In this document: positions 1-64,000 of the stretch, piece after piece
How positions within the stretch are numbered: the first letter of the stretch is position 1
Layout: each line of letters opens with the position of its first letter
Origin: a virus
Reading direction: 5' to 3' (one strand)
IMG/VR virus record: IMGVR_UViG_3300045988_184227
DNA: 64,000 nt
Notes under the pieces: generated by a model
Databases searched by the model: none
What the model saw: only the letters and a program-made list of their open reading frames with translations
What the model was told of the DNA's origin: nothing
Translations under genes and position numbers: made by a program

Positions 1-331
1 TAGTTGCCAACTTTACAAGCAAAGCTTGACGGTAATGGTATCACCGTTGGTTTAACGTTACCTAACGAAACAGTTTAGTTGTCCTATTTAGGACGGTTAA
101 AGGAGCGTACCCTTTAACCCTTACAGTCGCCAACTGTAAATTTTCTCTAAAATGTCTCAACTTCGTTTTACCCAACGAACGTTTTGCTAATAGTGTAATT
201 TCCGTGGAGACTTCGGGTACGTATTACAAAATTAGCACGGCTATTATGTATTTCCCCCGCAATAATAGTTATTAGATTGGTTTAAAACCAATCTCAAATA
301 CCACTTCCTTAACGAATAAGGCTTTGGGCTA

Positions 332-405
332 TCGAAGTTAAAGGATTTGAACCTCTGACCCTCCGCTTATCAAGCGAACGCTCTACCAGACTGAGCTAAA
401 CTTCG
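332..405 (-). tRNA. tRNA-Ile (anticodon GAU)
   Basis: Minus-strand cloverleaf. T-loop GGTTCAAATCC. Acceptor CGAAGTT/AACTTCG. Anticodon loop TTGATAA. Confidence 0.8.
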
Positions 406-450
406 TTTGTTGTTTCGGTTTGAACCGAAACAAATAGTTAATTACTAGGA

Positions 451-714
451 TTAATCATCCCAATAATCGTTCCAGTAATAATCGTCCCAATCATCATCAG
501 AACAGGTGCAACCACAACAGGTGCAACAGCCACAGTCGTAACTATCGCTCCAGTAATCGTCGTCATCATCCTGATCACCATCGTCGTCAGTATCATCATC
601 ATAAATAGGCTCGAAAGTTTCATCGTCCGGATCGAACGAATAATTACAACCACAAAATTCTGATGTACCGCATTCAAGACAAATTTCGTCTTTATCATTT
701 TCAAAATTATTCAA
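451..714 (-). CDS. Small, very acidic Cys/Asp/Trp/Tyr-rich protein of about 87 aa. The tail reads DCGCCTCCGCTCSDDDWDDYYWNDYWDD.
   Basis: GGAGGTGG lies 8 nt upstream of an in-frame TTG. The composition is extreme. The reading frame overlapping a tRNA was trimmed. Confidence 0.35.
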   Translation of the reverse strand: MNNFENDKDEICLECGTSEFCGCNYSFDPDDETFEPIYDDDTDDDGDQDDDDDYWSDSYDCGCCTCCGCTCSDDDWDDYYWNDYWDD

Positions 715-765
715 TATATCCACCTCCAATATATTAACACAATGATGGATATTGAAATATTGAAA

Positions 766-839
766 TCGGGAATGTGGGGTTCGAACCCACAACCTTTTGC
801 GTATGAGGCAAGTGCTCCACCAATTGAGCTAACTCCCAA
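766..839 (-). tRNA. tRNA-Met/fMet/Ile2 (anticodon CAU), copy 1
   Basis: T-loop GGTTCGAACCC. Anticodon loop CTCATAC. 1-72 U.G wobble. Confidence 0.75.
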
Positions 840-1172
840 AGTTGTAGCCGGAAGGTATTGCGCCCCACCTTCACACTTTTCACAGCCGCTCCGCAGCCAT
901 ACTACAATATATTCTTTGATAAACTATTTCTAGCATTACCAAAAAGATAAGCAGACGCCACCCTGCTTCAAGTGGCCGTTCTCTCGGTTATCCAATCCCA
1001 TAAGGATCCGAGCGTCTTGGCATTAGGCGGATTTATTGATTCAAGATTTTCACTTTTGGGCGCCCACAAACGCCCCTCTCTGTCGATCTATGGGCTAGAC
1101 CAGCGACCTTTGTTACAACTCTGGTAGATCGCCTAGAGTTTGTTTTTGGCGTGGAACAAACTTAACCAGAAA

Positions 1173-1247
1173 TCGGAGTTACAGGATTCGAACCTACGAC
1201 CCCTCGCTCCCAAAGCGAGTGCTCTCCCAAACTGAGCTAAACTCCGT
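1173..1247 (-). tRNA. tRNA-Pro (UGG)
   Basis: Acceptor CGGAGTT/AACTCCG. Anticodon loop TTTGGGA. T-loop GGTTCGAATCC. Confidence 0.85.
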
Positions 1248-1268
1248 AAAATTTTTATTGACTATATA

Positions 1269-1700
1269 TCAAAGATCCTTTAAGTCATAAGAAATATTGC
1301 TTCTAAAACCATAAATATATTTTTTGTTATTTTTCCAAAAATTGTTATCGAAACTTTTCTTAATCAGATCATTCAATTTGTAATCAAGATATTCAACAAT
1401 GAGGTTATCTAAGACAGATAATTCATCTGTATATTCGAATTTGCCAATGATTGGTGCAGATCTAAAAATTTTAAATCTATCATAATGACCTTTTGTGCTA
1501 GGGCCGTAAGCCCATACAAGAAACTGATCATCGTAAATTTCTCTTAAAGTTTTGTAAGATAATATATCTTTATCTCGAGATTCCTTCAAAACAAAGTACA
1601 TAACTTTTTGAAGTTTTAAATTATTTATAGATTTTTGATTTTTTTGAGCTACTGATAAAATATGATCAGCTAACAAATTCATTGACATTTTCATAATCAA
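1269..1700 (-). CDS. Panacea/DUF4065-domain protein (GepA/SocA-antitoxin-like)
   Basis: Contains the LKLQKVMYF...WAYGPS motif typical of DUF4065. The CTGAATTTATTTCAG palindrome sits in its leader. It is embedded between tRNA-Pro and tRNA-Ala. Confidence 0.5.
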   Translation of the reverse strand: MIMKMSMNLLADHILSVAQKNQKSINNLKLQKVMYFVLKESRDKDILSYKTLREIYDDQFLVWAYGPSTKGHYDRFKIFRSAPIIGKFEYTDELSVLDNLIVEYLDYKLNDLIKKSFDNNFWKNNKKYIYGFRSNISYDLKDL

Positions 1701-1769
1701 ATAAACCCATTGAAATACTTTCTATCTGAAATAAATTCAGCATTTTTATTTTCTGTTTTTATTTCAGAA

Positions 1770-1843
1770 TGGAGCTTACAGGGTTCGAACCTGCGACCTT
1801 TTGCGTGCAAGGCAAACGCTCTCCCAATTGAGCTAAAGCCCCA
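1770..1843 (-). tRNA. tRNA-Ala (UGC)
   Basis: 5' GGGGCTT with G3.U70. Anticodon loop CTTGCAC. T-loop GGTTCGAACCC. Confidence 0.85.
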
Positions 1844-1998
1844 ACTAGAGTTCACCAAACTCTGCGATCCGACGGATACCTACTAAAAAGTAGGGATTCT
1901 GGTGTTTACACCTATCTTCTATTAGCTCCGGAACAGCTTTGGGCGAATGCCCTGTTATTTTTAAAGAGGATAGAATCCCCGGGTAAATAACTGACCCA

Positions 1999-2072
1999 AT
2001 GGACCTTGCAGGACTTGAACCTACGACCACTCGGTTATGAGCCGAGAGCTCTGACCAACTGAGCTAAAGGTC
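1999..2072 (-). tRNA. tRNA-Met (CAU), copy 2
   Basis: Acceptor GGACCTT/AAGGTCC. Anticodon loop CTCATAA. T-loop GGTTCAAGTCC. Confidence 0.8.
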
Positions 2073-2195
2073 CTTTTATCAGAGGAACGTTTTACTTCGT
2101 TGTAACAAATTTGTGATACGTACTGTTGTTAGGCTTTCTTGCCCGCACCACACAATTTATCTTAACCAACAAAACCATTCCTCTTGTAACATCTT

Positions 2196-2269
2196 ATAGC
2201 CTCTACCGGGTTCGAACCGATGACTTCTTCCTTGTAAGGGAAGCACTCTCCCAACTGAGTTAAGAGGCT
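2196..2269 (-). tRNA. tRNA-Val (UAC)
   Basis: Acceptor AGCCTCT/AGAGGCT. Anticodon loop CTTACAA. T-loop GGTTCGAACCC. Confidence 0.8.
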
Positions 2270-2441
2270 ATTTTTGTATGAATGATACCCCTTTGCAGAC
2301 TAACCAATGTCTGCTAGTTAGGTATCACTCTTACATAAAAGGTTAGCTAATACCGAAGAAGTATTAGTTATGACTTACTACACCTATTCGAAATAGTAAG
2401 CCGAGTTGCATTGAATTATTTCAAATGCAATCTTTTCGACA

Positions 2442-2515
2442 ATGGATCTTGTAGGGCTCGAACCTACGACCCACAGATTAAGAGTCTGTTGCTCTGCCAA
2501 CTGAGCTAAAGATCC
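2442..2515 (-). tRNA. tRNA-Lys (CUU)
   Basis: Acceptor GGATCTT/AAGATCC. Anticodon stem ACAGA/TCTGT with loop CTCTTAA. T-loop GGTTCGAGCCC. Confidence 0.75.
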
Positions 2516-2560
2516 AAATATCAACTTGGTCATTTTAATATTTTTATTTTCAATAAACCT

Positions 2561-2589
2561 ATTATAGCGCATTAATATTCAGATGTCAA
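2561..2589 (-). promoter_or_regulatory. Sigma-70-like promoter (TTGACA, 17 bp, TATAAT) for tRNA transcription, with an upstream A-tract UP-like element
   Basis: Minus-strand reading is TTGACATCTGAATATTAATGCGCTATAAT. It is preceded by AAAAAAATAAAAAAAC and GTTATAATAGTTTA, as in the second copy at 6086-6160. Confidence 0.7.
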
Positions 2590-2645
2590 CTAGTAAATCA
2601 ATGTTTTTTTATTTTTTTATCTATAAACTATTATAACATCAAATT

Positions 2646-2672
2646 CAAATAAAAAAGGGGACGTTAATCCCC
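2646..2672 (-). terminator. Rho-independent terminator after the SPFH gene
   Basis: GGGGATTAACGTCCCC hairpin followed by a T-run on the minus strand. Confidence 0.7.
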
Positions 2673-2678
2673 TTGATA

Positions 2679-3530
2679 TTATTCTTGTTTTGTGATAACA
2701 CCGTTAGCGCCATTAACTGTAACCCAACCGTGTTTTTCACGGGCTTCGGCTTCTTTCATCCGAATAAGGTTATCCGTGATAGAGTCTGACTTAATCTTAT
2801 TAGATTTAGCTTCCCCTTCAGCTTTGATGATTGCTGTATCAGCTTCAGCTTGAGCTTGAACTTTTTTAGTTTCAGCCTCAACCTTAGATTTCTCCTGCTC
2901 TTGTTTAGCAGTGTCGATTTCTTTTTGTTTAACCGACTCATTCTTAATAGCAGCTTCGATTTCATCACCAGCGTCCTGATCCGTAATCGTGAATGATACG
3001 AACTCAAGACTATAAGACTCGAATTTTTCTTTCAAAGCCTTGTCAATTGCCTCGTAAACTTCTGTACGTTTAGCACCGAGGATATCGTAGATATCATAGT
3101 TACCAGTTACAGATTCGATAGCACGTTGAACTGCTGGCGAAATGACATTATTATTAACGTTCTCAAGATCTGTATAGTTTGAGAATACTGTCATAGCTTT
3201 CTCTTTGTTGATCTTGTACTTAACGTCAATGTTAGTGTTAAGCCACTGACCATCCTTAGTTTGAGTGGTCAATTTCTCCATTGTTTTTGTCTGAACTGAC
3301 GTTGGCAATGTATACACCTTGTCGGCGAACGGAACCAAGAAATGATATCCGGTTTGGAGAGTTGTCTCCTGAACGCCACTAAAGGCGCTAACCTTAACTC
3401 CAACTGTGTTAGCCGGGATACGTTTTACAGCTGTAACACGTACAAGCACTGCCCCCAAAAAAGCAAGAAAAAGAATAATGGCGATTTTCACACCTTTGGA
3501 AATTTCGAATTTTTTTAAGTCTTCTACCAT
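2679..3530 (-). CDS. SPFH/band-7 (prohibitin/HflC-like) membrane protein
   Basis: N-terminal TM helix, SPFH-like core and an Ala/Glu/Lys-rich coiled-coil tail. The promoter and GAGTCTTTTGACTC palindrome plus SD lie at 3545-3586. Confidence 0.65.
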   Translation of the reverse strand: MVEDLKKFEISKGVKIAIILFLAFLGAVLVRVTAVKRIPANTVGVKVSAFSGVQETTLQTGYHFLVPFADKVYTLPTSVQTKTMEKLTTQTKDGQWLNTNIDVKYKINKEKAMTVFSNYTDLENVNNNVISPAVQRAIESVTGNYDIYDILGAKRTEVYEAIDKALKEKFESYSLEFVSFTITDQDAGDEIEAAIKNESVKQKEIDTAKQEQEKSKVEAETKKVQAQAEADTAIIKAEGEAKSNKIKSDSITDNLIRMKEAEAREKHGWVTVNGANGVITKQE

Positions 3531-3679
3531 ATAAGACTACCTTCTTTCTATGAGTCTTTTGACTCGATTTTTATTTAAATTATAGTAATTTTTATAAATT
3601 TTGGATAATAAAAAAATAAAAGCGATACTGTTATTTATAATTTTATTGAAAAGTTAAAAAATAAGAAAGAAGGTTAATA

Positions 3680-3997
3680 ATGAAAATTAAAGATTTATTA
3701 AAAGATTATCTTTGTGAAAGTTGTGATATCTTAGTTCAATTTGAAATTTATCAATTTGATGATATTTTTGGTTCCTGGGAAGTAGATTTACAAGAAACGT
3801 ACAAACTATCAGAGCTTTTGGGCGATACTGTTAAAAATAGCTTGATTCGTTCCGAAGTACGTGAAATATTAGACTCTAATATCATAGATTACTTTTCAAA
3901 AGATAACTCTGATGATCTTACGATTTGTATCAATGAGAATTTTGAATATTTTGGAAGAGAAGTTCAAGGGATCAAAATTACAAAATATGATAATTAA
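3680..3997 (+). CDS. Hypothetical protein
   Basis: RBS AGAAAGAAGG. TATAATTTTATTGAAAAG motif upstream. Terminator hairpin at 4027-4060. Confidence 0.5.
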   Translation: MKIKDLLKDYLCESCDILVQFEIYQFDDIFGSWEVDLQETYKLSELLGDTVKNSLIRSEVREILDSNIIDYFSKDNSDDLTICINENFEYFGREVQGIKITKYDN

Positions 3998-4658
3998 AAT
4001 CAATAAATAAGTTTTTAAGATAAAAAAAGAGCCCGAAATTATCGGGCTCTTTTATGTTTTTAAGCTACTTCTTCTTCACTCGAAGGAAAACAAAATTTTT
4101 AAACCAAAAATTTCAAAACCCCAACCTATTCCCGCTAACGGGCTGTCTCAATTCAGGAGGTTACCCCCAGCCTATATTATTCACGTTGGTTATAGGCAAC
4201 CCTACCGTTTCGGCTTTAGGAACGGAAAACCCTAGTCCAGTTTCTCTGGCATATCCATCCACCCAAAAGGTACAATGTAAGCTTTTATTACCTGTCGACT
4301 TCCGACTTGCTAAAAGGCTTTTTGTTACATACATTATATTAATCCTTTTCGTGTTTTTAAAGTACGATGGCAACTTTCAAATACCCCAACCCATTTTAGA
4401 GTAATTGAGTTAAACTTCTATCGAAACTTTCCTTTTGAGATAGCAATACTCGGATTATTACGATTAAAATTTTAACTTGTTTTTGGTTTGAATCAAACCG
4501 GGAAACTCCTTTCGGATAAAGCAAATAGAAATTCCTTCTTTGGATTTTTTTTTGCTTTGGAATCAATTATAGATTCTTTTAAAAATGAAAACAAAAAAAA
4601 TCGAAACAAAGTTCGAAAGTTTTTTCGTATCAACAAACTGAAATAAATACAGGTAAAA

Positions 4659-4733
4659 TAGCTCCTACTGGATTTGAACCAGTGACATCTTCCTTGTAAG
4701 AGAAGCGCTCTACCAACTGAGCTAAGAAACTAA
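4659..4733 (-). tRNA. tRNA-Val (UAC), copy 2
   Basis: Anticodon loop CTTACAA. Acceptor has two G.U pairs. T-loop GGTTCAAATCC. Confidence 0.7.
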
Positions 4734-4781
4734 AAAAATACCCCGATGGTCAAAAGAAGGAAAGAATGACCATCAGGGCGA

Positions 4782-4853
4782 CAGACGATACCGGACTTGA
4801 ACCAGTGACATCGGTTTTGGAGACCGACATTTTGCCAGTTAAACTAATCGCCT
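4782..4853 (-). tRNA. tRNA-Trp (CCA)
   Basis: Anticodon stem TCGGT/ACCGA with loop CTCCAAA. Acceptor AGGCGAT/ATCGTCT. T-loop GGTTCAAGTCC. Confidence 0.75.
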
Positions 4854-4892
4854 ATAAAACGGCTCCCAAAAGAAGGAAAGAATGAGAGCCTA

Positions 4893-4966
4893 AAGGGATG
4901 GTGGGAATTGAACCCGACGAATGTAGGCGTGAAAAGCCTATGCCTTAGCCACTTGGCGACACCCCC
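4893..4966 (-). tRNA. tRNA-Glu (UUC) candidate with a weak T-stem
   Basis: Anticodon stem TAGGC/GCCTA with loop TTTTCAC. Acceptor pairs with two G.U. The T-stem has only 3 clean base pairs. Confidence 0.5.
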
Positions 4967-5268
4967 TTAATAATCTCACCAAATAACTACCATCCGCAAC
5001 AAATCAAGGGCTGATAATTTAAATATATAGTGAGAATTTTAGTTTTTATAGGTTTAAAAAACTAAACATTATAATAATTTTTATATCCCCATTAATAAAC
5101 AGTGAAATGGGGAATCGAACCGTCAGTCAAAAATGCGAAAAATAACACAATTGACATTCCCATCTTGAGCCAAATTTCGCAGAAGCTACTATTTGTTTGA
5201 TATACTCATAAATTTTCAGGGCGTGTAGATTTAAGTGGTTCGGCTTTACGGCTGACCTACCACTAAAA

Positions 5269-5341
5269 CGGTGATACGGAGAATCGAACTCCGGTCTCTC
5301 GGTAGACAGCCGAGCGCACTAACCACTGTACTATACCACCA
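5269..5341 (-). tRNA. tRNA-Asp (GUC)
   Basis: Anticodon stem CTCGG/CCGAG with loop CTGTCTA. Acceptor GGTGGTA/TATCACC. T-loop GAGTTCGATTCTC. Confidence 0.8.
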
Positions 5342-5384
5342 TAAACCCGGCAACCAAAAGAAGGAAAGAATGGCTGCGGGCAAC

Positions 5385-5456
5385 CGGGCGGGTAGGACTT
5401 GAACCTACGACACAGGGATCTTCAATCCCCTGCTCTACCAACTGAGCTACCACCCT
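5385..5456 (-). tRNA. tRNA-Phe (GAA)
   Basis: Anticodon loop TTGAAGA. D-arm AGCTCAGTTGGTAGAGC. T-loop GGTTCAAGTCC. Confidence 0.8.
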
Positions 5457-5987
5457 TGAAACACCAGGATGTTTTTCCTACTCGACTTAGCGCTGCAAAC
5501 TATTAAGGTTACACGCTGACTAGGAATGGCCCCGGTTTGCAACTCCGGTTGACCTAGCCTTTTTAAAGCGTGGGAAGTATCAACAACCCCAACTCAAACA
5601 AGCACCACATAATAGATTTTTTTACCCATACGTAAACGTTATATCCAACGTAGATTTTGCCTGAGTGCCTCCGAAAATCTTATAGTTACGTTACCGCAAC
5701 ATCAACTACAATCGCATTGTTCGACACACAACTTTGGTTCCCTAAGTGTCACCTCAGATTCACTGTTGCGGCCAGCTATAGGACGAATCCCGTTCACTGA
5801 CACTTGTTGCGACGATTCGCAGAGCACCTTGTTTTTCGCACCGTCTCGCAAATTATCTCAGCCTGAACCATTTCACCGGTCTCCACTCTGGAACAATAAT
5901 AGTAAAGGTATCCCTATACCACAATTGCAGGTCTTAACAAGATAACCCAGGCACCACTTGCTAAGTGGAATTATGCCCTTTGGTGTA

Positions 5988-6062
5988 TTCGGGGAGTAGG
6001 ATTCGAACCTACGGCCTTTGGAGAATGAGTCCAACGAGCTGACCAGACTGCTCTATCCCCGG
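5988..6062 (-). tRNA. tRNA-Met (CAU), copy 3. It starts with C1-G72.
   Basis: Acceptor CCGGGGA/TCCCCGG. Anticodon loop CTCATTC. T-loop GGTTCGAATCC. Confidence 0.8.
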
Positions 6063-6085
6063 ATAATATTATAAAACTATCAAAT

Positions 6086-6114
6086 AGTATAAACTATTAT
6101 TTGAAATATGTCAA
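6086..6114 (-). promoter_or_regulatory. Sigma-70-like promoter (TTGACA, 17 bp, TATACT) upstream of tRNA-Met copy 3
   Basis: Minus-strand reading is TTGACATATTTCAAATAATAGTTTATACT. It is preceded by AAAAAAATAAAAAAAC and GTTATAATAGTTGAG. Confidence 0.65.
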
Positions 6115-6182
6115 TAGTTTTTTTATTTTTTTCTACTCAACTATTATAACGTATTTTTCTACAAGAAATAGTTGAGAAAAAG

Positions 6183-6272
6183 GATAGGGTGGGATTCGAA
6201 CCCACGGGTGACTTATTAGGCCACTGAACTGCTTTCAAAACAGCCTGCTTTTGACCGCTTGCATACCTATCC
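6183..6272 (-). tRNA. tRNA-Ser (UGA), long variable arm
   Basis: Anticodon loop TTTGAAA. 90 nt long with a long variable arm. T-loop GGTTCGAATCC. Confidence 0.8.
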
Positions 6273-6484
6273 ATTAACGGTGGTTTTATTTGGGATTCGG
6301 TCTCACTTCTCAACCACCAACCAATTTATTTGGCATATTGCACGGAAAACCCAACTTCCCTGTGCGCCAATTTCAGAACCTATGGGCGAACCATTCAACT
6401 AGTATAGTTCTGAAATTAAGATAGAGGGTGCGAGCCCACGACTTTAATAATTAAAGTCTGTTCTTCTAATCGAACATATCCCAG

Positions 6485-6574
6485 ACGGAGCAAGTAGGAT
6501 TCGAACCTACGCACGACATCTCTGCCGCCTAATTGTTTTCGAAACAAGCCTCTTAACCACTTGAGTATTGCTCC
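6485..6574 (-). tRNA. tRNA-Ser (CGA), long variable arm
   Basis: Acceptor GGAGCAA/TTGCTCC. Anticodon loop TTCGAAA. Near-identical backbone to the tRNA at 7937-8026. Confidence 0.7.
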
Positions 6575-6953
6575 TAACTTAAACTCCTAAAACTTTTAAA
6601 TTGCCACGCCCCTCGGCAATTTGGTCAAACCAATTTCACCGGTTTTTTAACGTGGTTGATGACATCCACAGGGCGTATCGCAGACCTAAATCCACGATGA
6701 TAAGTTGTACGGAGTGAGCGTGATCAGGGCTCACTAGACAAACTCGCTTTCACGAGAAACAACCTTTCATTATTGACGATCTTGGGCACGTAGTCGCAAC
6801 TGAAACAATCACGTAACTTCGGGGTTGATAGTCCCTACTGAAATTATTTCAGCTGAGTTGGAACTTTTACAGTTCCAGTAAAAGGGTGAGGATGATCAGC
6901 TCTCACTAGGAAAACTCGTTTGCACGAGAAACAATAATCGATCATCAATAATG

Positions 6954-7026
6954 AAGCGCAGTACGGGAATCGAACCCGTGTCATCAGTTTGGAAGACTGA
7001 GGTTTTACCATTAAACTAACCACGCA
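6954..7026 (-). tRNA. tRNA-Gly (UCC)
   Basis: Anticodon stem TCAGT/ACTGA with loop CTTCCAA. T-loop GGTTCGATTCC. Confidence 0.8.
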
Positions 7027-7139
7027 GATCGCTGTCGTCACAGCGTTATCAAAATTTTTATACAATCATTAGGATAAAAATTTTCAGCAACTACAACTCT
7101 TTCAAGCTGAGTAGTTAACGTGAGCTGAAACATATCCTA

Positions 7140-7220
7140 TCCCCAGCGCAGGACTTGAACCTGCACGATAAAAATCGCAGAGGCTTAAACTCTGTGTGTC
7201 TGCCATTCCACCAGCCAGGG
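7140..7220 (-). tRNA. tRNA-Leu (UAA), long variable arm
   Basis: Anticodon stem CAGAG/CTCTG with loop TTTAAGC. Variable arm CGAT/ATCG. T-loop GGTTCAAGTCC. Confidence 0.75.
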
Positions 7221-7222
7221 TA

Positions 7223-7297
7223 CTGAGAGAGTGGGACTCGAACCCACAGCCTTCCGGTTAACAGCCGGGCGCTCCACCATTGAGCTATCCCCCATCA
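7223..7297 (-). tRNA. tRNA-Asn (GUU)
   Basis: Anticodon stem CCGG/CCGG with loop CTGTTAA. T-loop GGTTCGAGTCC. Confidence 0.75.
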
Positions 7298-7305
7298 GTA
7301 TGAAA

Positions 7306-7390
7306 ATGGAAGCGGTAGGATTCGAACCTACGAACTCGAAAGAGAGCAGGGTTACAGCCTGCCGTGTTTAACCAGCTTCACTACACTTCC
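7306..7390 (-). tRNA. tRNA-Tyr (GUA), long variable arm
   Basis: Acceptor GGAAGTG/CGCTTCC. Anticodon stem GCAGG/CCTGC with loop CTGTAAC. Confidence 0.8.
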
Positions 7391-7441
7391 AAAATATTCT
7401 TTTACTATTATAGCACTTTTTTTATCAAATGCAAGATAGTA

Positions 7442-7516
7442 ATTCTCAGAACAGGGTTCGAACCTGTGCGTTACTGGATTCAAAGTCCAGTGCCTTACCA
7501 ACTTGGCTATCTGAGA
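7442..7516 (-). tRNA. tRNA-Gln (UUG)
   Basis: U1-A72 acceptor TCTCAGA/TCTGAGA. Anticodon loop CTTTGAA. T-loop GGTTCGAACCC. Confidence 0.85.
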
Positions 7517-7520
7517 TTAA

Positions 7521-7595
7521 ACGCACCCTGAAGGAATTGAACCCACAACCTTTCGGTTCGTAGCCGAACGCTCTATCCTGTTGAGCTAAGAGTGC
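7521..7595 (-). tRNA. tRNA-Arg (ACG)
   Basis: Anticodon stem TTCGG/CCGAA with loop CTACGAA. Acceptor GCACTCT/AGGGTGC. Confidence 0.75.
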
Positions 7596-7634
7596 TTATA
7601 TATTTTATTATACATCTTTTTATAAGAAGAGTAG

Positions 7635-7710
7635 GGCGATCGACAGGACTCGAACCTGCAATAGACGGATTCACAGTCCGTTGCGTTTTTCCGTTTTCGC
7701 CACGAACGCC
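7635..7710 (-). tRNA. tRNA-His (GUG) with genome-encoded G-1
   Basis: Anticodon stem ACGGA/TCCGT with loop CTGTGAA. An extra 5' G pairs with discriminator C73. Confidence 0.75.
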
Positions 7711-7936
7711 AAAATGATTTTGAAATTTGTGTGGAGTACGATTCCACGATGTTCCCGGCGATCACTCTAGTATGATCTCTATCGATTCATCCAAACGGGA
7801 ACTGTCACCAAGTAAGCGAAGATGAATTTCACATACATCTCAACCAAAAATTTCAAAAAATATACGTCGGAGTCCGCAGTTGCAACCGTAAGCGGATACT
7901 CCAGTAACCCCTCGATCACTGTCCACGATTTCGGAC

Positions 7937-8026
7937 TACGGAGAGAATAGGATTCGAACCTACGCACGACATTTCTGCCGCCTATATGTTTTCCAAACAT
8001 ACCTCTTAACCACTTGAGTACCTCTC
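7937..8026 (-). tRNA. tRNA-Ser (GGA), long variable arm
   Basis: Acceptor GGAGAGG/TCTCTCC. Anticodon stem TATGT/ACATA with loop TTGGAAA. Confidence 0.75.
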
Positions 8027-8201
8027 CAAAGTAAAGGTTTGCCACATCACTATATACTATTATATAGCAATATAATCCGTGGCAAACCCTTTAAAATAAT
8101 GCAAGCTATAAAAATTCAAAAATGCAATTATCAATTTGCCGTTTGACAATAACAAGTCTATCACAATATTTTTAGCTTGTCAATACTTTTTTAAAAATTT
8201 T

Positions 8202-11200
8202 TTAATTTTTATCGAAAAGATGTGCTACTGGATCTTTTTCAGATAGAGTTTTGTACTCATCTTCGCTAATTTGAGTCATTAAGAATACTGGTGATACTGG
8301 GCGTGTATTACCATCACGATCCTTATAGTATTTCAATCCAGTTCCATAACCAGCCTGGATGTAGATGTAGCTTCCATCAGGGACAGACTCTTCAAGCAAT
8401 AAATCCGTCAATCTATTTTCGATTTCCGACACAATATTACGTTCAACTGGACGACCACCAAGATCTAAGTTTTGATTTGATAAATACCAAGGGCTTGATA
8501 ACAACCAAGCTACGTCCAATTCTGGTGGTTCAGCTTCACGGAAAACTTCGTGTGTTTTTTCAGAAAAAACTAACTTGATATTTCGTGATTCTTCTAATCG
8601 TTTTGCTAAAGATCTAAGTTTCAAGTTGGCAATCATTTCCAATTGATGACGTTGAAGTTTATAGAATGTGATAATGCCGCTCAAACGGTTTACAAATTCT
8701 GGACGGAATCCCTTACCACCACGTTCGGGGTCGTGGTTTTTTAATTGTGAAACGATTTGTTCCATTATATTTTTAGGTAATTCACCACTTTCTGGATCAC
8801 CGTTACGCAAAATCATTTGCGAAGCAATATTTGAGGTTAGGATGATAATTGTATTTCTGAAGTTTACAACTTCCCCCCGTGCGTCTGCAACCTCACCTTC
8901 ATCTAATACAGAAAGAAGTGTATCCCAAATACCGGGAAATCCCTTTTCACACTCGTCGAATAGTAATACTGAATAAGGATGTTTTTTTACAAACTCAGTC
9001 ATTTCTCCACCAGCGTCAAGATCGTTACTCTCACCTGGAGGTGAACCGATAAGACGTGCAACTGATGATGGAGCTTGTAATTCCCCACAGTCAAAACGTT
9101 TCATCGCACCCTCATCACCGAACATAACTTCAGCAATAGCTTTAACCAACTCTGTATTGTGTGTAACCACATAATTTGTTCCGGCTAGGAATAGGTGTTC
9201 TTCGTTGTCTACAAGAATACAGATAGCTTCCTCTGAATTTAATTCAGGAATAATGCTTGTAATCTCTAGGAATTTAATACTATCCTTATAAGGTGAAATT
9301 CTTGGAATTTTTACAAAAACCTCATCTTTTTTAACCTTTTTGCCAAAAAGATCAAAGACCTGTTCTCTTGACTCGTAAAAGACTTCTAGTGTGAACTTGT
9401 CCAATTGTTTTGTTGAAATTCCCATCGAAAACAACATTTCACGAACATCAGAAACAAGCTGTTCTTTTTCATTTGCTATAAACAATAGCTTCTCTGGATT
9501 GTTTTCATCGAAGGTTCCGTAATGATCAAATGCACCTCGAATAATATCTCTTCGTTGACTAAGATTTGTAGTTTTCAACGCTTTTGTGATATGCTCAGTT
9601 CTACTTCCAATAGCAAAGTATAGAGATTCCACATCTTTCATAGTACCATCATCAAACTCAACCGCACCATTGTTTGGTATAAAGAATTTTGCGTTTGGAT
9701 CTTTATCCTGTTCTTCAAGAATTTCAGCTACGGTTAGATTTTCGATATCGGAATAATCCGAAGAATTTGATCTGACCACACCGAAAATATGTTCTTTATC
9801 GGCAGGAAGCGATCTTCCGTCTGAAATATTTACAGAAAAGAAATTCCGTTGTCCTTGCGGGAATACACCCTCGATAGTTGTAGGTTTACCAGTTCTATCG
9901 AATACACGATCACCAACTTTTAATTTATAAAGTGGAACAAACCCCCTATCTGGTGTTGGAATCAACTCAGAAGCTCTGAGAGCCTTACCCACCCCTGAAG
10001 GCCCAAGGAAAATAAAAGAACCGATAGGTTGTTTTGGATTTGAAATTCCCAAACGGGAACGTTTGATTGCATAAGTAACAGCTTCAATTGCGTGTTTTTG
10101 ACCAATTACACGTTTTGATAGTTTTGAACTCATTGATCGCAACCGCTCAATCTCACTTTTTCCGATTTCTGAAACCGGGATACCGGTTGTTGCTTCAATT
10201 GTTTTTTGAATTTGACCGGAATCAACCACATCCTTAATCATCAAGTTTGGTTGATTGTAGTATGTATCCTTGAATTTCTCTAAATCAACTTCAAATTGGG
10301 CAATACTTTTTGCTAATTTTGATATCCTTGACTGATCAGCGTGCTCTCCTTTACTTTCTTCAGTAGCTAACTGGTTCTCTAATTGTAACAGTTGTGAGCG
10401 TTTTTTTCTTAGGAACTCTAAAGCCTCTTTTTGAACTTCCCAAATTTTCACTTGTTTTTCAAAAAATGGTTTTTTAAAGTTCAGTTCACTCTCTAGTTCA
10501 GAACGGATTTCAGGATCCGTTTCTAACTCATAATCTTTTTCCAATACAAAAATTTCACCCTGCAACAACACCAAATCTTTTGGCATAGCGTCAATTTCCA
10601 AACGTGTCATAGCACAAGCCTTGTCTAGAATATCAATAGACTTATCCGGATTTCGTCTGCTAGGTAAGTATCGAATACCTAAATCAACTGCTGCTTCAAT
10701 TGCTTTATTATCTACAGTAACACCGTGGAAAACTTCCAGGCTACGTTTACGTGATTTTAAAATACGAATTGTAGAATCACGCTTCAATTCATTAACAGTT
10801 ACACGTTGAAAACGGCGAACAAGTGCCTTGTCACGTTCAATATACGTGTGATACTCTATATCTGTCGTAGACCCAATCATTCTAAGTTTACCACGTGCAA
10901 GAGCCGGTTTCAATAAGTCACCAACATCAAGTTCGCTCTTTTTATTCAAAATAACGTGAGTTTCATCTACGAACAGAATAATTTTACCATCATTCTCAAC
11001 TTCTTCGATAATTTTTTTCACTCGATAACGATAACCACCGTCACTTTCGTCCTTACTTGATAAACTAGGAATGTCCAATTCCCACAACGAAAATCCTTTT
11101 AATGATGGAGGTACAATATTTAAGGCAAGAGCCTGTGCGAGCCCTTCTACAATTGCGGTTTTACCGGTTCCGGCTTCACCAACAAGAATACAGTTATTCT

Positions 11201-11396
11201 TGAATTTTTGTACAATAATAGACAACAGATCACGTGTTTCACTGTCACGTTCGAGAATGGGTGAGAAATCATCACTTGCTCTATATCGTGCCGTGATATC
11301 AAAGGCAAATTTGCTAAGAAATTCCTTACCTTTATCTGAATCAACTGCTGTATTATTTTTAGTTATATTTTTCATCTCTTTATTTAATTCAGGCAA
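8202..11396 (-). CDS. clpB: ClpB-like two-domain AAA+ chaperone carrying an intein in NBD2
   Basis: Walker A GEAGTGKTAIVEGLAQ in NBD1. RGKLRMIGSTT and ALVRRFQ motifs. NBD2 reads GPSGVGK-[276 aa]-TELVKAIAE. SVARLIGSPPG, YSVLLFDECEK and GFRPEFVNRL motifs present. Confidence 0.85.
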   Translation of the reverse strand: MPELNKEMKNITKNNTAVDSDKGKEFLSKFAFDITARYRASDDFSPILERDSETRDLLSIIVQKFKNNCILVGEAGTGKTAIVEGLAQALALNIVPPSLKGFSLWELDIPSLSSKDESDGGYRYRVKKIIEEVENDGKIILFVDETHVILNKKSELDVGDLLKPALARGKLRMIGSTTDIEYHTYIERDKALVRRFQRVTVNELKRDSTIRILKSRKRSLEVFHGVTVDNKAIEAAVDLGIRYLPSRRNPDKSIDILDKACAMTRLEIDAMPKDLVLLQGEIFVLEKDYELETDPEIRSELESELNFKKPFFEKQVKIWEVQKEALEFLRKKRSQLLQLENQLATEESKGEHADQSRISKLAKSIAQFEVDLEKFKDTYYNQPNLMIKDVVDSGQIQKTIEATTGIPVSEIGKSEIERLRSMSSKLSKRVIGQKHAIEAVTYAIKRSRLGISNPKQPIGSFIFLGPSGVGKALRASELIPTPDRGFVPLYKLKVGDRVFDRTGKPTTIEGVFPQGQRNFFSVNISDGRSLPADKEHIFGVVRSNSSDYSDIENLTVAEILEEQDKDPNAKFFIPNNGAVEFDDGTMKDVESLYFAIGSRTEHITKALKTTNLSQRRDIIRGAFDHYGTFDENNPEKLLFIANEKEQLVSDVREMLFSMGISTKQLDKFTLEVFYESREQVFDLFGKKVKKDEVFVKIPRISPYKDSIKFLEITSIIPELNSEEAICILVDNEEHLFLAGTNYVVTHNTELVKAIAEVMFGDEGAMKRFDCGELQAPSSVARLIGSPPGESNDLDAGGEMTEFVKKHPYSVLLFDECEKGFPGIWDTLLSVLDEGEVADARGEVVNFRNTIIILTSNIASQMILRNGDPESGELPKNIMEQIVSQLKNHDPERGGKGFRPEFVNRLSGIITFYKLQRHQLEMIANLKLRSLAKRLEESRNIKLVFSEKTHEVFREAEPPELDVAWLLSSPWYLSNQNLDLGGRPVERNIVSEIENRLTDLLLEESVPDGSYIYIQAGYGTGLKYYKDRDGNTRPVSPVFLMTQISEDEYKTLSEKDPVAHLFDKN
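9156..9983 (-). other. Intein of 276 aa (Ala1, C-terminal THN, +1 Thr) splitting the ClpB NBD2 P-loop
   Basis: N-terminal ALRASELIPTPDRGFVPLYKL aligns to Hint block A. C-terminal ICILVDNEEHLFLAGTNYVVTHN followed by T. Excision restores GVGKTELVKAIAE. Confidence 0.7.
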
Positions 11397-11417
11397 AATA
11401 TTCTCCTTTTTATTTTT

Positions 11418-12083
11418 TTAATAAAACTCACCACGTCTAGCGTATTCAATGATGTTATCCACATCTGCGGTATTACCACCAAAAAATAGGTCGTTAGTAT
11501 CAAAAATAATGTGATGATTATAAAAGGTACCGTTTGCTGGCAACATTTCTGGTGCGAGATCAACCGGGTGTAATAACACACCTTCGTTACCCATAACTTC
11601 CGGTCTGAACAAATAAAAATCATTTGTCGTTCTAAAAAGCTGCATTAATTCAATCATACCAGCTAAATATAGGATATAAGACTCACGATCCGGCTTAAAC
11701 AACAAGAATTTCCAATCATCTTGTTCTTTACCCAAGTCGTATAAAACACCAAACCATCTTTCTCCGTTAGAATCAAAGCCAAATTGGTATGGCAATGCAA
11801 GTTCAACCCCGGTTTTATTTTGGCTATGCAATCTAGGTAGGGTTCTCTTTACATAAACACGAGATCTCTGTATATCTGAAAATGTTTTTCCTTGAAATAT
11901 TGCAGAAAAGAAATCATCCCAACTATTCACAATGCGATTCTTTTGCTCTTGAGGAACATTATACCCCGTTCTTCTTACACCACTAACATTATTACGTCTA
12001 CGGAACATATCCTCTGATAAATTTTCCAAAATTAAGACCTCCATTTTGTTTGTATCTCTGTCTATTTTAGAGCAAAAATTCAT
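11418..12083 (-). CDS. Hypothetical protein
   Basis: ORF with SD-like sequence upstream. A 21-bp direct repeat lies in its upstream region. Confidence 0.55.
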   Translation of the reverse strand: MNFCSKIDRDTNKMEVLILENLSEDMFRRRNNVSGVRRTGYNVPQEQKNRIVNSWDDFFSAIFQGKTFSDIQRSRVYVKRTLPRLHSQNKTGVELALPYQFGFDSNGERWFGVLYDLGKEQDDWKFLLFKPDRESYILYLAGMIELMQLFRTTNDFYLFRPEVMGNEGVLLHPVDLAPEMLPANGTFYNHHIIFDTNDLFFGGNTADVDNIIEYARRGEFY

Positions 12084-12109
12084 TTCTAATTTTAGAGAAT
12101 AAGGGCAGA

Positions 12110-12158
12110 ATGTCTATTAGAACGGAAAATTTTAAAAATGTCTGTTACAACGGAAAAT
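12110..12158. repeat. Two 21-bp direct repeats ATGTCT(A/G)TTA(G/C)AACGGAAAAT spaced 28 bp apart
   Basis: Copies at 12110-12130 and 12138-12158 with 18 of 21 positions identical. They lie between the SSB terminator and the start of gene 11418-12083. Confidence 0.6.
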
Positions 12159-12195
12159 AAAAAAAGAACCACGAAGGGTTCTTTTATCTATTTAA

Positions 12196-12696
12196 TTAGA
12201 ATGGAAGGTCATCGTCGGAAATATCCATTGGTTTTCCTTCACTCTTCTTTGCGTCTGATTTGCGTAAAGGAGCTTCAGCACCACCACCGTTGTTCTTAGG
12301 TTCACCGATGTATTCACGTGCACCACGAAGTTCAAGGTAAAGTTTTCCTTCGTACTCACGAGAGTAAAGCACAACAGGAATATCGATATTAGCACCTTTT
12401 GCTGCTTTTGCAAGAACTGACTCTGCTTCTTCTTTTGTGTTGAAGAAAAGAGAAAGGTTTGCAGGTACTGTTCCGTATTCTTCGTTTTCAATAAAGTCAG
12501 TTCCAAGAGCGTCATTGATTGCGTCAACTGAGTTGGCAATATTTACGAAGTTGCGTACAACCCAAGAGTTTTTAGCTTGAGCCATTGTAGTTTCTCCCGC
12601 CAAAAATCCACGGAAGTGTGCACGAACTTCACGTCCACGTTTTGATTCATAAGGTGTCCCAAAGTCTTGAAGTGATACAAATTCTGTTTTAGCCAA
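12196..12696 (-). CDS. ssb: SSB-like protein with acidic C-terminal tail DDDLPF (TTG start)
   Basis: C-terminal DISDDDLPF matches the SSB protein-interaction tail. The Gly-rich linker precedes it. Terminator hairpin at 12150-12182. Confidence 0.5.
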   Translation of the reverse strand: MAKTEFVSLQDFGTPYESKRGREVRAHFRGFLAGETTMAQAKNSWVVRNFVNIANSVDAINDALGTDFIENEEYGTVPANLSLFFNTKEEAESVLAKAAKGANIDIPVVLYSREYEGKLYLELRGAREYIGEPKNNGGGAEAPLRKSDAKKSEGKPMDISDDDLPF

Positions 12697-12823
12697 ATTA
12701 ATAATCCTCGTTTCTTAATTATTTTTTAATATTTTGTAGTCCTTTACTTGTCTACTCTCTAATTATAACTCTTTTTAGTTTTTAAGTCAAGAGTTTTTAA
12801 ATAAAAAACTTTATTTTTTTCTA

Positions 12824-12979
12824 TTATTTTTCGCCACGTTCTTTACGACATTTAGAGCAGTGGCAGGCGTAACCGCCCCAAATATCAATAGCTGCTTCGA
12901 AGCCATTCATCTTATCCGGTCTCTTGATCTTATCCTTTTGACATTCTGATTCTGGGAAGCCAATAAGTCCTTCCATCAT
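12824..12979 (-). CDS. 51-aa zinc-ribbon-like protein (C-x21-CHCSKC)
   Basis: Not in the ORF track. Hand translation is MMEGLIGFPESECQKDK...GGYACHCSKCRKERGEK. It has its own TTGACA-17-TAATAT promoter at 13013-13041. Confidence 0.45.
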   Translation of the reverse strand: MMEGLIGFPESECQKDKIKRPDKMNGFEAAIDIWGGYACHCSKCRKERGEK

Positions 12980-13096
12980 ATTGCTTACGTTCCTTTCTAT
13001 CTTTATAAGAATATATTACCAAAATTTTATACCCGTGTCAAGCAAAAACAAAAATAAAAAAACGCATTAAAGCGTTTTTATTTAATAACCCAAAGA

Positions 13097-13417
13097 TTAT
13101 TTACTATCACTTTTATTTGTGACATCTTCTTCAGCAAAAACGTCAGCTTCTTTAACTTTTTCAGGATCAATCTTGTCCTCTTCTTTTACAATTTCAGCGT
13201 CTTTATTGTTATCCGTATTAGGAATATCTTGATTCATAACAGCTATAACAATTGCCAAGAAAATGTATAGAAGTAGAGAACCACTCGCACTATAAAAGAA
13301 TGAACATATAAATCCTAGTCTGACGATATCGACATTCCAATCAAAAGTTTCTGCTATTGAAGAGCAAACTCCAAGAAGTTTAGAATCTTTTTGGTTTGGT
13401 TTTTTAAAATGAATCAT
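13097..13417 (-). CDS. PspC-domain membrane protein
   Basis: KLLGVCSSIAETFDWNVDIVRLGFI followed by a TM helix matches the PspC domain. Acidic tail. Confidence 0.6.
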   Translation of the reverse strand: MIHFKKPNQKDSKLLGVCSSIAETFDWNVDIVRLGFICSFFYSASGSLLLYIFLAIVIAVMNQDIPNTDNNKDAEIVKEEDKIDPEKVKEADVFAEEDVTNKSDSK

Positions 13418-13433
13418 CTAAATTTGTCTCCAA

Positions 13434-13796
13434 TTAATATAAAATATATTGAATAGATTTGAATAAAATCACCCCTATCGTTATTGTTAAAAGTATAGTT
13501 TCCAGATATTTACTAATTGAAATTTTTTCGATTTTGACATCCTCTATAAATACCAAAATAAAATATAGAAATATCACCAAGAAAATCAGAATCTCAATAT
13601 ACAATATTGTTTTACTTTCATACTTAGATAAAAGCAAAAAGAATATTGACAAACCAATAAAAACCCCGGTTATGACTCTATTCAAATTAACTAGAAGGGA
13701 AAATTCCCTGTCTCCGGTAACAAAAAGAACTCTCAACAAGGAATAGAGGCACGAAACTGTGCCTCCTAATAAACCCCAAAATGCAAAATTTAACAT
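13434..13796 (-). CDS. Small multi-pass membrane protein
   Basis: Three to four hydrophobic helices. Confidence 0.5.
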   Translation of the reverse strand: MLNFAFWGLLGGTVSCLYSLLRVLFVTGDREFSLLVNLNRVITGVFIGLSIFFLLLSKYESKTILYIEILIFLVIFLYFILVFIEDVKIEKISISKYLETILLTITIGVILFKSIQYILY

Positions 13797-13815
13797 CAGG
13801 ACTCACCCCTCGTCT

Positions 13816-14061
13816 TTATTCTTTATCTGAAAATAGCTCCGGATGATCCTCGTGGTATTGTAAAAGTCCTAACGCTGTAGTAAAAGATAAATTTTCTAAT
13901 TTAGATCTACGCTCAGATACGTTCTGGACGCTCATCACATTAACGCCGGTTTCAATACCAACTCGATAGGCTGTAATTTTGCCTTTTTGTATAGCTAAAA
14001 TTACTTCCTTTGCTTTTTTAAACAAATGTTCTTGATTTAAAATCTTACCGTCTTTCTTCAC
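13816..14061 (-). CDS. Hypothetical protein
   Basis: ORF in an operon-like minus-strand block. Confidence 0.5.
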   Translation of the reverse strand: MKKDGKILNQEHLFKKAKEVILAIQKGKITAYRVGIETGVNVMSVQNVSERRSKLENLSFTTALGLLQYHEDHPELFSDKE

Positions 14062-14078
14062 ATTAACTCCTAACGTTA

Positions 14079-15215
14079 TTAATTAACATATTCTCTGAAT
14101 GTATTCCAGTTTATATCCTTTTCTGTTGCACTTCCAGTGTCGATACCTGCCTTACGCATTTCACGAACTGGTCTAACACGCTGATCTTCTGCAAAAATTT
14201 CAGTGTAGTACAACCCGTAAATTGACAATCGACCATTTTGGTCTTCTGTTACAACTCCCAATACATCACGATCGTTACTCAAATCCTTCAAATAAACTTC
14301 GTAAACTGAATTTATATTTTTGATTGAGTTCCAAGCGTCTAAAGTTGCATTTTTATAAGTTGTTTCGATATTGATTTTTTTTGAATTTTGAACAACATCA
14401 TCGTAATTCTTGAATTGTTTGGATCCTATAAATTGAGCTTGACCAACTATTGCAGTCGAAATATCATCCTCAACTAGAGCTTCCAAACCGGATGTCGAAA
14501 GATTACTTGCGATAGCGATACCGGAATATGGTGTTGCAACACGCCCTTTAAACTTACTTGCAAAACGTCTTTCTAACTCCAATCGTCCAGAAGTGGAAGT
14601 ATCTTCAGTATCTTTTAGATAGTTGTAAAACAATGTTGCGTCACGACCGATACCGACTGCAATTATATTATCATCAGTTGTAAATTTATAGTTCGACGCA
14701 TTTCTCGCATAAAGAGCGGCCGCTGAGTTTACATCACCTACATCTTTCGTTGTTAATAATGTTATCATATTTTTGATGAAATTGGAAGACCCAATGAACT
14801 CATCTTTATTTTTTTGTTCAAAGGCCTCGATTCCTGTTGCAATTGGAGACTCAAATAGATACTTAAATCCACGGTCATTAGATTTGCTTCCGTCTGCCTG
14901 AACCGCCAGAACATCCTTCGCTCTTACATCACGACCACGTTTATCTTTTGCATTATCCTGGCTGGTTACAACAGTATCACCGTTACCAATTGGCTTTGTA
15001 TTTTCATAGTGGTTATAAAAGAAAATACCACCTAAAATAACACTCGCTATACCAACTCCGTAAACAATCTTCCCCTTTGTGGTTTTAAGAAATTTAACAC
15101 TTTTTTCCTTTAACTGTTTAAGGGTTGATGTTTCTTCTGTGTTATTCTTAACGTCATCATTCTGATTAACAAAGTTAACAACGTTTTTATCTTTTATATC
15201 TTCGTTTTTTTTCAT
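14079..15215 (-). CDS. Membrane-anchored hypothetical protein
   Basis: Single N-terminal TM helix (IVYGVGIASVILGGIFFY). ATGA overlap with the upstream gene. Confidence 0.55.
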   Translation of the reverse strand: MKKNEDIKDKNVVNFVNQNDDVKNNTEETSTLKQLKEKSVKFLKTTKGKIVYGVGIASVILGGIFFYNHYENTKPIGNGDTVVTSQDNAKDKRGRDVRAKDVLAVQADGSKSNDRGFKYLFESPIATGIEAFEQKNKDEFIGSSNFIKNMITLLTTKDVGDVNSAAALYARNASNYKFTTDDNIIAVGIGRDATLFYNYLKDTEDTSTSGRLELERRFASKFKGRVATPYSGIAIASNLSTSGLEALVEDDISTAIVGQAQFIGSKQFKNYDDVVQNSKKINIETTYKNATLDAWNSIKNINSVYEVYLKDLSNDRDVLGVVTEDQNGRLSIYGLYYTEIFAEDQRVRPVREMRKAGIDTGSATEKDINWNTFREYVN

Positions 15216-15634
15216 TTACCCCCATCCTTATCCGGGAGAGTGTATTCCCCCAAACCCAACTGTCCTTTGAGAGCTTCATAAACATCCTTAAAAGTATAGT
15301 CCGATTGCATAATTTGTTGAGCAATACTCCAAACCTGATCATCTGATAATTCAATCACATTCTCAGGTGGTCTAGGTGAATATTTTCGCCCACCAAACAT
15401 TTTTTTCTTTGTTCTAAATACATACCAGAGCTTATTATTTCTAACATTAGTAGGGACCGATACGCAATGGAAATCGGAATTAACCAAATACCAAAGATTT
15501 GTGTATTTATCGTAAAGGAATGTAATATTACCGATTTCTTTTATAAAACCACGACTAATTAATAACTTGAAATTATCTGGATGTAAAACTAATATATTAA
15601 ATCGGTCATTTCCCCTTTCTTTTAATTCTTGCAA
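15212..15634 (-). CDS. Hypothetical protein
   Basis: ORF translationally coupled to 14079-15215. Confidence 0.5.
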   Translation of the reverse strand: MQELKERGNDRFNILVLHPDNFKLLISRGFIKEIGNITFLYDKYTNLWYLVNSDFHCVSVPTNVRNNKLWYVFRTKKKMFGGRKYSPRPPENVIELSDDQVWSIAQQIMQSDYTFKDVYEALKGQLGLGEYTLPDKDGGK

Positions 15635-15733
15635 TTTATCTCTCCTTTTAGACTTTTTCTCTTATTTTAGTATATTATAGACTTGTAAAAAGTCAAGAAA
15701 AAGCACTCATCATTTTGAGTGCCTTATTTCATC

Positions 15734-16708
15734 TTATAAAAGAATTTTATTTTCAGCAATTCCAACTTGAACGTTTTTAATACCCAAATTAGGATCTTCG
15801 TTAGTTCGAATTACAAACAATCGACTTCCAGCAAAGCCTTTTGCAACTAGCTCATCGTATCCGATAATGATACACTGAGTTCCCGCATAGTCTGTTGTTC
15901 TACCAACAACTTCTGCTGTACGCTTGATGTGTGCAGTATCAGTTGACGTTTGCGCAATAACCATCAAGATTGGTAATGTTTGTTGGCCTAGTGGGTAGTA
16001 CTTAAGACCCGCTTTTGTTTCGTTGAATACACTATTAACTTTGCGTAGACGATCTGATAAATTAAGATCTTCGTATCCATTTTCAGAAATGAATCCAATA
16101 AAGTTAAGAGGTAAACTTCCCTCGTCTGGTTGAGCTAAAGAGAAACTAAAGTCTGTATCAACTTCAGTCTGACCGATACGAAATTCCGGATTTTCTTTGT
16201 ATTCACGAATACGAAGTTGTCTAAGATTACGAAACGCAATAACAACTTCACCTTGAACCAAGTTATTACGAACCACACGTGAAGATTTGAAGTAATCTGT
16301 GTATCTCCAGTTAGAAGTATCAACACCCTCGTAGTTCAATACGTAAATCCCAGCAAAATCAAGAACATAAATTTTCAGATCACTTTCTTTTGCAGAATAG
16401 TGTTCTTCCTGAAATTCTCCCAGTGTAAATACATTAAGATATTTCAATCTAACGAGTTCATCAATTGTTTTGTCAGAAACTTCCTTACCAATTCCACGAG
16501 AAATTTGATCGTGTGTTGCGAATCGAACCTGAAATACAAATTTAATCAACTCAACAACGTCACGACTGATTTTTCCGTCTTGCATTTTTCTTGCAATATC
16601 CACGTTTGCAACAGAACGGAATGAAAATCCTGGATTTTTAAATGTTTGAAATAGATTATCTTTGATTTTGAAATAATCAAGATTAATCTCAGATGTTTTA
16701 ATAGCCAA
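15734..16708 (-). CDS. Hypothetical protein
   Basis: Long ORF, no recognisable motif. Confidence 0.55.
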   Translation of the reverse strand: MAIKTSEINLDYFKIKDNLFQTFKNPGFSFRSVANVDIARKMQDGKISRDVVELIKFVFQVRFATHDQISRGIGKEVSDKTIDELVRLKYLNVFTLGEFQEEHYSAKESDLKIYVLDFAGIYVLNYEGVDTSNWRYTDYFKSSRVVRNNLVQGEVVIAFRNLRQLRIREYKENPEFRIGQTEVDTDFSFSLAQPDEGSLPLNFIGFISENGYEDLNLSDRLRKVNSVFNETKAGLKYYPLGQQTLPILMVIAQTSTDTAHIKRTAEVVGRTTDYAGTQCIIIGYDELVAKGFAGSRLFVIRTNEDPNLGIKNVQVGIAENKILL

Positions 16709-16709
16709 A

Positions 16710-17726
16710 TTATGCCTCCCCTTCTAACTCAATTTGTTCTTTTTCTAAAGCCTGAAGTCTATTCAATTCATATTCAACATCTGAGCGGAATTGAATAATA
16801 GCGTCATCGATGTAGTGAGAAAATACTGAAACGATATATCCAGTGATAATAACCTTATTCTTTTTCTCATTCTTAAATACTTTTTTAATCTTAACCCTAA
16901 CAATCTGATCTTCGAAAACTTGATCCTTGATGGCAGGATGTGGAAACTTCGATTTAACGATAATTTCATATTTACTTCTACCATCTTCACCAGAGTTTCT
17001 GCCGATTTTGATTTTAATTTCTTGTTCGTTACGTTCTGTAACTACACCAGTAAACTCATCGTCTTCTTTAATTTCAGATTCGTTAAATTCTTTTGTATAA
17101 ACAGGATCGTTCAGCTTATTAACAGCTACAACTTGAATAAGTTTTCCATTTTTGGCAACTTTCTTTAATCTAACTGGTAATTTATCACCAGTTTGAATTA
17201 AGAGATTTACATTAATAGTATTACCTTTACCAACAATGTCCTTATTGAATAATTCAAATCGAATACCTTTCCAAAAAAGAATTACAGAGTAGTCCGTAAA
17301 GCCAATCACTTCTGCAACAACTGTATCTTTTTCTTTTAACTCTTCGATAAGCTTTTCTCTGGATCGTTTTTCATACTCTTTTGTACTAAAAACTGCAATT
17401 TTTTCAGTTGTACCATCTTCGTATTCCACAGGAATGATTTCTTTTAAGTATCCTGACAAAACCTTTCCTAGAATACGATGATTCAATTTCTTCACAACAG
17501 AAAATTCTTTTGCTGGAACAATAGCTTGCCCACCATCTGTATCAATAACAGCTACAACTTCACCCTCTTCAACAATTCCAGGGATTGAAAAATTCATTGT
17601 TACGATATCTTGAAATAATAGTTTAAAATAATAATCTTCCTTTCTGTGTTCATTCTTTTCAATTAACCAAAAAGGAAGGGTTTTTGATAGTCCTTCTCTA
17701 TTTCCCTTAGCTGTCAAAAAGACCAC
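16710..17726 (-). CDS. Hypothetical protein
   Basis: Long ORF immediately upstream of 15734-16708. Confidence 0.55.
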   Translation of the reverse strand: MVFLTAKGNREGLSKTLPFWLIEKNEHRKEDYYFKLLFQDIVTMNFSIPGIVEEGEVVAVIDTDGGQAIVPAKEFSVVKKLNHRILGKVLSGYLKEIIPVEYEDGTTEKIAVFSTKEYEKRSREKLIEELKEKDTVVAEVIGFTDYSVILFWKGIRFELFNKDIVGKGNTINVNLLIQTGDKLPVRLKKVAKNGKLIQVVAVNKLNDPVYTKEFNESEIKEDDEFTGVVTERNEQEIKIKIGRNSGEDGRSKYEIIVKSKFPHPAIKDQVFEDQIVRVKIKKVFKNEKKNKVIITGYIVSVFSHYIDDAIIQFRSDVEYELNRLQALEKEQIELEGEA

Positions 17727-17731
17727 CTCCT

Positions 17732-18886
17732 TTAGTTAGTGCGGAACATTGAAGGAATGCTATCCTCGAATGTTGGAAAATCATCTTCATTTGAACCTGT
17801 GTTGTTGCTTGATTCAGAATCAATATCTACAAATGTTGGAAGTTCATCTTCTTGTTTTGAATCTGTTTTTTCTGGCGTAGTCACATCAACAAATGTTGGA
17901 AAATCGTTAGATTGCTCTTGTTCTGAAGAATTGATTGTTTCATCCACAAAAGTTGGGGCTTCTTCAGCAATGTCTTTGGGTTTTTCCTCTTTTGCGATTG
18001 AAGCGCCTAGTCTATTTGTTCCAATTTTTGTTGCTTTCACAGGTTTACTTGTGTTTTGCTTAACTGTAGCCTTTTTTTCACTCTTTGTAGCTGCTGGGCG
18101 AAGCATATCTTTTTCGAAATATTTTTGATTTGGTGGTGTCATACGATCCTTTTCCTCGGAAACGATATATTTCGCAGGAACTGGTTCCTTAACAACTGTA
18201 AATGTATCACGAAGAACTTTACGTCCAGTTTCAACACCATCAGTATAAGTGATTTCGACTTTACGAACAGCCTTACCAGGAATACCTTCAGAAAGAAGTT
18301 GTTCTTGTACACCTTCCAATTCAGTATCTACAAGATGTTTTCTTTTTGGCTTAATAACCACTTCTTCTTCAATAGTTTCTTTTTTAATTTCTGGCTCTTT
18401 TTTAGTCGGAATATCTTTTTCTACCTTTTTTACAGGATCTTTTTTTGCAACAGGTTTAGATTTCACTTTTTTGTTGTTTTCTTCAATAGTTACATTTTTA
18501 TTTTCTGTAATATTAACAGCAGAAGCCGAAGGAACTTCACCTTTGTTCCCAGAACCAACAAAAGCGGCATTTAAGAGGTTACTTTGGTCGTGTAAATAAG
18601 CACCCAAACGAGGTCGACCTAGAACCTTAATGAATAAGTATGCAAGATCTAAATTTTCAACACCACCATTTTTACCAAGATCAATTAGAGTTGTTTGTTC
18701 AGGGAATTTTTTTCTAACGTTTGAATTTACAGTTTCTCCATTAGCAAGAAGAACTACATCTTCTGACTGGACAATTCTGTAATCCGTTAATTCCTTAACA
18801 CTTCTTGAATAAACAATTGAAAGTTCATCAACGAATGGTAGGGTTTTATTTAAAATATCTTTATTTTCTGTAATAATAAAAAGCAC
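17732..18886 (-). CDS. Hypothetical Lys/Glu-rich protein with an acidic tail carrying four copies of a (F/L/A)PTF(V/E)D motif
   Basis: The C-terminus contains APTFVDE, FPTFVDV, LPTFVDI and FPTFEDS. Confidence 0.55.
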   Translation of the reverse strand: MLFIITENKDILNKTLPFVDELSIVYSRSVKELTDYRIVQSEDVVLLANGETVNSNVRKKFPEQTTLIDLGKNGGVENLDLAYLFIKVLGRPRLGAYLHDQSNLLNAAFVGSGNKGEVPSASAVNITENKNVTIEENNKKVKSKPVAKKDPVKKVEKDIPTKKEPEIKKETIEEEVVIKPKRKHLVDTELEGVQEQLLSEGIPGKAVRKVEITYTDGVETGRKVLRDTFTVVKEPVPAKYIVSEEKDRMTPPNQKYFEKDMLRPAATKSEKKATVKQNTSKPVKATKIGTNRLGASIAKEEKPKDIAEEAPTFVDETINSSEQEQSNDFPTFVDVTTPEKTDSKQEDELPTFVDIDSESSNNTGSNEDDFPTFEDSIPSMFRTN

Positions 18887-18948
18887 TTAATTTTCTCCTT
18901 GTTTTTGGATTTTATTCTCTGATTCTATTGTACGTTATTTTTAAAAAA

Positions 18949-20919
18949 TTATTGATATAACTTTTCATCAAAGAAGATAGCTTGTCTATCATCTGTACGA
19001 GAACCCATCATTTTTTCAACGATATCATAACATTCTTCGATGTTATCATCATCTATCTGGAACTGAATCAGTCTTCTTGTCGCTGGATTTAAGATAGCAG
19101 AATCAACTTCTTCATCAAATAGTTCTCCAAGCCCCTTGTTTCGGCTTGTACCAACAACATTTTTCTTGTTTTTAGCTTTAGATAAGAACTCTTCTTGTTC
19201 TTTATTTGAGTAAGTGTAGTGAACATCACCGTTTTTAAGTTTATTAACAAAAAGTGGTGTGAGAACTCGATAAACGTGCCCTTGTTTGATTAATTCCGGA
19301 GTAAATTTCAATATTAATGAAAGGATTAAGCAACTGATCGCAGCACCGTCTGCGTCCTGGTCAGTTGCAATAATGATTCTATCATAATTTAACTTCTTAA
19401 TGTCAAATTTAGCATTAATCCCACAACCCAGAGCTTTGAAAATTGCTGCAAACTCGTTGTTAGCGAAAACTTTTTCCGGTGTTGCCTTGATAACATTGAT
19501 AATCTTGCCACGAATAGGCAGCATTGCCTGAAAAGTTGGATCCTTACGTTCTTTTATAGATCCTCCAGCAGAGTCTCCTTCAACTATAAAAAATTCAGAA
19601 TTTTTTCCGTAACCCTTAACATCACAATCGGAAAGTTTCTTCAAAACCATTCGATTTACTTCTTTACCTTTAAGCTCGTAGTTATCTTCCTGAAGTCTCT
19701 TTCGCTCATTTGCTCTCTTCAAAGCTAAAGTTGCAACATCACGAATACCATCAATATTTCTATCTATAACCGCTTGAGAATCAACAAAAACGATTGAAGA
19801 CAAGGCAGTAAGTGCGTCACTCGATGTGATTTCCTTTTTGGCTTGACCGTCAAATTTGGGTGATGGGTGTGTCAATGAGATAACAAGAACCAATCCCGGA
19901 ATAACATCACGTCCCTCAAGATTTTCTTTTGTAATATTCAAATCATTTGCATATTTATTAATCAAATTAACAAAACCTTTGTGTGCACCAACAATCGGTG
20001 TTCCACCAAGAGGGTTTGGAACGTTGTTTGTAAATAACAAATCATTCTTAATAGTATTGTCACTCCAAGCAAAGGCCACTTCCGCCTTAATAACAGACTC
20101 AGTTTTTTTCTTACCATTTGATTGAGAGACATACATTCCTTTAAAAAGATAAACCGGTGTAATCAAATTAGAGTCTGCGCTCTTAGCCAAATCTTCTACT
20201 AAAGATGTAATACCACCCAGTTCAAGATAATCCTTCTTGGAATCCCGATCTTCGTCAACAACAGTTAGTTTTAATCCCGGATTTAAATATGCAAGTCGGT
20301 GCGCAAGTTCTTCAACCCGCTTTTTATTAACAGATATTTTATCGAACACTTCTAGAGAAGGTTTCCATCTAACGATTGTTCCGTGTTCTGGCTCTCCTTT
20401 CTGAATTTTTTTCAGAGGAAGTGAGCCATTTTTGTTTAGTTTTATAACTGGAACTCCTGGATTATCTCCTTGCAGCTCGTAACGATCAATTGCGGTTTTA
20501 CCTTTTCTGAAAGATTGCACTTCAAACCAATCTGAGGTTGCAACAACCGCCTTCATACCAACACCGTGCTGGGATGATCCGTCATTGTGCCCAGCGAACG
20601 CCTTACCTGTATTTGGTAAAGTAAAAAGCGCTCGCATTGTTGGTTGCTTATATTTTTCAGAATATTCGTATGGGATACCACGCCCATCATCTTGAACTGA
20701 AAACGAATCGTCCGAGTGGAATGTAATGATAATGTGTTCAGCAACACCAATTTTTGCCTCATCGATAGAGTTCATCAATGCTTCCTCAATTGTGTGTTGA
20801 GGAGTCTCTGTGCTTCCCAAATACATTGTCGGTTTATAAAAAATGTGTTTTAGGGGCTCTAAGTGATTCGTGTCCTTATCTGAATAGGAATTAATAAGCT
20901 CCTGTTTTGTTTTTTTCAT
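18949..20919 (-). CDS. Type II topoisomerase ATPase+Toprim subunit (GyrB/ParE/T4 gp39-like)
   Basis: GHKL ATPase motifs (IDEAKIG, DDGRGIP, SQHGVGMKAV). Toprim motifs FIVEGDSAGGS and IIIATDQDADG. Confidence 0.85.
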   Translation of the reverse strand: MKKTKQELINSYSDKDTNHLEPLKHIFYKPTMYLGSTETPQHTIEEALMNSIDEAKIGVAEHIIITFHSDDSFSVQDDGRGIPYEYSEKYKQPTMRALFTLPNTGKAFAGHNDGSSQHGVGMKAVVATSDWFEVQSFRKGKTAIDRYELQGDNPGVPVIKLNKNGSLPLKKIQKGEPEHGTIVRWKPSLEVFDKISVNKKRVEELAHRLAYLNPGLKLTVVDEDRDSKKDYLELGGITSLVEDLAKSADSNLITPVYLFKGMYVSQSNGKKKTESVIKAEVAFAWSDNTIKNDLLFTNNVPNPLGGTPIVGAHKGFVNLINKYANDLNITKENLEGRDVIPGLVLVISLTHPSPKFDGQAKKEITSSDALTALSSIVFVDSQAVIDRNIDGIRDVATLALKRANERKRLQEDNYELKGKEVNRMVLKKLSDCDVKGYGKNSEFFIVEGDSAGGSIKERKDPTFQAMLPIRGKIINVIKATPEKVFANNEFAAIFKALGCGINAKFDIKKLNYDRIIIATDQDADGAAISCLILSLILKFTPELIKQGHVYRVLTPLFVNKLKNGDVHYTYSNKEQEEFLSKAKNKKNVVGTSRNKGLGELFDEEVDSAILNPATRRLIQFQIDDDNIEECYDIVEKMMGSRTDDRQAIFFDEKLYQ

Positions 20920-21028
20920 CTATTAGATTCTCCTTGAGTAAAAAAGAATAAGTTTTCTAACTAATTTTATTGCAAAAAAGAAAAGGGAGTCCCTTTTCTT
21001 TAATTCTATATATTTATATTTTTCTAGT

Positions 21029-21766
21029 TTATTCTTTATTGATCCACATAATAGTCTCAATTTCTTTTATCTGATCAACTGTCAATTCACCATCATTTTC
21101 TCTGTTGGCAAAAGTATTTTTATATCTTTCCAAATTAGCTTTTAGATAACTTTGAGCAACCTGACCGTATGCAATCGGATCTGAAAACATTTTTTCACCA
21201 ACATTGTCTTGAATATATTGACCCAACGCACCTTTTTTAGCTTGTTCTTGGGTCAATTCCTCAATCGAGTAATTCAGTTTTTCTAGAAGTGCATAGTATT
21301 TTTCTAAAGCGACAAGAACGTTAGCGTCGTTTGCGTTCGGCTCTTTGTCAACTGGTAAATAACCTTCTCGTGCCGATTTAACTTGTTTCATCAAACTTGA
21401 AGTGTAGTTTTGAAGATCGCCTTTACGCTCAGAAAAAATGTAATAACTAGAATAATCTTTTTGAACAACAATACCAAATTCTTGGATCATATCAGGCAAA
21501 TATTTTTTAGGATAATCCCTCTGAATAGCTCTTGTATATTCTTCTGGATTTTCCTTTTCTTTTGGATAACTAGAGTACAAAGTGTCATTAGCTTTTTCCA
21601 AAGCGTCGTATGCCTTGGCCCAAGAATAATATCTTTCAATTGTATAAGGTGCAACTTGACTATCTAAAATTTGTTGGTGCTCAATAATTTTAGGAGCTGC
21701 AATTGCTAAAGCAGATCCTCCTAGAACACCAAGGATGACGAGAATTGTTATAAATACTTTTTTCAA
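21029..21766 (-). CDS. Secreted hypothetical protein (signal peptide)
   Basis: N-terminal MKKVFITILVILGVLGGSALAIA. Terminator at 20975-20998. Confidence 0.5.
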   Translation of the reverse strand: MKKVFITILVILGVLGGSALAIAAPKIIEHQQILDSQVAPYTIERYYSWAKAYDALEKANDTLYSSYPKEKENPEEYTRAIQRDYPKKYLPDMIQEFGIVVQKDYSSYYIFSERKGDLQNYTSSLMKQVKSAREGYLPVDKEPNANDANVLVALEKYYALLEKLNYSIEELTQEQAKKGALGQYIQDNVGEKMFSDPIAYGQVAQSYLKANLERYKNTFANRENDGELTVDQIKEIETIMWINKE

Positions 21767-22777
21767 TTATTCGCCCCCCTTGATATTAAACTCTTTCTTA
21801 AGTTGTTCTTTTTGAAAGTTTTCACCGGCTTTGAGATCCTCTTGTTCTTGGAAGTTACGGTTAACAACTTTCGCAATTGGAGCAATCAATTTATCTTGAA
21901 CATCATTATACTTTTCATTTAAGTTATTTGCTAAAACTGCGGTGTTGATTTGCACATCTCGTCCCTGACGAACACCAGCAGAATAAAGTCTGATTGTATT
22001 CAAAGTATCAATGATCTCAGAATAATAACTCAAAGTCGAATTAATAGCAGCGTCTTTATCGTATGCTGCTAACAATTGTAAATAACTGTATTTGTTATAG
22101 GAAAATGGCAAAGATACAGTCTTAACAGCATTCATAGCAGAAAAACTCTTCTCTGTATTTCCGTAATAAAGCAATTCTATACCAGCCATCAAATCATTTT
22201 CTACCTCTGTCAATTTTTTTTCCTTGACGGCAGTTGAATAAGATGGATTTTCTTTTATAGAATTGATTAGATCCACATAATCAAAAAAGTTAAGTTTGTC
22301 CTTTTCTGTAAATTCTTTGATATCACCTTGAGCAGGATCGATCTTCTGATATTTCAATCCGTTAGTGAAGAAAAACTGGTAATATCGAACTTGTTCGGCT
22401 AATTCGATTTTACTAGGCTCTGTAATAGGTTTTTTGATAGAGTTTACATCAATCTTACCATCTTCATTGATTCCCTCTTTGTTATCTTTGTTAACTGATG
22501 GGTAACCCACATCTGCGTAATTTTTGTGAAGTTTTTCTGCAATCTCAGTCTTTTTGTAAACTTCGTTAGTTAGAGGCAACAAACCATCCAACTGTTTAGC
22601 AACCGCTCTGATAATAGCGTCTTTTTTGGAACTGTCATCAACCTTGCTTGTTTCAAATGCAGGGCTCGGTCCGATGGCGTAAGCTGTTTGCACCGTTGAA
22701 TTACAATGCTGAAGCAATATCAGAGAAGATCCCAAGACTCCAATTATTCTAGCAAGATTCTTTTTATTCTTTTTCAA
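21767..22777 (-). CDS. Secreted hypothetical protein (signal peptide)
   Basis: N-terminal hydrophobic signal-like segment. Confidence 0.5.
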   Translation of the reverse strand: MKKNKKNLARIIGVLGSSLILLQHCNSTVQTAYAIGPSPAFETSKVDDSSKKDAIIRAVAKQLDGLLPLTNEVYKKTEIAEKLHKNYADVGYPSVNKDNKEGINEDGKIDVNSIKKPITEPSKIELAEQVRYYQFFFTNGLKYQKIDPAQGDIKEFTEKDKLNFFDYVDLINSIKENPSYSTAVKEKKLTEVENDLMAGIELLYYGNTEKSFSAMNAVKTVSLPFSYNKYSYLQLLAAYDKDAAINSTLSYYSEIIDTLNTIRLYSAGVRQGRDVQINTAVLANNLNEKYNDVQDKLIAPIAKVVNRNFQEQEDLKAGENFQKEQLKKEFNIKGGE

Positions 22778-23182
22778 TTTCAGGCTGAATACCCCCTTTT
22801 ATTTTTCTGCGTCATTCTTTCTTTATTTTACCATCTTTATTTTTAAAAATTTTGAGTTGAATTTTCCAAAAAACAAAGGTCAAAAATGCAAATATATTAA
22901 AGTGGATGGTTACAAATGAGTCTTTGAGCTCATTGTATTAAAACACGAATGTATTTTACAGTGCACATCATAAATGTTCGACTTTATTTAATTATTTGGG
23001 TTATTGTTGAGTTTTTATAATTCGATCCGGTTAAGGGGAATGTTACTACTAAAAAAATGTAATTATTTTATTCGAGATATTAATATACATATCGCTAAAA
23101 GTCTTGATACACAAGGGTTTCAGCGTTGTGTTTTTAGCTAGAATTTATTTCAAAAAAGGATGTTATAATAGTTACGTGATAA

Positions 23183-23622
23183 AAAATCTTTGAGTTTTTT
23201 AAACCAAGATTTTTATGTTTTTCAAATATTCTAGACTTTGATTATATTTCAAAGTCTATTAGAAATAGATATTAAAGTGCACATTGAAAATTGAATATGG
23301 TTTTAGATCAACAACAAGAATACTTAAAATATTTTTTTATACAAAATAATAATATTAAGAAAGTATTTGGATGAATGGTTTGCTTACACAAACCATTGCG
23401 AATTATCGAAGATAATTCGCAGTTTGATAAGGTTTTTGGAGTTTATATTTGGATTTTTAAAAAAACTAAAAATATTATTATCAGACTGATCCAAAAATAA
23501 TCTAGTTCTTAAAAGTTTTATAAAAAAAATTAAGATATTAATTTTAAAACACGTCCTAAAAAGTGTTATTTCGCAAACTATTTGGATGATTTTTTAAACC
23601 GAGATTTTTGAGAAAAATCTCA
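23183..23622. repeat. Two copies of a TTTTTTAAACC(A/G)AGATTTTT element, each inside a 9-bp-arm inverted repeat (AAAAATCT/AGATTTTT)
   Basis: Copies at 23192-23217 and 23588-23613. Palindrome GAGATTTTTGAGAAAAATCTC at 23601-23621. Confidence 0.55.
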
Positions 23623-23995
23623 GTTTTTGATAAAAAACAAAGTATTGATTACTTATTTTCGCATTAAGTTCGGAAAATGCGAACAATGTACCAGAGTAAG
23701 TGAACCTATCTGTCGAAAAAATAAAGGAGCCGAAGGCGACTTCCAACAAGGCGAAGCCGATTATTCTAGAGCGACCGAAGGGAGCCTTCTCTATTACAGT
23801 AAAAGTAATCTAATACTATTATTATTACAGTATATATAATATTCTTTAATTAATTAAGGGTATATATTATTCTTTAATTATTTAAGTATATATAATATAT
23901 AACTATATTTATTACAGAGTAATAATATATATAACTATTTGTTTATTTAAAGTACCTATATGTAGTACTGATGTGAAGGGGGTTGTTTTTATTTA

Positions 23996-24024
23996 TTGAC
24001 TTAGTTGTTTTGTTGTGGTATAAT
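23996..24024 (+). promoter_or_regulatory. Sigma-70 promoter (TTGACT, 17 bp, TGgTATAAT) for the helicase gene
   Basis: TTGACT at 23996-24001 and TATAAT at 24019-24024 with an extended -10 TG. Confidence 0.7.
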
Positions 24025-24117
24025 GATTGCTGATAACAAATAACGACAATATTTGCGTCATTTTACGTTGTTTTTTTGTTTTAGCTAAAATACTTGTAAA
24101 AGAAGGTGGTGAAGTAA

Positions 24118-26493
24118 TTGAAAAAGGGTACTGTTTACAGTAATAAAGCGATTTTCGTTGAAGATTTTGATAGACATCAAAAAATTGAATTGAAATTTAA
24201 AATTGAAAAGGTCTTGTTCCAAAAAGACACTTTCGCAATTGTTAACGTTGATGTTACCTGGAATGATAAACGTGTTCTCTTTCCTCAAAACAGAACCACC
24301 ATTTTGGGTTCGTTCTTGGATCCACGTATTGGAGATGTGTTTACAGGAACTGGAATTATTCAGCACGATAAGCGTTACGGTTATTCTGTAAAACTAAAAA
24401 CAACACCTCAAGTCTACACTCCAAGGACAAAGGTTGAAATCGTCGATTTTCTCAGTTCTCAAATTGATGGAATCGGAAAGATTAAGGCCGAAAGGATTTT
24501 TGATTATTTTGGTGAGGATACAATTCAAATTCTCCAAGGAAATCCTGAGTTAGTCAAAAAAGTTGGAGTTCCTATCACAAGCAAAACGATGGAATGTATA
24601 AAGTCTAGACTTGTAGATGGTGGAGTTCTAAACAAGATATTCACAGTTCTTAATTTAATGCAGCTTCGGGAAAATTTGGCTATTAAAATTTACGACAAAT
24701 ACGGTGCTAAATCATACGATGAACTATTAGCAAATCCGTATATTATTGCAGAGGTTAGTCCGTTACATTGGAGAGCGGCGGATGAATTTTACTATCGTCA
24801 ATTAAAAGAAAACAAGGATTTACCAAGCTTGTTAGATTTTTCTGCAAACCCACTACGATTTCGTACAGCAATCAAGTACTTCCTAAAGTTAAAAGTTGAA
24901 TTATCGGGGTCTCTAGCATACCCTCTGAAAGAATTACAGGATAATTTTTTAGATACAAAATTCTGGGAACGAATGTCAAGGTTCGGATCTCAGGGTGCTA
25001 GATTGACCAAGACCCAATTAACAATTTTATTAGGGGAATTGGAAAAAGAGGGCGAAATCTATCAAACAAAATCAAAAACAAGTGGTGAATATTATCTATA
25101 TTTGCAAAATTCATTTTTGGCAGAAACAAATATCGTTCAGTTAATTAAATCGTTTAATCGAAATAGTTACTCAAAATCTTCTGAGGATGATGTTCACGAA
25201 TTTATCGAGGAATATCAGAAAAAGTATGGATTTAAACTAGCAGATAATCAAAAACAAGCTGTGGATTTATTGGCAAACAATAAGATTTCTATTTTGACAG
25301 GTGGTCCTGGATCCGGAAAGACAACAACCGTTAAGGCCGTGAAAGAGTTTATCGATTTCCTTTCTGAAAAAGGTAAAATTAATGACTCGAGTGTTGTGTT
25401 GTTGGCCCCTACAGGTAAAGCCGCTAAACGTCTCGCTGAGGTTTTAGGATTCCCCGCTTCCACAATTCACCGAAAACTACATCTTCAGGGGTTTGGTAGA
25501 GAAGAAAATATTAAGAAAATCGAGGAGCATTTTGTAATTGTAGATGAATCCTCAATGATTGATGTTTACTTATTTTCTCAACTTTTAAGCGCATTGTCGC
25601 CAAATTCAAACCTTTTGCTTGTTGGTGATGAGAACCAATTACCTTCCGTTGGGGCAGGTTTAATTCTGAGAGATTTGATTGAATCTAAAAAAGTAGAAAC
25701 TGTTATCTTAAACAAAGTTTTTCGTCAAGCTGACGGTTCAAGATTGGTTAGCAATGCGCACCTTATGAAATCTGGTGTCGGTTACAACAAGGGAAACCCA
25801 AACGGGCTTGTTTTTAACGAAAAGAGAAGTGATGGTGGACTTTCAGACTCTTACTTTATCAATACACAAAATACACAAGAGGGTATTGACGCACTGATTA
25901 AATCGTACAAACGATTTTTAAAACTTGGATTTGAACATAGTGATATTTTAATCCTATCAGCTCAAAAGAAAGGCGAATTGGGAACTTTGAATATCAATCG
26001 TGAAATCCAGAGGACGTTTGAACACCCCGAAGATGAGCCGGTTATTATTCGTAAGGAAGACAATTCTGCGTTTTATGTTGGAGATCCAATTATTCAAATG
26101 GTGAACGACTATGATAATTTTGTCTTTAATGGAGAAACCGGGATTGTGACTGACATTATTATTAGAGATAATGAAAAAAAGGTTTTAGAAGTAACATTCG
26201 AGGGTGATACTGTCGACGAAAATAGGGTTGTTGAGTATTCCGGATACAGTATTTACGATATCAATATTGCATACGCAATAACTTGCCATAAATCGCAAGG
26301 TAGCGAGGCTAAGGTTGTTATTCAGATTGTAGACAAGACACAACGAAGAACTTTGAACAGATCGCTTGTTTACACTGGATATACAAGGACACGAGAAGTT
26401 AATGTTATCATCGGTCAAGTAGAAACTCTTAATGAGGCACTATCAGACGTGTCTAATCTGGAACGAGTTAGTTTGATTAAAGAGCGTCTGTAA
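24118..26493 (+). CDS. RecD2/Dda-like SF1 helicase (TTG start)
   Basis: Walker A ILTGGPGSGKTTT. Motifs VVLLAPTGKAAKRL, VIVDESSMID, LLLVGDENQLPSVGAG and ITCHKSQGSE. Confidence 0.8.
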   Translation: MKKGTVYSNKAIFVEDFDRHQKIELKFKIEKVLFQKDTFAIVNVDVTWNDKRVLFPQNRTTILGSFLDPRIGDVFTGTGIIQHDKRYGYSVKLKTTPQVYTPRTKVEIVDFLSSQIDGIGKIKAERIFDYFGEDTIQILQGNPELVKKVGVPITSKTMECIKSRLVDGGVLNKIFTVLNLMQLRENLAIKIYDKYGAKSYDELLANPYIIAEVSPLHWRAADEFYYRQLKENKDLPSLLDFSANPLRFRTAIKYFLKLKVELSGSLAYPLKELQDNFLDTKFWERMSRFGSQGARLTKTQLTILLGELEKEGEIYQTKSKTSGEYYLYLQNSFLAETNIVQLIKSFNRNSYSKSSEDDVHEFIEEYQKKYGFKLADNQKQAVDLLANNKISILTGGPGSGKTTTVKAVKEFIDFLSEKGKINDSSVVLLAPTGKAAKRLAEVLGFPASTIHRKLHLQGFGREENIKKIEEHFVIVDESSMIDVYLFSQLLSALSPNSNLLLVGDENQLPSVGAGLILRDLIESKKVETVILNKVFRQADGSRLVSNAHLMKSGVGYNKGNPNGLVFNEKRSDGGLSDSYFINTQNTQEGIDALIKSYKRFLKLGFEHSDILILSAQKKGELGTLNINREIQRTFEHPEDEPVIIRKEDNSAFYVGDPIIQMVNDYDNFVFNGETGIVTDIIIRDNEKKVLEVTFEGDTVDENRVVEYSGYSIYDINIAYAITCHKSQGSEAKVVIQIVDKTQRRTLNRSLVYTGYTRTREVNVIIGQVETLNEALSDVSNLERVSLIKERL

Positions 26494-26515
26494 TTAAGAA
26501 AGGATAATTTTAAAA

Positions 26516-27466
26516 ATGGTATTGACAAAAGAATTGGCTATTTACTTGGATAAATTGTTAAAAATTAATGATATTTATAGTTCCAAACTAAAGGAAAATC
26601 ATAGTAATGTTGGGGCTCAGTTTTCAACTGGGGAGACAAATATTTTTATTAACATTTCTGATGGTAAAGTGAAATTAGAGCTTGAGGATAGTGGATCTAC
26701 AATTTCAACGGCACCGGGAAATCGTATGAAAGTCTTAAAAGACAACGAAGGCGATACTTTATTAAATCAAGAAAAAATCCCTTCTACTGAGCTTTATTTC
26801 AATCAAGCACAGAAACTTTCTGAATTTATTTCAGTAGAAGAGTATGAAGTTGTTATTAGTAAATTGGTCGATTTTGCAAACGATTCAACAAAGTCCAGAA
26901 TTGCAGATAACAATTTTGTAGATATTGAAAAGATTGACAACGTTTTTGATCCAAAACTGGAAGAGGTTTTAAAAAATCTTTCCTGGTACAAAGGTTATGA
27001 TCTCGAGTCTTACTTAACCTTGTTGGATAAGCGTTCTTGGGAGATTAATTTCTTCAAGCACGCAAAAGAAAAAATGTTTTTCCCGGTTATACCAACACCC
27101 TTTGCGGTTGTTTTTGGGATCGGTATTGGAATTATTATGCTATCCGAAGAAATGTTCTTCTATTATGGTTTAGGTAGTATATCTTTCTTTTTGATTTATG
27201 AGTTTTTCTTATTTAAGAAATGTAAATTTTGCAGAAAAGTTTCAGAAATGTCTGAAGAACAAGGTTTTTCTGTTAGGTCTGTAAAAGACATTTTATCTAT
27301 TAATGAAATTAAGATTGGTGGGTTAACGAACCTTATTTTTTCAGATTATCTTTTGGAGAAGATGAAATTCTGGATTAATGATAGAAAGTATAAATACAAA
27401 TGGTCAGCCTTTAGTGGCGATTATAAACCAAGTTACGAAAGTTTACAAGAATATTATTCACTGTAA
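26516..27466 (+). CDS. Hypothetical membrane protein
   Basis: Two hydrophobic helices near residues 205-235. Terminator at 27476-27504. Confidence 0.5.
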   Translation: MVLTKELAIYLDKLLKINDIYSSKLKENHSNVGAQFSTGETNIFINISDGKVKLELEDSGSTISTAPGNRMKVLKDNEGDTLLNQEKIPSTELYFNQAQKLSEFISVEEYEVVISKLVDFANDSTKSRIADNNFVDIEKIDNVFDPKLEEVLKNLSWYKGYDLESYLTLLDKRSWEINFFKHAKEKMFFPVIPTPFAVVFGIGIGIIMLSEEMFFYYGLGSISFFLIYEFFLFKKCKFCRKVSEMSEEQGFSVRSVKDILSINEIKIGGLTNLIFSDYLLEKMKFWINDRKYKYKWSAFSGDYKPSYESLQEYYSL

Positions 27467-27527
27467 TAAAATATAGGAATATCAAGTTTGATATTCCTTT
27501 TTTAAATTTGATATATAGGCTTATTTC

Positions 27528-27582
27528 TGATATAATATAAGAAAGAATTAAATGCTGAATTAAATTCAGTTGAAAGAAAGGA
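27528..27582 (+). promoter_or_regulatory. Cassette leader: TGaTATAATATAAGAAAG promoter, CTGAATTAAATTCAG palindrome, SD
   Basis: TATAAT at 27531-27536. Palindrome at 27554-27568. GAAAGAAAGGA at 27572-27582. ATG at 27593. Confidence 0.6.
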
Positions 27583-27592
27583 ATTTAAAATA

Positions 27593-28597
27593 ATGGTTAA
27601 AAAGTCTAATGAAATTAAGGATCCTAAAATTGATGTTTTTAAACAATTGCAAACTTTTTCAAAAAAATCTGTTAGTGATGTGGCAACAATTTTGGAAAAC
27701 GACGAATCTTTTATGGGGGCGTTAAATACCTTAATTAAAAATTGTTCTTATTTTTTAAATCTCAAAAACGTTGATACTCAAGAAGGAAAATTGCTTGTTG
27801 AAAATTTAAATTTAGTTCCTGAACTAGAAAAAGCAATTGGTGAAATTACAATTTCATTTGATGAGCGGTTTGTGACAAGAAATAATTTTTACGTTCACGA
27901 AATTAAAAATTTAAAAATCAACATTCCCCAAAATACAAATCCCAATATCAAAACAATAATTACTGAAAGATTTTCAAAAGTAAAAGGTGATCTCTTAGAA
28001 ATTAATGTTTACGATATAAAAAAAAGCCCTTCACAACGAGCAAAAAAAAGTGAAATTGAAAATTTTTTACTTAAGAAAATTAAAAGAGGATTATATCCTT
28101 TTAATATTATTTTCCGTGATAAGTGGATTGAAACAACCACAAAACTTATTCCACTTTTGATTGACAATGATGGACAGCTTTACACAGATAAGAGTTATAA
28201 ATTTCAAAAGGAATGTATTAAATTCGGAAATTTACAAATTGGACTAAATACTTTAGGAACTTACTCTTCAAAATCAAACGGGCTGTTCTTTAATTATTTA
28301 TGTAATAATCTTGATCTTAATAAAAAACTCTTATTAGAATTTTATGCCGAAAAGATAATCAAATACGCAGTTAAAAAAGCCTCGGAAGTTTTAATTTTGA
28401 ACGATCCCTTTACAATTGATGATGTTCGAAAGGGTAACGCTAAACTTGAATTGATTTCTGATGAGAAAATAAAAGAGCGTCTTAAATTTAATCATAACGT
28501 ATTAGGTCTCAAAGATTTCATCAAAAATGAAAAAGATCCAAAACAAATCGAACGATTTGCTGAAATTATTGCAGAGTTGTTAAAGGGTAACGCCTAA
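27593..28597 (+). CDS. Paralog family A member 1 (unknown function)
   Basis: Shares NTNP, YPFNIIF, LLIDNDGQL and C-terminal DPKQIERFAEIIAELL motifs with 29921, 30878, 31944 and 33028. Confidence 0.6.
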   Translation: MVKKSNEIKDPKIDVFKQLQTFSKKSVSDVATILENDESFMGALNTLIKNCSYFLNLKNVDTQEGKLLVENLNLVPELEKAIGEITISFDERFVTRNNFYVHEIKNLKINIPQNTNPNIKTIITERFSKVKGDLLEINVYDIKKSPSQRAKKSEIENFLLKKIKRGLYPFNIIFRDKWIETTTKLIPLLIDNDGQLYTDKSYKFQKECIKFGNLQIGLNTLGTYSSKSNGLFFNYLCNNLDLNKKLLLEFYAEKIIKYAVKKASEVLILNDPFTIDDVRKGNAKLELISDEKIKERLKFNHNVLGLKDFIKNEKDPKQIERFAEIIAELLKGNA

Positions 28598-28680
28598 GAA
28601 AACTGAATTAATTCAGTTTTCTTTTTTTATAATTTTAAAAATAAATTACTGAGCAAGCTCAGAGAAAGAAGGAACCAACA

Positions 28681-29226
28681 ATGACAAAACAATTTAAAGC
28701 TCAAAAGAAATCTATCGAAACATTCGCTCTCCAATATGATGGTCATAACACTGAATTGGTATTGGATTTGTTAAATAAAAACAAATCAGAACCGGCTATT
28801 CTCGAAGAAAAATCAAAAACCATTTTGATTACTAAAACTTTTGGGGATAAAAAACAACCAATTTCATTACCGGTGAATAATTGGATTTTATTAGATGTTG
28901 ACGGAGTATCTTACTGGTCTGTCGATCCTGAAATTTTCTCTAAAACATACGAAAAAGTTGAGGGAGATACTTACAAAAAAGTACCAATTCAGATCGATGT
29001 GATTGAATTTTCTTCTTTAAAAGATGAAGACATCCAGGATGTTCTGAATTTCATTGGAGAAGCAACTCAAACGACTGAATCAGTCAAAGAAGTGGGGTAT
29101 ATTTCAATTGACACTCTAGAAGGCAAGGAAAATATGTTTCAAACAGATATTCTTGCTCGTGGGGTAAAGGGCGAACTTTACCCAATTAAAAAAGAAAACT
29201 TCGATATCATTTTTGAAGTTTTGTAA
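28681..29226 (+). CDS. Hypothetical protein
   Basis: Own leader with CTGAGCAAGCTCAG palindrome plus SD. Terminator at 29238-29268. Confidence 0.5.
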   Translation: MTKQFKAQKKSIETFALQYDGHNTELVLDLLNKNKSEPAILEEKSKTILITKTFGDKKQPISLPVNNWILLDVDGVSYWSVDPEIFSKTYEKVEGDTYKKVPIQIDVIEFSSLKDEDIQDVLNFIGEATQTTESVKEVGYISIDTLEGKENMFQTDILARGVKGELYPIKKENFDIIFEVL

Positions 29227-29328
29227 ATAAAATTGAAGGGCACACGAGTGTCCTTTTATTTTTATTCTATAATTAATTCAGAATTAAAATAAATCCGATC
29301 AACTTAATCGGGGAAAGAAGGAAATAAT

Positions 29329-29826
29329 ATGACAAATTTTGACAAAAAAGCAGCTGTTGATATGCTAAAAAAATCAACATCAGTTCGCAAGTCTATTATG
29401 GCTATGCGTAACCGTGTGGTAAACATCACTAATGATTTTAATAAATCGAAAGTGGTGAAAAATCACACAAACTCACCAATGTTTATCGTCGGTTCTGCCG
29501 CAACCGACACTAATTTTAACATTGGTGAAGATCTTTTAGCAAAAGCGCTAAAAGACTCCAAAGGTTCTCTTGGAACTACAAAGACATTATTTTTAATGTC
29601 TGTTAATGGAGTGATTAAACCAATCACAAATCCATTCTTTGGAGTGGTTCGTGATGGCGATGTTGTTAACCGCCTTCACCCACTACTCGGATCTATTGTT
29701 GTCGACTTCGATAACAAAGATCATTCAAAATTGTTCATCGATTTTGCGTTCAACAAAAACGGAGTTGGTTTCAACGATGTTATTGACGCATTGGCTGACG
29801 ATGTTGTCAAGTTGATGAATAAATAA
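29329..29826 (+). CDS. Hypothetical protein
   Basis: Leader CCGATCAACTTAATCGG palindrome plus SD. Terminator at 29829-29856. Confidence 0.5.
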   Translation: MTNFDKKAAVDMLKKSTSVRKSIMAMRNRVVNITNDFNKSKVVKNHTNSPMFIVGSAATDTNFNIGEDLLAKALKDSKGSLGTTKTLFLMSVNGVIKPITNPFFGVVRDGDVVNRLHPLLGSIVVDFDNKDHSKLFIDFAFNKNGVGFNDVIDALADDVVKLMNK

Positions 29827-29920
29827 AAAACGAGGGGCGGCACCCTCTTTTTTTATTGAAAAAAAGTACGAATTTTGATATAATAAATTAAAAGAATAAA
29901 AAAAGAAAGAAGGTTTTACA

Positions 29921-30787
29921 ATGACAGCAAAACTTAATAAAAAGCTAGAATTTTTACGTAGCGGAAGCGAGCAGGATCTCCTGAAAGAGTTCAAGAAGAA
30001 CAAAGCTCTTATCAAACGCTTGGGTACTGTTAGACAAAAATTCGATGAGGTTTTTGAAGAGGCTAAAGAGCGTGCCCGGTTAGATAACAGTCGAAAGGGA
30101 GATAATGGAATTATTATGTTCCACGACAATCCGGAATTGATTTTTGAATTTCTTGAAACTATCCAAAAAATGAAAATTGAAGTTGATTACCAAAAGGACG
30201 AATTGGTTCTTGGTATGTTTGATACATTCGGATTTAAATCAGAACCAAAAACAAAACACACATCAAACGATTTTGAAATGGAATTTCCCGGATATAGAAT
30301 CAAAAACATAATGATTACATTCCCTGAAAACACAAATCCGAAAATTTCTGACTACATCATCAATATTTCAAAAAATCTTGATGATATTGAAGAAAATTTC
30401 ATTATGGAAGATCGAACTTTTTATTATTCTCCTTTTGAGAAGGATGAAAAAAAACGGGTTTGTGATTCTATTCGATCAATGATTAACAATCAGGGTAATA
30501 TAACATCTTTACTTTACAAATATCGTCCAAGTATTGTAACAGTTAGAATTACTTTATCTGTAGATAAAGATGGTAAATTATTTGTTACAAATAATAAAAA
30601 TCGAACTACTATTTTGGATTTTAATTTGTTTGTCGTGAGTAACGCACCTCATTTTATAGTAAATGCAATCGACCCAGATATCAACAATGATTTCTTTGAC
30701 TATACTTTTAGAAAAATTTCAGAAGATGATTTCTTGTTGAAGTTAATAAAAATCTTCAAAAAAGAAGCTAAAAAAGCTCTCTTCTAA
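29921..30787 (+). CDS. Paralog family A member 2 (divergent, shorter)
   Basis: DNPELIFEFLETIQKMKIEVDY and FPENTNPKISD motifs align to the other family A members. Confidence 0.55.
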   Translation: MTAKLNKKLEFLRSGSEQDLLKEFKKNKALIKRLGTVRQKFDEVFEEAKERARLDNSRKGDNGIIMFHDNPELIFEFLETIQKMKIEVDYQKDELVLGMFDTFGFKSEPKTKHTSNDFEMEFPGYRIKNIMITFPENTNPKISDYIINISKNLDDIEENFIMEDRTFYYSPFEKDEKKRVCDSIRSMINNQGNITSLLYKYRPSIVTVRITLSVDKDGKLFVTNNKNRTTILDFNLFVVSNAPHFIVNAIDPDINNDFFDYTFRKISEDDFLLKLIKIFKKEAKKALF

Positions 30788-30877
30788 GAAGTAGACGCAG
30801 AGATTGAGAGAGTTGATTTTTGTAATCAATTCTCTTTTATAATTAAAGAAAAATATATAGAGAAAGAAGGTGCTCGA

Positions 30878-31837
30878 ATGAAAAGTTCGAAAGATAATAA
30901 CAATGAAGTTTTAGATTTATCTTTGTCACTTAAGAATATTGCAAAAATGAGTGATGAGGATATTTTATCAAAAATAGGTGAGGCTAAAATTGTAAAAGAA
31001 ATCTATGATGAATTTGCAGATTTGTACGCACGATTGAATTACACTGATGATTTTGCAAAGATGTTTGCTGAAAAACCGGAATTAATCTTTGAGTATGAGA
31101 AAGCGATTAAGGATTTAAAATTTGATTTTAATATCGTCGAAAACTCAAGCAATACTTTTGAAGTTGGCAAGTATGTTTCTGTAATATTTCCAGAAAAGAT
31201 TCGTAGAGAATTTAAGGATAAAATTAATACTAAAGTTAAGGAAATTTCCAATGGTTTTAGTTGGGAACATTTTACAGTTTCATTTCGTGTGAACTCGAAA
31301 TATGACTCTGAAGATAAAGTCGTAACCTCTTTATCTAAGTATTTGAAAGAAAAATTATCCTTTACTAACCACATCTATCATTCTGAAAAATCGTCACATC
31401 ACTATCTTAAAACAACTACTGTTTATCTTGATAAAAATAAAATTTTATCTTTGGACTTCAAACATCATCTTATTGTTTTATTAAATTTGAAGATTGGCGT
31501 TAACGATAAAAACAATTTTTTATCTCGTGATAATAAGTTATTTTTAAAAGCGTTTATTAACGATGAAGATGATGGAATTTTATTAAAAGATTATTGTGAT
31601 AAAGTTAGAAAAAAGGCTCTAGAATTAAGCGCAAAATTTTTAATTGAAGAGGATATCTTTTCCTTTAAAGATTTAGAAGCTAGAACAGCCTCATTAGACT
31701 ATTTCACTGATAAAAAAATAAAAAGCGAATTGCGTTACAATAATAACTTCTGTGCTATTAAAGAACTTTTGTATAACGAATCAAAAGAAAATAAAAAACG
31801 TTTCGCTGATATTATTACAGAATTATTGTTAGAATAG
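30878..31837 (+). CDS. Paralog family A member 3
   Basis: EKPELIFEYEKAIKDLKFDF and C-terminal KKRFADIITELLLE. Terminator at 31860-31890. Confidence 0.6.
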   Translation: MKSSKDNNNEVLDLSLSLKNIAKMSDEDILSKIGEAKIVKEIYDEFADLYARLNYTDDFAKMFAEKPELIFEYEKAIKDLKFDFNIVENSSNTFEVGKYVSVIFPEKIRREFKDKINTKVKEISNGFSWEHFTVSFRVNSKYDSEDKVVTSLSKYLKEKLSFTNHIYHSEKSSHHYLKTTTVYLDKNKILSLDFKHHLIVLLNLKIGVNDKNNFLSRDNKLFLKAFINDEDDGILLKDYCDKVRKKALELSAKFLIEEDIFSFKDLEARTASLDYFTDKKIKSELRYNNNFCAIKELLYNESKENKKRFADIITELLLE

Positions 31838-31886
31838 CTGTATTACTTTAAGTTTTTAACAGACCGACATTAATGTCGGTCTGTTC

Positions 31887-31935
31887 TGTTATAATTTAAG
31901 AAATATTTGAAAACTGTAATAGTTTTAGAAAGAAG
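31887..31935 (+). promoter_or_regulatory. Cassette leader: TGtTATAATTTAAGAAAT promoter, AAAACTGTAATAGTTTT palindrome, AGAAAGAAGG SD
   Basis: TATAAT at 31890-31895 with an extended TG. Palindrome at 31909-31925. SD at 31926-31935. ATG at 31944. Confidence 0.6.
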
Positions 31936-31943
31936 GTGAAAAA

Positions 31944-32963
31944 ATGGTAAAGACTACCAAAGATGAAACAAACTTTATCAATTTAGTTAATAGGATGAAG
32001 GTTCTTGCTAATAAGAGTGTTGAAGAAATTTACGAAGACTTACTTGATAACGATCCGTTCAACAATGCTATTGATTATATTTTGACTTGTTTGCGCTCAT
32101 CTTTAAAATCAAATTCAAAAGATAGGGATATTCGTTTATTAGCTAACAATCCTCATCTTATATTAGAATATGACAAGATTGTAAGTGAACTTGAAATTTC
32201 TTGTGATTTTGAAGACGGGCCTTATTCTATCATATCATCTCCCTGGAGTAATGATACTTACGAGACAATTTTAATTAAAAATCTTTTAGTAAGTGATATT
32301 CCATCTGATATCAATAAGAAGATGAGTTTATCGCTAGAAAAACGGATTCAAATTGCAAAGAGAAAGGTTTCTCTTATAAAGAAAATAGATCTCAACATTG
32401 ATCCATATAATAGTGAGACTCCAGAAGAAGTAACCCACAATGACGTTATTTCTAAGGTATCAAAAATGATGAAGGAAGAGTTATCTCCATTCAATATATT
32501 TCTCGGTATTGAAAGGTTTTCTAAACATATTTCTTTATTTGTTGATAGTGATGGCAATTTAGGCAATGTTTTCGAATCCAACACACAAGATTACACAAGG
32601 TTTTGTGATGTTGATGTCTATTTATACCCAAGAAGTCCAGATCTTTTAAAAACATCTTACATCAAAATGTTGGAAGATAGATATGGAGATTCTTATGATG
32701 ACATTGTTATATATTATGCAAAAATAATCAAACTAGAAGCTGAGATGTACCTATCCAAACTTTTGCTTGGTGGTAATAAATTTACTCTTGACAATGTTAA
32801 AACCGGGCAGTACGGGCTTGGTATTCTAAGCGAAGGAAGAATTGAGGATGAGATTCGCAATCGTGTTGCATTTAAACAGCTAAAATCTCTAATCCAGTAC
32901 GAAAATGATCCTGAACAGAGAAAAAGATTTGCAGAGGCTGTCTCCAGATTATTACAAGAATAG
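31944..32963 (+). CDS. Paralog family A member 4
   Basis: NNPHLILEYDKIV, SPFNIFLGI, LFVDSDGNL and DPEQRKRFAEAVSRLLQE. Confidence 0.6.
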   Translation: MVKTTKDETNFINLVNRMKVLANKSVEEIYEDLLDNDPFNNAIDYILTCLRSSLKSNSKDRDIRLLANNPHLILEYDKIVSELEISCDFEDGPYSIISSPWSNDTYETILIKNLLVSDIPSDINKKMSLSLEKRIQIAKRKVSLIKKIDLNIDPYNSETPEEVTHNDVISKVSKMMKEELSPFNIFLGIERFSKHISLFVDSDGNLGNVFESNTQDYTRFCDVDVYLYPRSPDLLKTSYIKMLEDRYGDSYDDIVIYYAKIIKLEAEMYLSKLLLGGNKFTLDNVKTGQYGLGILSEGRIEDEIRNRVAFKQLKSLIQYENDPEQRKRFAEAVSRLLQE

Positions 32964-33027
32964 AGAGGTACCTCTCTATTCTTTTCTTATAATTTAAAAA
33001 AATAAAAATTTTAGAAAGAAGGAAAAA

Positions 33028-34071
33028 ATGGTAATTAAAACAAAAGAAGATGATGATAATCAATTTATTAATCTAATGAATGCTGCAAAAAATCTAGCAA
33101 AAATAGATACATCTGAAATTGTTAAAGTTTTAAGGAAAAATAGAGCATTTAACTTAAAAATGGAAGATATTTTATGCAAAATTAAATCAAATTTCAAAAC
33201 TAATAGTAATGATCGAGATATTCGTTTGTTCGCAAACAATCCTCATCTCATCATTCAGCACGATGAAATAGTAGAAAATTTAGTTTTTGATATTGATTAT
33301 AGATTCTTTGATTCAAAGACAAATTTCAAACCTGGCGGTAAACTTGGTAGAGATCATAGATATCTATTGGAAATTACAAAATTAAATATTACAGGAGTTC
33401 CTGATGATATTAATAAAAAAATGTATCTTTTTTTAACAAAAAACATTAAGAAGCTTGAGGTTGAGACGGCATATATTTTTAATAATCTTATTAACACCAG
33501 AAATCCTAGTGTTGAACTTGATAGAGAAGAAACTATAAATAGAATTTCAAAATATCTTGCAAAAAAACTATCAGTTTTCAATCAATTTAATTTTGATTCA
33601 AATTTAGGTTCTTATACAATAGAATTTTATATTGATTCAAATGGTGAACTATCACTCTATCATACAACTGACTCCTCCAAAGTTGGTCATCACAAAATAA
33701 AGTTATCAACTAAGGATTTTTCAACAAGCTGGATGAATAAAAATTTAATTCAGATGTTAATCGACCCTCGTGGTGAAGGTTATGAAAATATTTTAGAATA
33801 TTATGCGAAAAAAGCAAAGGAAGATTTTGAGGATTATTATAAAAAAATTCTACTTTCCGAAGATTGTTTTGAATTTAAAGACTTTCTATCCCAAAAGCAG
33901 CCGATTTGGCTTATAAGTGATGAGGAATTAAAATCTGGATTGATAGATAATGATTCGATGATGAAATTAATAAATATGTTTCAATTCAAATGTGATCCTG
34001 AACAAAAGAAGAGGGTTATTCGGATTGTCTCTGAAATTTTAGAAGATATGGATAGTATTCTTCCGTTTTAA
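33028..34071 (+). CDS. Paralog family A member 5
   Basis: NNPHLIIQHDEIV, FYIDSNGEL and DPEQKKRVIRIVSEILE. Confidence 0.6.
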   Translation: MVIKTKEDDDNQFINLMNAAKNLAKIDTSEIVKVLRKNRAFNLKMEDILCKIKSNFKTNSNDRDIRLFANNPHLIIQHDEIVENLVFDIDYRFFDSKTNFKPGGKLGRDHRYLLEITKLNITGVPDDINKKMYLFLTKNIKKLEVETAYIFNNLINTRNPSVELDREETINRISKYLAKKLSVFNQFNFDSNLGSYTIEFYIDSNGELSLYHTTDSSKVGHHKIKLSTKDFSTSWMNKNLIQMLIDPRGEGYENILEYYAKKAKEDFEDYYKKILLSEDCFEFKDFLSQKQPIWLISDEELKSGLIDNDSMMKLINMFQFKCDPEQKKRVIRIVSEILEDMDSILPF

Positions 34072-34167
34072 AAGAGAATAGAGAGTTATACCTCTATTCT
34101 TTTTATTTTTCTTATAATTTAATAAAAAATTCCTAGCAAAGCTAGAGATAGAAAGAAGGTAGCTATT

Positions 34168-36162
34168 ATGGCTAAAGATATTAACAAACCAATTGTTTTT
34201 GTAGATATCATTCTACTGAAACATCATACAGTCGCAACATTTTCTGAACTTGATTCAGATGAGAAGTATGTGTCTGTAATTGGTGGAAAAATTAAACAAG
34301 CGGAGATTTACAAGAACGGAGCTAAATATTTAGATTCCAAAGCCTTGTACAATTACCTGTACAACAAACGTGTAATTTTTTGGAACGGTAAGTTTCTAGA
34401 TTCTTACATTTTACCACTTGTTTCTCAAGGGAAAAATCAAAGTGATATTGATTGGTTGCACGAACAGCTTACTGTTAAACGTGTAAAACCTTGGAAACTA
34501 ACACCAGCTCCAAAACAAACATACGGCTTCTTTGATATTGCAAACTTATTGCAACAAGGAACAACCTTAGAGGAAGTTGCCGGACGTATGGGCTTATCAA
34601 TTTCTGAGCCGGATGTGTATTTAAAAACAAAGAAAAAGTTGAGTGAAGAAAAACTTTTGAAAGTTGTTATTTATTCAATGAATCGTTCTTCAAATATGAA
34701 GGTTGTGTTTAAACATCCTTATATTACGGCTGGTTACAAACAACATCTTGCAATGATTGATCGATATCTTGACGGGAAAGAACATCTCTTTTCCAAAACA
34801 GGTGCGCAATTAGCAACTGATGGTATCACACGCAACGGGCAATTCAAAAACCACAAGGATAAAAAGTTCGACTGGAAATTTAATGGTCGTAACGTATTGG
34901 ATTTTATTCCTGACGGGTGGAAAGAAGAACTGAAACGTTATCAGGCTGAAATGGAAGCTGCGATGGATAAGTACTTGGAAATTATTGCTTCAGGCGGTCA
35001 TATCTTTGAAGCCGAAAAGGTGTTCAAAGAAGTTTCTTTCCCAAGCTATAAATTTACAATTGATAATAAATTGGAAATTTCATCCTCTGGTGGTGGTTTG
35101 CATACTAAACGACTAGATACGGTTTGTGTCCGGAAAGAAAATGTTCACCACGATGATGTGGAAGGTGCTTACACTGAAATTATTCTAGCGAAGGACATCT
35201 TTAGTCCCGAAATCGCCGGAATTTACCGTGGGTACAAAGAGGACAAGTTTGCTTACAAAAAAGCAAAGAAACTTATCGAAAAAGCAAACAATGAAGGTTT
35301 CCTTGATTTGTTTGAGCTTAAAGAGCAGATCAAAGAGTTTGGAATTGATATCGATGATGAAGTCAAATCTATTTCAGATCTTGTGACTGTAATTACGGAA
35401 GGTGTTGAGGCTAGTAAATTAGCGACTAATGAACCTACCGGGAATGCAGACCGGAACGGAACACCAATCTACAACCCAATTGGTATGATCCAAGGCCGTA
35501 TCATCCTTCAAATTCTTCTATTCAACCTTGTTACACGTATCTTGCGTGCAGGTGGTGAAGTTTGGAGTGCAAATACTGATGGAGTGTTTTGGACTTCAGA
35601 TAAGGACATCACAAGTGTTGTTCGTGAATGGGAAGAGTTCTGGGGTATGAAAATCGGATCTGAGATGATTGATTTGTATATTGCAAAATCAGATAACGAT
35701 CGTATCCTAGTAAATGACGGTGTATTAGTTGAGGCTAAAGGTGATGATCTCGTTCACCATCAACTTTCAAACCTCAAAAAGCTCGGAACAAAACCTCGAG
35801 TTGTTGATAAAGTTATTTTACAAAAACTTTTGAATCCGGAGGAAGAATTGCTTGATTTGTTAGATAAAGAAATCAAATCTGGAAATGTTTCAGAGTTTGC
35901 ATTTGTATCAAAAGCACAACGAGAAACAAGAACTGTTTTTGATTTGAAGTTAGCTCCTCGTATCAATCGATTCTTGCTGACCGAATCCGGAGAGCGTGTT
36001 CAGAGTTACAGTATGAAAACTGGTCAACTTGGCAAGGTAACAAACGTACCTGAATCTCCGGTTACACTCTATAACGATAAACTTCCAGAAGAACTACCAA
36101 AGAATCTCAACAAACAGGCTTACCTGGATTTGATTAAGAATGTATATTCTCACTGGATTTAA
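34168..36162 (+). CDS. Putative primase-polymerase / replication protein (AEP-like motifs)
   Basis: SSGGGLHTKRL resembles AEP motif II (sGxGxH). SANTDGVFW resembles a catalytic D motif. It sits in the replication-gene neighbourhood. Assignment is tentative. Confidence 0.4.
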   Translation: MAKDINKPIVFVDIILLKHHTVATFSELDSDEKYVSVIGGKIKQAEIYKNGAKYLDSKALYNYLYNKRVIFWNGKFLDSYILPLVSQGKNQSDIDWLHEQLTVKRVKPWKLTPAPKQTYGFFDIANLLQQGTTLEEVAGRMGLSISEPDVYLKTKKKLSEEKLLKVVIYSMNRSSNMKVVFKHPYITAGYKQHLAMIDRYLDGKEHLFSKTGAQLATDGITRNGQFKNHKDKKFDWKFNGRNVLDFIPDGWKEELKRYQAEMEAAMDKYLEIIASGGHIFEAEKVFKEVSFPSYKFTIDNKLEISSSGGGLHTKRLDTVCVRKENVHHDDVEGAYTEIILAKDIFSPEIAGIYRGYKEDKFAYKKAKKLIEKANNEGFLDLFELKEQIKEFGIDIDDEVKSISDLVTVITEGVEASKLATNEPTGNADRNGTPIYNPIGMIQGRIILQILLFNLVTRILRAGGEVWSANTDGVFWTSDKDITSVVREWEEFWGMKIGSEMIDLYIAKSDNDRILVNDGVLVEAKGDDLVHHQLSNLKKLGTKPRVVDKVILQKLLNPEEELLDLLDKEIKSGNVSEFAFVSKAQRETRTVFDLKLAPRINRFLLTESGERVQSYSMKTGQLGKVTNVPESPVTLYNDKLPEELPKNLNKQAYLDLIKNVYSHWI

Positions 36163-36171
36163 TAAAGAAAA

Positions 36172-36205
36172 AGGGGTTCTAAAACTCCTTTTTTATTTTC
36201 AATAA
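36172..36205 (+). terminator. Rho-independent terminator after the primase-polymerase candidate
   Basis: GGGGTTCTAAAACTCC hairpin followed by TTTTTTATTTT. Confidence 0.6.
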
Positions 36206-36265
36206 AAGTAAAAAAATAACCCCTAACCCAGGGATTATTTTTTGATCTTGCAAGATTTAGTAATC

Positions 36266-36640
36266 TTATGAGAAGATTACTTGTGGGAAGTAGTCCCCAG
36301 TGGCACGATCAAAGTGCCACAATGTAAGGGGAATCCCTTTGTGTGCAGCAAGTTTGATTACTGCCGCAGTCAAGGAAGTCAAACCTGTAACGTACAGGTC
36401 GATTCCCTTGTCGGACTCCCAAACAACTTGGTCGCCCATTGATAGTTCTGCATTAGCCAATGTAGTTTTTGCTACTCGTTCAAAACTGAGTAGTGGCAAG
36501 ATGGCCTCTGCTGCCATCTTATCCATAGCTTTGACGTCTGTTACGTCGTTTATGTTAGATGGAAATACAAATCCATCCATCGCAGGCATTCCTTCTCCTG
36601 CGTGACGGTCTGTAAGACCGAGTTTGATAAATTGTTTCAT
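36266..36640 (-). CDS. Hypothetical protein, GC-rich relative to its surroundings
   Basis: About 48% GC locally versus about 33% in flanking sequence. No confident motif. Confidence 0.5.
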   Translation of the reverse strand: MKQFIKLGLTDRHAGEGMPAMDGFVFPSNINDVTDVKAMDKMAAEAILPLLSFERVAKTTLANAELSMGDQVVWESDKGIDLYVTGLTSLTAAVIKLAAHKGIPLTLWHFDRATGDYFPQVIFS

Positions 36641-36759
36641 TTTATTTCTCCTTCTTTACCAGACTTGTCTGGATTTTTTTTAATTATTTGTAAAAATTAT
36701 AGAATCTAAAAGTTAGAGAAAAAAATAAAAAGAGGATCAAACCTCTTTTTATGCTTTCA

Positions 36760-38208
36760 TCAACTTTCAAGCCTTGAAATCTCATCTCGAAGATCATCAA
36801 TTTCTTGGTTCAAAGAATCAATCTCATCATCTTTGTATTGAATTGTGCGTTCAAGATCTTCACGTTCTAAAGAAAAATCTTTTTCTAAATCCTCTCGCAA
36901 GTCAGACTTAGCTTCCTCGATAATTCCATCGATCGTATCTCTAAGAGAATTATGATCATACTTATAAAGGAAAAAGTCAATATCTTCATTAGAAATCAAT
37001 TTGTAATATTTCATTAAGACGTCCGAAAATTTAGCTCCTTCACCCTTGAGTTTTGATAAAATTTTCTCCTTAAGATATACTTCAGCAAGAGCCCCGCTTT
37101 CGTTTAACAGATTTCCATCTTCATAATCAAAGGTTACACTAAAAATCTTTTTCTTGTGTAATTCAAGGAGTGATAATGATTTATTTTCTTTGCTGAAATA
37201 ATCATAACATCTAATACTGCGAGTTTTTCCCAAAATTTTCTTTTCCTCCTTGAAGAACTTATAGAAAATATCCGGTAACTCATCTCTCTTATTAAACATT
37301 GTGTAAATATCACTGCGACAGAATGGTGATTCTTTCAAAAAGTTATAATCCATCAACTCGTATCTCTCAACTGTACTGATATACTTGGTAGCTTTCTCTA
37401 TTGAGATAATACGTTCCGGATTATTAGAAAAATATTTCTTCTTCAAATATCCAAGTCGTGCCATCTCCTTCAAGATAAAGTGAAGGAGAATATCGATACC
37501 AAACCAATCGCTTTCCAAAAGTGTTTTGATACCGGATTTCTCAACAAACTCAGCTACTTCGTCTGACAAATTACCATTCATAATATCATCAATCTCAAAC
37601 AAAATTAAGATAGATGGAAAAAAGAATTTATTATCTAAAGGATTTTCTTTTAAATAATCAAATTGTTCTAGAGTAACTTTTTGTAAATATTTCATAAAGT
37701 TCTCACTTTTTCGAACATCTTTTGCTTTCAATCCGAGTTCTAATAAGAACAAAATTGACTTGTATCCCTCATCACCTTTAATATTTATTGATTTTAGGTA
37801 ATTTTTTACAAAAGGAACAAAGTCGTCCTTTTTTAAATTATCAGATAAGGTTGAATCTTCAAAATCTTTTCTAATAGAATCAAACAGTAATCGTTTTAAT
37901 TCATCCTCATTTTGATTAATCTTAACTGAAGCAGTTACAGGAATTAGATTGTAAATATTCAGTGGTTTTTCAATTTTTTCTTTCATCATCTTTATAGTAA
38001 TTAGATTGATTCCACCATCGGATGATTCGATTAAGTAAATTGTTTTTGTGGTATCATCGTAATAAGCGATACGAGAATTGAATAAAGATCCACCTAAATC
38101 AACAACCGAGATATCTTCCGGCTTTTCAGATAAAAGTTTAGCTACTGTTTTTAAATAAAACTTACCTTCCAAAGATTTGCTCTTTGTTGGCTCATCAGTT
38201 CTTTTCAT
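36760..38208 (-). CDS. Hypothetical protein with an N-terminal VVDLGGSLFNS...LIESSDGG segment and a C-terminal coiled coil
   Basis: The N-terminal motifs are reminiscent of actin/ParM/Hsp70 phosphate loops. The C-terminal heptad-rich tail is acidic. Confidence 0.45.
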   Translation of the reverse strand: MKRTDEPTKSKSLEGKFYLKTVAKLLSEKPEDISVVDLGGSLFNSRIAYYDDTTKTIYLIESSDGGINLITIKMMKEKIEKPLNIYNLIPVTASVKINQNEDELKRLLFDSIRKDFEDSTLSDNLKKDDFVPFVKNYLKSINIKGDEGYKSILFLLELGLKAKDVRKSENFMKYLQKVTLEQFDYLKENPLDNKFFFPSILILFEIDDIMNGNLSDEVAEFVEKSGIKTLLESDWFGIDILLHFILKEMARLGYLKKKYFSNNPERIISIEKATKYISTVERYELMDYNFLKESPFCRSDIYTMFNKRDELPDIFYKFFKEEKKILGKTRSIRCYDYFSKENKSLSLLELHKKKIFSVTFDYEDGNLLNESGALAEVYLKEKILSKLKGEGAKFSDVLMKYYKLISNEDIDFFLYKYDHNSLRDTIDGIIEEAKSDLREDLEKDFSLEREDLERTIQYKDDEIDSLNQEIDDLRDEISRLES

Positions 38209-38298
38209 TATAAAAATCCTTCTTTTCTAACTGAAATTAATTCAGTAAAATATTTTTCTTAAATTATAAAAGAAGAGTGAATATCTCACTCTTCTTTT

Positions 38299-38925
38299 TT
38301 AGATATTGTACGTTTCATCCAAAAATTCAACAAATCGTTCAACGTTGCCTTCAAGTGACACGTCAGGAAGAACGTTGAAAACTGGCAAACAGAACAAATC
38401 TTGAATAGTTGATACACGTTCTTGTTCGAGTTGAACTCGATCGATACGTCCGTTGATTTGTTCTTCGTCACCACCACGAGATTTGATACGCTCGATAGCA
38501 ACATCAATAGGTAGATTCAAAATCACAGGATATACCTTTACACGTAAACCACCATACTCGTAATACAGGTCACCCTGATCTTGGAATACGTGTGAGTAGA
38601 AGTTCGTATCTGCAACTAATACAGCGTGATTGGTGAAATTATCAGTTTTCGAGACAACCTCATCTTTCGTAACGCCGTAAAGATTTTCTTGGAATTTTGT
38701 TTCCTCAAAAACTGAGTTTGATTCGGACAATTCATTGGCTTGTGCCTCTGAAAGAAAATAATAATCAACTCCATCTACCTCCCCAGGCCGTGGGGGTCGT
38801 GTGGTATACGAAATCAATGTGTGCTCATCGTCGAAAATTTTAGATAGAGTTGTTTTCCCAGAACCTGAAATTCCGGTAATCACCACAATACCAGCTTGAC
38901 GCTTTTCTTGGTTTTCGATAATCAT
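38299..38925 (-). CDS. gmk: Guanylate kinase
   Basis: P-loop ITGISGSGKTTL. YTTRPPRPGEVDGVDYYF matches the GMP-binding signature. Confidence 0.8.
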   Translation of the reverse strand: MIIENQEKRQAGIVVITGISGSGKTTLSKIFDDEHTLISYTTRPPRPGEVDGVDYYFLSEAQANELSESNSVFEETKFQENLYGVTKDEVVSKTDNFTNHAVLVADTNFYSHVFQDQGDLYYEYGGLRVKVYPVILNLPIDVAIERIKSRGGDEEQINGRIDRVQLEQERVSTIQDLFCLPVFNVLPDVSLEGNVERFVEFLDETYNI

Positions 38926-38967
38926 AATTTGATTACCTCCCTTCTTTCTATATTATTTTTACTTTCC

Positions 38968-39525
38968 TTAATTATAAGGAATATATTTCTTCAAAATATC
39001 TTTTGAATTGTTTGAGTTCTTCGGATCTAAGTAATCTTCTGACAATTCATCAAAAATGTTATCCATTCTCATTTTAACAAATTTCTTTAAAGAGTCCAAC
39101 TGATAAATGGTCATAATTGGATAATTTTTATCTGATAACGGGAGATGTACTGGGCAAACCCCAAGAACGATCTCGTTAGAAGAACTCTTCAATTTTGATA
39201 CTGTTAATTTTAGTCCATAAGTTGATGATAAAAGCCCATTGTGAAAGAATGGCTTTAATTCAACTCTTAATTTTTGTTTATTCTTTGGGTGATATGTAAA
39301 TAAAAAAATAAACATAGATAAGTCTTCTCTTTGAGCATTCTTCATCATTTTTTTATTTTCTTCCATCAGATTCTTTGCAATCTTTTCCCAAGTGGAATAA
39401 CGTCGATTAAAATTCTGAATTAAATTCAGGATATCATCTTTCTGAGATAATTCCAGAAGTTCTTTCAGACGTTCTTTAAAAACAACATCTTTTTCTTGAG
39501 ATAAAATCTCAGACTTTAAAACCAT
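38968..39525 (-). CDS. Hypothetical protein
   Basis: ORF with promoter-SD leader at 39526-39600. Confidence 0.5.
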   Translation of the reverse strand: MVLKSEILSQEKDVVFKERLKELLELSQKDDILNLIQNFNRRYSTWEKIAKNLMEENKKMMKNAQREDLSMFIFLFTYHPKNKQKLRVELKPFFHNGLLSSTYGLKLTVSKLKSSSNEIVLGVCPVHLPLSDKNYPIMTIYQLDSLKKFVKMRMDNIFDELSEDYLDPKNSNNSKDILKKYIPYN

Positions 39526-39589
39526 TTTAATTCCTTCTTTCTATATTTTTGTTTCTTATATTATATCAAAAATGTCAGTTTTCTGCAAC

Positions 39590-41160
39590 AAAAAAGAGGG
39601 TTTTAAATCCCTCCAAACCGGTTTTCCCCTACGAGGTGTTCACCGGAAACTATTATAAGACTGGTGGGGTATTCTTCGGGCGATACCTCACATCAACGCC
39701 TAAATATAGGTTTAAATGGTTTATACAAATGTATCATTTGTTATCATTTGTATCATTTAATTTTTAACATTCCACAATGACTTTTAACTCATCGTTTATG
39801 TTAAAGGCAACCTACATCACCTCTATAAGCCCTCTTTGGTGAATACCAAATACGGGTTTACGTGTATTTTTCTATTAACTTTTTATTAGACAATATATTA
39901 TAACCAGTCAAACTTCTTGTATGAAATGATACATTATTTCTGTTGAGACAAATACCAAATTTACTCAAACCCTTACTCAGGATGTTATATGATCCATTAA
40001 TATCAGCATTAATAAGTTTTCCGTTCTTAGATTTATACAAACCTCTTTTTACACGTTTTCCAGAAAATGTATATTTTTTACCATCGTTTTTCCAAACCGG
40101 AATTACATCAGAGTCTATAAAGCTAGCTTTTGATGTGTAAGATTCTTCCTGCTCTACAACTTCTATTCCTCGTAACTGACATTTGTACTTTAGCTGAGAA
40201 ATAAATTTATTATAGGGAATTTGAACAAAATTTTGATTCCCCTTTTTACCAATAGAAATACCAGACTTTAAACCAACATTTTTACCAATAAAAACCTTTT
40301 CAAGTGCCATCTCGTCGAAAAATTCTGCTAAAAATCCTGTGATTTTATGAAATTCTGATTGCAATTTCATCTCACGATTTCTAAAAAGACGGTGGATGTG
40401 CTTACTTGTTTTTTGATTATTTGGTAATTTAGATTGATATTTAGATATCAGGCGATTATACCCTTGATTGATATATTTAACATTCAACCCCTTAATCAAA
40501 AGCGGGTTCGTTCCATCAGAAAATGTAACCGCAGCCAAATTATCAACGCCGAGGTCAATTGAAGCGTATTTATGAGTTTTTCTTAAAGGTTTTTCTTTAA
40601 CCTCGTAAATAACATCAATAAAAAAATAACCATTTCTTGGAATTATCTTGACACATTTTGGGTTGTCAACTTTTGTTGGAATTGAGATCCTCAGATCTTT
40701 TGGGCATAAGATAAGTTCGTTATTTCCCCCACGCTTTTTAGCGAAAGTTTGGTTTGTGAACTCAACCGCATACCTACCTTCTGTCTTGTGTAGATATCCT
40801 GGGATCTTTGGTTTGTTAGTTATTTTCTTATTTGACTTGTCATTGTAACCTTTTAAAACCTGATAATATGAACTGATATTACCACCCAACATTTTTATGA
40901 TATTGGTTGAAACCTTAGATGGCAATGCTTTCATATCGTTCTGGTCTTGTTTCCTAAATTCAGAAACTAATTGTGACCAGCTTAGTACTGGTTTTTTATT
41001 TTCTTTATCAGACTTTTCTCGTTCAAATATTGATTGACGGATTTGATACAATCCAGCATTATAAAGATTCTTAGATTTAAATGTTAAATCATCACAAATT
41101 TTGTATAAATCATTGCTAGGTTTGATTAGATGTCTTTCTACTTGTCTCACTACTGCCTCC
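39590..41160 (-). mobile_element. IS605/IS1341-type element remnant: tnpB-like gene plus downstream structured non-coding right-end region. No tnpA.
   Basis: TnpB RuvC motifs. GC-rich 270-nt non-coding tail with hairpins at 39590-39857. Confidence 0.55.
39858..41150 (-). CDS. tnpB: TnpB-like RuvC nuclease lacking the CxxC...CxxC zinc finger
   Basis: RuvC-I IDLGVDNLAAVTFSDG. RuvC-II EESYTSK. RuvC-III INADINGSYNIL. No Cys between RuvC-II and RuvC-III. Confidence 0.75.
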   Translation of the reverse strand: MRQVERHLIKPSNDLYKICDDLTFKSKNLYNAGLYQIRQSIFEREKSDKENKKPVLSWSQLVSEFRKQDQNDMKALPSKVSTNIIKMLGGNISSYYQVLKGYNDKSNKKITNKPKIPGYLHKTEGRYAVEFTNQTFAKKRGGNNELILCPKDLRISIPTKVDNPKCVKIIPRNGYFFIDVIYEVKEKPLRKTHKYASIDLGVDNLAAVTFSDGTNPLLIKGLNVKYINQGYNRLISKYQSKLPNNQKTSKHIHRLFRNREMKLQSEFHKITGFLAEFFDEMALEKVFIGKNVGLKSGISIGKKGNQNFVQIPYNKFISQLKYKCQLRGIEVVEQEESYTSKASFIDSDVIPVWKNDGKKYTFSGKRVKRGLYKSKNGKLINADINGSYNILSKGLSKFGICLNRNNVSFHTRSLTGYNILSNKKLIEKYT

Positions 41161-41444
41161 TTTTCTAAAATTTTTTATCAACTTATTATATCATAAAATA
41201 TTTAAAATAACAAATTCAATTCAAAATTGAATCAAAAAATATACAAAAATAAATAAAAATATAAATAACGAATTAACCTTAAATAATACTCTGAAATAAT
41301 TCCGTGATAACATTTTTGATAAATATATAACTCATCAAATCTATTTTAGCTTATTTATTATCAATAAAAAGTTATTAACTTTTTATTAATTGGAAATGTT
41401 ATATAATAGTTAAAGAAATAATAAAAAAAGGAATGGTATAGATT

Positions 41445-43271
41445 TTGAATAAAAAATTATCATCAATCATTGCTTCCGGAGCTATTTTGTTAACAGTTGC
41501 ACCAGCAGTTGGTACACTTGTTCAAGTTGGAAGCAACGTTGTTCACGCAGAAGCGTTTAAAGCTGGAGCTCAAGCAACCCGAACATTAAAATTTAATGTA
41601 AAAGCTGATGAAAAAATTAATACAAAAACTGAAACCGTTGGGGAACCTGTTGACTTAATTATGATTGTTGACGGTTCAGGATCTCAAATCGAACAATTTA
41701 ATAGTGGTGACAACCCAAGTCGACGTAAAGTTAACGTTGCGCTTGGTGACGCATTAAAACTTGTAGAATCACTCCCTGAAGGATCACAGGTTATGATTGC
41801 TTCTTATGACACTAACACAGTTGATTCTTATGCCAAAAAAGGAATTACAAAATTAATTCCTAAAGCAGACGCAATTAAAGTATTGAATGATGTTAAAGAC
41901 TCATCACCAGAATCAAAATACCAATTGGAATGGTATCGTGTTTGGGAGAAATACCTAAATAACGCTGGAGATAAAATCTACGATAAGTCATCAACAGACA
42001 GACCATTTGAAGAAGCTTATGAAAAAGATCCTGCTAAGAAAAACAAATACGTATCTGTAATTCAATTTACGGATGAGTGGGTCCAAGATGAGGCAATTGA
42101 CAGCTCATTTGCAGACTGGTCAAAAGCTAAAGCTAAAACATTTATGAGTGTTCTTTATCCTAAAGCAGATGGAAACCTTCGTTCTGAAACAATGATGAAG
42201 GCGGTTGGACACCCTAACATCTACAATTCTCGTGGAAAGAGTGACGCTGCTCGTCAAAAGGATATCATCGAAAAATTCAAAGAAACAGCAATCAAGACAA
42301 CAACTACAAAAACTCGAGTTTCACCAGAGGGAACTGTAACTGTTTCAGCAGAGAAAGATGTAAATCTTTCAGAAGTTGAGTTGATTTCACCAAAGGGTAC
42401 TAAAACAAAACTTGAAGTCAAAGATGGAAAGGCTACTTGGTCTGGAAAATTTGATGAAGACGGCGAATACAAAGTGAATTACAAATTTACTGGAACACCT
42501 TCTGAAATTAAAAAAGTAACCGGTGATGTTCAAGTTTCAGGCAAATCAGTAGTTAACGCTGTTGATACGATTGAGCCAAACAAATCTTCTGCTGTTGATA
42601 CAGCCAAAGAGGACATCCCTTTCAAAACCATTGAAGAAAAGGATCCAACACTTCCATTTGGTGAACGTAAGGTTAAGGTTAAAGGGGTTCTTGGTGAACG
42701 CACAATTACAAAAACATACGATGTTCTTAATGGTAAACGTGTAGGAGAACCTAAAGTTGATACAAAAGTTACAAAAGAACCGGTTGATGAAGTGGTCCTA
42801 GTTGGTACTAAAGTAGACGAAAAAGTAACTTACAAGACAATCCACAAAGGTGACGATGGTAAGGTTCTTAAAGAGGAAAATACCGCAGCTGAAAAGTCAG
42901 AGTTTGATGGTTACAAATACGTTAAAACCGAAGCTGATAATTCTGACAAACTAAACGTAGTGACAACCCATTACTACCATAAACTTATTACAACCTATAA
43001 AGGTGTAGACGCAAACGGTAAAGAAGTTGTACTAGAAAAAGTTGACGGAACTAAGAACAAGAAAGACTTTAAGGGTTACATCTTCGAGAAAACAGAAAAA
43101 TTAGATAACGGTGACGTGGTTCATCACTACAAAGCTAAAAAGGCTGATGAAAAGAAAAAACCAGTAGAGACCGGAGCTAATGCTTCTTCTGCTATTATGC
43201 CATTAATTGGTATTTCTAGTGGGCTTGGAGTTCTAGGTGCTGCTGCATACATCGTTAAACGTAAAAAATAA
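41445..43271 (+). CDS. VWA-domain plus G5-like-domain surface protein with C-terminal PVETG-hydrophobic-KRKK anchor (TTG start)
   Basis: Signal peptide. MIDAS motif DLIMIVDGSGS. G5-like GERKVKVKGVLGERTITKTY...VDEVVLVGTK. C-terminal KKPVETGA, a hydrophobic segment, then KRKK. Confidence 0.7.
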   Translation: MNKKLSSIIASGAILLTVAPAVGTLVQVGSNVVHAEAFKAGAQATRTLKFNVKADEKINTKTETVGEPVDLIMIVDGSGSQIEQFNSGDNPSRRKVNVALGDALKLVESLPEGSQVMIASYDTNTVDSYAKKGITKLIPKADAIKVLNDVKDSSPESKYQLEWYRVWEKYLNNAGDKIYDKSSTDRPFEEAYEKDPAKKNKYVSVIQFTDEWVQDEAIDSSFADWSKAKAKTFMSVLYPKADGNLRSETMMKAVGHPNIYNSRGKSDAARQKDIIEKFKETAIKTTTTKTRVSPEGTVTVSAEKDVNLSEVELISPKGTKTKLEVKDGKATWSGKFDEDGEYKVNYKFTGTPSEIKKVTGDVQVSGKSVVNAVDTIEPNKSSAVDTAKEDIPFKTIEEKDPTLPFGERKVKVKGVLGERTITKTYDVLNGKRVGEPKVDTKVTKEPVDEVVLVGTKVDEKVTYKTIHKGDDGKVLKEENTAAEKSEFDGYKYVKTEADNSDKLNVVTTHYYHKLITTYKGVDANGKEVVLEKVDGTKNKKDFKGYIFEKTEKLDNGDVVHHYKAKKADEKKKPVETGANASSAIMPLIGISSGLGVLGAAAYIVKRKK

Positions 43272-43366
43272 AATATTTTTATAAAGTCGGGTGGGTGATT
43301 CCCATCCGCTTTTATAATTTTAGAAAAAAAACAAACTTTAACAGTTTTAGAAAGAGGGTGCTTGTT

Positions 43367-44149
43367 TTGATTACAACAAACCAAAATCACAATTTGCTTT
43401 TAGAATTAGAAAAACACATTCTTAAGGTTCTAGATCAATATTCAAAATCTGGAGACCAATTTCTTAATTTTCCAGAAAAGGGTGTATTCCCCCCTAATAA
43501 AATGAGAATCGGGGTTGGACATAGAAGCTCCAAAATTGTATTCTGCATTTTTAATGATAAGTTCTACTGTGTAAACTCGGGAGAAATGTTGCCAATTGAT
43601 CAGTTTGTAACGCTTTACGATTCTAGCATTGACTTTCAAAAAGAGATGACAGATATCGTAGTAAACGCCGATGAGTTTGCAAAGATTCTTGTTAATCGTG
43701 TGGCAAATTACAATTTTAATACATTTTATTACGACAAAATATATGGATTTCTTTATGAATATATGATTAAAGGAGAAGCCTCCAAGCGTGAGGCACGTGA
43801 ATTTCTGTATAGATTTTACGAACTTTCAAACGAAGACAGTGCTTACAAACATAGCTTGCAAGATTTCGTCTATAACCTACTTTTCAAAGGATCTGATAGC
43901 CTTGCTGTAAAACATCTGAAATCTAAGCCATACTCTCAGACTTTGAATAAAAATTCAAACTCTGATTTTTCAAAAGTCTTATCTGATTTTGTTACAGATG
44001 AAAATAAACTCCTGGAATTTCTTCAGAGTTTAGGTAAGTCAACTTTTGGGGATTGGGCCTTTGATTACCTGGAAAAAGAATGGGACAATCTATTTGATTT
44101 TGATAAAGAAAAATTCAAAAAATTATTGTCAGATAACAATATCGAATAA
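43367..44149 (+). CDS. Paralog family B member 1 (TTG start)
   Basis: LLLELEKHILKVL...IVFCIFNDKFYCVNSGEMLPIDQFVTLYD aligns with 44245 and 51762. Confidence 0.55.
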   Translation: MITTNQNHNLLLELEKHILKVLDQYSKSGDQFLNFPEKGVFPPNKMRIGVGHRSSKIVFCIFNDKFYCVNSGEMLPIDQFVTLYDSSIDFQKEMTDIVVNADEFAKILVNRVANYNFNTFYYDKIYGFLYEYMIKGEASKREAREFLYRFYELSNEDSAYKHSLQDFVYNLLFKGSDSLAVKHLKSKPYSQTLNKNSNSDFSKVLSDFVTDENKLLEFLQSLGKSTFGDWAFDYLEKEWDNLFDFDKEKFKKLLSDNNIE

Positions 44150-44244
44150 TTCTTTGCGAGAAAATTGGAGGTTTCTTGAAACTTCCAATTTTTATTTTTT
44201 GTGGTATAATTTTTAAAAAAAGAATAAAGAAAGAAGGATTGTTT

Positions 44245-45492
44245 ATGATTCAAACTAATAGTGGTGGTCTTCTGCTGAGATTAGAACAGAAGATTTTGGA
44301 GTCAATTAATCTATACGTCGATTCTGGAGAACAGTTTTTAAATATTCCTGATCGTGAAGTATTCGATGATGAATTTATCAAATTTAAAGCAAAGAATATT
44401 AAAAAAGTAGTATTCTGCTTAGACAACAATAAATTTTATCTTTTATCAAATGGAGGAGCTCTTCCGAGGGATAAGTTTGTTGTGCTTTTTGATGAGGAGA
44501 AATACGGATATGAGATTCCGGACACATTAACCTCAGAACTAATGAAAAATATTTTATTAACGAGATTCTCAAAAGGAAAATTCGGAATTTTTTCTTGTGA
44601 TGATTTTTATCAGTTGCTTTTCAAATATCACAAGTATTGTGATTCGAAGAACTCTGATTTAGATTTGGATGAAAGCAACTTTAGGACAGCTTTGAGACGA
44701 TATAAGTTTTCAAACACAAATAGTGACTTTGAGGTTGAACTCAAGGATTTTGTTTTTGATGTATTTTTTAAAAGTGAAAATAAGTATGCAATTGTCTCTT
44801 TTGAAAAGGGTTATTTGACCACTCAGTTAGAAGATTTTTTCTTCAATTTTATAAATAGTGAAGATAAGTTGTTATTTTTCTTCAAGAATTTAACAAAACC
44901 ACTTGGTAGATCTGAAAAGAAACTTCTATTTTCAATTTCAAAGAAAATTCCTGATTTTAGTTTGTTAAACTTTTACAAAAACTTATTATTAGACTACAAC
45001 GAAATATCTGTTGCGGATTTAATTTCAATTGCTAATGAATTGTGTGATGATTTTTTTAAGTTATTCGAAGATTCAAACTTAAATATTAAGGTAACACCGA
45101 GATTTAACGAGGCTTATTTTGAAAATAATAAGGATGAAAGTTTCGAAATTAATTTTGGGAAACTTGTGGAAGATAAAAGGATTCAGATGATTGGCCTTGA
45201 AAGTTTAGTGAGTAAAATAGAGGATCGATCTAAATATTTAAAAGAATACAGAGATTCTTTACAAAAAAGATTAGATAGAGGTAATCTTGATACATCGAAA
45301 TTTAAGGATGATTTTTCTAGATTTAATACAGAATACATTGAATTTAATGTTGGGTTAAAAACTTTAATTCTATTTAAGAAGCAATTATCCGACAAGGAAA
45401 GTGAATCTTTAGTTGAATCGTTAAAAAAAATTAGTGTGAATCTGGCTGGAACTGGGTTTTCAGGCCAATTTGCTCAAATTCACGAAAATTAA
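44245..45492 (+). CDS. Paralog family B member 2
   Basis: LLLRLEQKILESI...VVFCLDNNKFYLLSNGGALPRDKFVVLFDEE. RBS AGAAAGAAGG. Start refined from the ORF track. Confidence 0.6.
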   Translation: MIQTNSGGLLLRLEQKILESINLYVDSGEQFLNIPDREVFDDEFIKFKAKNIKKVVFCLDNNKFYLLSNGGALPRDKFVVLFDEEKYGYEIPDTLTSELMKNILLTRFSKGKFGIFSCDDFYQLLFKYHKYCDSKNSDLDLDESNFRTALRRYKFSNTNSDFEVELKDFVFDVFFKSENKYAIVSFEKGYLTTQLEDFFFNFINSEDKLLFFFKNLTKPLGRSEKKLLFSISKKIPDFSLLNFYKNLLLDYNEISVADLISIANELCDDFFKLFEDSNLNIKVTPRFNEAYFENNKDESFEINFGKLVEDKRIQMIGLESLVSKIEDRSKYLKEYRDSLQKRLDRGNLDTSKFKDDFSRFNTEYIEFNVGLKTLILFKKQLSDKESESLVESLKKISVNLAGTGFSGQFAQIHEN

Positions 45493-45493
45493 A

Positions 45494-45521
45494 AAAGAGG
45501 TTTTAAAGCCTCTTTTTTGTT
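45494..45521. terminator. Bidirectional terminator between convergent genes
   Basis: AAAAGAGGTTTTAAAGCCTCTTTT palindromic hairpin with A/T runs on both sides. Confidence 0.65.
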
Positions 45522-47258
45522 TTAGATTTTTGCAAGATAGATTTTTAGGATTGTCTTCAAAACTGAAATTGATTCAAACTCGTCGTACAGACCAGACTCG
45601 ATACTTTCGCTGAATAAGCCAATCTTCTTCTTAAATTGTTCAGCTGTCTCACCGTCTGGAATTAGAACAGTCAGATCATCCTTGTATTGATTCAGAAAAT
45701 GTTCGAATAGTTTAACACGATCATCGGTTTCGTCGACTTTTACAGTGATTAGATTTATCAAATCTTCAAATTTGAATCCAAAAACTACAGGTTCTGAGAA
45801 AGACAATTCCTTGCCGAAATTAATCATCTGAAGTATGCGTTTTTCATAATCATCAAATTTCTTGATAAGAATTGTTGATTCGTACTTCAAATTTTTTTCA
45901 ACCTTAAATCTGCTCACAACCTTCAAAGACTCGTCCTTGTATCTTGATTTGATTTTGATAACAAATAAATCACCGAGATCAACACTTTTAGAACTGTAGT
46001 AGTAGTATCGTTCTTTTTCTTTAGTGGCTGAACCTTCCTCAAACGCAATATATTCTGATAGAAGATCATCACGATTGTCAATTTTCGATTCAATGAAATC
46101 TAGTACGTGATTAGAAATCTTGTTGAATGATGATTTTAGTAATGATTCTGGACCAACAGTACAATAAAAACTTCTAGATTTTTTAGATGTGTGATTCGAT
46201 AGATGATGATAACCATTGTCAAGGATATACAATAAAAACTTCATACCGTACCCAGGACTACGTTTTGACAGTTCCTTGAATAAATACAGAATGAAATTAT
46301 CAGTATCTTCCAACACCTCTTCAAATTGCATACCGAGAGATTCCAGTTTTTGATTTAACTTTTCTTCATCATCAAAGCTGTCGTAAAGATCTTGTTTTGT
46401 ATACAAACTATACAAATATTTAGAAATATAGTTCAATCTCAACTTTGAGTTGTTATATTTATCTTTGGAATCGATTTCAGGAATCAAATTATCAATAAAG
46501 TTATCCCGTTCGTTCTTTACGAAAGATTTTACGTACTCTTCAAAAGGTTTTGTGTAAGAGAGAAGATTCTGATTCATTATTTCAAAACCATCTACTGATA
46601 ATTTTAAAGCGTGTGTCCACTCTTCTGAAGTAGATTCAGTGAAAATTAGAGTTTTAAGGGCCTCATCACGCTCACTTTCGCTAAGAATGCAAAGCGGAAC
46701 TGGGAATCTACCTGAACGAACCCAGTGTTCAGTTGGTTTATCTAAGAAATTATTAGAATAGGTAGACTCGTACTCTAGTAATTGTTGGTAAAGTTCTTTT
46801 AGGTTTTTTACCACAAATTTTTTAGCCGCACTCTCAACAAACTTTTTCAATGCGTCCTTATCATCAATCTTTGGCTCAATATATCCAAAATTATTTTTGT
46901 ATAAAGACAAACCAAAAGCGTCTTTCAATAAGGATGAACCTTTATTTTTGTTGAAGTTTATAGTACCAATCAGAATAGCTTGTTGCTCTAACTTACAACG
47001 TGAAATACCATTCATCCTAAATATAAATTTTTCCGTATCAAACAAGTACCAAACGTCGATCTTTTTGAACATTAACGTTTTCAAAGATCCTTCTTCCTTG
47101 TTAAGATAGTTACCCTCATCTTTGAAATTGTAGATTGCAAAGCATAGATCATCTACATTTTCTTTGCTAAATTTGAAGTCAGATTTTGATACACGCTCAA
47201 AAGCACTCTTAATCTTTTTAATAGTCTCCATCTTGCTGGATCCTGATGTTTTAATCAT
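45522..47258 (-). CDS. Paralog family C member 1
   Basis: VWYLFDTEKF near the N-terminus. C-terminal IESGLYDEFESIS. CTATTTAAATAG palindrome plus SD leader. Confidence 0.6.
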   Translation of the reverse strand: MIKTSGSSKMETIKKIKSAFERVSKSDFKFSKENVDDLCFAIYNFKDEGNYLNKEEGSLKTLMFKKIDVWYLFDTEKFIFRMNGISRCKLEQQAILIGTINFNKNKGSSLLKDAFGLSLYKNNFGYIEPKIDDKDALKKFVESAAKKFVVKNLKELYQQLLEYESTYSNNFLDKPTEHWVRSGRFPVPLCILSESERDEALKTLIFTESTSEEWTHALKLSVDGFEIMNQNLLSYTKPFEEYVKSFVKNERDNFIDNLIPEIDSKDKYNNSKLRLNYISKYLYSLYTKQDLYDSFDDEEKLNQKLESLGMQFEEVLEDTDNFILYLFKELSKRSPGYGMKFLLYILDNGYHHLSNHTSKKSRSFYCTVGPESLLKSSFNKISNHVLDFIESKIDNRDDLLSEYIAFEEGSATKEKERYYYYSSKSVDLGDLFVIKIKSRYKDESLKVVSRFKVEKNLKYESTILIKKFDDYEKRILQMINFGKELSFSEPVVFGFKFEDLINLITVKVDETDDRVKLFEHFLNQYKDDLTVLIPDGETAEQFKKKIGLFSESIESGLYDEFESISVLKTILKIYLAKI

Positions 47259-47369
47259 TTTATTTTCCTTCTTTCTATTTAAATAGTTTTATTTTTATTC
47301 TCTTAAATTATAACAGATTAGATAATAAAATCTTTAATAAAAAAAGAAGAGTTTGAACTCTCCCTTTTA

Positions 47370-47900
47370 CTATCGAGTAATAATATTTGGAAACTCACCG
47401 TTATTCAAAAAATTCTGATAAATTGACAACAACTTTTTCTTAATAAAACTTTTAAACTTGTAATTTATAAATCTATCAAGATAATAATCGTTAACTTCCA
47501 ACTTTCGATTTTCTGATCCGCTTAACAGGCTTTTTCCAAAAATCGCTCTAAACTGTCGAGTTTCACGACTTGAATTTAAGTGCAACTCACCCAATAAAAT
47601 AGGTTGACTCACACACAAATCTTCAGTAAATTTTGGAAGATAATCAATATCGTATTTGGAGAAGATTTCAAATGTGTTTGTTTCACAGAAGTAATAAATA
47701 AGAAAAACAGGAAGCTTCAATTCACTTACAGATCCAGCAGTAACACATACATAAGGATATTGATTTAGCTTCTTAATAGATAATCTAACAACATCCATAA
47801 ATTGTTCTGAAAGTGGATATTCTCCTTTTTGGATAATATCTTTTATTTGCTTCATCTGTTCAAACTGAGAAGATTCTTCTGTTTTTGTGTTTAAAACCAT
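47370..47900 (-). CDS. Hypothetical protein
   Basis: Leader CTGAATTTATTTCAG plus SD at 47901-47930. Confidence 0.5.
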   Translation of the reverse strand: MVLNTKTEESSQFEQMKQIKDIIQKGEYPLSEQFMDVVRLSIKKLNQYPYVCVTAGSVSELKLPVFLIYYFCETNTFEIFSKYDIDYLPKFTEDLCVSQPILLGELHLNSSRETRQFRAIFGKSLLSGSENRKLEVNDYYLDRFINYKFKSFIKKKLLSIYQNFLNNGEFPNIITR

Positions 47901-47975
47901 ATTTCCCTCTTTCTACTGAAATAAATTCAGATTTTTTAATTTCTTAAATTATAAAAGAGGAGGGAGGATACCCCC

Positions 47976-49781
47976 TCAGTTTTTCATCAATTCTAAAACA
48001 AGGTTTACAAATTCAAGTAAAATTTTAGGTTTTTCAAACTCGTCATAAATTCCATTCTCGATTCCGATCCTCAAATAATCAATCTGTTTTGAAAACAATT
48101 CTGGTTCTGAATTTTCAAGAATAACTTTCACTTTTCCAGGATTATTATCTTTAATTTCTTTGATTATTTTGATGTGATCCATAGTAGATTGATAATTAAA
48201 ATCAACTTCGTCAATTAACAACTTAAGGATTGTTTCAAACTCAAGTCTTATAAAAAGAGAACCACCTATCTTAACCGGAATATTATTGGATATGGATTTT
48301 AAAATCGCAAGATCCACGGTTGAGTGACCAAACGTAATAGAATTATTTTTACTTGTAAGGTTATACACCAAATCAATGTCAAGGTTAAATTCGCTTAATT
48401 TATCTAGCTCTTTATCCTTGATAAATAAGTCCAGCTCTTCCAAAATCAACTTTTTATTGTATGCGTCGCCAAGAAATACAGAACCTCTCCCAACCTTACC
48501 AATAGTAAGCCCATTTTGAAAATCATAAACTAAACGTTCAAGTTCTTTTTTGTTGAAATCTTTTGTTGCGGATTCAAGTAGCTTACTGAATAAAAGCTGA
48601 ACAAATTTTCCTTTCGTTCCTGTAGAGAAAAAGAATGATGTTGACAAATTTAAAGTACTCATTGTCGAGTTCATAAATCGTCCACCTGCAAGTTCACCTG
48701 TAATTTCCGCCAATCCTAAAACAACATTTTCTGCATTACTATTGAATGAAGATCTAGCTATCTCTCCTAATAATTCAATAAAAGCAGTTTGATTAGAATA
48801 ATACTTGCTATCTTCAAAATAAAGATTTTCACAACATACACTAGAACCTTTTAGGTAGAAAACACCAGCTTTTTCAGTAAAGAAATATTTTCTAAACCAA
48901 TTACAGATAAGTCCTAGAAGTTCACTTCGTGTAGACATAGTTTTTAAGCCGGTGTAACTATTTGCTTGAACAAACATATTAACGATATCAGTTTTAATAT
49001 CCGATAAATATTGGTTAAATTCTTCACGAAAAGTTGAGAGATAATCCCAAGACTCAAATTCAACAACCTTTACTTCTCCGTCATAGTCAGATGTTGATTT
49101 CAACGGGTCTGCTGTTTCAAAAAATAAATATCTATACATCCACTCTCGTTCGTTCTTTTTTAGCAACGATAATGGTGTATTAAAAATAAATTTAATATCT
49201 CTTTTAGGTGATGTAAGTAAACCTTCAGTACCTAGAACACCACTATGAAGAAAAGTTTCATCTTCTAAAACCAGTCGTTCGCAAACTAATTTAAGTTTTT
49301 CACGAACTCTTTTTGTCAAATATTCAACTATAAATTTCTTAGCTGAATCCTCATCGGTTAATTGAAGACCCTTCTTTTTCATACCCCAAGAATCATTGTA
49401 TTCGATTAATGAATAGCACTCTATAAGTTTTTTAGATTTTCTAGATTGATTTAGATTGAAAGTACCTAAATATAGGACATCTTTATCTAAAATGTTCTGA
49501 TGTTTAATATCATCCAACCTTTCACCTTTGATTAAAATGATCTTATCTTCTAAGAAACTATACCAAATTTGAAATTTGCTAAAATTAACTCCATCTAGTG
49601 AATTTTCGCTTGGATACCAAGGGGAAGTGAATCCTTTTAGTAATTTAAGTGAAAAATCTATATTATCTTCAGATACTGTAATGTTTTTGCCCTTAATCAA
49701 GGATTTGATTTTATCAATTCTTTCCCAACGAACCGGTTCCAATTCTCGTTCTGTTGAAATCGAATTACTTTTTACTACCAT
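47976..49781 (-). CDS. Paralog family C member 2
   Basis: IWYSFLEDKI. C-terminal IGIENGIYDEFEKPK. Leader CTGAATTTAATTCAG plus SD at 49782-49815. Confidence 0.6.
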   Translation of the reverse strand: MVVKSNSISTERELEPVRWERIDKIKSLIKGKNITVSEDNIDFSLKLLKGFTSPWYPSENSLDGVNFSKFQIWYSFLEDKIILIKGERLDDIKHQNILDKDVLYLGTFNLNQSRKSKKLIECYSLIEYNDSWGMKKKGLQLTDEDSAKKFIVEYLTKRVREKLKLVCERLVLEDETFLHSGVLGTEGLLTSPKRDIKFIFNTPLSLLKKNEREWMYRYLFFETADPLKSTSDYDGEVKVVEFESWDYLSTFREEFNQYLSDIKTDIVNMFVQANSYTGLKTMSTRSELLGLICNWFRKYFFTEKAGVFYLKGSSVCCENLYFEDSKYYSNQTAFIELLGEIARSSFNSNAENVVLGLAEITGELAGGRFMNSTMSTLNLSTSFFFSTGTKGKFVQLLFSKLLESATKDFNKKELERLVYDFQNGLTIGKVGRGSVFLGDAYNKKLILEELDLFIKDKELDKLSEFNLDIDLVYNLTSKNNSITFGHSTVDLAILKSISNNIPVKIGGSLFIRLEFETILKLLIDEVDFNYQSTMDHIKIIKEIKDNNPGKVKVILENSEPELFSKQIDYLRIGIENGIYDEFEKPKILLEFVNLVLELMKN

Positions 49782-49885
49782 TATTTTTCCTTCTTTCTAA
49801 CTGAATTAAATTCAGAATTATTATTTCTTAAATTATAATAGCAAGAAGTTGTCTCCTGAAATAAAAAAAGTAAAAGGAAAACCTT

Positions 49886-51631
49886 TTACTTTTTAAGATG
49901 ATCCGCCATTTTGACGATGAAATTGGAAAGGTATTTTGCATTAGGAAAGTTAGATAATGCTCCATTTTCAATACCGTATTTAAAAAACTCAAATACTTTT
50001 TGATAATCACCATCCTCTTCTTCTGTGAAGTTGATATCTAGATCATCAAAATTGTTTTTTGTTACTGCCGCAAAAGTTTCTAAACATTTTTGGCTCTGTC
50101 TAAAACGAAAATCTGATGTATCAAATAAAATAGATGTAAAACCAGATATGGATAAAGAAACCTTCTGTTTTTCTTTGAATTTGATATTCTGCCCCAACTC
50201 TTTTGCAAAACAAATTGCCCACTCATCGATTCTAGAAGATAAACTACTCACATTAAGAAATTCAAATTCAATCACGCCAATGTAATTTAAGGCTTTTAGA
50301 GGTAAACCGACCCTTTTGTGAAGAGTCCCCTTAATCATTTTGAACGTTTCAATATTTCTATTGACATAAAAACCAAATGATGTGCTCTCTTTATCAAAAA
50401 TGCAAATCTCATTCAAAAATTCTTCTTTATTAGATTCAATTAATTTTCCAAAAAACAAATCTATAAAATGTTCTGTTATAAACATTTTAAGTTTTTCTCG
50501 AATAGATTCCATCTCGGAGGTTAAATTATTAGCCTTAATATCCAATATTTTTGAAGCAAGCACATTCATCGTAGATTCATCAAAATTCTCGGATAAGAAT
50601 TTCATTAACGTATATAACAACGTTCCCCGATTTTTATCGAAATTGTGTGATCCAATCTGTTTCAAAAAATCAGTAAACAATAACAACTGATCAGAAAGAT
50701 GTTCATCTTTAATATCGTTCTTAATTTTAAAAACGGAATCATCCTGACAATATTCCATTACTTTAGAATTTAAAAATAATTCTTCGTAAGTATTAAAGAT
50801 AAAGTCTTTTGTTATTTTTAACAAAGAAAATTTGTCATTATACCCTTTACCATCATCAACAAAAGAATCAATCATTGTTGAACGAATAGTTTCTAAGAAA
50901 GTATCAACTTCTTCCTGAAATGAAGAGGTGTAATTTCTGTCTTCTGTATAGGATAAACTAAATTTTCCGCCAAACTGCAATTTATTAATATTTTTCCTTA
51001 TTAATAAATTGTAAACAGATTCACGTTCTTCCTTAGTCATTAAAATTAGTGGAGTATTATATAAATAATAGACGCTGGTGCCACCCAAGTTGTATATTTC
51101 TTTTAAAGGAACTAGCGTTCTTTCCTCATTCAATTCGGAATAGAATGTTGAGTTCTCCAATAATAACTTTTGAGACAAATCTTTCAACTGTTTTGTTGTA
51201 AAAGTAATAAGAAGTTTTTGTACATACTTCTCAACTAGCTCTTCATCTTTAACAAATAAAGTGTAGTCTTTAATTTCATAAAGTTCAACGAAACCCTTAT
51301 TGTTTCTTTTGCCATCGATTTCTAATTTCCCAATCATTAAAAGATCCAAAGATAAATACTTAGGGTCGGGATAAGAATAACCGTAACAATCCTCTGCGAA
51401 AACAAAAAACTTCTTCTCCTTAAAAGAGTACCAAACGTAATGAGTTTTAAATCTAATATTCCGGCACGGGTAAGTATAAGGTCCACTAGATACCTTTTGA
51501 TTAAACCGTTTAACCAAATTTTCGACACATTCCTGGTCAAAATTGTAATTCTTATCTTTAAGCAATTTAGACAACTCTTTAATCGCAAGAACACGGCGAT
51601 CATCTTTGATTAAAGTTGAATTTACTACCAT
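49886..51631 (-). CDS. Paralog family C member 3
   Basis: VWYSFKEKKF. C-terminal YGIENGALSNF. Confidence 0.6.
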   Translation of the reverse strand: MVVNSTLIKDDRRVLAIKELSKLLKDKNYNFDQECVENLVKRFNQKVSSGPYTYPCRNIRFKTHYVWYSFKEKKFFVFAEDCYGYSYPDPKYLSLDLLMIGKLEIDGKRNNKGFVELYEIKDYTLFVKDEELVEKYVQKLLITFTTKQLKDLSQKLLLENSTFYSELNEERTLVPLKEIYNLGGTSVYYLYNTPLILMTKEERESVYNLLIRKNINKLQFGGKFSLSYTEDRNYTSSFQEEVDTFLETIRSTMIDSFVDDGKGYNDKFSLLKITKDFIFNTYEELFLNSKVMEYCQDDSVFKIKNDIKDEHLSDQLLLFTDFLKQIGSHNFDKNRGTLLYTLMKFLSENFDESTMNVLASKILDIKANNLTSEMESIREKLKMFITEHFIDLFFGKLIESNKEEFLNEICIFDKESTSFGFYVNRNIETFKMIKGTLHKRVGLPLKALNYIGVIEFEFLNVSSLSSRIDEWAICFAKELGQNIKFKEKQKVSLSISGFTSILFDTSDFRFRQSQKCLETFAAVTKNNFDDLDINFTEEEDGDYQKVFEFFKYGIENGALSNFPNAKYLSNFIVKMADHLKK

Positions 51632-51761
51632 TTTTTCCTTCTTTCTAGCTGTAATAATAACAGCGAAATATTATTTCTTTAATTATAACAGACTTGAATT
51701 TGCTTTTATAATTAAAGAAATAATAAATCTGAATTTATTTCAGTAGAAAGAAGGTATTAAA

Positions 51762-53057
51762 ATGAAAGAAACAGGAAATTTACTGTTGGAAATAGACAAG
51801 ATGGTTCTTGACGCTGTTAACAATGGCGCAAAACTATTGCTACCAACAGAAAATCTCTTTCCAAAATCAATAGTAGAGGCTGGCGTTGGCGGAAATTCAA
51901 CAATTATTTTATTTTGTTTTGTAGACAATAATTTCTATCTAACATCAAGTAGTTTTGATTATCCGCTTGATAGATTCGTTGCGGTTGCCTACGGTAACAG
52001 TGTTGATGATGTACTATATAATAGCACACACGTATCCATCGAAACTCTTCGTGTTGAATTGAATTATCGAGCTACATCCTTGGATTCTGTTGTAGACGAA
52101 CACGCCTTTAATCTTATGAACATTTTTAAAAACTCACCTCAAAGTGATGAGGGTAATAAAAAGCGCATTAAGATTCTGGAGATAATTCCCTTATCCGACG
52201 AAGAAAATTATAAATATCCATACAATAAGGATATTCGTAAAAAATTCGTAGATCATTTTACAAAATTTTTCTTGGATGAATGCGCAGACGAATTTTACGG
52301 AGCTCTCAGCTGGTATTATAACAATGCAGAAACCAAAAACTTTTCTTTGACAGGTTTAACATTGGAATTGTTGCAAAATGAAAAAAATTGGGATTCGTTT
52401 TTCTGTAAAATTGGATATCCAATCGATGATCTTGTTATTGAGGGAATATTGATGAATTTATTTGAAACAAGAGATGATGTTTGCAATTTTTTAAATAAAT
52501 TTATTGATTACCACAAAAGAAAGGGTTTTACTCCAACATTCAACGCATTCAATTTCTCTCTTTTTGTTGATTATCTATCTGTTTATTTTTCAGATGATAA
52601 ATACTATCTGGATTTGTTTAAGAAAAATAGTTTTAAACTCATTCTAGACTTTGTTTTGAAGAATCATTACGACAAAAATAATGATTTTATTTACGAAAAA
52701 ATAACTGAATATAACAAAAATATTGATGTGAGCCTTTGGACTGAATTTATTGAAGAAGGTATCCTGGAAATAAAAGGTCTTTCGGAAGAACTGGCTTATT
52801 TATCAGATAGAAAAATAGAAGATTTTTATGTTAAAATTTTTGGAAAGGTTGATAAAGTACTCTGTTCAAAAGAACTTTTGAATTATTATATTTTTCTAAA
52901 AATTTACAAAGGTATCAACGATTTAGTTGATAAAGACAAATCAATAGAACAACAAATCAAGGACAAGAAAAATAGAGCTATTTTGAGTAAAAAAATAAAA
53001 TCTATTAACGACATTCTTGCCGGCTTGAAATTCTTGGAAAAGAAAAATTTTATCTAA
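51762..53057 (+). CDS. Paralog family B member 3
   Basis: LLLEIDKMVLDAV...IILFCFVDNNFYLTSSSFDYPLDRFVAVAYG. Leader CTGAATTTATTTCAG plus SD at 51729-51752. Confidence 0.6.
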   Translation: MKETGNLLLEIDKMVLDAVNNGAKLLLPTENLFPKSIVEAGVGGNSTIILFCFVDNNFYLTSSSFDYPLDRFVAVAYGNSVDDVLYNSTHVSIETLRVELNYRATSLDSVVDEHAFNLMNIFKNSPQSDEGNKKRIKILEIIPLSDEENYKYPYNKDIRKKFVDHFTKFFLDECADEFYGALSWYYNNAETKNFSLTGLTLELLQNEKNWDSFFCKIGYPIDDLVIEGILMNLFETRDDVCNFLNKFIDYHKRKGFTPTFNAFNFSLFVDYLSVYFSDDKYYLDLFKKNSFKLILDFVLKNHYDKNNDFIYEKITEYNKNIDVSLWTEFIEEGILEIKGLSEELAYLSDRKIEDFYVKIFGKVDKVLCSKELLNYYIFLKIYKGINDLVDKDKSIEQQIKDKKNRAILSKKIKSINDILAGLKFLEKKNFI

Positions 53058-53059
53058 AT

Positions 53060-53090
53060 AAAAAACAGCTTAAAAGCTGTTTTTTTGTTT
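53060..53090. terminator. Bidirectional terminator between convergent genes
   Basis: AAACAGCTTAAAAGCTGTTT hairpin flanked by A and T runs. Confidence 0.65.
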
Positions 53091-54649
53091 TAAAAGGTGA
53101 TTTTATTGAATGTCGACTCTTCCTTAACCATCCAATAATCATCATCCCAGTCAAGATCATCCTCATTCAAAGAGAAACCTGAATCATCTAAAACCTTAGA
53201 AAATTCAATTTTTGGTTCTAACTTTCCATAATCAGATTTCGCCATAAGTTCCATCTTTTTAATTAGAAATTCAATATCCATTTTGTATATTTGGAGATCG
53301 ATAGAATCTTCTGAAACTAATTGAGAAAATAACTCACAAGACTTTTGATGTTCAAGTAAGAAATTCTTTGCTGTTTCTGATTCAGAATAGAAACGGAGCT
53401 CATTATTGATTTTTGATAATCCCTCTTCTCCACTTCGACCAAAAGTTTTAAGAGTGAAAACATCGACTAACGAAAAGTTCTTATAAGCAAATTTAACATC
53501 ATCCTTGATTTCAAGGAGTTTTTCTAAAAATTTATTATAAATCTTTAGACTGACAAGTGTTTTTCTTAAATCATCAAGAGTCGAGCTTGAATGATAACCT
53601 GTAAACTTATGAGCCCAATCCTTCGACAATTCCCCAGAAAAATCCTGGAACAAACAGATAGGTTTATTCTTTTCGCTGAGAACTTTTTTAAGCGCAATAA
53701 CTAGTCTGCTGATCAAATCATCCAAAAAGTCTTCGTCCACCCCATACGTTGAATTTGGTTTAAATTCAACAAAATTCAACAATCTAATTAATTCTGCATT
53801 AAAGCGGAGATATTTATCATCTTCGATGTTTGAATCTGATATTAGAGAGTTTGCGTATTTATAAAAGCAAAAGTCTAAAAGTTCTTCAAATTCATCTTGG
53901 TGATTCTTTTTAAATTGACAAAAAGATTTGATATATTTTAATATATAAACAATATCACTATCTCTGTAACGAACGTCTTCGACAAAATCGATTTTGACAT
54001 ATTCACGTATAGAGTCGATAATCGTATCCTTTCCAAAGAAAGATAGTAGAACCTTAGAGCTGTAATTAATTTCGTGCTCATTTTTTTGATTTTTTAAAAT
54101 ATTAGACCAAGAGGCGGCTGGAGATGAAACCAAAACACTCTTTAGCTTGTCTACTAGGATTTTTTCAAGCCCTGAAGTATCATCAGAATTGATAATTGAA
54201 TCAATTGATTGAAATTTAGTAACATAATCAATATAGTTAATTTCATTGCTGATCGTGCTATACTGCTTATTCAATCCTTCATTGTTAAATTTAGTACCAT
54301 CATCATAAACATTTGATAACTCCTCAATCAAAATGCTCTTTAATTTTGAAATCCGATTTTCCTTATTGTTATTACCGGATAAATCAGCGATGACACTTAG
54401 ACCAGTAGATATAGATTCTAAACCATCAGGTCTATACTTTGTATTGTAAAAATTATTTTGTTGGGCGTTTGCGATTTCAATTTTTTTTGATTTTTCATTA
54501 ATGAAATACAACTTTTTCTTGTTGCCATCATCAATAACATCGATATCGCCAATGACAAACTCCCAATCGCTAGGATTACCTAACATCACAACCAAATCTC
54601 TAATATGCTGGAGATATAGAGATAAAACGCTGTTTTTACTTTGTTTCAT
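53090..54649 (-). CDS. Paralog family D member 1
   Basis: WEFVIGDIDVIDDGNKKKLYF aligns with CKFIFGDLEILKDGGGEDLISV of 56706-57968. Confidence 0.55.
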   Translation of the reverse strand: MKQSKNSVLSLYLQHIRDLVVMLGNPSDWEFVIGDIDVIDDGNKKKLYFINEKSKKIEIANAQQNNFYNTKYRPDGLESISTGLSVIADLSGNNNKENRISKLKSILIEELSNVYDDGTKFNNEGLNKQYSTISNEINYIDYVTKFQSIDSIINSDDTSGLEKILVDKLKSVLVSSPAASWSNILKNQKNEHEINYSSKVLLSFFGKDTIIDSIREYVKIDFVEDVRYRDSDIVYILKYIKSFCQFKKNHQDEFEELLDFCFYKYANSLISDSNIEDDKYLRFNAELIRLLNFVEFKPNSTYGVDEDFLDDLISRLVIALKKVLSEKNKPICLFQDFSGELSKDWAHKFTGYHSSSTLDDLRKTLVSLKIYNKFLEKLLEIKDDVKFAYKNFSLVDVFTLKTFGRSGEEGLSKINNELRFYSESETAKNFLLEHQKSCELFSQLVSEDSIDLQIYKMDIEFLIKKMELMAKSDYGKLEPKIEFSKVLDDSGFSLNEDDLDWDDDYWMVKEESTFNKITF

Positions 54650-54777
54650 TATTACCTTCTTTCTGTAACTTTTAAAGTTACTATTTTTTCTTTAATTATA
54701 ACAGTCTTGTTTATTCTTCTATAATTTTAAAAATATTGATATTGAGTGTATACCGCACTCTAGAAAGAGGGAATGAA

Positions 54778-55767
54778 ATGGTAAAAACAAAGAAAGTATT
54801 TTCAAAAACGTTAGCTGCACTTGACATCCTTGGAGTTCCTTATATTGTAAAAGGACGAAATGCTCAGTTAGTTGATCACGATTCGCTTCAAATTACCCTT
54901 GAGGGTGAATACAAAGACGCTTGGTTCCGATGGTCAACAAAAGAAGGTGGCCGTGGGGTCGATACTCTTGTAACCTATTTGATGAAACAGGGGATCGTTG
55001 ACAAAAAAGCAGCGCTTAATTTCTTAGGCGGAAAGACCAACGGAAAGTCTTACAAACTTAAAGAGGTTGATCTAAAAATTGCAGAAGATTCCAACTTCGA
55101 CGAGATTGTGTATGACCCGAACGCTTGGCAAACTAAAGAGTATCTGATTGATGAACGCAAACTAAATGAAATGTTAGTAGATGTTGTATTCAAACGAGGA
55201 CTTATTTTAGAAAACGCCTCTGGAAACTTAGTCTTTTTGCAGCTGGATAAGGACGGAAATCGTATCGGAGCTGAGGTTATCGGGACACATCCTGACAAAG
55301 ATGGTAATCGTATTCGATTAAATATGCCAGGATCTAAAGGGTTCTTTTATATCCTTGGAAAGGACTGTGATTCTCTTAAAGATGTAGAACGGATTGTCTT
55401 TTGCGAGGGTGTTATCGACCTCTTATCATACGTGGAACTAATCGGTTATTCTGATTCTGTACGAGATAAGATTCCTTACAGCATTCCAAAATCAGAATCT
55501 AAGACTATGTATGTTGCAATTGGTGGATCATTAACAAAGGTTGAGCGAATCATCGAACAACTAACTACTGGATTTGGTTTGAATCTCAAGGAGTTACACC
55601 TTATCATTGCAACTGACAACGATGAGGCAGGAAATAAAGCTTATGACTTATTTAAGGAACATTTTCCTAACTCTATCAGAGAAAAACCGGATTCACGGAC
55701 TGTACCTGTAAAAGATTGGAATGATTTGCTTAAACTGATTAAGAAGGGAAGTGATTCTGATGAGTAA
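54778..55767 (+). CDS. Toprim-domain protein (DnaG/TraC-like primase fold). Start refined to the MVKTKK Met.
   Basis: IVFCEGVIDLLSY (Toprim Glu) and IIATDNDEAGNKA (DxD). Leader GAGTGTATACCGCACTC palindrome plus SD. Confidence 0.6.
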   Translation: MVKTKKVFSKTLAALDILGVPYIVKGRNAQLVDHDSLQITLEGEYKDAWFRWSTKEGGRGVDTLVTYLMKQGIVDKKAALNFLGGKTNGKSYKLKEVDLKIAEDSNFDEIVYDPNAWQTKEYLIDERKLNEMLVDVVFKRGLILENASGNLVFLQLDKDGNRIGAEVIGTHPDKDGNRIRLNMPGSKGFFYILGKDCDSLKDVERIVFCEGVIDLLSYVELIGYSDSVRDKIPYSIPKSESKTMYVAIGGSLTKVERIIEQLTTGFGLNLKELHLIIATDNDEAGNKAYDLFKEHFPNSIREKPDSRTVPVKDWNDLLKLIKKGSDSDE

Positions 55768-56665
55768 AACAGAAGAGAAGAAACTATCCCAGAACATTAA
55801 GAAAGAAATCAATCGATACACGGTTAAAAAGATTTTTACAACTGAAACTGCAAAGGATTTGGCTGAAAAGTTGTTTATTCTTGCGGGTGGCGATCAGGAA
55901 CCTTACAAACTTAAAACTGGAAAGAATAAAGGTTTGTTCCGGATTCCAAAGGCTCAAGCATACGATATCATTATCGAATATTGGGATTATAACATTGCAC
56001 TCCAGTTTGCACGAAATGAACTGATGACAGTATTACCTAACGGTAAGTATAAGTACGATAAGTACAATCAGTATCGAACGGCGGAGCGCAATTATCGTCT
56101 AGAATCACAACAGGAAAATTTCTGGGCCAATCGTCAAGGTAACTTAGACCAAACCATTCAACAAATTAACCGTCGCTACTGTATCTCACGTCGAACACGT
56201 GAGAAACTGGTAGTAGAGATGGCGCTTAATCAACTTAGCGTGACACACTTCAATGCACTACGAAATGATTTTATCGAGTATGAGATTTTTAAAAACAATT
56301 CGGAAGTGTTCCCAACGTTGAAACATAGTGCCGGTTTGGACTATTTTGTTGATGGCGTACCATACGATCAGAAAGTTTCTCGTAGCCTCGGTGCTATGTT
56401 TGAAAAGGATTACGATTCGCACGATGAGGCAGTAAAAGCAGCTCGAAATAATCCTAGCAAACTTGCACAAAGTCTATTTGAAAATCAGGATGTTTACCGA
56501 CTTGAAAAGGGTGATATCTGTAACCGACTTTACGTTGTTTACTTGGATGAGAGTAGCTTTGAAAACATCAAGTTTAGCACACGAAGGATTACAAACAAGG
56601 AGGTGACAATGGTTCACTTCCCGGACAAACCGGATTGCTACAAGGCAATGGTGGTTTTCGTCTAA
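55760..56665 (+). CDS. Hypothetical protein
   Basis: Overlaps the stop of the upstream gene. Start ambiguous between 55751 and 55760. Confidence 0.5.
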   Translation: MSKTEEKKLSQNIKKEINRYTVKKIFTTETAKDLAEKLFILAGGDQEPYKLKTGKNKGLFRIPKAQAYDIIIEYWDYNIALQFARNELMTVLPNGKYKYDKYNQYRTAERNYRLESQQENFWANRQGNLDQTIQQINRRYCISRRTREKLVVEMALNQLSVTHFNALRNDFIEYEIFKNNSEVFPTLKHSAGLDYFVDGVPYDQKVSRSLGAMFEKDYDSHDEAVKAARNNPSKLAQSLFENQDVYRLEKGDICNRLYVVYLDESSFENIKFSTRRITNKEVTMVHFPDKPDCYKAMVVFV

Positions 56666-56705
56666 AACACAAAAAAGAAAAGAGGTTTTGCCCCTTTTCT
56701 TTTTT

Positions 56706-57968
56706 TTATTTTAATTTTAATAAAGCCTCGATTGCGTTGATAATCTTATCGTAATTCTCATCTTTAACAATTAAAGAATCATAATCAATAATTGCTGTAT
56801 AAAATTCAGATAGGAAATCAAACAAGCGGTTCGTCCCTTCAATCAAATCAAAGAACTTTTTACTTTCGAGTTGAATCAACGTATCTGTTGCTTTTACCAA
56901 TCCAATCATAAATTTAGTTCTACTATTTTTTGATTTTGCTTTGGATAATTCTCTAAACTCTACGGTATCAAGATCAACTTGCTTTTTAACTCCAAATTCG
57001 TTTTCAATATCGATAATCAAATAAACGAAATCATCTTTATTTTCAGAATTTGCATAGTAGAAGTCGTGAATAAAAGAGTGTTGTCGTTTCATTTGGAATT
57101 TTTTCCAAAACTCATCGGTGGCACATTCAAATCCGTGATACTTATATATCAACTGAACTAATCCGTAATCCAATTGAAGCTTGGAAGCATATTCAGGCTT
57201 TAGAATATTATCTCGAATATAATCTTTGGGTAGATTTTTGATTCCATTTTCGTAATCCATCCAATCAGTCGGATAGTAAGATTGTGGAGTAATAATCGTT
57301 TTAGAAATTTCGTACTCAAAATTCTTAATCGAATTATTTTTAACCCAATCAAGATAGTCTGTATCAATAAATAGATTGTTTTTTTCAAAACGTTCAGATT
57401 TTGATAGTAGACTTAAATAGCTGGATAATTTATAGTGTTTACTATCACTAAGACCCCTTAACCATTCCAAAAAACGACTGTTCGCTTTTAAAATTTCATC
57501 TACAAACTCATCATCCTCAAGCTCCACCGACCTATCTGTTCGCTTTTGAATAACGAATTGTAAATCATCCTTGTCCGCTTCAAGAAAGATGGTATCAATA
57601 ACATCCTTTGTTAATTGATTTAAGGTGAAATATTTCAAGGTTTTCTTTAAATAGTTATTTAGAATCTCCTTTTTCTTATCAATAGGATGATTGACATAAA
57701 ACTCGATATCTAAATATAAACCCAAAGGTGTACAATCCGAATTTAATCTGTTGATATATTTATCAATCGGATCACTGCTATTTTTATATCCGTTTTCGTT
57801 TTTAAACAAATAAGAGTTTAAAACTCGAGAGTAGTGGACGGAAATGAGATCTTCGCCACCGCCGTCTTTCAAAATCTCTAAATCGCCAAAAATAAATTTG
57901 CAATCATCAATGGCTTTTTCAGCTTGATTTAGGATAAAGAAATTATTATCCTTCGTGTTTTTTACCAT
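56706..57968 (-). CDS. Paralog family D member 2. Start refined to MVKNTKD.
   Basis: RBS AGAAAGAAGG 8 nt upstream of the Met at 57968. N-terminal FGDLEILKDGGG motif. Confidence 0.55.
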   Translation of the reverse strand: MVKNTKDNNFFILNQAEKAIDDCKFIFGDLEILKDGGGEDLISVHYSRVLNSYLFKNENGYKNSSDPIDKYINRLNSDCTPLGLYLDIEFYVNHPIDKKKEILNNYLKKTLKYFTLNQLTKDVIDTIFLEADKDDLQFVIQKRTDRSVELEDDEFVDEILKANSRFLEWLRGLSDSKHYKLSSYLSLLSKSERFEKNNLFIDTDYLDWVKNNSIKNFEYEISKTIITPQSYYPTDWMDYENGIKNLPKDYIRDNILKPEYASKLQLDYGLVQLIYKYHGFECATDEFWKKFQMKRQHSFIHDFYYANSENKDDFVYLIIDIENEFGVKKQVDLDTVEFRELSKAKSKNSRTKFMIGLVKATDTLIQLESKKFFDLIEGTNRLFDFLSEFYTAIIDYDSLIVKDENYDKIINAIEALLKLK

Positions 57969-58020
57969 TATTTTCCTTCTTTCTAAAAGTATTAAACTTA
58001 TTTTCTTCAATTATAAGAGA

Positions 58021-58050
58021 AAAAAAGAGAACCCGTTTGGATTCTCTTAA
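58021..58050 (-). terminator. Rho-independent terminator downstream of the flotillin-like gene
   Basis: AAGAGAATCCAAACGGGTTCTCTT hairpin followed by a T-run on the minus strand. Confidence 0.65.
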
Positions 58051-58055
58051 TTCTA

Positions 58056-59540
58056 CTATTCTGAAATAACTTCAGGAGTTGCTGGAACTTCTTCAACTGT
58101 TGCAAATTTGATTTGTCGTCCAATCGCATTTCCAGTGATATTAGCTCCAACCAATCCACTTAGAAGTTGGCGGATGTCCATTCCAGAACCTTCGTTGATT
58201 GTGCTGATACTTGTCATAATATCACCAATCATCTTAGAGTTGTTACCATCTCCGTACATTGTGATACTATCAACATTAGCAAGTGGTTGAGTTGCTGCCG
58301 CAACAACTTGAGGTAGAACCTCAAAGTACATTTGAGCGATACCAGCTTGATCCATTTTAGCAAGGGCTTCTGCTTTCTTCTCCAAACCTTCAGCTTCAGC
58401 TTCTAGGCGAAGACGAATTGCTTCCGCTTCTGCACGTCCTTTAGCTTCGATACCCTTAGCTTCTTCTTCTGCTTGACGGCGGTTAGATTCAGCACGGCGT
58501 TCTTGAGCTTCAGATTCTTTTTGTACACGGTACAATTCAGCTTCAGCTTCACGTTGGCTAAGTGTAAGTTGGGCTTCAGCTTCACGTTCTTTCTTGTATT
58601 TTTCTGCGTCAGCTTTAGCTTTGATCTCAGCAGCCAAACGTTGACGTTGAACTTCAACGCCTTTTTCAGCGATAAGTGCTTCTTGTTCTTGTTTCGTGAT
58701 ATCAGCTTGCGAACGCTCAAACTCGATAGTTTTACGTTGACGCTCTGTCTCAATTTCAAGAACAGCTCCGCTCTTAGCAATTTCAGCGTCTGATTTGGCT
58801 TGAAGTTCGGCTTGTTTAATGGTCAATTCAGTCTGACGTTGTGAAATTTCAAGGTCAGCAGCTACACGAGCTTCGTTAGCGAGACGATCTTGTTCAGCTT
58901 TAGTTTCTTTTTCTTCACGTTCTGCAATAGCACGAGCGATTGCAGCGTCTTTCTTGATCGCAACAATATTATCAACACCGAGGTCGAGAATTACGTTATT
59001 TTGATCTTCGAAACTTTGAACCGTGAAGGCGATAACTTCGATACCCATCTTAGCAAGGTCGGGACTAACGTTTTCTTGTACTTTACCAGCAAATTCTTGA
59101 CGGTTGTTTACCATTTCACGCAAGTTCATCTGACCGATGATCTCACGAAGATTACCTTCAAGAACGTCTGTTACTTGTGCAGAGATATCATCTGTGTTCC
59201 AGTTCAAGAAGTTTTCAGCAGCTGCGGCAAGCATTTCTTTTGATGTTCCGATTTTAAGAGTTACAGCAGCGTCAGCTTTAACGTTGATGAAATCTTTCGT
59301 AGGAACAAAGTTTGACGTTTTTACATCAGTTTTGAATTGCTCTACCGAGATGTAATTTCGTGTAGAGAGAAATGGAATCATCCATCCTGCTTCACCAAGT
59401 AGTACTCGCTGTTTTCCTCCACCGGTAATAACAACGGCTTGGTTAGGTGGCGCAATTACGTACCCTGCGTAAAACAATGATAAGAGCACAAGGAATCCAA
59501 CTAATCCCCCAACAATCCAAAAAATAATACCTAAGTCCAA
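58056..59540 (-). CDS. Flotillin-like SPFH protein (FloA/YqiK family), TTG start
   Basis: N-terminal TM helix. SPFH core. Long Ala/Glu/Arg/Lys coiled-coil repeats (EAEAQ, EAEAE). TGATATAAT extended -10 upstream. Confidence 0.7.
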   Translation of the reverse strand: MDLGIIFWIVGGLVGFLVLLSLFYAGYVIAPPNQAVVITGGGKQRVLLGEAGWMIPFLSTRNYISVEQFKTDVKTSNFVPTKDFINVKADAAVTLKIGTSKEMLAAAAENFLNWNTDDISAQVTDVLEGNLREIIGQMNLREMVNNRQEFAGKVQENVSPDLAKMGIEVIAFTVQSFEDQNNVILDLGVDNIVAIKKDAAIARAIAEREEKETKAEQDRLANEARVAADLEISQRQTELTIKQAELQAKSDAEIAKSGAVLEIETERQRKTIEFERSQADITKQEQEALIAEKGVEVQRQRLAAEIKAKADAEKYKKEREAEAQLTLSQREAEAELYRVQKESEAQERRAESNRRQAEEEAKGIEAKGRAEAEAIRLRLEAEAEGLEKKAEALAKMDQAGIAQMYFEVLPQVVAAATQPLANVDSITMYGDGNNSKMIGDIMTSISTINEGSGMDIRQLLSGLVGANITGNAIGRQIKFATVEEVPATPEVISE

Positions 59541-59656
59541 ATATGACTTCCTCCTATATTTGTGATAGGAACATTATATCAAATAAAATAATTAAAAGCA
59601 ATAGTTTTTTTATAAAAAAAGAAGATTTTTTTAATCCTCTTTTTAAATATTTTTAT

Positions 59657-60271
59657 TTAAGAAAATCTATCATCATAGTAAACTTTATCGACTTTTTTAA
59701 GCAAATCAAATACCTCATCTTCGCCACAATATTCAAAGCAACATTCCATCGCCCTATGGTTATTAGACCAATATTTCAGATCTACGAGTATATCTAGAGT
59801 TTCGATTACATCTGTGTTTTTCATCCACTTCAACCACAAATAAAAAATTGGATAATCATCGTCTTCATCCTTTACAAATAGAATATTTTTATCATTTTCT
59901 TTAACTGCTTTTTCATAAAGATGGAGTGATTCCTCATTATCACATTCAACTACAAAATTCTTTAAAAACTCATCACGGTCAAAAGGCTCAATACCAGACA
60001 ACCTCATTTCATCAAAATCAAAAATAATTTCTTCTCCATTGGTAAAGAAAAAAATATTGTCGCACAATTCAAATAAACCAATTAACCCATCAACACCCTC
60101 TTCTTCATAAACTTCCAGCGCTTCTTCTTCACTAAATGCAGGACAACAAGAAGGATCAAACTTTCCAGAATTAAATTCTCTTAAGAAATCTAAAGCGTCA
60201 TTTTCTTCACCAAACAATAAAACAGAACCTGTAAGCTCGTCCCAATAAACATCAAGATTTTTGTATTTCAC
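59657..60271 (-). CDS. Hypothetical acidic protein (GTG start)
   Basis: AGAAAGAAGG lies 8 nt upstream of GTG. Confidence 0.5.
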   Translation of the reverse strand: MKYKNLDVYWDELTGSVLLFGEENDALDFLREFNSGKFDPSCCPAFSEEEALEVYEEEGVDGLIGLFELCDNIFFFTNGEEIIFDFDEMRLSGIEPFDRDEFLKNFVVECDNEESLHLYEKAVKENDKNILFVKDEDDDYPIFYLWLKWMKNTDVIETLDILVDLKYWSNNHRAMECCFEYCGEDEVFDLLKKVDKVYYDDRFS

Positions 60272-60399
60272 GGTTAAAACCTTCTTTCTTTTTTATATCT
60301 TATATTAAATATTATAACAAATAAAAGCGTTTTTGTCAAAGTTAAACAGAATATAAACAAAAAAGCACTGCAATCATTTCAGCGGTGCTTTTTCTGTTT

Positions 60400-61008
60400 T
60401 TAATTCAGCAATTCAAGAATCTTCTCTGCATTAACTTCAGGATCGTCAAATCCGGAAAGGATCAGGAAGTCACAAGGGAAGTCTTCCGAGAGATTCAAGA
60501 ACTCATCTCGAATTTGATAATGAAACTCAAGTGGTTTCGAATCAATAGCGTCACACTCCCGGCCATTTTCAGCTAGTCGTTCTTGAACAGCACGAGGATC
60601 AGCGTCGATCAATACACACAAATCCGGTAGTGCCATATTCTCATCTTCTTGCAAATTGATATCGATGATTTCATTACGAGTTAGATGTGTTCCTGTCAGT
60701 TGATAAACCAAGTTCGAAATGATAGAACGGTCAAAAATGACAATTTTTCCATCATTGATTGCCGGAATAACAACCTGATTGTTTAGCTCCGCACGTGATT
60801 TTGCCATAAGTTCAGTCTGTTCAATCTCATCCAAATCCAATTCACCTTTCCGCCAACGAATGATGTCACCAGCGACTGAGGACTTCTCGTAAGGTTCCTT
60901 CACAAATAGAGTCGTTTCCGGATCAAGATTTTTCTTGAGGATGTTTAAGACCGTTGATTTACCAACGCCTTCTCCCCCTTCAATTGCAATACGATTGTAT
61001 TTTTTCAT
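60400..61008 (-). CDS. tmk: Thymidylate kinase
   Basis: P-loop IAIEGGEGVGKST. DRS..SNLVYQ motif. Typical length of about 200 aa. Confidence 0.75.
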   Translation of the reverse strand: MKKYNRIAIEGGEGVGKSTVLNILKKNLDPETTLFVKEPYEKSSVAGDIIRWRKGELDLDEIEQTELMAKSRAELNNQVVIPAINDGKIVIFDRSIISNLVYQLTGTHLTRNEIIDINLQEDENMALPDLCVLIDADPRAVQERLAENGRECDAIDSKPLEFHYQIRDEFLNLSEDFPCDFLILSGFDDPEVNAEKILELLN

Positions 61009-61135
61009 TAATATAATACCTTCTTTCTTAATATAAAATATCTTTCTAAAATTATAAAAGAAAATAAAAAATTCTGTTATAATTTTAGAGAAGACAAAAA
61101 CTAAATGAATTTAAGAAGGGGAAAGAAGGAGAAAA

Positions 61136-61696
61136 ATGATTAAACTTGCAAACAATTCTAATGAATTTATTGGTTTAGAATCACTATTAAAAGATATTGA
61201 TTCTATTTCAGAAGAGACTATTTTTAGTATTGATTCGGATGAATCATCGTTTTTGTATTATGATTCGTCAAGTAACATTAATGGAATCGAAAACTTAAAA
61301 CTTCCAGCTGATGACAAACTGGATCTTTATTACATCCCGAGCAAAAGGTGCTTCGTCATCAAGAATAAATATTCTGTTTTAGAAACTGAGAGTTCTGATT
61401 TATTGTTTAGAACTGGTATCTCTTTTTCTGTACCAGGATTTGATTCCGGGGATAATTCCTTACTTTTTAGAAATATGAGAGTTGCCTCACAAATCTTGAT
61501 AAAGAAATTTATTAAGGGAGATTTATCTAAGGCAGATGTTGAAACTGTGCGAACTTTGATGTTTGTGATCAACTACGATGAATGTGGAGTTATCAACAAT
61601 ACGATCTCTAATACAAAAATTCTATTTGATGAATTTCAAGCTGAATTATTTATAGATCAAATGAAATCTTATTGTTTGACACAAAACCAAATTTAG
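61136..61696 (+). CDS. Hypothetical protein
   Basis: RBS GGGGAAAGAAGGAG. Terminator at 61700-61730. Confidence 0.5.
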   Translation: MIKLANNSNEFIGLESLLKDIDSISEETIFSIDSDESSFLYYDSSSNINGIENLKLPADDKLDLYYIPSKRCFVIKNKYSVLETESSDLLFRTGISFSVPGFDSGDNSLLFRNMRVASQILIKKFIKGDLSKADVETVRTLMFVINYDECGVINNTISNTKILFDEFQAELFIDQMKSYCLTQNQI

Positions 61697-61975
61697 ATAA
61701 CAAAAAGACCTATTGGGTCTTTTTTATTTATGTTGAAAATTTTTTGTTCGTTTAAGAATCATTAATTGATAATATTTTAGACGTTATTGAAATAAAAAAA
61801 GAGGCTGCATAACAACCTCTTTAATATAAATGTAAGAGACGTAGTGATGTATGGTAGTCATCACAACTTTACTAGAAAAAACCCTCTTTGAATTTTTTGT
61901 AGCGAAGGGCGTTTTATCGCTACTATTAGTTTATCAAATTTTTATTCGTTCGTCAATTACTTTTTTTAGAAATAA

Positions 61976-63802
61976 TTATTTTCTTTTAGATTTAAACTTA
62001 GCAACTCCTAGAAGAGCAACGGAAGCCCCGAGTGCTCCGATTGGAAGTAACATTGATCCAGCTGAAGCTCCAGTTTCTACTGGTTTTTTCTTCTCATCAG
62101 CTTTTTTAGCCTTGTAGTGATGAACAACATCACCGTTATCTAATTTTTCTGTCTTTTCGAAGATGTAACCCTTAAAGTCTTTCTTGTCCTTAGTTCCGTC
62201 AACTTTTTCTAAAACAACTTCCTTACCGTTTTCATCCACACCCTTATAGGTAGTGATGAGCTTATGGTAGTAGTGAGTTGTCACAACGTTCAACTTATCT
62301 GAATTATCAGATTCTGTTTTAACGTACTTGTATCCTTCGAACTCGGATTTTTCAGCAGCAGTATTTTCTTCCTTGAGAACCTTACCATCATCACCTTTGT
62401 GGATTGTCTTGTAAGTTACTTTCTCTTCTACCTTAGTACCAACGAGAACAACCTCATCAACTGGTTCTTTTGTAACTTTGGTATCAACTTTAGGTTCACC
62501 CACACGTTTTCCATTTATCATATTGTAAGTTTTAGTGGTAGATTTCTTACCTAGCTCACCCTTAACTTTAACCTTACGTTCTCCTAACGGAAGTGTAGGA
62601 TCCTTTTCTTCAATTGTTTTGAAAGGAATATCCTCTTCTGATGTATCTACAGAACTTGACTTATTAGGCTCGATTGTATCAACTGCTTTTGCAACTTCTT
62701 TATTTGATACTTGAATAGTACCTGTAATTGTTTTAGTCTCTGAAGGAGTTCCCGTAAACTTGTAGTTTAGAGTGTATTCACCATCCTCCTCAAATTTACC
62801 CTTCCAAGACCAAAATGTTGCTTCACCGGAGTTTTTTTCTAGTTTTTTCTTCACTCCAGTAGGAGATACTAGCTCAACTTCAGTTAAATCTACACCATCT
62901 TCTGCTTTAACAGACACAACCCCGTCAGGAGAAATACGATCCTTAGTAACAGTTGTTTTTAAGCCAGAGCTTTTGAATTTTTCAATAATATCTTTTTGTC
63001 GTACTGCGTCAGTTTTTCCACGAGCGTTGTAAATGTTAGGATGTCCGATTTTTTTCATCTGCTCTTCAGACTTTGTAGTTCCACTGATTTTTGTGTAAAT
63101 CACACTCATAAATGTTTTAGCATTCTTCTTAGACCACTCAGCAAAAGAAGTGTCGATGTCTTCGTTCTGAATCCACTCATCCGTGAATTGAACAACAGAT
63201 ACGTATTTGTTCTTTTTAGCTATGCTCTTTTCGTATGCTTCTTCGTATGGAAGAGTTTCAGAATTTTTATTGTAAATTTTTGAATCTACAGTCTTAAGAT
63301 AATTTTCCCAAGTTGTATACCAGTCAAAATCAGACAGTTTTGATTTATCCTTAACATCATTAAGGACTTTAATAGCGTCAGCCTTTGGAATCAAATTACT
63401 AACGCCTTTTGCAGCATAAGAATCTGTTGTGTTCCAAGTGTAAGAGGCAATCATAACTTGCGATCCTTCAGGAAGAGATTCTACAAGCTTCAAAGCGTCA
63501 CTTAATGCAACGTTTACTTTTTGTCTATGTGGATTATCTCCACTGTCGAAAGGAACAACAAAAGACCCTGATCCGTCGATAATCATAATTAAATCAACTG
63601 GTTCAGCTACAGTCTCAGTTTTCGTATTCACCTTTTCTTCAGCCTTAACATTAAATTTTAGCGTTCTTGATCCAGTAGATCCAGCTTTAAAGGCTTCTGC
63701 GTGTACGATATTACCGCCAACCTGAACAAAAGTCCCAAGTGCTGGTGATACAGTAACCATCAATGCACCAGTAGCCAAGATAGATGATAATTTTTTATTC
63801 AA
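61976..63802 (-). CDS. VWA plus G5-like anchored surface protein, paralog 2. TTG start aligned to paralog 1.
   Basis: MIDAS DLIMIIDGSGS. The C-terminal half is over 90% identical to 41445-43271, including KKPVETGA, a hydrophobic segment, then KRK. Confidence 0.7.
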   Translation of the reverse strand: MNKKLSSILATGALMVTVSPALGTFVQVGGNIVHAEAFKAGSTGSRTLKFNVKAEEKVNTKTETVAEPVDLIMIIDGSGSFVVPFDSGDNPHRQKVNVALSDALKLVESLPEGSQVMIASYTWNTTDSYAAKGVSNLIPKADAIKVLNDVKDKSKLSDFDWYTTWENYLKTVDSKIYNKNSETLPYEEAYEKSIAKKNKYVSVVQFTDEWIQNEDIDTSFAEWSKKNAKTFMSVIYTKISGTTKSEEQMKKIGHPNIYNARGKTDAVRQKDIIEKFKSSGLKTTVTKDRISPDGVVSVKAEDGVDLTEVELVSPTGVKKKLEKNSGEATFWSWKGKFEEDGEYTLNYKFTGTPSETKTITGTIQVSNKEVAKAVDTIEPNKSSSVDTSEEDIPFKTIEEKDPTLPLGERKVKVKGELGKKSTTKTYNMINGKRVGEPKVDTKVTKEPVDEVVLVGTKVEEKVTYKTIHKGDDGKVLKEENTAAEKSEFEGYKYVKTESDNSDKLNVVTTHYYHKLITTYKGVDENGKEVVLEKVDGTKDKKDFKGYIFEKTEKLDNGDVVHHYKAKKADEKKKPVETGASAGSMLLPIGALGASVALLGVAKFKSKRK

Positions 63803-63928
63803 AATAAGTACCAATCCTTTTTTATTTCTTTATCTATTATAGGTTAACGTATCAAGATATTTTGGGCGATTTTGAAAATTAAAAAAGATATCCAACTTGG
63901 ATACCTTTTCATAACTTAAACTTAGTTT

Positions 63929-64000
63929 TTATTTTCTTTTAGATTTAAACTTAGCGATACCAACAAGAGCAACGGAAGCCCCGAGTGCTCCGATTGGAAG
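63929..64000 (-). CDS. Third VWA/G5 anchored-protein paralog, C-terminal end only (truncated by the window edge)
   Basis: 63941-64000 is near-identical to 61990-62050. Translation is LPIGALGASVALVGIAKFKSKRK followed by a stop. Confidence 0.6.
   Translation of the reverse strand, partial: LPIGALGASVALVGIAKFKSKRK

Follow-up and report, generated by a model that had tools for sequence, protein, structure and literature searches.

Positions 1–8,200 of the 64,000-nt stretch of DNA from an IMG/VR virus record analysed here (the window) probably constitute a tRNA and non-coding-RNA island, organised in polycistronic units and processed at tRNA ends, from which ROOL RNA and four further elements, E1, E2, E3, and E5, would be released (Table 1). 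A first-pass annotation had described this region as a tRNA array interleaved with GC-rich, RNA-like segments; the observation is confirmed, and its interpretation is supported in part.

ARAGORN places 23 tRNA genes between 332 and 8028 (about three per kb; 23 in 7.7 kb), every one of them on the minus strand and with the same count and amino-acid set as had been folded by eye. The Rfam tRNA model scores 22 of the 23 above its gathering score, with tRNA-Leu(UAA) at 43.4 bits, and a relaxed ARAGORN run over the array, introns allowed, added low-score noise only. The earlier statement that most anticodons carry U34 does not hold, U34 being a plurality (9/23), present in every one of the five four-codon-box species. 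CCA is encoded by none of the genes. The tRNA-Met(CAU) next to ROOL has an initiator-like C1xA72 mismatch in its acceptor stem. tRNA-Ser(CGA) is a recent duplicate of tRNA-Ser(GGA) (85% identical), missing in the relatives L083, L086, and L094 and found in L160–L162. The array runs past the left edge of the window, and tRNA-Leu(UAG) and tRNA-Thr(UGU) come next in relatives. Syntenic relatives are contigs of 220–392 kb, composed mostly of ORFans, and by these contigs the genome is jumbo-phage-like; no capsid, portal, or terminase genes were found in the window. Because of this jumbo-phage-like context, the size of the array is not unusual in itself for a genome of that class.

Table 1. Features of the island, in window coordinates.
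Feature	Position	Strand	Evidence or remark
Promoter P1, TTGACA-17-TAGACT with TG, A-rich upstream tract	8155–8183	-	sequence
tRNA-Ser(GGA)	7938–8028	-	ARAGORN; Rfam tRNA 56.3 bits
E1a, three-hairpin domain from 3' end of tRNA-Ser(GGA)	7861–7937	-	helices 2–5 of E1 fold
E1b, cloverleaf tRNA-like RNA	7717–7860	-	fold, compensated pairs
tRNA-His(GUG)	7634–7709	-	ARAGORN, Rfam
tRNA-Arg(ACG)	7522–7595	-	ARAGORN, Rfam
tRNA-Gln(UUG)	7443–7516	-	ARAGORN, Rfam
tRNA-Tyr(GUA)	7306–7391	-	ARAGORN, Rfam
tRNA-Asn(GUU)	7223–7294	-	ARAGORN, Rfam
tRNA-Leu(UAA)	7140–7220	-	ARAGORN; Rfam 43.4 bits
tRNA-Gly(UCC)	6955–7025	-	ARAGORN, Rfam
E2	6702–6954	-	conserved fold; begins at tRNA-Gly 3' end
Hairpin-rich lineage-specific spacer, E2 to tRNA-Ser(CGA)	6575–6701	-	4 further loci only
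tRNA-Ser(CGA)	6486–6574	-	ARAGORN, Rfam; repeat family D9
tRNA-shaped remnant	6416–6483	-	Rfam tRNA 16.3 bits, E=2.1
Conserved spacer upstream of tRNA-Ser(UGA)	6273–6415	-	93% column identity, 10 distinct sequences
tRNA-Ser(UGA)	6181–6272	-	ARAGORN, Rfam
Promoter P2, TTGACA-17-TATACT	6086–6114	-	sequence
tRNA-Met(CAU)	5987–6063	-	ARAGORN, Rfam; directly upstream of ROOL
ROOL RNA, Rfam RF03087, divergent subfamily	5462–5985	-	cmscan
tRNA-Phe(GAA)	5384–5456	-	ARAGORN, Rfam; 5 nt downstream of ROOL
tRNA-Asp(GUC)	5268–5341	-	ARAGORN, Rfam
Solo TnpB (IS605-family) right-end, omega-RNA-type element	5119–5266	-	repeat comparison
tRNA-Glu(UUC)	4892–4967	-	ARAGORN, Rfam
tRNA-Trp(CCA)	4780–4854	-	ARAGORN, Rfam
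tRNA-Val(UAC), copy 1	4658–4732	-	ARAGORN, Rfam
E4, conserved non-coding	4054–4657	-	sequence conservation in relatives
Strong bidirectional intrinsic terminator, 12-bp stem	4025–4053	.	compensated stem change in relatives
105-aa ORF	3680–3997	+	only in window's lineage; absent from L083, L086, L094
SPFH/Band_7 gene, own terminator (2674–2655)	2679–3530	-	Pfam E=7.5e-28
Promoter P3, TTGACA-17-TATAAT, 12/12 matches	2561–2589	-	sequence
tRNA-Lys(CUU)	2442–2516	-	ARAGORN, Rfam
tRNA-Val(UAC), copy 2	2196–2270	-	ARAGORN, Rfam
tRNA-Met(CAU)	2000–2073	-	ARAGORN, Rfam
tRNA-Ala(UGC)	1769–1843	-	ARAGORN, Rfam
Panacea (SocA-like) gene	1269–1700	-	Pfam, phrog_1281; coding-type substitution pattern
tRNA-Pro(UGG)	1173–1246	-	ARAGORN, Rfam
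E3, eight-helix RNA	945–1172	-	covariation; begins at tRNA-Pro 3' end
tRNA-Met(CAU)	765–839	-	ARAGORN, Rfam
Small acidic Cys-rich ORF	451–714	-	in-frame indels
tRNA-Ile(GAU)	332–405	-	ARAGORN, Rfam
E5, 5' part of modular conserved RNA cut by window edge	1–245	-	conservation

The stretches between the tRNAs are, as first described, GC-enriched (42–47% G+C vs about 26–30% in the AT-rich background of genes and intergenic DNA) and free of conserved ORFs. Their identity to L083, L086, and L094 is 77–98%, compared with 55–61% at synonymous positions, the near-neutral yardstick being third codon positions of the ClpB, Band_7, and Panacea genes in the same relatives. This identity is patchy between lineages, e.g., 7026–7139 matches L086 at 98% identity and L083 at 83%, which reveals recombination that could lift apparent conservation locally. 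That the spacers are small-protein genes missed in the ORF listing is barely credible: ORFs of 40–116 codons can be drawn in several of them and the neighbouring acidic ORF is a real small gene, but every long ORF in 4020–4657 is disrupted by frameshifting 1-nt indels in relatives, gene callers leave the corresponding gaps of L083, L086, and L094 empty, and substitutions in E1 and E3 track base-pairing, not codon periodicity. The suggestion that they are introns was rejected, as they are located between and not inside tRNAs and none was returned by intron-aware ARAGORN or Rfam.

Protein genes in the island include the Panacea-domain gene noticed earlier, which lies just over the Pfam cut-off (SocA_Panacea, 26.3 bits vs 25.7) and matches phrog_1281 (E=3e-23); no toxin gene is adjacent to it. 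The tiny acidic ORF also proved real, since its indels in relatives, of 6 and 3 nt, keep the reading frame; its start is likely the TTG at 714, behind GGAGG, and not 792, which overlaps a tRNA. Neither this ORF nor that at 3680–3997 has a family match in Pfam or PHROG. The Band_7 gene alone is common to 80 IMG/VR loci and Streptococcus prophages.

The largest spacer is occupied by a known RNA family, ROOL, matched over model positions 3–574 of 574 with 88.4 bits (E=1.8e-18), below the gathering score of 99.1. Whole-window and 9-kb Rfam scans had apparently returned tRNAs only, the outcome that the first-pass annotation had named as counting against its reading; this was a filter artefact, the Rfam speed filters masking ROOL in longer scans, and ROOL was recovered once a 561-nt stretch was scanned alone. 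The 524-nt RNA is closed by an outer helix, ACACCA...UGGUGU, and its fold in 28 homologues has 108 pairs, 98.8% paired, with 70 changed on both sides and a covariation score of 0.653 (0.26 in shuffles). tRNA-Met(CAU) is the tRNA directly upstream in 40 of 50 copies; ROOL starts 0–3 nt past it in 37 and ends 5–9 nt short of a tRNA in 48. The earlier claim that tRNA genes do not explain the spacers stands in that these are mostly RNA elements, the largest, however, being a known one.

E1, E2, and E3 have no match in Rfam and, with the other non-ROOL RNAs, are candidate new families. E1 has 13 helices, a count that omits one invariant three-pair helix using the last bases of the tRNA itself, and E3 ends in a terminator-like hairpin (968–949) followed by a U run. 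Among the 73 pairs of E1, 11 are changed on both sides (3.8±1.2 in shuffles), and among the 51 of E3 (97.9% paired) 19 are (4.1±1.4, a count reached in 0 of 500 shuffles); both alignments are shallow (11–12 sequences from related genomes), so that shared ancestry inflates the shuffle statistics, against which the slid controls, with 0–4 for either RNA, are a partial guard. Five of the pairs changed on both sides lie in E1a, which is kept in 10 further loci, and E3 is kept even in L088, the 67%-ClpB lineage. E2 (253 nt) consists of a 15-bp closing helix around several hairpins. The duplicated module of about 50 nt seen there at first reading is confirmed, its copies lying at 6714–6762 and 6886–6934 (84% identical; repeat family D13), each a GNRA-capped hairpin plus a hairpin with self-complementary UGAUCA in its loop. 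E2 fits its fold (77 pairs, 99.5% paired; MFE z=-4.9), the three informative pairs changed on both sides (0.2 in shuffles) being too few for proof in so invariant an RNA (95% column identity, 14 distinct sequences).

Positions relative to tRNAs are regular, and most copies of ROOL, E1, E2, and E3 start 0–3 nt past a tRNA. E1 starts 0 nt after a tRNA-Ser-type call in 13/14 copies and ends 6–8 nt before tRNA-His in all 14, E2 starts 0 nt after tRNA-Gly in 15/16, and E3 adjoins a tRNA in 8/12.

E4 is 85–86% identical to L083 and L094 over 4054–4657 and wholly missing in L086. Column identity is 89% in 4020–4400 (11 sequences), and a near-invariant core (~4265–4385) includes a promoter-like site (4361–4333). 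Its covariation count, 4 pairs vs 1.7, with 0–3 in slid controls, does not support a fold, and the first-pass view of the spacers as structured RNAs, borne out by covariation-backed folds of ROOL, E1, and E3, is not demonstrated for this segment. E5 is 98–99% identical to L083 and L086, with six compensated pairs vs 0–2 in slid controls; complete copies in relatives measure about 230–480 nt and reach tRNA-Leu(UAG), and the L086 copy has no match in Rfam. The linkers 7026–7139 and 2074–2195 have one or two conserved hairpins each (3 compensated pairs vs 0–2 in controls). The 6273–6415 alignment contains a single compensated pair, and that of 6575–6701 comprises four distinct full-length sequences, the window's own included.

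Promoters with upstream elements had been proposed, and three strong sigma-70-type promoters, each preceded by an A-rich tract, are indeed found at 8183, 6114, and 2589, P2 and P3 having a 40-nt A-rich upstream element in common (repeat family D10). Promoter-like sites outnumber the shuffle expectation, and promoters and terminators mark out a few units. The spacers might be mere cis signals for transcription and processing of the tRNAs, conserved for that purpose and yielding no independent RNAs. The promoters in 6064–6180, 2517–2600, and 8029–8201, the site within E4, the terminators at 4053–4025 and 968–949, the hairpin-poor linkers, and the conservation of E4 without covariation agree with this reading. 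It is nevertheless unlikely, as ROOL is an independently recognised RNA, the 13 helices of E1 and eight of E3 go beyond the needs of a processing signal and covary throughout, and 253 nt at 95% identity in E2 argue against mere signals.

The element at 5119–5266, overlooked in the first-pass list, is transposon-derived. It is a 150-nt repeat with sharp conserved ends and flanks that differ from copy to copy, present in 54 copies in 20 sources and once in the window, and each TnpB gene of one family in related genomes has a same-strand copy ~45 nt past its stop codon. Its copies are followed by sequences resembling tRNA 5' halves. An origin of the spacers in general as mobile-element debris (IS605/TnpB ends and miniature derivatives) gathering in tRNA arrays would accord with this element, with TnpB genes inserted inside the arrays of relatives and even inside ClpB, with insertion/deletion differences between lineages at 3616–4726 and 6405–6700, and with the insertion 2349–2441, held in common with distant IMG/VR phages. 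As an account of the spacers in general, such an origin is very improbable: ROOL and E1–E4 are single-copy in the window, syntenic, and fixed beside the same tRNAs across lineages, and do not have the many-copy, varied-flank pattern of the TnpB repeat.

The guess that spacers are tRNA-like fits two elements. E1b has an AU-rich acceptor-like stem, an enlarged D-like arm, and a T-arm-like hairpin (GUGGA-AUCGUAC-UCCAC), and a 7-bp stem topped by two small hairpins replaces the anticodon loop. It was not called by ARAGORN, the relaxed run included, and model R1 of E1b retrieves its own family only, the best non-family match being a real tRNA-Met (18.9 bits). Homologues in L005 and L007, from which it differs by 12 compensated pairs, have a canonical GGUUCGAGUCC T-arm. 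The remnant at 6416–6483 has acceptor-like and D-like stems, a degenerate T arm, and, in place of the anticodon arm, a hairpin of 8 bp closed by a 3-nt loop; six conserved homologues but no intact counterpart were found. These two elements, the tRNA-Met match, the tRNA-Ser(CGA) duplication, and the 5'-half-like sequences could be taken to mean that the spacers are decayed tRNA pseudogenes left by array turnover, a reading that is distinctly improbable: tRNA similarity was not found in ROOL, E2, E3, or E4, relaxed ARAGORN gives no credible tRNA in the spacers, and both E1b and the remnant show conservation far exceeding the neutral level, the pairs of E1b being kept by compensation, which is not decay.

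In the preferred reading, that of an island of processed RNAs, minus-strand polycistronic precursors would start from at least three promoters (8183, 6114, and 2589). P2 would drive tRNA-Met, ROOL, and downstream genes, in a unit closed by the terminator at 4025–4053. The tRNAs would act as punctuation, with RNase P cleaving every tRNA 5' end and, because CCA is not encoded, RNase Z-type cleavage past the discriminator base freeing the 3' ends. RNase Z cleavage of CCA-less precursors is established in Bacillus subtilis. The same cuts would also free ROOL, E1, E2, E3, and E5 with defined ends; E3 would end at its own terminator, the second unit would have E4 as its conserved 3' trailer, and a TnpB right end has settled in the island. 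Co-transcription and the RNase P/Z route we infer from geometry alone, and any function of E1–E5 is likewise presumptive.

In phages and prophages, both ROOL and GOLLD have been described close to tRNA islands and are possibly co-transcribed with tRNAs (PMC5737381). ROOL assembles as an RNA-only octameric cage, and GOLLD env-38 is located downstream of a tRNA-Met (PMC12286853). The position of ROOL beside phage tRNAs is already published, and part of the spacers regarded as unexplained is thereby explained.

The spacer of 5461-5990, which the first-pass annotation counted among the structured RNAs that tRNA genes leave unexplained, is a structured RNA as claimed but belongs to a known family, ROOL (Rfam RF03087). 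Scanned alone, it matched the model over positions 3-574 of 574 (E = 1.8e-18, 88.4 bits); the scanned stretch ended inside the flanking tRNAs, here tRNA-Met and tRNA-Phe, and the match carried a 5'-truncation flag. Because 88.4 bits lies under the gathering score of 99.1, the RNA is classed as a divergent ROOL subfamily rather than a member at the curated threshold; a gathering-mode scan gave no listing for it. The Rfam check suggested in the first-pass annotation gave tRNAs only when the whole 64-kb window or a 9-kb stretch was scanned, an effect of the filters, whereas rescanning each spacer alone recovered the 524-nt ROOL. Default filters hid this RNA in scans of 9-64 kb, and therefore the lack of an Rfam hit on a long window does not equal absence.

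The ROOL fold was tested as an RNAalifold prediction on our own alignment, not as the Rfam consensus structure. Over 28 diverse copies it comprises 108 pairs, 98.8% paired, of which 70 are changed on both sides (compensated), and its covariation score is 0.653 vs. 0.26 in shuffles and 0.08-0.13 in slid controls. Homologous ROOL spacers are found in every syntenic lineage, a pattern taken from two invariant blocks retrieved 37 further metagenome loci, and 42 distinct sequences were collected. The RNA starts 0-3 nt after tRNA-Met(CAU) in 37 of 50 copies, and 24 nt after one in three more, and it ends 5-9 nt before a tRNA in 48 of the 50. GTDB matches to the ROOL anchor were confined to three unrelated environmental MAGs; they were taken as chance and gave no clue to a host or prophage. 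Distant relatives have two or three tandem ROOL paralogues, approximately 800-1000 nt apart, as seen in the homologous loci L090 (15227-15642 and 16193-16666), L092, L134, L140, L143, L147, L150, L151, L158 (three copies), L159, L164, and L166.

The tRNA array itself is well described by the first-pass annotation with respect to its composition. ARAGORN identified the same 23 genes, all on the minus strand, with exactly the same set of amino acids; 22 of these reach the gathering score of the Rfam tRNA model, and the 23rd, Leu-UAA, has 43.4 bits. Two other statements of that annotation fail. Anticodons with U34, said to be the majority, occur in nine of 23 tRNAs only, and the four-codon-box species present, five in number, all have U34. 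Introns, offered as one explanation of the spacers, are contradicted by the continuity of all 23 tRNAs: ARAGORN with introns of up to 700 nt adds nothing credible, its relaxed intron-permitting mode detects nothing beyond low-score noise in the spacers, and no intron family appeared in Rfam scans of the window and the 9-kb stretch. CCA is encoded by none of the 23 genes. The array extends beyond the left edge of the window; in relatives, tRNA-Leu(UAG) and tRNA-Thr(UGU) come next.

No tmRNA was detected in the window (ARAGORN, Rfam) or in its close relatives, and one is present in the distant relatives L092, L002, L005, and L007. Relaxed calls of a "permuted tmRNA" were rejected, since they merely stretch across adjacent tRNAs. 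Three tRNAs of the array have the anticodon CAU, the candidate roles being initiator, elongator, and Ile2-type. In the one fused to ROOL, the first pair of the acceptor stem is a C1xA72 mismatch, a hallmark of bacterial initiator tRNAs; this tRNA lacks the initiator-typical three G-C pairs in the anticodon stem and has U37, not a purine. A 25-nt motif (CATTCTTTCCTTCTTTTGG..., minus strand; repeat family D12) is situated just 3' of tRNA-Trp, tRNA-Glu, and tRNA-Phe, and could act as a processing or trailer signal common to these tRNAs.

The spacers are as GC-rich as first noticed, having 42-47% G+C vs. 26-30% in the background. Among the segments named in the first pass, 7710-7930 corresponds to E1, 6590-6950 includes E2, 840-1170 includes E3, and 6280-6480 comprises a conserved stretch followed by a tRNA-shaped remnant. 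Between the window and the syntenic relatives L083, L086, and L094, they are 77-98% identical, vs. 55-61% for third codon positions in ClpB and also in the Band_7 and Panacea genes inside the array. So large a difference from nearby synonymous sites, a few hundred bases off, is incompatible with neutrality and, at the level of sequence comparison, marks the spacers as being under selection. Identity is patchy between lineages, which points to recombination. Three near-consensus promoters with A-rich upstream tracts and two strong terminators are predicted; they flank groups of tRNAs with the interleaved RNAs and split the region into a few putative minus-strand units. Folding energies (MFE z-scores) were non-discriminating, ROOL itself having only z = -1.9. 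The spacers had no Rfam match to group I introns, GOLLD, tmRNA, RNase P RNA, 6S RNA, or riboswitches.

Features of the tRNA/RNA island and other genes of the window (strand where reported)
Feature	Coordinates	Strand	Remark
E5	1-245		start of a further modular RNA, truncated by the window edge
tRNA genes (23)	332-8028	minus
E3	945-1172
Panacea-domain gene	1269-1700		PF13274
Three-hairpin insertion	2349-2441	minus	one hairpin with a UUCG loop
Promoters	8183; 6114; 2589
Terminators	4053-4025; 2674-2655
Band_7/SPFH gene	2679-3530	minus
E4	4054-4657
25-nt D12 motif	4744-4768; 4860-4884; 5348-5372	minus
TnpB right-end repeat	5119-5266
ROOL	5462-5985
tRNA-Met(CAU) fused to ROOL	5987-6063	minus
Conserved stretch	6273-6415	minus
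tRNA-shaped remnant	6416-6483		8-bp hairpin with 3-nt loop replaces the anticodon arm
Hairpin-rich segment	6575-6701		one lineage only; accompanies a duplicated tRNA-Ser(CGA)
E2	6702-6954
E2 module copies	6714-6762; 6886-6934
E1b	7860-7717		cloverleaf (predicted)
E1a	7937-7861		three-hairpin domain
ClpB-like ATPase gene	8202-11396	minus	with intein-like insert
TnpB gene	39858-41150	minus	OrfB_IS605 and Cas12f1-like TNB domains
Paralogues of ~610 aa	41445-43271; 61976-63814	plus; minus	each with G5 and SSSPR-51 domains
Second Band_7/flotillin-like gene	58056-59540

Element E1 abuts the 3' end of tRNA-Ser(GGA) and finishes 6-8 nt before tRNA-His. Its second part, E1b, is predicted to have an AU-rich acceptor-like stem, an enlarged D-like arm, and a T-arm-like hairpin, joined in a four-way junction with an acceptor-like stem of 7-11 bp and with compensated pairs in each of three arms. 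The 7-nt anticodon loop on a 5-bp stem is missing; a 7-bp stem topped with two small hairpins (~38-46 nt) stands in its place. In the E1b homologues of L005 and L007, a canonical GGUUCGAGUCC T-arm is stacked directly on an 8-bp acceptor stem. At these loci (L005 17689-18237 and L007 9982-10529), the homologue is found ~28 nt downstream of a tmRNA gene with the tag peptide AKQFAPVEMAA. Over 11 sequences, the E1 fold comprises 73 pairs, 96.4% paired, with 11 pairs changed on both sides vs. 3.8+/-1.2 in shuffles (0/500 reach 11) and 0-2 in slid controls.

E1 matches no Rfam family, and E1b is not recognized as a tRNA: RF00005 gave no match at E<=10 over 7700-7945, and relaxed intron-aware ARAGORN left it uncalled. 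R1, a covariance model built from E1b, found no members outside its training set in 1.37 Mb; its next-best match after its own family was a real tRNA-Met, with 18.9 bits. A pattern scan of IMG/VR for E1b returned only the two contigs already known. Decay of former tRNA genes into spacers would suit the shape of the 6416-6483 remnant and the likely ancestry of E1b. Both, however, are conserved, the remnant at six other loci with no intact counterpart found, and the pairs of E1b are maintained by compensatory changes.

Element E3 abuts tRNA-Pro, or tRNA-Ala in the lineage with 67% ClpB identity, and has eight helices with a terminator-like hairpin and U run at its end. The fold comprises 51 pairs, 97.9% paired, and 19 of them are changed on both sides vs. 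4.1+/-1.4 in shuffles (0/500 reach 19) and 0-4 in slid controls. E3 has no Rfam match, and its pattern is absent from IMG/VR. Element E2 begins at the tRNA-Gly 3' end in 15 of 16 copies and is 95% identical over 14 distinct sequences. Its predicted fold, a 15-bp helix closing a set of hairpins, is 99.5% paired with three informative pairs, data which fit the modeled fold, short of proof. The module of ~50 nt seen in the first pass is indeed present twice, and consists of a GNRA-capped hairpin (GCAA, GAAA, or GCGA, depending on the copy) and a hairpin with a self-complementary UGAUCA in its loop. E1, E2, and E3 all start at 0 nt, or 1-3 nt, from a specific tRNA in most copies, and have no match among GenBank phages.

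The part of E5 inside the window (minus strand) is 98-99% identical to L083 and L086 though the neighboring genes are far more diverged. A 90-nt E5 module is nearly unchanged in distant IMG/VR phages, where it directly follows tRNA-Ser(UGA); related loci are L086 21379-21850, L001 6142-6231, and L005 12184-12273. Complete E5 copies vary in which whole modules are present, and Rfam gave no match for the one in L086.

The GC-rich segment 4060-4650 (E4) is the predicted 3' trailer of the unit begun at 6114 and ends at a strong terminator. Hidden open reading frames, which would make such spacers coding, are excluded where tested, as every ORF of the E4 region is broken by indels in relatives. Column identity is 89% over 4020-4400 (11 sequences), the near-invariant core holds a promoter-like site, and covariation amounts to four pairs vs. 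1.7 in shuffles and 0-3 in slid controls; the segment is wholly missing from L086. The view that the spacers are pure cis signals accounts for the short linkers and perhaps for E4, but fails for ROOL, E1, and E3. The ~90-nt insertion directly 3' of tRNA-Lys is missing in the closest relatives, and its homologues in the distant IMG/VR loci L002, L003, L005, and L007 immediately follow the 3' end of tRNA-Pro. Among all spacers, folding z-scores reach their extreme, -9.1, in the one containing it (2271-2441).

One repeat in the island, unlisted in the first-pass annotation, has a different origin. The element at 5119-5266 represents a repeat of 150-185 nt, which has sharply defined ends and, from copy to copy, different flanks; 54 copies occur across 20 sources. 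In relatives, a same-strand repeat lies ~45 nt past the stop codon of each TnpB gene belonging to one family (12 or more instances), and because of this association the element is classified from sequence as a solo TnpB right-end of omega-RNA type. Debris of mobile elements explains this repeat and nothing else among the spacers; the other elements are single-copy and syntenic. Several copies are directly followed by sequences resembling tRNA 5' halves (GACGGTATAGCCAAGTGGTTAAG..., GACGGTTTAGCTCAGTTTGG...; L086 ~15915-15965 and 18660-18700), and several others begin exactly at a tRNA 3' end. Copies bordering tRNA-like 5' halves or tRNA 3' ends suggest that the TnpB-linked element targets or disrupts tRNA genes.

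The repeat resembles the omega-RNA/right end of TnpB IS200-IS605 elements in its same-strand position after tnpB, sharp conserved ends, many copies, and varied flanks. Unlike the usual TnpB/IS605 arrangement, the window copy is solo, without an adjoining TnpB; the only TnpB of the window is of a different family and has no adjacent repeat. Homology here begins after the TnpB stop codon, whereas omega-RNAs as described usually extend into the 3' end of tnpB.

The window is AT-rich and consists mostly of ORFans, but for genes encoding ClpB with the insert, GyrB, a RecD2-type helicase, and G5/SSSPR-51 surface-type proteins; G5 and SSSPR-51 domains are typical of Gram-positive surface proteins. 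No close GenBank phage was found, and the window showed neither a capsid nor a terminase gene. ClpB homologues graded by identity (99, 83, 81, 67, 57-61, and 41%) are carried on metagenomic contigs of 220-392 kb. Down to ~57% ClpB identity, relatives are syntenic and have a tRNA array immediately after ClpB; none is present at this position in the 41% lineage (L096). Syntenic relatives with ClpB-linked arrays on contigs of this size are the reason for treating the genome as a probable jumbo phage or similar large element. As a single query against IMG/VR, ClpB had no match, and an alignment search found ClpBs of 30-41% identity only. The intein-like insert of ClpB (~245 aa) is placed within Walker A of the second ATPase domain, with boundaries GVGK|ALRAS...VVTHN|TELV as read in translation, and BLAST matches to ordinary ClpB are split in two pieces. 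In the 81% lineage (L086, L094), ClpB is also interrupted after approximately residue 221 by a 2.3-kb insertion with a TnpB gene and right-end repeat.

The Band_7 gene inside the array encodes a protein 82-88% identical to proteins on 80 IMG/VR contigs (L001-L080), and, at the DNA level, the top GenBank matches of the gene (up to 77%) are to Streptococcus prophage genes. Judged by these matches, it looks like a single-gene horizontal transfer. That its closest counterparts come from Streptococcus prophages and from jumbo contigs of IMG/VR with unrelated flanks is a hint that genes have been exchanged in an oral, Gram-positive environment. As a locus anchor the gene was rejected, the 80 IMG/VR loci having it alone in common. 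The Panacea-domain gene reported in the first pass was confirmed (Pfam 26.3 bits vs. a cut-off of 25.7, E = 1.5e-5; phrog_1281, E = 3e-23) and has two distant matches in IMG/VR. It has no adjoining toxin gene, being flanked directly by tRNA-Ala and tRNA-Pro with no second ORF, and no PADLOC match. The small acidic ORF is likewise a real gene, with in-frame indels between relatives.

The units would be transcribed as polycistronic precursors, from which RNase P, acting at tRNA 5' ends, and an RNase Z-type cut past the discriminator base would free the CCA-less tRNAs. The same cuts would release the interleaved RNAs with defined ends. The RNase Z route for CCA-less tRNAs is established in Bacillus subtilis. 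The tRNA cluster of phage T4 contains stable non-tRNA RNAs, species 1 and 2 (rnaC/rnaD), which are co-transcribed with it and matured by tRNA-processing enzymes. These, together with tRNA-like processing modules such as mascRNA, are what we take to be the nearest precedent for E1-E3. The tRNA-fused setting of ROOL predicts exact RNA ends and a testable maturation route.

A bolder proposal, which must be regarded as rather improbable, is that E1, E2, E3, and E5 are new phage non-coding RNA families using tRNA fusion as a general expression platform, and that at least one of them acts on the tRNA-directed machinery or defence of the host. Each RNA would then be joined end to end with the 3' terminus of a specific tRNA, and tRNA-processing enzymes would free it. 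The best candidate for action on the host could be E1b, in which acceptor, D-like, and T-like arms are kept and the anticodon loop is replaced; one possible role is as a decoy or sponge, either for a defence nuclease that targets tRNAs or for a modification enzyme. The solo Panacea-domain protein encoded nearby could, for its part, counteract a toxin directed at tRNAs. Self-association of E2 through its two UGAUCA-loop hairpins, in the manner of ROOL, is also conceivable.

The presence of ROOL in a phage tRNA island is already known. The precise tRNA-Met/ROOL/tRNA fusion, the tandem ROOL of relatives, and the family-less companion RNAs, firmly E1 and E3 and probably E2 and E5, add to this an increment that is real but moderate. 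The family-less RNAs with covariation, one of them tRNA-shaped, are concrete candidates for new phage RNA functions, and a diverse new ROOL alignment is provided.

Prokaryotic tRNA arrays have been defined by at least 20 tRNA genes at a density of at least two per kb (Tran et al., 2015, PMC4758250). The window array, with 23 genes in 7.7 kb (~3 per kb), satisfies both number and density. This array is situated in a jumbo-phage-like genome, where four protein genes and conserved non-coding RNA totalling ~3 kb interrupt it.

Few bacterial or phage RNAs without known function are as large as ROOL and GOLLD. In phages and prophages, ROOL has been described close to tRNA islands (Weinberg et al., 2017, PMC5737381). 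Its assembly into an octameric cage of RNA was shown by cryo-EM (Kretsch et al., 2025, PMC12286853), and encapsulation within this cage has been proposed. GOLLD occurs in tRNA arrays of phages and mycobacteria. GOLLD env-38 is found downstream of a tRNA-Met (PMC12286853). The window ROOL is similar to GOLLD in being a large ornate RNA of phages or prophages near tRNA islands and, as in env-38, in having tRNA-Met upstream, but its sequence and fold are unrelated, and GOLLD (RF01998) had no match in any short-stretch spacer scan. With published ROOL it has in common the size (524 nt vs. an average of 581), a multi-junction covarying fold, the phage context, and the tRNA neighbors. In this clade, the setting is an especially informative one: it includes a consensus promoter ahead of the RNA, sometimes two or three tandem copies, and large phage-like genomes from human-associated metagenomes, and it goes beyond nearness to tRNAs, as the RNA is fused between tRNA-Met(CAU) (0-3 nt) and the next tRNA (5-9 nt).

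Follow-up and report, generated by a model that had tools for sequence, protein, structure and literature searches.

We read the 1340-bp interval at positions 22778-24117 of the 64,000-nt stretch of DNA analyzed here (the window) as one of two paralogous cis-acting replication cassettes, most likely an origin or initiation zone, of an Inocle-like element, and hold this reading tentatively, with slightly less than even confidence. Each genome carries the entire cassette at two places that lie ~110 kb apart and share one orientation, upstream of a RecD2-like helicase gene (copy M1, the interval studied here) and upstream of the Pol III alpha gene (copy M2), and no homology was found between the flanking genes of M1 and M2. 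Comparison among relatives supports a functional, conserved non-coding element with origin-like anatomy that is linked to replisome genes, and it strengthens the origin reading, which is plausible.

The interval and its replicon

The interval spans the gap from the end of a minus-strand 336-aa ORF (22777) to the start of the plus-strand helicase gene (24118) and, at 25.7% GC, is the largest gap without a tRNA in the 64-kb window. An earlier reading made from the letters of the window alone (the sequence-only reading) had proposed an AT-rich divergent intergenic region here, which is confirmed, and all the features that it listed are found in the sequence at their given positions, descriptions aside. 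Hidden small genes were considered and rejected: no small ORF in 22778-24117 has a Shine-Dalgarno (SD) sequence, and none survives the frameshifts in relatives, in which indels (L014 and L007) break the ORFs. The interval is truly non-coding. Judged from substitution patterns, two blocks within it are under strong purifying selection, block A at 23131-23432 and block B at 23655-23940, with substitution diversities of 0.024 and 0.006, respectively, versus 0.11-0.20 at third codon positions and 0.075-0.09 in intergenic spacers. The first ~80 nt at the left end are also conserved (diversity 0.007-0.014) and contain a putative extended -10 promoter of the leftward 336-aa gene (TGGTAAAAT, 22825-22833, minus strand), recognized by its motif and by this conservation. 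The stretch around the helicase promoter, 23941-24117, is variable (diversity 0.076).

Megablast of the intergenic region against 50,697 phage records gave no match, and nothing in these records exceeds 31% identity to the helicase. No matches were returned by IMG/VR scans with helicase peptides and with the 33-mer core of the GC-rich islet described below, or by a GTDB genome scan with the islet. The Rfam 15 covariance models gave nothing below E = 0.7 in 22600-24300, which is chance level only, and nothing at E ≤ 1 in the M2 copy.

From its gene content and comparison with the literature, the replicon is probably not a phage but a giant plasmid-like element of oral Streptococcus that resembles the Inocles and is probably circular. 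Inocles were described by Kiguchi et al. [quoted passage not shown] The element studied here resembles them in size (contigs of 276-393 kb), in its saliva source, to which the accession prefixes of the contigs point, in GC content (~33% in the window, hence ~32-33% for both), in its tRNAs (23 in the window) and IS elements (TnpB), and in core genes, namely those for the helicase, topo II B, Pol III alpha and an SbcCD-like protein. The window covers about one-fifth of the element, and its scanned ORFs yielded no InoC marker (about 454 aa, Replic_Relax PF13814); nor were phage structural proteins or an N4-like giant RNAP found among the window proteins.

Anatomy of the cassette

By sequence comparison and predicted folding, block A consists of an orphan extended -10 promoter and, behind it, a predicted structured non-coding transcript with two abutting hairpins at its end. 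The promoter (P_nc, TGTTATAAT, 23161-23169, plus strand) has no ORF downstream and is kept in all module-1 lineages. The sequence-only reading had placed a promoter without a downstream ORF here, and it was right on both counts, given that TGTTATAATAGTT is exact at 23161-23173 and that no conserved or SD-preceded small ORF follows. The motif TGNTATAAT occurs at 18 sites in the window, 14 of which lie just upstream of a gene start (12 sites, at 33-94 nt) or a tRNA gene (2 sites); the 23161 site is the sole copy in a gene-free stretch without a downstream gene start or tRNA gene. The promoter reads GGTTATAATAGTTAC in L007/L022/L035 and TTGACA-17-TATAAT in L010, and its counterpart in M2 is TTGACA-17-TAGAGT. 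It lies 630 nt upstream of the AT-rich tract described below and points at it.

The predicted transcript (23176-23432, plus strand) combines low diversity with a fold z of -4.65, none of 200 shuffles being as stable. Its predicted fold includes plus-strand hairpins at 23182-23214 and 23232-23258. A box further on, CATTGAAAATTGAATA (23282-23297, plus strand), is kept in M2 along with the two terminal hairpins, HP1 and HP2. HP1 (AATGGTTTG-CTTACA-CAAACCATT, 23374-23397, plus strand) reads ACAGGTTTG...CAAACCTGT in M2, which amounts to two compensatory pairs, and is degraded in L025/L026. Sequence comparison identifies HP2 (23397-23421) as a perfect palindrome with 11-bp arms, TGCGAATTATC-GAA-GATAATTCGCA, that shows one arm mismatch in L007 and one in M2. 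Its 3-nt center is inverted (GAA/TTC) between near-identical genomes, and in the L007 lineage it is followed by a U-tract, which makes it terminator-like.

The 20-mer TTTTTTAAACC(A/G)AGATTTTT occurs at 23195-23214 and 23590-23609, each copy forming one arm of a 9-bp inverted repeat, and the pair is only moderately beyond chance (at least two matches at ≤3 mismatches in 8 of 100 shuffles). The sequence-only reading had seen this pair correctly and had assigned it an iteron-like role, which was rejected because copy 2 reads AAAATAAGATTTTT in close relatives and is lost there as a repeat, so that the pair cannot count as conserved iterons. A terminator-like plus-strand hairpin, GAGATTTTT-GAG-AAAAATCTC plus AGTTTTTGAT (23601-23631), overlaps copy 2 and has it as its 5' arm; relatives retain this hairpin, and L028/L034 show a compensatory T>C/A>G pair in it. 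Both terminator-like hairpins, at 23397-23421 and 23601-23631, sit between the orphan promoter and the islet and AT-rich tract. A primer RNA reading into the latter, in line with the earlier suggestion, is at most conjectural, given that the conserved plus-strand terminator at 23601-23631 intervenes; with this terminator, the U-tract after HP2 in L007 and a G-skew of only 0.08 in the islet, an R-loop or primer RNA is left without direct support.

Block B starts with the hairpin TTCGCATT-(10 nt)-AATGCGAA (23658-23683, plus strand), which is conserved in close relatives. The GC-rich islet already recognized from the sequence alone is present at 23655-23795, with 44% GC. Its core, GGAGCCGAAGGCGACTTCCAACAAGGCGAAGCC (23726-23758, plus strand), is unique in the window and has 30 of its 33 positions invariant across M1, M2 and lineages; its exact pattern was found at 17 metagenome loci, and indels among copies are confined to the linkers. 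Two predicted mini-hairpins lie in the core on the plus strand, CCGAAGG at 23730-23736 and GCGAAGC at 23751-23757. The GCCGAAGG / CCGAAGGGAGCC complementarity reported earlier within the islet was a misdescription: what is present is a self-complementary heptamer in direct copies, each with a mini-hairpin of its own. At a third plus-strand site, CCGAAGG at 23775-23781, the hairpin is kept and the sequence is not, as the L007 lineage reads CCGGAGG there and M2 has GCGAAGC at a position shifted by ~4 nt; the potential hairpin thus survives both a compensatory G-C>A-T change (L007) and the positional shift in M2. Three GAA mini-hairpin motifs fall within 55 nt in the islet versus three elsewhere in the window, their stems measure 2-4 bp, and 86 of the 87 instances across all cassette copies are on the plus strand. 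CCGAAGG and GCGAAGC match the consensus of an extraordinarily stable DNA mini-hairpin reported at the phage G4 oric and at RSF1010 ssiA, where it adjoins the binding place of the RepB' primase (PMC13037366). Folded with standard parameters, the islet is no more stable than its shuffles (z -0.6 to -1.5), a result that is neither for nor against the mini-hairpins because nearest-neighbor parameters omit the sheared G-A mini-hairpin. As in single-strand initiation signals, the putatively stable hairpins lie on one strand beside a candidate melted region, and the window contains a DUF3991-Toprim primase-like gene at 54736-55767.

The candidate melted region is the AT-rich repeat tract at 23792-23962 (13% GC), which on the basis of duplex stability, repeats and conservation is a candidate DUE plus iteron array. 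It contains ATTACAG three times, TATATAWTATTCTTTAATTA twice at 28-bp spacing and ATATATAACTAT twice, and TRF reports 2.6 copies with period 28 at 23824-23898, in agreement with the tandem AT repeats noted before. The two to three imperfect units at 28-31-bp spacing have a period exceeding that of classical 17-22-bp iterons. At scales of 50, 100 and 200 bp the tract is the least stable duplex in the 64-kb window, ~4 SD above the mean, which substantiates the AT-rich unwinding tract of the sequence-only reading; the weakest 200 bp, 23798-23997, are placed as is the adjacent AT-rich unwinding element of an iteron-type theta origin. Among seven close genomes there are zero substitutions in 23778-23937. 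The L007 lineage has the 55-nt core (23860-23914) without any change and M2 has it nearly unchanged, so the direct repeats (~28-31 bp) are base-identical over 55 nt across lineages with 77-79% identical genes. The repeat unit is confined to cassette copies and its copy number varies among relatives. L010/L038 have four units of AACTTACRRTATATC, and L019 has at least three of 28 bp. Beyond the tract, the helicase promoter TTGACT-17-TGgTATAAT (23996-24024, plus strand) was also called correctly and matches the consensus at 11 of 12 positions. It precedes the gene for the RecD2-like SF1B helicase (24118-26493, plus strand), with the Pfam domains AAA_30, SH3_13, HHH_RecD2 and UvrD_C_2.

The second copy and variation among lineages

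A paralogous second copy had no place in the sequence-only account. Similarity between M1 and M2 is patchy over ~700 bp, genes diverge from both cassette copies, and the conserved block ends ~35-50 bp upstream of the -35 of each gene (helicase and Pol III alpha). In more distant taxa the intergenic regions before the helicase and Pol III genes are short (162 and 173 bp), and the cassette is therefore clade-specific. L010 and L038, which share 90.8% identity over 336 nt, form a diverged lineage that appears to keep the helicase/Pol III alpha pairing with a repeat sequence of its own, and such paired co-evolution matches the prediction of iteron/initiator specificity. The earlier reading had stressed proximity to both a helicase and a topoisomerase. 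The former holds, as the cassette remains with the helicase gene where the left flank differs; the latter does not, as the left flank is swapped in L003, and in L018/L019 the topo gene is downstream of the helicase gene. L003 carries a hybrid M2-left::M1-right junction with the crossover within ~100 nt of shared sequence. This hybrid, the flipped HP2 loop and the changes in repeat copy number may be signs of frequent single-strandedness or recombination.

Proposed initiation at the cassette and its alternatives

In the origin reading, the strong host-type promoter at 23161 would fire rightwards and produce a structured non-coding RNA of about 250-455 nt, and transcription, possibly along with read-through of weak terminators, would help to open the AT repeat tract at 23792-23962, which is probably also occupied by a lineage-specific binding protein. 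The three GAA-loop mini-hairpins (23730, 23751 and 23775) could then fold on the displaced plus strand and serve as single-strand initiation signals that withstand SSB and place a primase or primosome, upon which the element's own replisome would load. M2, before Pol III alpha, would give the same factors another place to initiate. An ORF-less promoter aimed at a candidate unwinding element, as at 23161, is also the arrangement of transcription-primed origins such as ColE1 RNA II, T7, T4 oriF/G and c2 PE1-T. In its most specific form, the reading would make the cassette the first sequence-level origin of Inocle-type elements, with GAA mini-hairpins on the displaced strand priming beside a protein-bound AT array and two origins firing before the element's own helicase and Pol III alpha genes; this is possible, but we consider it doubtful. 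Two origins would be unexpected given the single origin and terminus that Kiguchi et al. 2025 inferred from GC skew, with a reported switch of ORF orientation at the predicted origin (PMC12340149), and a cassette before two replisome genes suits a regulatory role equally. The Inocle paper contains no sequence-level origin, and there are two cassette copies here, not one (PMC12340149).

In contrast to the skew-predicted Inocle origin (PMC12340149), the skew of this window is a pure coding-strand effect. The GC-skew check that the sequence-only reading had proposed does place the cumulative minimum of the window in the interval, but coding-strand skew is 0.119 versus 0.140 for genes co-oriented versus counter-oriented to the putative fork, and third-position skew is ~0. 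Because gene orientation explains all of the switch (coding-strand skew of 0.12-0.14 on both strands and both sides), it carries no replication signal, and GC skew was rejected as uninformative about an origin. Neither 22700-24200 nor the M2 copies contain a DnaA box (TTATCCACA, ≤1 mismatch), and no Rep-family hit was found beside either copy, the neighbors being the helicase, Pol III alpha, secreted or unknown proteins and an SbcCD-like protein.

Several known systems share parts of this anatomy. At ColE1 RNA II, pAMbeta1 and T4 oriF/oriG, transcription from a promoter runs towards a segment that melts easily, several hundred nucleotides further downstream, and the RNA is structured; pAMbeta1 also has a primosome assembly hairpin on the displaced strand. 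The cassette shares this layout and a (predicted) structured RNA, but has a conserved terminator before the AT tract, no G-rich hybrid anchor (skew 0.08) and no upstream rep gene. In the lactococcal Ceduovirus (c2-type) phages, the experimentally verified origin is a non-coding region that separates divergent modules and whose orphan promoter drives the non-coding PE1-T transcript (PMC7150918). The likeness includes the non-coding region between divergent blocks, a first promoter without RBS or ORF that yields a structured transcript (predicted here), a low-GC Gram-positive host, and sequence that varies by lineage within a kept architecture (PMC7150918). However, there is no sequence similarity, the cassette is duplicated before helicase and Pol III alpha genes, and it has GAA mini-hairpins, a conserved AT array and a terminator between transcript and AT tract. 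RSF1010 oriV has the same modular order of direct repeats, AT-rich unwinding segment and hairpin single-strand initiation signals, its replicon likewise supplies its own replication enzymes, and its ssiA contains the heptamer CCGAAGG that is present twice here (PMC13037366). It differs in having 20-bp iterons, whereas the repeats here are ~28-31 bp and AT-rich, and in having two ssi sites on opposite strands, whereas all hairpins here are on one strand; no RepA/B/C homologues were seen here, and the upstream promoter and predicted ncRNA are particular to the cassette. The phage G4 oric, a complementary-strand origin, likewise groups three stable hairpins, the GCGAAGC type among them, on a single strand, and they are proposed to keep SSB off and guide primase (PMC13037366). 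In this ssDNA phage the signal is single-stranded at all times, whereas exposure here would need duplex opening.

A defined conserved cis-element would make Inocle replication experimentally tractable, with possible uses in autonomous-replication tests, vectors, curing, and estimates of copy number or growth rate from metagenomes. If the mini-hairpins are true initiation signals, they would be a natural dsDNA-replicon case of clustered GCGAAGC/CCGAAGG, and if there are two origins, initiation would be coupled to the dosage or expression of replisome genes and inter-origin recombination would split or rearrange the replicon. If the cassette is regulatory instead, it would define a replisome regulon and a new non-coding RNA. 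That alternative is serious, although we judge it unlikely: the cassette would be a shared regulatory unit of replisome genes with no DNA initiation, in which the orphan promoter gives a small regulatory RNA or long leader with HP1/HP2 as attenuator or antiterminator, and the AT repeats and islet serve as operators or activator sites that co-regulate the helicase and Pol III alpha operons. Both copies are indeed immediately upstream of, and co-oriented with, a replisome gene, the conserved block stops short of the -35 of each gene by ~35-50 bp, the leader holds terminator-like hairpins with compensatory change, and the fold of block A is significantly more stable than those of its shuffles. 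Distant taxa have plain short promoters at both genes, which is what an optional add-on would leave, and co-evolving copies also fit one regulator with two targets. However, 0.8-1.3 kb is very long for a regulatory region, the AT tract and islet are the most conserved part and the surroundings of the gene promoters the most variable one, both gene promoters are near-consensus and would need no activator, and the mini-hairpin motifs are DNA-specific stable structures kept strictly on one strand (86/87 on plus).

The remaining alternatives are less likely. Lineage-specific direct repeats kept identical at two loci of a large, probably low-copy element (PMC12340149) could form a centromere-like partition site (parS/parC type) or other architectural array placed twice on a low-copy giant plasmid, which is improbable given that no ParA/ParB/ParR-type gene was detected beside either copy and that the orphan promoter, ncRNA and strand-specific mini-hairpins are left unexplained. 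That the two copies are att-like or resolution sites flanking a 110-kb segment, conserved through a site-specific recombinase, is very improbable: patchy similarity over ~700 bp on both sides of the crossover, including promoter and hairpins, is unlike att cores, no integrase adjoins, and a crossover in ~100 nt of shared sequence is as expected from homologous recombination or an assembly chimera, although the copies are in direct orientation ~110 kb apart, HP2 is a 25-bp palindrome with an invertible center, and the M2-left::M1-right junction of L003 is exactly what excision or duplication would give. Mini-vRNAP of phage N4 recognizes hairpins with 5-bp stems and 3-nt loops capped by GGA or GAA (PMC13037366), and the L007 lineage has a GGA loop; the GAA/GGA mini-hairpins could hence be single-stranded hairpin promoters of the N4 virion-RNA-polymerase type, but stems of 2-4 bp fall short of 5-7 bp, neither an N4-like giant RNAP nor phage structural genes were found in the window, and the replicon looks plasmid-like, all of which makes this idea highly improbable. 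Equally hard to credit is a genome terminus, packaging site or assembly-problem spot, proposed because contigs of several lineages, at least ten in all, break off within the cassette (L004-L006, L016, L008/L009, L018, L019, L023, L038 and L041). Many contigs, including ones of 276-393 kb, read straight across it, and the element is reported to be circular without read-end pile-ups (PMC12340149). The breaks are accounted for by the presence of two copies, the variable number of tandem repeats, the flipped palindrome and the 13% GC, and a physical genome end or terminal repeat was rejected as their cause, as the two copies and variable tandem repeats suffice. Whether the cassette is an origin or regulatory, its two-copy repeat explains both the recurrent assembly breaks and a possible 110-kb recombination product.

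The intergenic cassette and its selection

The interval between the end of a leftward 336-aa open reading frame (ORF; 22777) and the start of the RecD2-like helicase gene (24118) spans 1340 bp at 25.7% GC and is the largest gap without tRNA genes in the window. Every small ORF within it lacks a Shine-Dalgarno sequence, an Rfam search of the region returned no match, and the longest ORFs are disrupted in the related contig L014, through single-base indels, and in the L007 lineage (loci L007, L022 and L035), also through indels. Substitution diversity, computed over seven genomes whose helicases are 98-100% identical, was 0.11-0.20 at third codon positions of the flanking genes, 0.075-0.09 in the spacers of the interval, 0.024 in block A (23131-23432) and 0.006 in block B (23655-23940); for comparison, second codon positions gave 0.003-0.022. 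Zero substitutions were seen among the seven genomes at 23778-23937, where the sole changes are in repeat-unit copy number. As read from sequence comparison, the region is non-coding and under selection.

Block A holds an orphan promoter. The TGNTATAAT motif occurs 18 times in the window, and 14 of these sites closely precede a gene start (12, at 33-94 nt) or a tRNA gene (2). Only the 23161 site lies in a gene-free stretch with neither a gene start nor a tRNA gene downstream; the promoter TGTTATAATAGTT that the sequence-only reading had placed at 23161-23173 with no downstream ORF is indeed there. The 265 nt that follow fold far more stably than shuffled sequences (z = -4.65). They include a conserved 10-bp hairpin (23232-23258), the box CATTGAAAATTGAATA (23282-23297) and two abutting hairpins, HP1 (23374-23397), for which the cassette's paralogue has two compensatory pairs, and HP2 (23397-23421), a perfect 25-bp palindrome with 11-bp arms and a 3-nt centre. 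This centre is GAA in the window and in contigs L011/L017 and L015, and TTC in L002, L013 and L012 (otherwise near-identical, 99.7%) and in all other lineages; the change is an exact inversion of the centre and has arisen independently at least twice. Within the shared 22 kb, a multi-base loop inversion is seen in no other hairpin, and the single-base centre change of the palindrome at 20977-21001 (G>C in L014) is indistinguishable from a point substitution. Contig L023 terminates exactly at the end of HP2 (23421). Further downstream, a hairpin with a T-tract (23601-23631) differs in L028/L034 by T>C and A>G together, so that pairing is preserved; this points to a terminator, and hence to transcription, on the + strand. 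The predicted non-coding RNA would be ~255-455 nt long and stop at least partly before block B. The 20-mer TTTTTTAAACC(A/G)AGATTTTT is indeed present twice (23195-23214 and 23590-23609), each copy forming an arm of a 9-bp inverted repeat; its description as an iteron-like repeat has to be dropped, given that close relatives do not keep it as a repeat.

Block B opens with the GC-richer islet reported earlier (23655-23795, 44% GC). The mutual complementarity proposed for GCCGAAGG and CCGAAGGGAGCC within it was mistaken, both being direct copies of one self-complementary heptamer. The islet core GGAGCCGAAGGCGACTTCCAACAAGGCGAAGCC (23726-23758) occurs once in the window and is invariant at 30 of 33 positions across every copy found, with indels only in two linkers. 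It contains CCGAAGG and GCGAAGC, and a third mini-hairpin (CCGAAGG) lies at 23775. [quoted passage not shown] The motif has been reported at the primase start site of phage G4, as CCGAAGG in RSF1010 ssiA adjoining the binding place of the RepB' primase, and in N4 hairpin promoters (PMC13037366). Of the 87 instances counted over all copies of the cassette, 86 lie on the + strand. In the L007 lineage the second mini-hairpin survives a double change that replaces a G-C pair by A-T, and the third reads CCGGAGG; in the paralogue the third is a GCGAAGC at a shifted position. These changes argue that selection acts on the hairpin itself and not on the bare sequence alone. Standard folding energies, whose parameters do not model the mini-hairpin motif, fail to single out the islet.

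The AT tract after the islet has 13% GC and, at scales of 50, 100 and 200 bp, a lower duplex stability than any other part of the window. It carries direct repeats spaced ~28-31 bp, and the tandem repeats noted earlier were recovered with a period of 28 at 23824-23898; outside the cassette copies, the repeat unit was found neither in the window nor in the loci. Despite gene identities of only 77-79%, another lineage has exactly the same 55-nt AT core (23860-23914). The helicase promoter also stood up to scrutiny and is near-consensus (23996-24024).

A second copy and contig junctions

An islet scan of metagenome contigs gave 17 loci, and two large contigs carry two islet matches each, ~110 kb apart on the same strand. 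One of each pair is the helicase intergenic region (M1) and the other a second copy (M2) with the same order of parts: strong promoter, CATTGAAAATTAAATA box, HP1/HP2, islet, GCGAAGC hairpin, AT repeats and gene promoter. The gene directly downstream of M2 encodes Pol III alpha (1260 aa), and on the other side of M2 a 154-aa gene and an SbcCD-like gene point away from it. There is no homology between the M1-flanking and M2-flanking proteins, so the duplication is limited to the non-coding cassette. A diverged lineage has a helicase 63% and a Pol III alpha 59% identical. Its loci upstream of the helicase (L010) and of Pol III (L038) are 90.8% identical over 336 nt and share a different, lineage-specific repeat, AACTTAC(A/G)(A/G)TATATCATAA; we infer that these two loci, from different samples, represent one lineage. 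Still more distant taxa have short upstream regions at both genes (162 and 173 bp), and the cassette is clade-specific.

The duplication explains why at least 10 contigs end inside the cassette. It also explains contig L003, in which the left half of M2 (154-aa gene side) is joined to the right half of M1 (helicase side) at 4631-4738 (window ~23841-23950), within ~100 nt of shared AT core. Recombination between the two direct copies, giving a 110-kb circle or a duplication, would be expected to leave just this junction, which could equally be an assembly chimera. In L012 (k141_290146, 298,404 bp), the longest short-read contig, the cassette lies at 148,034-149,366 of the record, at the exact midpoint (149,202), a placement with a chance of ~1%; the contig break might be antipodal to the cassette on a circle, that is, at a terminus or hypervariable region. 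The topo II B gene and the next three genes, which the window has in inverted orientation to the left of the cassette, follow the helicase on its own strand in L018 and L019 (helicases 58% and 57% identical, respectively); the cassette therefore marks a rearrangement breakpoint. L019 begins within a 28-bp tandem repeat of at least three copies.

A possible origin or regulatory cassette

The cassette acts in cis, and its two copies must remain alike; we tentatively regard a replication origin or initiation zone, present in two copies, as the best explanation. Its origin-like character lies in the orphan promoter with a structured RNA, the strand-specific stable DNA hairpins, the conserved repeat array and the most easily melted DNA of the window. 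The cassette most resembles two known origins, that of c2 phages, which has the non-coding PE1-T transcript (PMC7150918), and RSF1010 oriV, with its logic of repeats, AT segment and ssi hairpins. Against an origin, no DnaA boxes were found in the cassette, no initiator gene is adjacent to it, terminators sit between promoter and AT tract, and its occurrence is restricted to one clade. GC skew, suggested earlier as an origin signal, does not help, given that its switch is wholly due to coding strand. The position before two replisome genes suits a shared regulatory cassette as well as an origin, and we consider such a cassette less probable overall but a serious rival; a partition site, a recombination site, N4-type promoters and a terminus or artefact are less likely. 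Origins or control regions with promoter, DNA unwinding element, repeats and hairpins are already known as a kind of element. What is new is how these parts are combined, the clustering of GAA mini-hairpins, the pairing of one copy upstream of the helicase with one upstream of Pol III alpha, and the giant element that hosts the cassette, described only recently and still scarcely characterised.

The replicon and other window genes

No phage structural proteins were found in the window, and no similar sequences in the phage collection or IMG/VR. Identical or related sequence is contained in metagenome contigs of 276-393 kb, several with accession prefixes suggestive of saliva or oral studies. 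All 23 tRNA genes of the window form one minus-strand array (332-8028), with TGNTATAAT promoters at 7415 and 2638. The window also encodes a topo II B-type protein, the RecD2-like SF1B helicase, a divergent DNA polymerase, a ClpB-like ATPase, TnpB, SPFH/flotillin proteins, a primase-like DUF3991-Toprim protein, nucleotide kinases and surface proteins with G5/SSSPR-51 domains. In size, GC, tRNAs, IS content and core genes, the replicon fits what has been published on Inocles, giant plasmid-like circles found in oral Streptococcus, whose core genes encode a RecD-like helicase, Pol III alpha, a gyrase-like protein and an exonuclease (PMC12340149). The Inocle marker gene InoC is absent from the window; the replicon is probably an Inocle.

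Between helicase and DNA polymerase lie four paralogous genes of no assigned function (27593-28597, 30878-31837, 31944-32963 and 33028-34071; ~320-347 aa, 22-32% identical), and perfect 28-nt palindromes (28596-28623, 31858-31885 and 32956-32983) sit at the ends of three of them. The short intergenic region at 30788-30877 contains a stretch (30838-30860, minus strand) that resembles the cassette repeat unit weakly, with 3 mismatches. Near its equivalent, L007, L011-L013, L016 and L017 carry an extra DpnD_N-domain gene (101-103 aa) that the window lacks, located in all of these except L007 between a 288-aa and a 320-aa (L013: 278-aa) gene. The DUF3991-Toprim protein (54736-55767, plus strand), of a primase-like type common on conjugative/plasmid elements, is a candidate to act on the hairpin signals. 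The TnpB / IS605 OrfB-type gene (39858-41150, minus strand) has OrfB_IS605 and Cas12f1-like TNB domains. Two G5 / SSSPR-51 domain proteins (41445-43271, plus strand, and 61976-63814, minus strand) are 75% identical, and a third G5 protein lies at 17732-18886.

Follow-up and report, generated by a model that had tools for sequence, protein, structure and literature searches.

Per-gene expression cassettes with a stem-loop adjoining the Shine-Dalgarno sequence on a plasmid-like element most likely from oral streptococci

Genes on both strands of the 64,000-nucleotide DNA stretch analyzed here (in the following called the window) are preceded by one recurrent expression cassette, and in about 60% of these units a module of ~15 nt next to an extended Shine-Dalgarno sequence (SD) can form a hairpin. 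We consider this module to be a 5′-UTR stem-loop that acts together with the SD, most likely as a barrier against mRNA decay, a function that we infer with a probability of about 45%.

Layout and spread of the cassettes

The cassettes are composed of TATAAT, T(T/A)AAGAAA, a spacer, (TA)GAAAGAAGG, 5–9 nt and the start codon. Defining a cassette as TATAAT followed by 18–39 nt, GAAAGAAGG with at most one mismatch, 4–12 nt and a start codon yielded 27 cassettes in the window. An earlier note on this DNA had described the layout for at least 25 genes between positions 26500 and 58050; the layout and its occurrence on both strands were recovered, but only 22 of the cassettes lie in that interval. 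With up to two mismatches allowed, TTATAATWTAAGAAAW was matched 24 times compared to 2.8 expected matches, a number reached by none of the shuffled sequences. As had been noted before, −35 elements are mostly missing (matches are at background level) and some −10 elements carry a TG extension (10 of 27). Since the −10 element is a canonical sigma-A-type TATAAT that is frequently TG-extended, the host holoenzyme would suffice for its recognition. The conserved T(T/A)AAGAAA likely spans the discriminator and the predicted A start site. Intrinsic terminators flank most cassettes, and the excess of terminator-like sites (33 compared to 7.9 expected, and 30 compared to 8.6 expected) agrees with the proposed terminator per cassette. 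The genes served are mostly ORFans, plus some DNA-metabolism genes. Contrary to the earlier claim, the architecture is not genome-wide: the 8–24 kb block (clpB-like, gyrB-like and other genes), TnpB and the flotillin gene have no cassette and use canonical GGAG-type SDs instead.

The cassette recurs hundreds of times on contigs from human oral metagenomes (the largest of 392 kb), from which a set of 453 distinct cassettes was pooled; in these, the distance between −10 and SD has a bimodal distribution (maxima near 19 and 34 nt). Searches of GTDB representative genomes and of annotated phages and plasmids did not find the cassette. An exact copy of one window protein is contained in human oral metagenomes, and the nucleotide similarity between the window and an unrelated-looking contig of the same element family is limited to the cassettes. 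Rather than from a phage, the window most likely stems from an Inocle-type element of oral streptococci, a giant extrachromosomal DNA that resembles a plasmid. The cassette features on the oral contigs fit Inocle elements, for which a gene for an “RpoS”-annotated sigma factor was reported (PMC12340149), which leaves room for the dedicated sigma factor or phage RNAP suggested in the earlier note. The per-gene units look like a previously undescribed built-in expression system. Similar to the cassettes, the early or host-takeover modules of phages such as SPO1 and T5 are made up of dense short units in which mostly ORFan genes, separated by terminators, have near-consensus promoters and exceptionally strong SDs. 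In contrast to these modules, the element is plasmid-like with −35-less promoters, and the modules are not known to have the conserved start region, an invariant SD with a mismatch or a hairpin flush with the SD.

Stem-loops in the leaders

In the window, 15 of the 27 cassettes contain a stem of 5 bp or more and two a weak 4-bp stem, whereas ten (37%) contain none, so that the statement that every cassette carries a palindrome at the SD applies to a part of them only. On the plus strand, hairpins are present in the cassettes at 27531..27595 (CTGAATTAAATTCAG at 27555–27569, SD GAAAGAAAG at 27572–27580, ATG at 27593), 28628..28683 (CTGAGCAAGCTCAG at 28649–28662, SD at 28664–28672, ATG at 28681; its orthologues have 4- and 5-nt loops), 29268..29331 (CCGATCAACTTAATCGG at 29295–29311, SD at 29313–29321), 31890..31946 (AAAACTGTAATAGTTTT at 31910–31926, SD at 31928–31936), 34113..34170 (CTAGCAAAGCTAG at 34133–34145, 5 nt before the SD at 34151–34159, ΔG −5.7, upstream of a polymerase-like gene), 51707..51764 (CTGAATTTATTTCAG at 51729–51743) and 54720..54780 (GAGTGTATACCGCACTC at 54744–54760, Toprim/DUF3991 gene). 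Hairpins on the minus strand belong to the cassettes at 3528..3584 (−10 at 3579–3584, GAGTCAAAAGACTC at 3552–3565, SD at 3540–3548, ATG at 3530, ΔG −6.5), 36638..36701 (CCAGACAAGTCTGG at 36659–36672, flush with the SD TAAAGAAGG), 38206..38268 (ACTGAATTAATTTCAGT at 38230–38246, SD AAAAGAAGG), 47898..47953 (CTGAATTTATTTCAG at 47916–47930, SD GAAAGAGGG), 49779..49837 (CTGAATTTAATTCAG at 49801–49815, replaced by an unrelated stem in orthologues), 51629..51687 (GCTGTTATTATTACAGC at 51648–51664, divergent from 51707..51764) and 54647..54700 (GTAACTTTAAAAGTTAC at 54665–54681, z −7.8). Weak hairpins were found at 43313..43369 (+; AAACTTTAACAGTTT at 43333–43347, ΔG −0.6, SD GAAAGAGGG, TTG start) and 57966..58015 (−; 4 bp, AAGTTTAATACTT at 57987–57999, ΔG −0.4). 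For the 12-nt palindrome CTATTTAAATAG of the earlier note at about 47279–47290 in the cassette 47256..47312 (−), which allows a 4-bp stem at most, RNAfold predicted no stable hairpin (ΔG 0.0).

Hairpin-less cassettes have short leaders. On the plus strand these are located at 3636..3682 (23 nt between −10 and SD, divergent from 3528..3584), 29879..29923 (spacer 20 nt, −35 TTGAAA, TG-extended −10), 30838..30880 (18 nt), 32988..33030 (20 nt, hairpin absent in the orthologues as well) and 44205..44247 (18 nt), and on the minus strand at 38923..38976 (guanylate-kinase-like gene), 39523..39565 (18 nt, TG-extended −10), 60269..60316 (the only cassette with a perfect TTGACA −35 plus a TG-extended −10) and 61006..61056 (thymidylate kinase gene). 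The exception is 61078..61138 (+) with a long spacer of 37 nt. Hairpin presence also differs between window paralogues and among the members of 22 of 74 orthologue groups; together with the bimodal leader length, this presence or absence among orthologues marks the hairpin as a module.

The stems of the window hairpins comprise 5–7 bp with loops of 3–7 nt (ΔG −2.7 to −7.1 kcal/mol) rather than the 8–17 bp given previously, and spacer stems are longer than those of shuffled spacers. All eight palindromes quoted earlier exist, but one of them, GAGTCTTTTGACTC at 3552–3565, lies outside the interval they were assigned to. The SD is located outside the stem, separated from it by 1.8 ± 0.9 nt (mode 2 nt) among hairpins pre-filtered to at most 4 nt from the SD, with an unfiltered scan also peaking at 1–3 nt. 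Relative to the promoter, the position is much looser (hairpin start 16.1 ± 3.0 nt downstream of the −10, range 8–24), and most predicted transcripts would therefore open with about 5–12 unpaired nt. Thus, of the proposal that the palindromes are fixed at the mRNA 5′ end and flush with the SD, the anchoring to the SD was confirmed, whereas an anchoring to the 5′ end was not.

Selection for base pairing

The stem sequences were described as differing between genes. This is the case for many of them, as more than 100 distinct stems occur and about half of the hairpins belong to no family; still, five hairpins of the window are CTGAA-N5-TTCAG, and 36% of 217 hairpins across related contigs follow CTGRA-N5-TYCAG. 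RCUG-UAA-YAGY forms a second family (~14%).

Comparison of the leaders shows that it is base pairing rather than sequence that is under selection. The variable stem pair of the CTGRA family is AU in 35, GC in 34, GU in three and AC in no cases, and its covariation score exceeds those of all 500 shuffles and of all slid registers. Half-sites of the motif are paired in 83 and mixed in three cassettes, compared to 153 paired and 54 mixed elsewhere (Fisher p = 1.4e-6), which points to an additional structural constraint on the 5′-UTR copies. Among 82 orthologue comparisons, 48 retained the stem while the loop changed in sequence (35) or length (13), and in some orthologues the entire stem is replaced by a different one. 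Enforced pairing combined with such turnover speaks for a hairpin formed by the transcript and makes it unlikely that one dsDNA-binding dimer could generally explain the palindromes. The RNA-level role favored earlier over a single DNA-binding protein is hence supported by the selection for pairing, although a class-specific factor is still conceivable for the one family that makes up 36%. An asymmetry of G·U over A·C would prove sense-strand RNA. It is weak (3 to 0 in CTGRA stems, 13 to 11 between orthologues), the excess at loop-closing positions (18 to 9) is accounted for by base composition alone, and this counts against the favored reading.

Possible roles of the stem-loop

In the units to which the mechanism we favor applies, the T-tract of an intrinsic terminator leads directly into the promoter, a TATAAT that has no −35 and is often TG-extended. 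The T(T/A)AAGAAA discriminator/start region (probable A start) and a short A-rich leader follow, and each unit ends with the invariant polypurine SD (UA)GAAAGAAGG and a 5–9 nt spacer before the start codon. In about 60% of the units, the ~15-nt module 1–3 nt upstream of the SD, largely free in sequence and conserved in pairing ability and position, would fold in the mRNA. Stem-loop and ribosome on the strong SD could then jointly form a 5′ barrier that may shield the mRNA body from 5′-to-3′ and 5′-end-dependent decay (in streptococci by RNase J and RNase Y), and would thereby determine mRNA lifetime and output gene by gene. On the canonical Firmicute 16S 3′ tail, the pairing of the SD can span up to 11 nt, interrupted by one internal mismatch, and at −11.9 kcal/mol it is about as strong as that of neighboring canonical SDs (−11.6 kcal/mol).

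Whole mRNAs of Bacilli can be guarded from RNase J1 by 5′ leaders that contain a stem-loop, a strong SD or both, for example those of aprE, ermC, cryIIIA (STAB-SD), hbs and the SP82 polypurine stabilizer (PMC3997798, PMC5737220). The cassettes share with them the short leader, the combination of stem-loop and strong polypurine SD, the irrelevance of the stem sequence and the RNase J/RNase Y host lineage. They differ in that their stem keeps a set distance to the SD instead of the 5′ terminus and is weak and optional, in that a single element uses the module as a standard part for hundreds of its genes, and in that its role in decay is a predicted one. Sequence-independent 5′-UTR hairpins that guard the mRNA, as is putatively the case here, are also found at the 5′ terminus of Escherichia coli ompA and papA, which in contrast depend on the RNase E and RppH nuclease system. 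The ompA and papA stem-loops must sit no more than a few nt from the 5′ end, which is not predicted for the cassette hairpins. In the model-mRNA literature, classical 5′ stabilizers are not known to be effective farther than a few nt from the 5′ end. Accordingly, the unpaired nucleotides predicted before most hairpins (for a start ~7 nt after the −10) count against a stabilizer, as do the weak stems and the hairpin-less cassettes, and the 5′-terminal stabilizer of the earlier note is not what the predicted transcripts contain. Its alternative, a translational gate, lacks a structural basis because the hairpin leaves the SD free. As standard structured parts between promoter and RBS of modular units, the hairpins further resemble synthetic insulators (RiboJ, Csy4 hairpins, designed 5′ hairpins); these engineered parts cleave or get cleaved, whereas the cassettes show no sign of cleavage.

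It is less probable, though the strongest of the alternatives, that specific binding sites are formed by the hairpins in general, or at any rate by those of the CTGRA-N5-TYCAG class, with hairpin identity defining regulons or temporal classes. A dimeric DNA-binding protein encoded by the element might use them as operators centered near +18, or they might be bound as RNA, next to the SD, by a repressor or activator of translation. The sharing of an element-wide DNA motif by 36% of the hairpins hints at a specific factor, and so does the second family. With a strict 5-nt loop, CTGRA-N5-TYCAG occurs in 86 of the 453 cassettes, in the window in front of non-homologous genes, and is narrowly placed (distance to the −10 of 17.8 ± 1.8 nt; SD gap of exactly 2 nt in 63 of 86); as a 15-mer it is over-represented 49–80 times across the element, genes included and at N5 spacing only, as would suit a protein recognition site. 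The element's motif (CTG-N9-CAG/CTGRA-N5-TYCAG) is a 15-bp palindrome that, like the KorB OB sites among global operators (RK2 plasmid), occurs near promoters and inside genes, and it is similar in form to the LexA box CTG-N10-CAG of the SOS system. In contrast to both, it is far denser (about 1 per kb), has N9 spacing, lies mostly in coding sequence, is without known cognate protein and is present in no more than a third of the hairpins. Small hairpins just 5′ of or overlapping the RBS are also known from the T4 gene 43 (gp43) operator, the RegA sites and the MS2 coat-protein hairpin; there, however, one protein recognizes a single specific sequence, whereas the cassettes have a multitude of stems, many without family, and an SD outside the stem. 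Stem swaps and loop-length changes in orthologues would be intolerable for a dsDNA dimer, the variable position is always paired in cassettes while half-sites mix freely elsewhere, and no candidate binding protein was identified.

Somewhat less likely still, the hairpin might boost translation initiation by stacking coaxially on the SD:anti-SD helix or docking on the 30S platform, so that, flush with the 16S 3′ end, it would stabilize the initiation complex on the internally mismatched SD. The commonest dinucleotide in the 1–3 nt between stem and GAAAGAAGG is UA, which is complementary to the final two nucleotides of the Firmicute 16S tail ...CCUCCUUUCUA, and the far tighter positioning versus the SD than versus the promoter would fit as well. 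Against this, the idea is purely geometric, with the host 16S 3′ end taken as canonical Firmicute, hairpin-less cassettes have the same SD and spacing, and a literature search gave no obvious precedent.

We regard it as improbable that the palindromes are functionless by-products of mutation or recombination (template switching, module shuffling) or of selection for CTG-N9-CAG. The stems are indeed nearly always perfect (3 mismatches in 1238 pairs), hairpin blocks of ~15 nt are gained or lost between close orthologues, and CTG-N9-CAG is enriched throughout the element about five-fold over N6 and N12. However, under a neutral process some 200 independent leaders would not share the gap of 1–3 nt between hairpin and SD, nor would hairpin-less leaders be clean, the DNA motif is found in only the 36% given above, and stems persist despite loop changes. 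Finally, a termination of antisense transcripts at the palindromes (U-rich complement of the A-rich leader), sparing promoter and upstream unit, is very improbable: a terminator scan flags antisense 29311–29295, 34146–34132, 28662–28649 and 36659–36672, but the stems are short and AT-rich while genuine terminators of the element have 10–15 bp and unbroken T-runs, the antisense U-tract usually begins with A and is thus interrupted, as the leader-side base beside the stem is more often T than A, and hairpin-less leaders are equally A-rich.

Next to the cassettes, three stem-loops were observed in tRNA spacers on the minus strand. The one at 4741..4778 has an 11–12 bp stem and a 14–16 nt loop AUUCUUUCCUUCUUUU, and those at 4861..4890 and 5346..5381 have the same loop on different stems. 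The loop sequence complements that of the generic cassette RBS, and the stem-loop at 4741..4778 is possibly related to it in trans. A ROOL RNA was also found.

Cassette architecture, promoter and Shine-Dalgarno sequence

The search for cassettes was anchored on the Shine-Dalgarno (SD)-like sequence GAAAGAAGG, with TATAAT sought upstream and an ORF start downstream, and yielded 27 units distributed over both strands of the window. An earlier note, made from the sequence alone, had described this layout of promoter, SD, gene and terminator on both strands for at least 25 genes between 26500 and 58050; layout and number hold for the window, but only 22 of the cassettes lie within that interval, the remainder being located at 3.5 kb and 60-61 kb. 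The promoter-extension motif TTATAATWTAAGAAAW, searched with up to two mismatches, matched 24 times in the window versus 2.8 times expected, and terminator-like hairpins were about four times as frequent as in shuffled sequences (33 vs. 7.9 and 30 vs. 8.6). As read from the sequence and from the tails of the terminator scan, the T-tract of the terminator continues directly into the -10 element in many co-directional units; other units are arranged as back-to-back divergent promoter pairs. The term genome-wide, as used in the note, is too broad, since the cassette is missing from the block of clpB-like and gyrB-like genes (8-24 kb), from the TnpB gene and from the flotillin gene, all of which have ordinary GGAG-type SDs.

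All 27 cassettes contain a perfect TATAAT, ten of them carry TG at -15/-14, and matches to a -35 box are at background level, in agreement with the earlier description of most cassettes as lacking a -35 box and of some as TG-extended. Cassettes without the TG extension have T-rich upstream tracts. In extended -10 promoters of the sigma-70/sigma-A type, TATAAT is combined with TG at -15/-14 and the -35 box is dispensable, and the cassette promoter reads as a sigma-A-type promoter without -35 box that is often TG-extended. Its upstream A/T tract would be contributed by the preceding terminator, and the conserved T(T/A)AAGAAA would span the discriminator and an A as start.

The SD GAAAGAAGG is present in exact form in 20 of the 27 window cassettes, which represent an unbiased set, and the canonical GAAAGGAGG in none of them. 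In 453 cassettes pooled from the window and related oral contigs, the corresponding numbers are 399 and 2, the former being somewhat biased because the retrieval pattern contained GAAAGAAGG. With the 3′ tail of the Firmicute 16S rRNA taken as CCUCCUUUCUA, the SD including the usual UA prefix, UAGAAAGAAGG, is complementary to it at 10 of 11 positions, and the predicted duplex energy of the cassette SD (-11.9 kcal/mol) equals that of neighboring canonical SDs (-11.6 kcal/mol). The cassette SD is therefore predicted to be functional; it is distinct and conserved, and not simply the best complement of the 16S tail. It also offers the extended 16S complementarity near the mRNA 5′ end that characterizes STAB-SD-like protection. 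An altered anti-SD of the host was considered as well and is ruled out by the canonical GGAG SDs of the non-cassette genes, and the cassette SD is thus no evidence of an altered host ribosome.

Hairpins adjacent to the Shine-Dalgarno sequence

A small stem-loop is located between promoter and SD in a part of the cassettes. Stems of at least 5 bp were found in 15 of the 27 window cassettes and marginal 4-bp stems in two, whereas the other ten have a short structureless leader, so that the palindrome described earlier for every cassette exists for only a little more than half of them. In the 453 distinct pooled cassettes, the distance between -10 and SD shows a bimodal distribution peaking near 19 and 34 nt, so that the hairpin amounts to an optional insertion about 15 nt in length. 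Its dimensions, with stems of 5-7 bp and loops of 3-7 nt, do not correspond to the perfect palindromes of 8-17 bp reported before; folding energies in the window range from -2.7 to -7.1 kcal/mol. The 3′ end of the hairpin lies 1.8 ± 0.9 nt before GAAAGAAGG, mostly leaving UA, for hairpins pre-selected within 4 nt of the SD, and an unfiltered scan gave the same peak at 1-3 nt. Its start is located 16.1 ± 3.0 nt downstream of the -10 element (range 8-24). Given the tight gap on one side and the wide spread on the other, the hairpin is anchored to the SD and not to the transcript 5′ end, which retains the position flush with the SD from the earlier claim, but not the fixed position at the mRNA 5′ end. 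Assuming transcription to start about 7 nt after the -10 element, stems begin 1-17 nt into the transcript (mean about 9), with 28 out of 217 lying within about 5 nt of the predicted 5′ end. With such a conventional start, most transcripts would begin with 5-12 unpaired, A-rich nucleotides.

The stems are almost all perfectly Watson-Crick paired (3 mismatches in 1238 pairs) and longer than those of shuffled spacers. In the largest hairpin family, CTGRA-N5-TYCAG, which comprises 86 cassettes, the variable stem position is AU in 35, GC in 34, GU in three and AC in none of 72 distinct sequences, although the search pattern permitted AC, with a covariation score that none of the 500 shuffles and no slid register reaches. 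The half-sites of this 15-mer are matched inside cassettes (83 paired, 3 mixed) far more strictly than outside (153 and 54; Fisher p = 1.4e-6), where they combine almost independently. Comparisons between orthologues revealed cases in which the stem was kept and the loop had changed in sequence (35) or in length (13), as in CTGAG-CAAG-CTCAG, CTGAG-CAATG-CTCAG and CTGAG-TCAAG-CTCAG. Some other orthologues have wholly different stems, and the hairpin is missing from some members in 22 of 74 orthologue groups. Window paralogues also differ in their hairpin state, and the CTGAA hairpin is found upstream of unrelated genes, which rules out a spread by co-duplication of hairpin and gene. Taken together, these results show that selection acts on the pairing itself, independent of sequence. 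The classical proof of a sense-strand RNA structure is an excess of G.U over A.C pairs, and this excess is only weakly present (3 vs. 0, 13 vs. 11 and 18 vs. 9, of which the third could result from base composition), three versions of the strand-asymmetry test having given at most a weak signal. The RNA-level conclusion, which the earlier note had already drawn from variable sequences at a conserved position, therefore rests on covariation, loop-length changes and location.

As the best-supported role of the hairpin we tentatively propose, with a probability of roughly 0.45, that of a generic structural element within the 5′-UTR which would block 5′-end-dependent decay, acting jointly with a ribosome bound at the extended polypurine SD. 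Streptococci possess the same nucleases as Bacilli. In the latter, 5′ leaders that contain a stem-loop, a strong SD or both stabilize whole mRNAs against RNase J1, known examples being those of aprE, ermC, cryIIIA, the SP82 polypurine stabilizer and hbs (PMC3997798; PMC5737220). The main difficulty for a decay barrier is the predicted unpaired 5′ segment; speculatively, it would be eliminated if RNase J trimmed, or RNase Y cut, the transcript back to the base of the stem.

It appears unlikely that the hairpins are class-specific protein-binding sites instead. A palindromic dsDNA operator for a dimer has fixed spacing and conserved half-sites, and its symmetry may be imperfect. The hairpins overall comprise more than 100 different stems with loops of 3-8 nt, and loop length varies among orthologues, unlike the fixed half-site spacing of such an operator, which bears out the earlier argument against a single dsDNA-binding protein for the hairpins as a whole. 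A dimeric dsDNA binder would neither tolerate changes in loop length nor demand perfect symmetry, both of which are explained by a hairpin in the transcript. The CTGRA subclass has fixed spacing, yet its pairing is enforced, unlike that of motif copies elsewhere. Somewhat more doubtful is a role as translation enhancer by coaxial stacking or platform docking, for which the geometry of a hairpin flush with the SD speaks.

We give little credence to the palindromes being a by-product without function. Antisense terminators are highly improbable. In the sense direction, what follows the hairpins is UAGAAAGAAGG and not a U-tract, and they do not qualify as rho-independent terminators; an interrupted U-rich tail appears only in the antisense reading. 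A scan of the whole window with Rfam 15 at gathering thresholds detected tRNAs only and no match of the hairpins to a family.

The CTG-N9-CAG motif and RNAs of the tRNA cluster

The arms of the CTGRA hairpins are also found far beyond the cassettes. Across about 1 Mb of sequence from the family, there are 186 copies of CTGAA-N5-TTCAG (3.8 expected) and 63 of CTGGA-N5-TCCAG (0.8 expected), with 0-7 occurrences for other spacings of these half-sites; the more general CTG-N9-CAG was counted 992 times versus about 200 for the frame-preserving N6 and N12. The window itself contains 60 copies of CTG-N9-CAG versus 10-13 for other frame-preserving spacings, and 27 of CTGDA-N5-THCAG versus 0.41 expected. 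Examples of this 15-bp palindrome, which preferably takes the form CTGRA-N5-TYCAG, are located at 1726, 6838, 9233, 20401, 26820, 34244, 39415, 46625 and 58061, and window sites often lie inside unrelated genes (clpB-like, gyrB-like, polymerase-like). Altogether, 323 CTGDA-N5-THCAG sites fall within ORFs of unrelated proteins, with half-sites that vary independently and 77% in one reading frame (nCT GAA ... TCA Gnn). CTG-N9-CAG was kept in 13 of 15 orthologous comparisons of intragenic sites. A codon- or peptide-based cause is ruled out for these, since the same-frame N6 and N12 are five-fold rarer. Streptococcus phage SM1 and an 8-kb segment of S. oralis, both small controls, showed no enrichment of CTG-N9-CAG, which argues against a host-derived motif. 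CTG-N9-CAG is a DNA-level signal and might serve for binding, as a target of methylation or for some other purpose. It may be the reason why many leader hairpins have CTG...CAG arms, but it cannot account for the hairpins in general. The terminator (28596-28623, + strand) of the gene at 27593-28597 has CTGAATTAATTCAG at its tip, approximately the palindrome of this gene's 5′ hairpin (27555-27569) with a loop of 4 nt, and several terminators of related contigs are likewise built around CTGAA-N5-TTCAG.

The window carries 23 tRNA genes between 332 and 8028, all on the - strand, which cover 19 amino acids with Cys missing and include three tRNAs of the Met/fMet type with CAT anticodon, an unusual cargo for a plasmid-like element. 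Spacers of this cluster contain three stem-loops on the tRNA strand (4741-4778, 4861-4890 and 5346-5381), also present in the related contigs L044 and L148, which have unrelated stems of 7-12 bp and an identical loop of 14-16 nt, AUUCUUUCCUUCUUUU; contig BNJT01000771.1 contains a fourth stem variant with this loop. This loop is exactly complementary to AAAAGAAGGAAAGAAU, a generic ribosome-binding site (RBS) of the cassettes from the SD through the spacer to the AU of the start codon. The mean predicted energy of the loop duplex is -13.4 kcal/mol with the 27 cassette initiation regions, -9.1 kcal/mol with non-cassette genes and -3.3 kcal/mol with random 28-mers. A scan of IMG/VR for the 16-nt loop gave more than 120 non-specific matches, none in a comparable context. 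Owing to the exact complementarity, these candidate RNAs, which would be processed from the tRNA precursor, could act as anti-RBS RNAs or sponges; the duplex predictions suggest the cassette regulon as their target, which we regard as a lead and not as a finding.

In a wider and rather improbable scenario, the cassette would form the cis side of an expression system private to the element, a trans-controlled regulon of several hundred ORFan genes marked by the invariant, non-canonical SD GAAAGAAGG (not GAAAGGAGG) and the flush hairpin. Candidate controllers would be the stem-loop RNAs released from the tRNA cluster of the element, factors reading hairpin classes such as CUGRA-N5-UYCAG, or a sigma factor of the element itself. 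If this were true, a giant plasmid would be able to turn its accessory genome on or off separately from the host genes, which have canonical SDs.

Two further stretches of the cluster are of note. A full-length match (model positions 1-574) to the ROOL RNA (RF03087) is located at 5447-6002 on the - strand, between tRNA-Phe and tRNA-Met, with 98.3 bits (E = 1.5e-20) and hence just below the gathering score of 99.1; by this sequence match, a large ornate ncRNA sits within the tRNA cluster. Furthermore, about 128 nt between tRNA-Glu and tRNA-Asp (5141-5269) are 90-94% conserved in four contigs (L136, L052, L119, L065) that cannot be aligned with the window elsewhere. This stretch, possibly a degenerate tRNA or some other ncRNA, holds the T-arm-like GGTTCGATTCC, and neither ARAGORN nor Rfam calls anything there.

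Element identity and further genes

The window has a GC content of about 33%, and related syntenic contigs of 291-392 kb with 80-96% identity originate from saliva and oral samples. Among the matches listed, the cassette pattern was found in metagenomic contigs from human oral and saliva samples of up to 392,691 bp, and one IMG/VR contig matches it. The saliva long-read assemblies BNJS-BNJV, which carry the pattern, belong to the Yahara saliva data (PMC7782811). One window protein was found with identical sequence in 38 collection blocks, of which those displayed include human oral metagenomes with contigs of up to 291 kb. Megablast of 10 kb of the window found nothing among annotated phage records, and a blastn search with one cassette yielded only chance AT-rich matches in plasmids and phages. 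A pattern search in 185,579 GTDB species representatives gave only single chance matches in unrelated taxa; the source is therefore not a catalogued bacterium. The gene content comprises, besides the 23 tRNAs, an IS605-type TnpB, gyrB-like and RecD2-like genes and G5/SSSPR surface-protein repeats, and most ORFs scanned have no Pfam or PHROG match.

All this agrees with the Inocles, giant circular plasmid-like elements of oral Streptococcus of about 245-395 kb and about 32% GC, which were described in 2025 and are present in most people (Kiguchi et al., 2025, PMC12340149). Inocles carry tRNAs, many IS, gyrase and a RecD-like helicase, most of their ORFs are unannotatable and ORFans make up more than half of their genes; they are lost in culture and hence missing from isolate genomes, and known plasmid and phage databases do not contain them either (PMC12340149). 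The agreement with the window extends to oral origin, GC content, contig size and missing database matches as well as to tRNAs, IS, gyrase, RecD-like gene and unannotatable ORFs. The marker InoC, a protein of about 454 aa, contains the replication-relaxation domain PF13814 (PMC12340149), for which a Pfam scan of 30 window ORFs gave no match. Membership of the window in an Inocle-type element is therefore likely, but not proven. A jumbo phage, suggested by the 23 tRNAs and the one IMG/VR contig, was rejected, as no structural or packaging genes were found and the Inocle description fits better. A code with UGA as Gly, as in oral CPR bacteria, was likewise rejected in favor of the standard one, since real ORFs lack in-frame TGA and two end in TGA.

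The paper describing the Inocles does not deal with the expression of their genes, and the terms promoter, terminator and Shine-Dalgarno are absent from it (PMC12340149). Individually, 5′ stem-loops, stabilizers with a strong SD, extended -10 promoters and promoter- and terminator-dense gene arrays are known. What appears to be new is their fusion into one stereotyped unit repeated hundreds-fold, with an invariant mismatched SD, an optional hairpin flush with it and a restriction to one family of giant elements. This unit provides a simple sequence signature by which Inocle genes and contigs can be recognized and delimited in metagenomes, directly predicts transcription units and start codons, and supplies a naturally occurring collection of hundreds of insulated expression parts for use in streptococci. 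Since orthologous cassettes with and without hairpin coexist, the role that 5′ structure next to the SD plays for mRNA decay and for translation in Firmicutes can be tested directly. CTG-N9-CAG, together with the anti-RBS-like RNAs from the tRNA spacers, points to layers of control specific to the element.

Among the remaining genes are three families of tandem paralogues (27593-34071, + strand; 43367-45492 and 51762-53057, + strand; 45522-51631, - strand) with 22-34% identity and no Pfam or PHROG match. Each copy has its own cassette, which suggests old, repeated duplication of ORFan genes. Two surface-protein-like paralogues with 75% identity (41445-43271, + strand; 61976-63814, - strand) have a TTG start and no cassette. 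The first contains G5 and SSSPR-51 in Pfam, and the second, scanned against NCBIfam only, an SSSPR51 repeat; these repeat families presumably indicate a streptococcal or other Firmicute host. The TnpB gene of the IS605 family (OrfB_IS605 and a Cas12f-like TNB domain) is located at 39858-41150 on the - strand. Copies with 80-88% identity are found on several other contigs of the family, which fits the IS-rich nature of Inocles.
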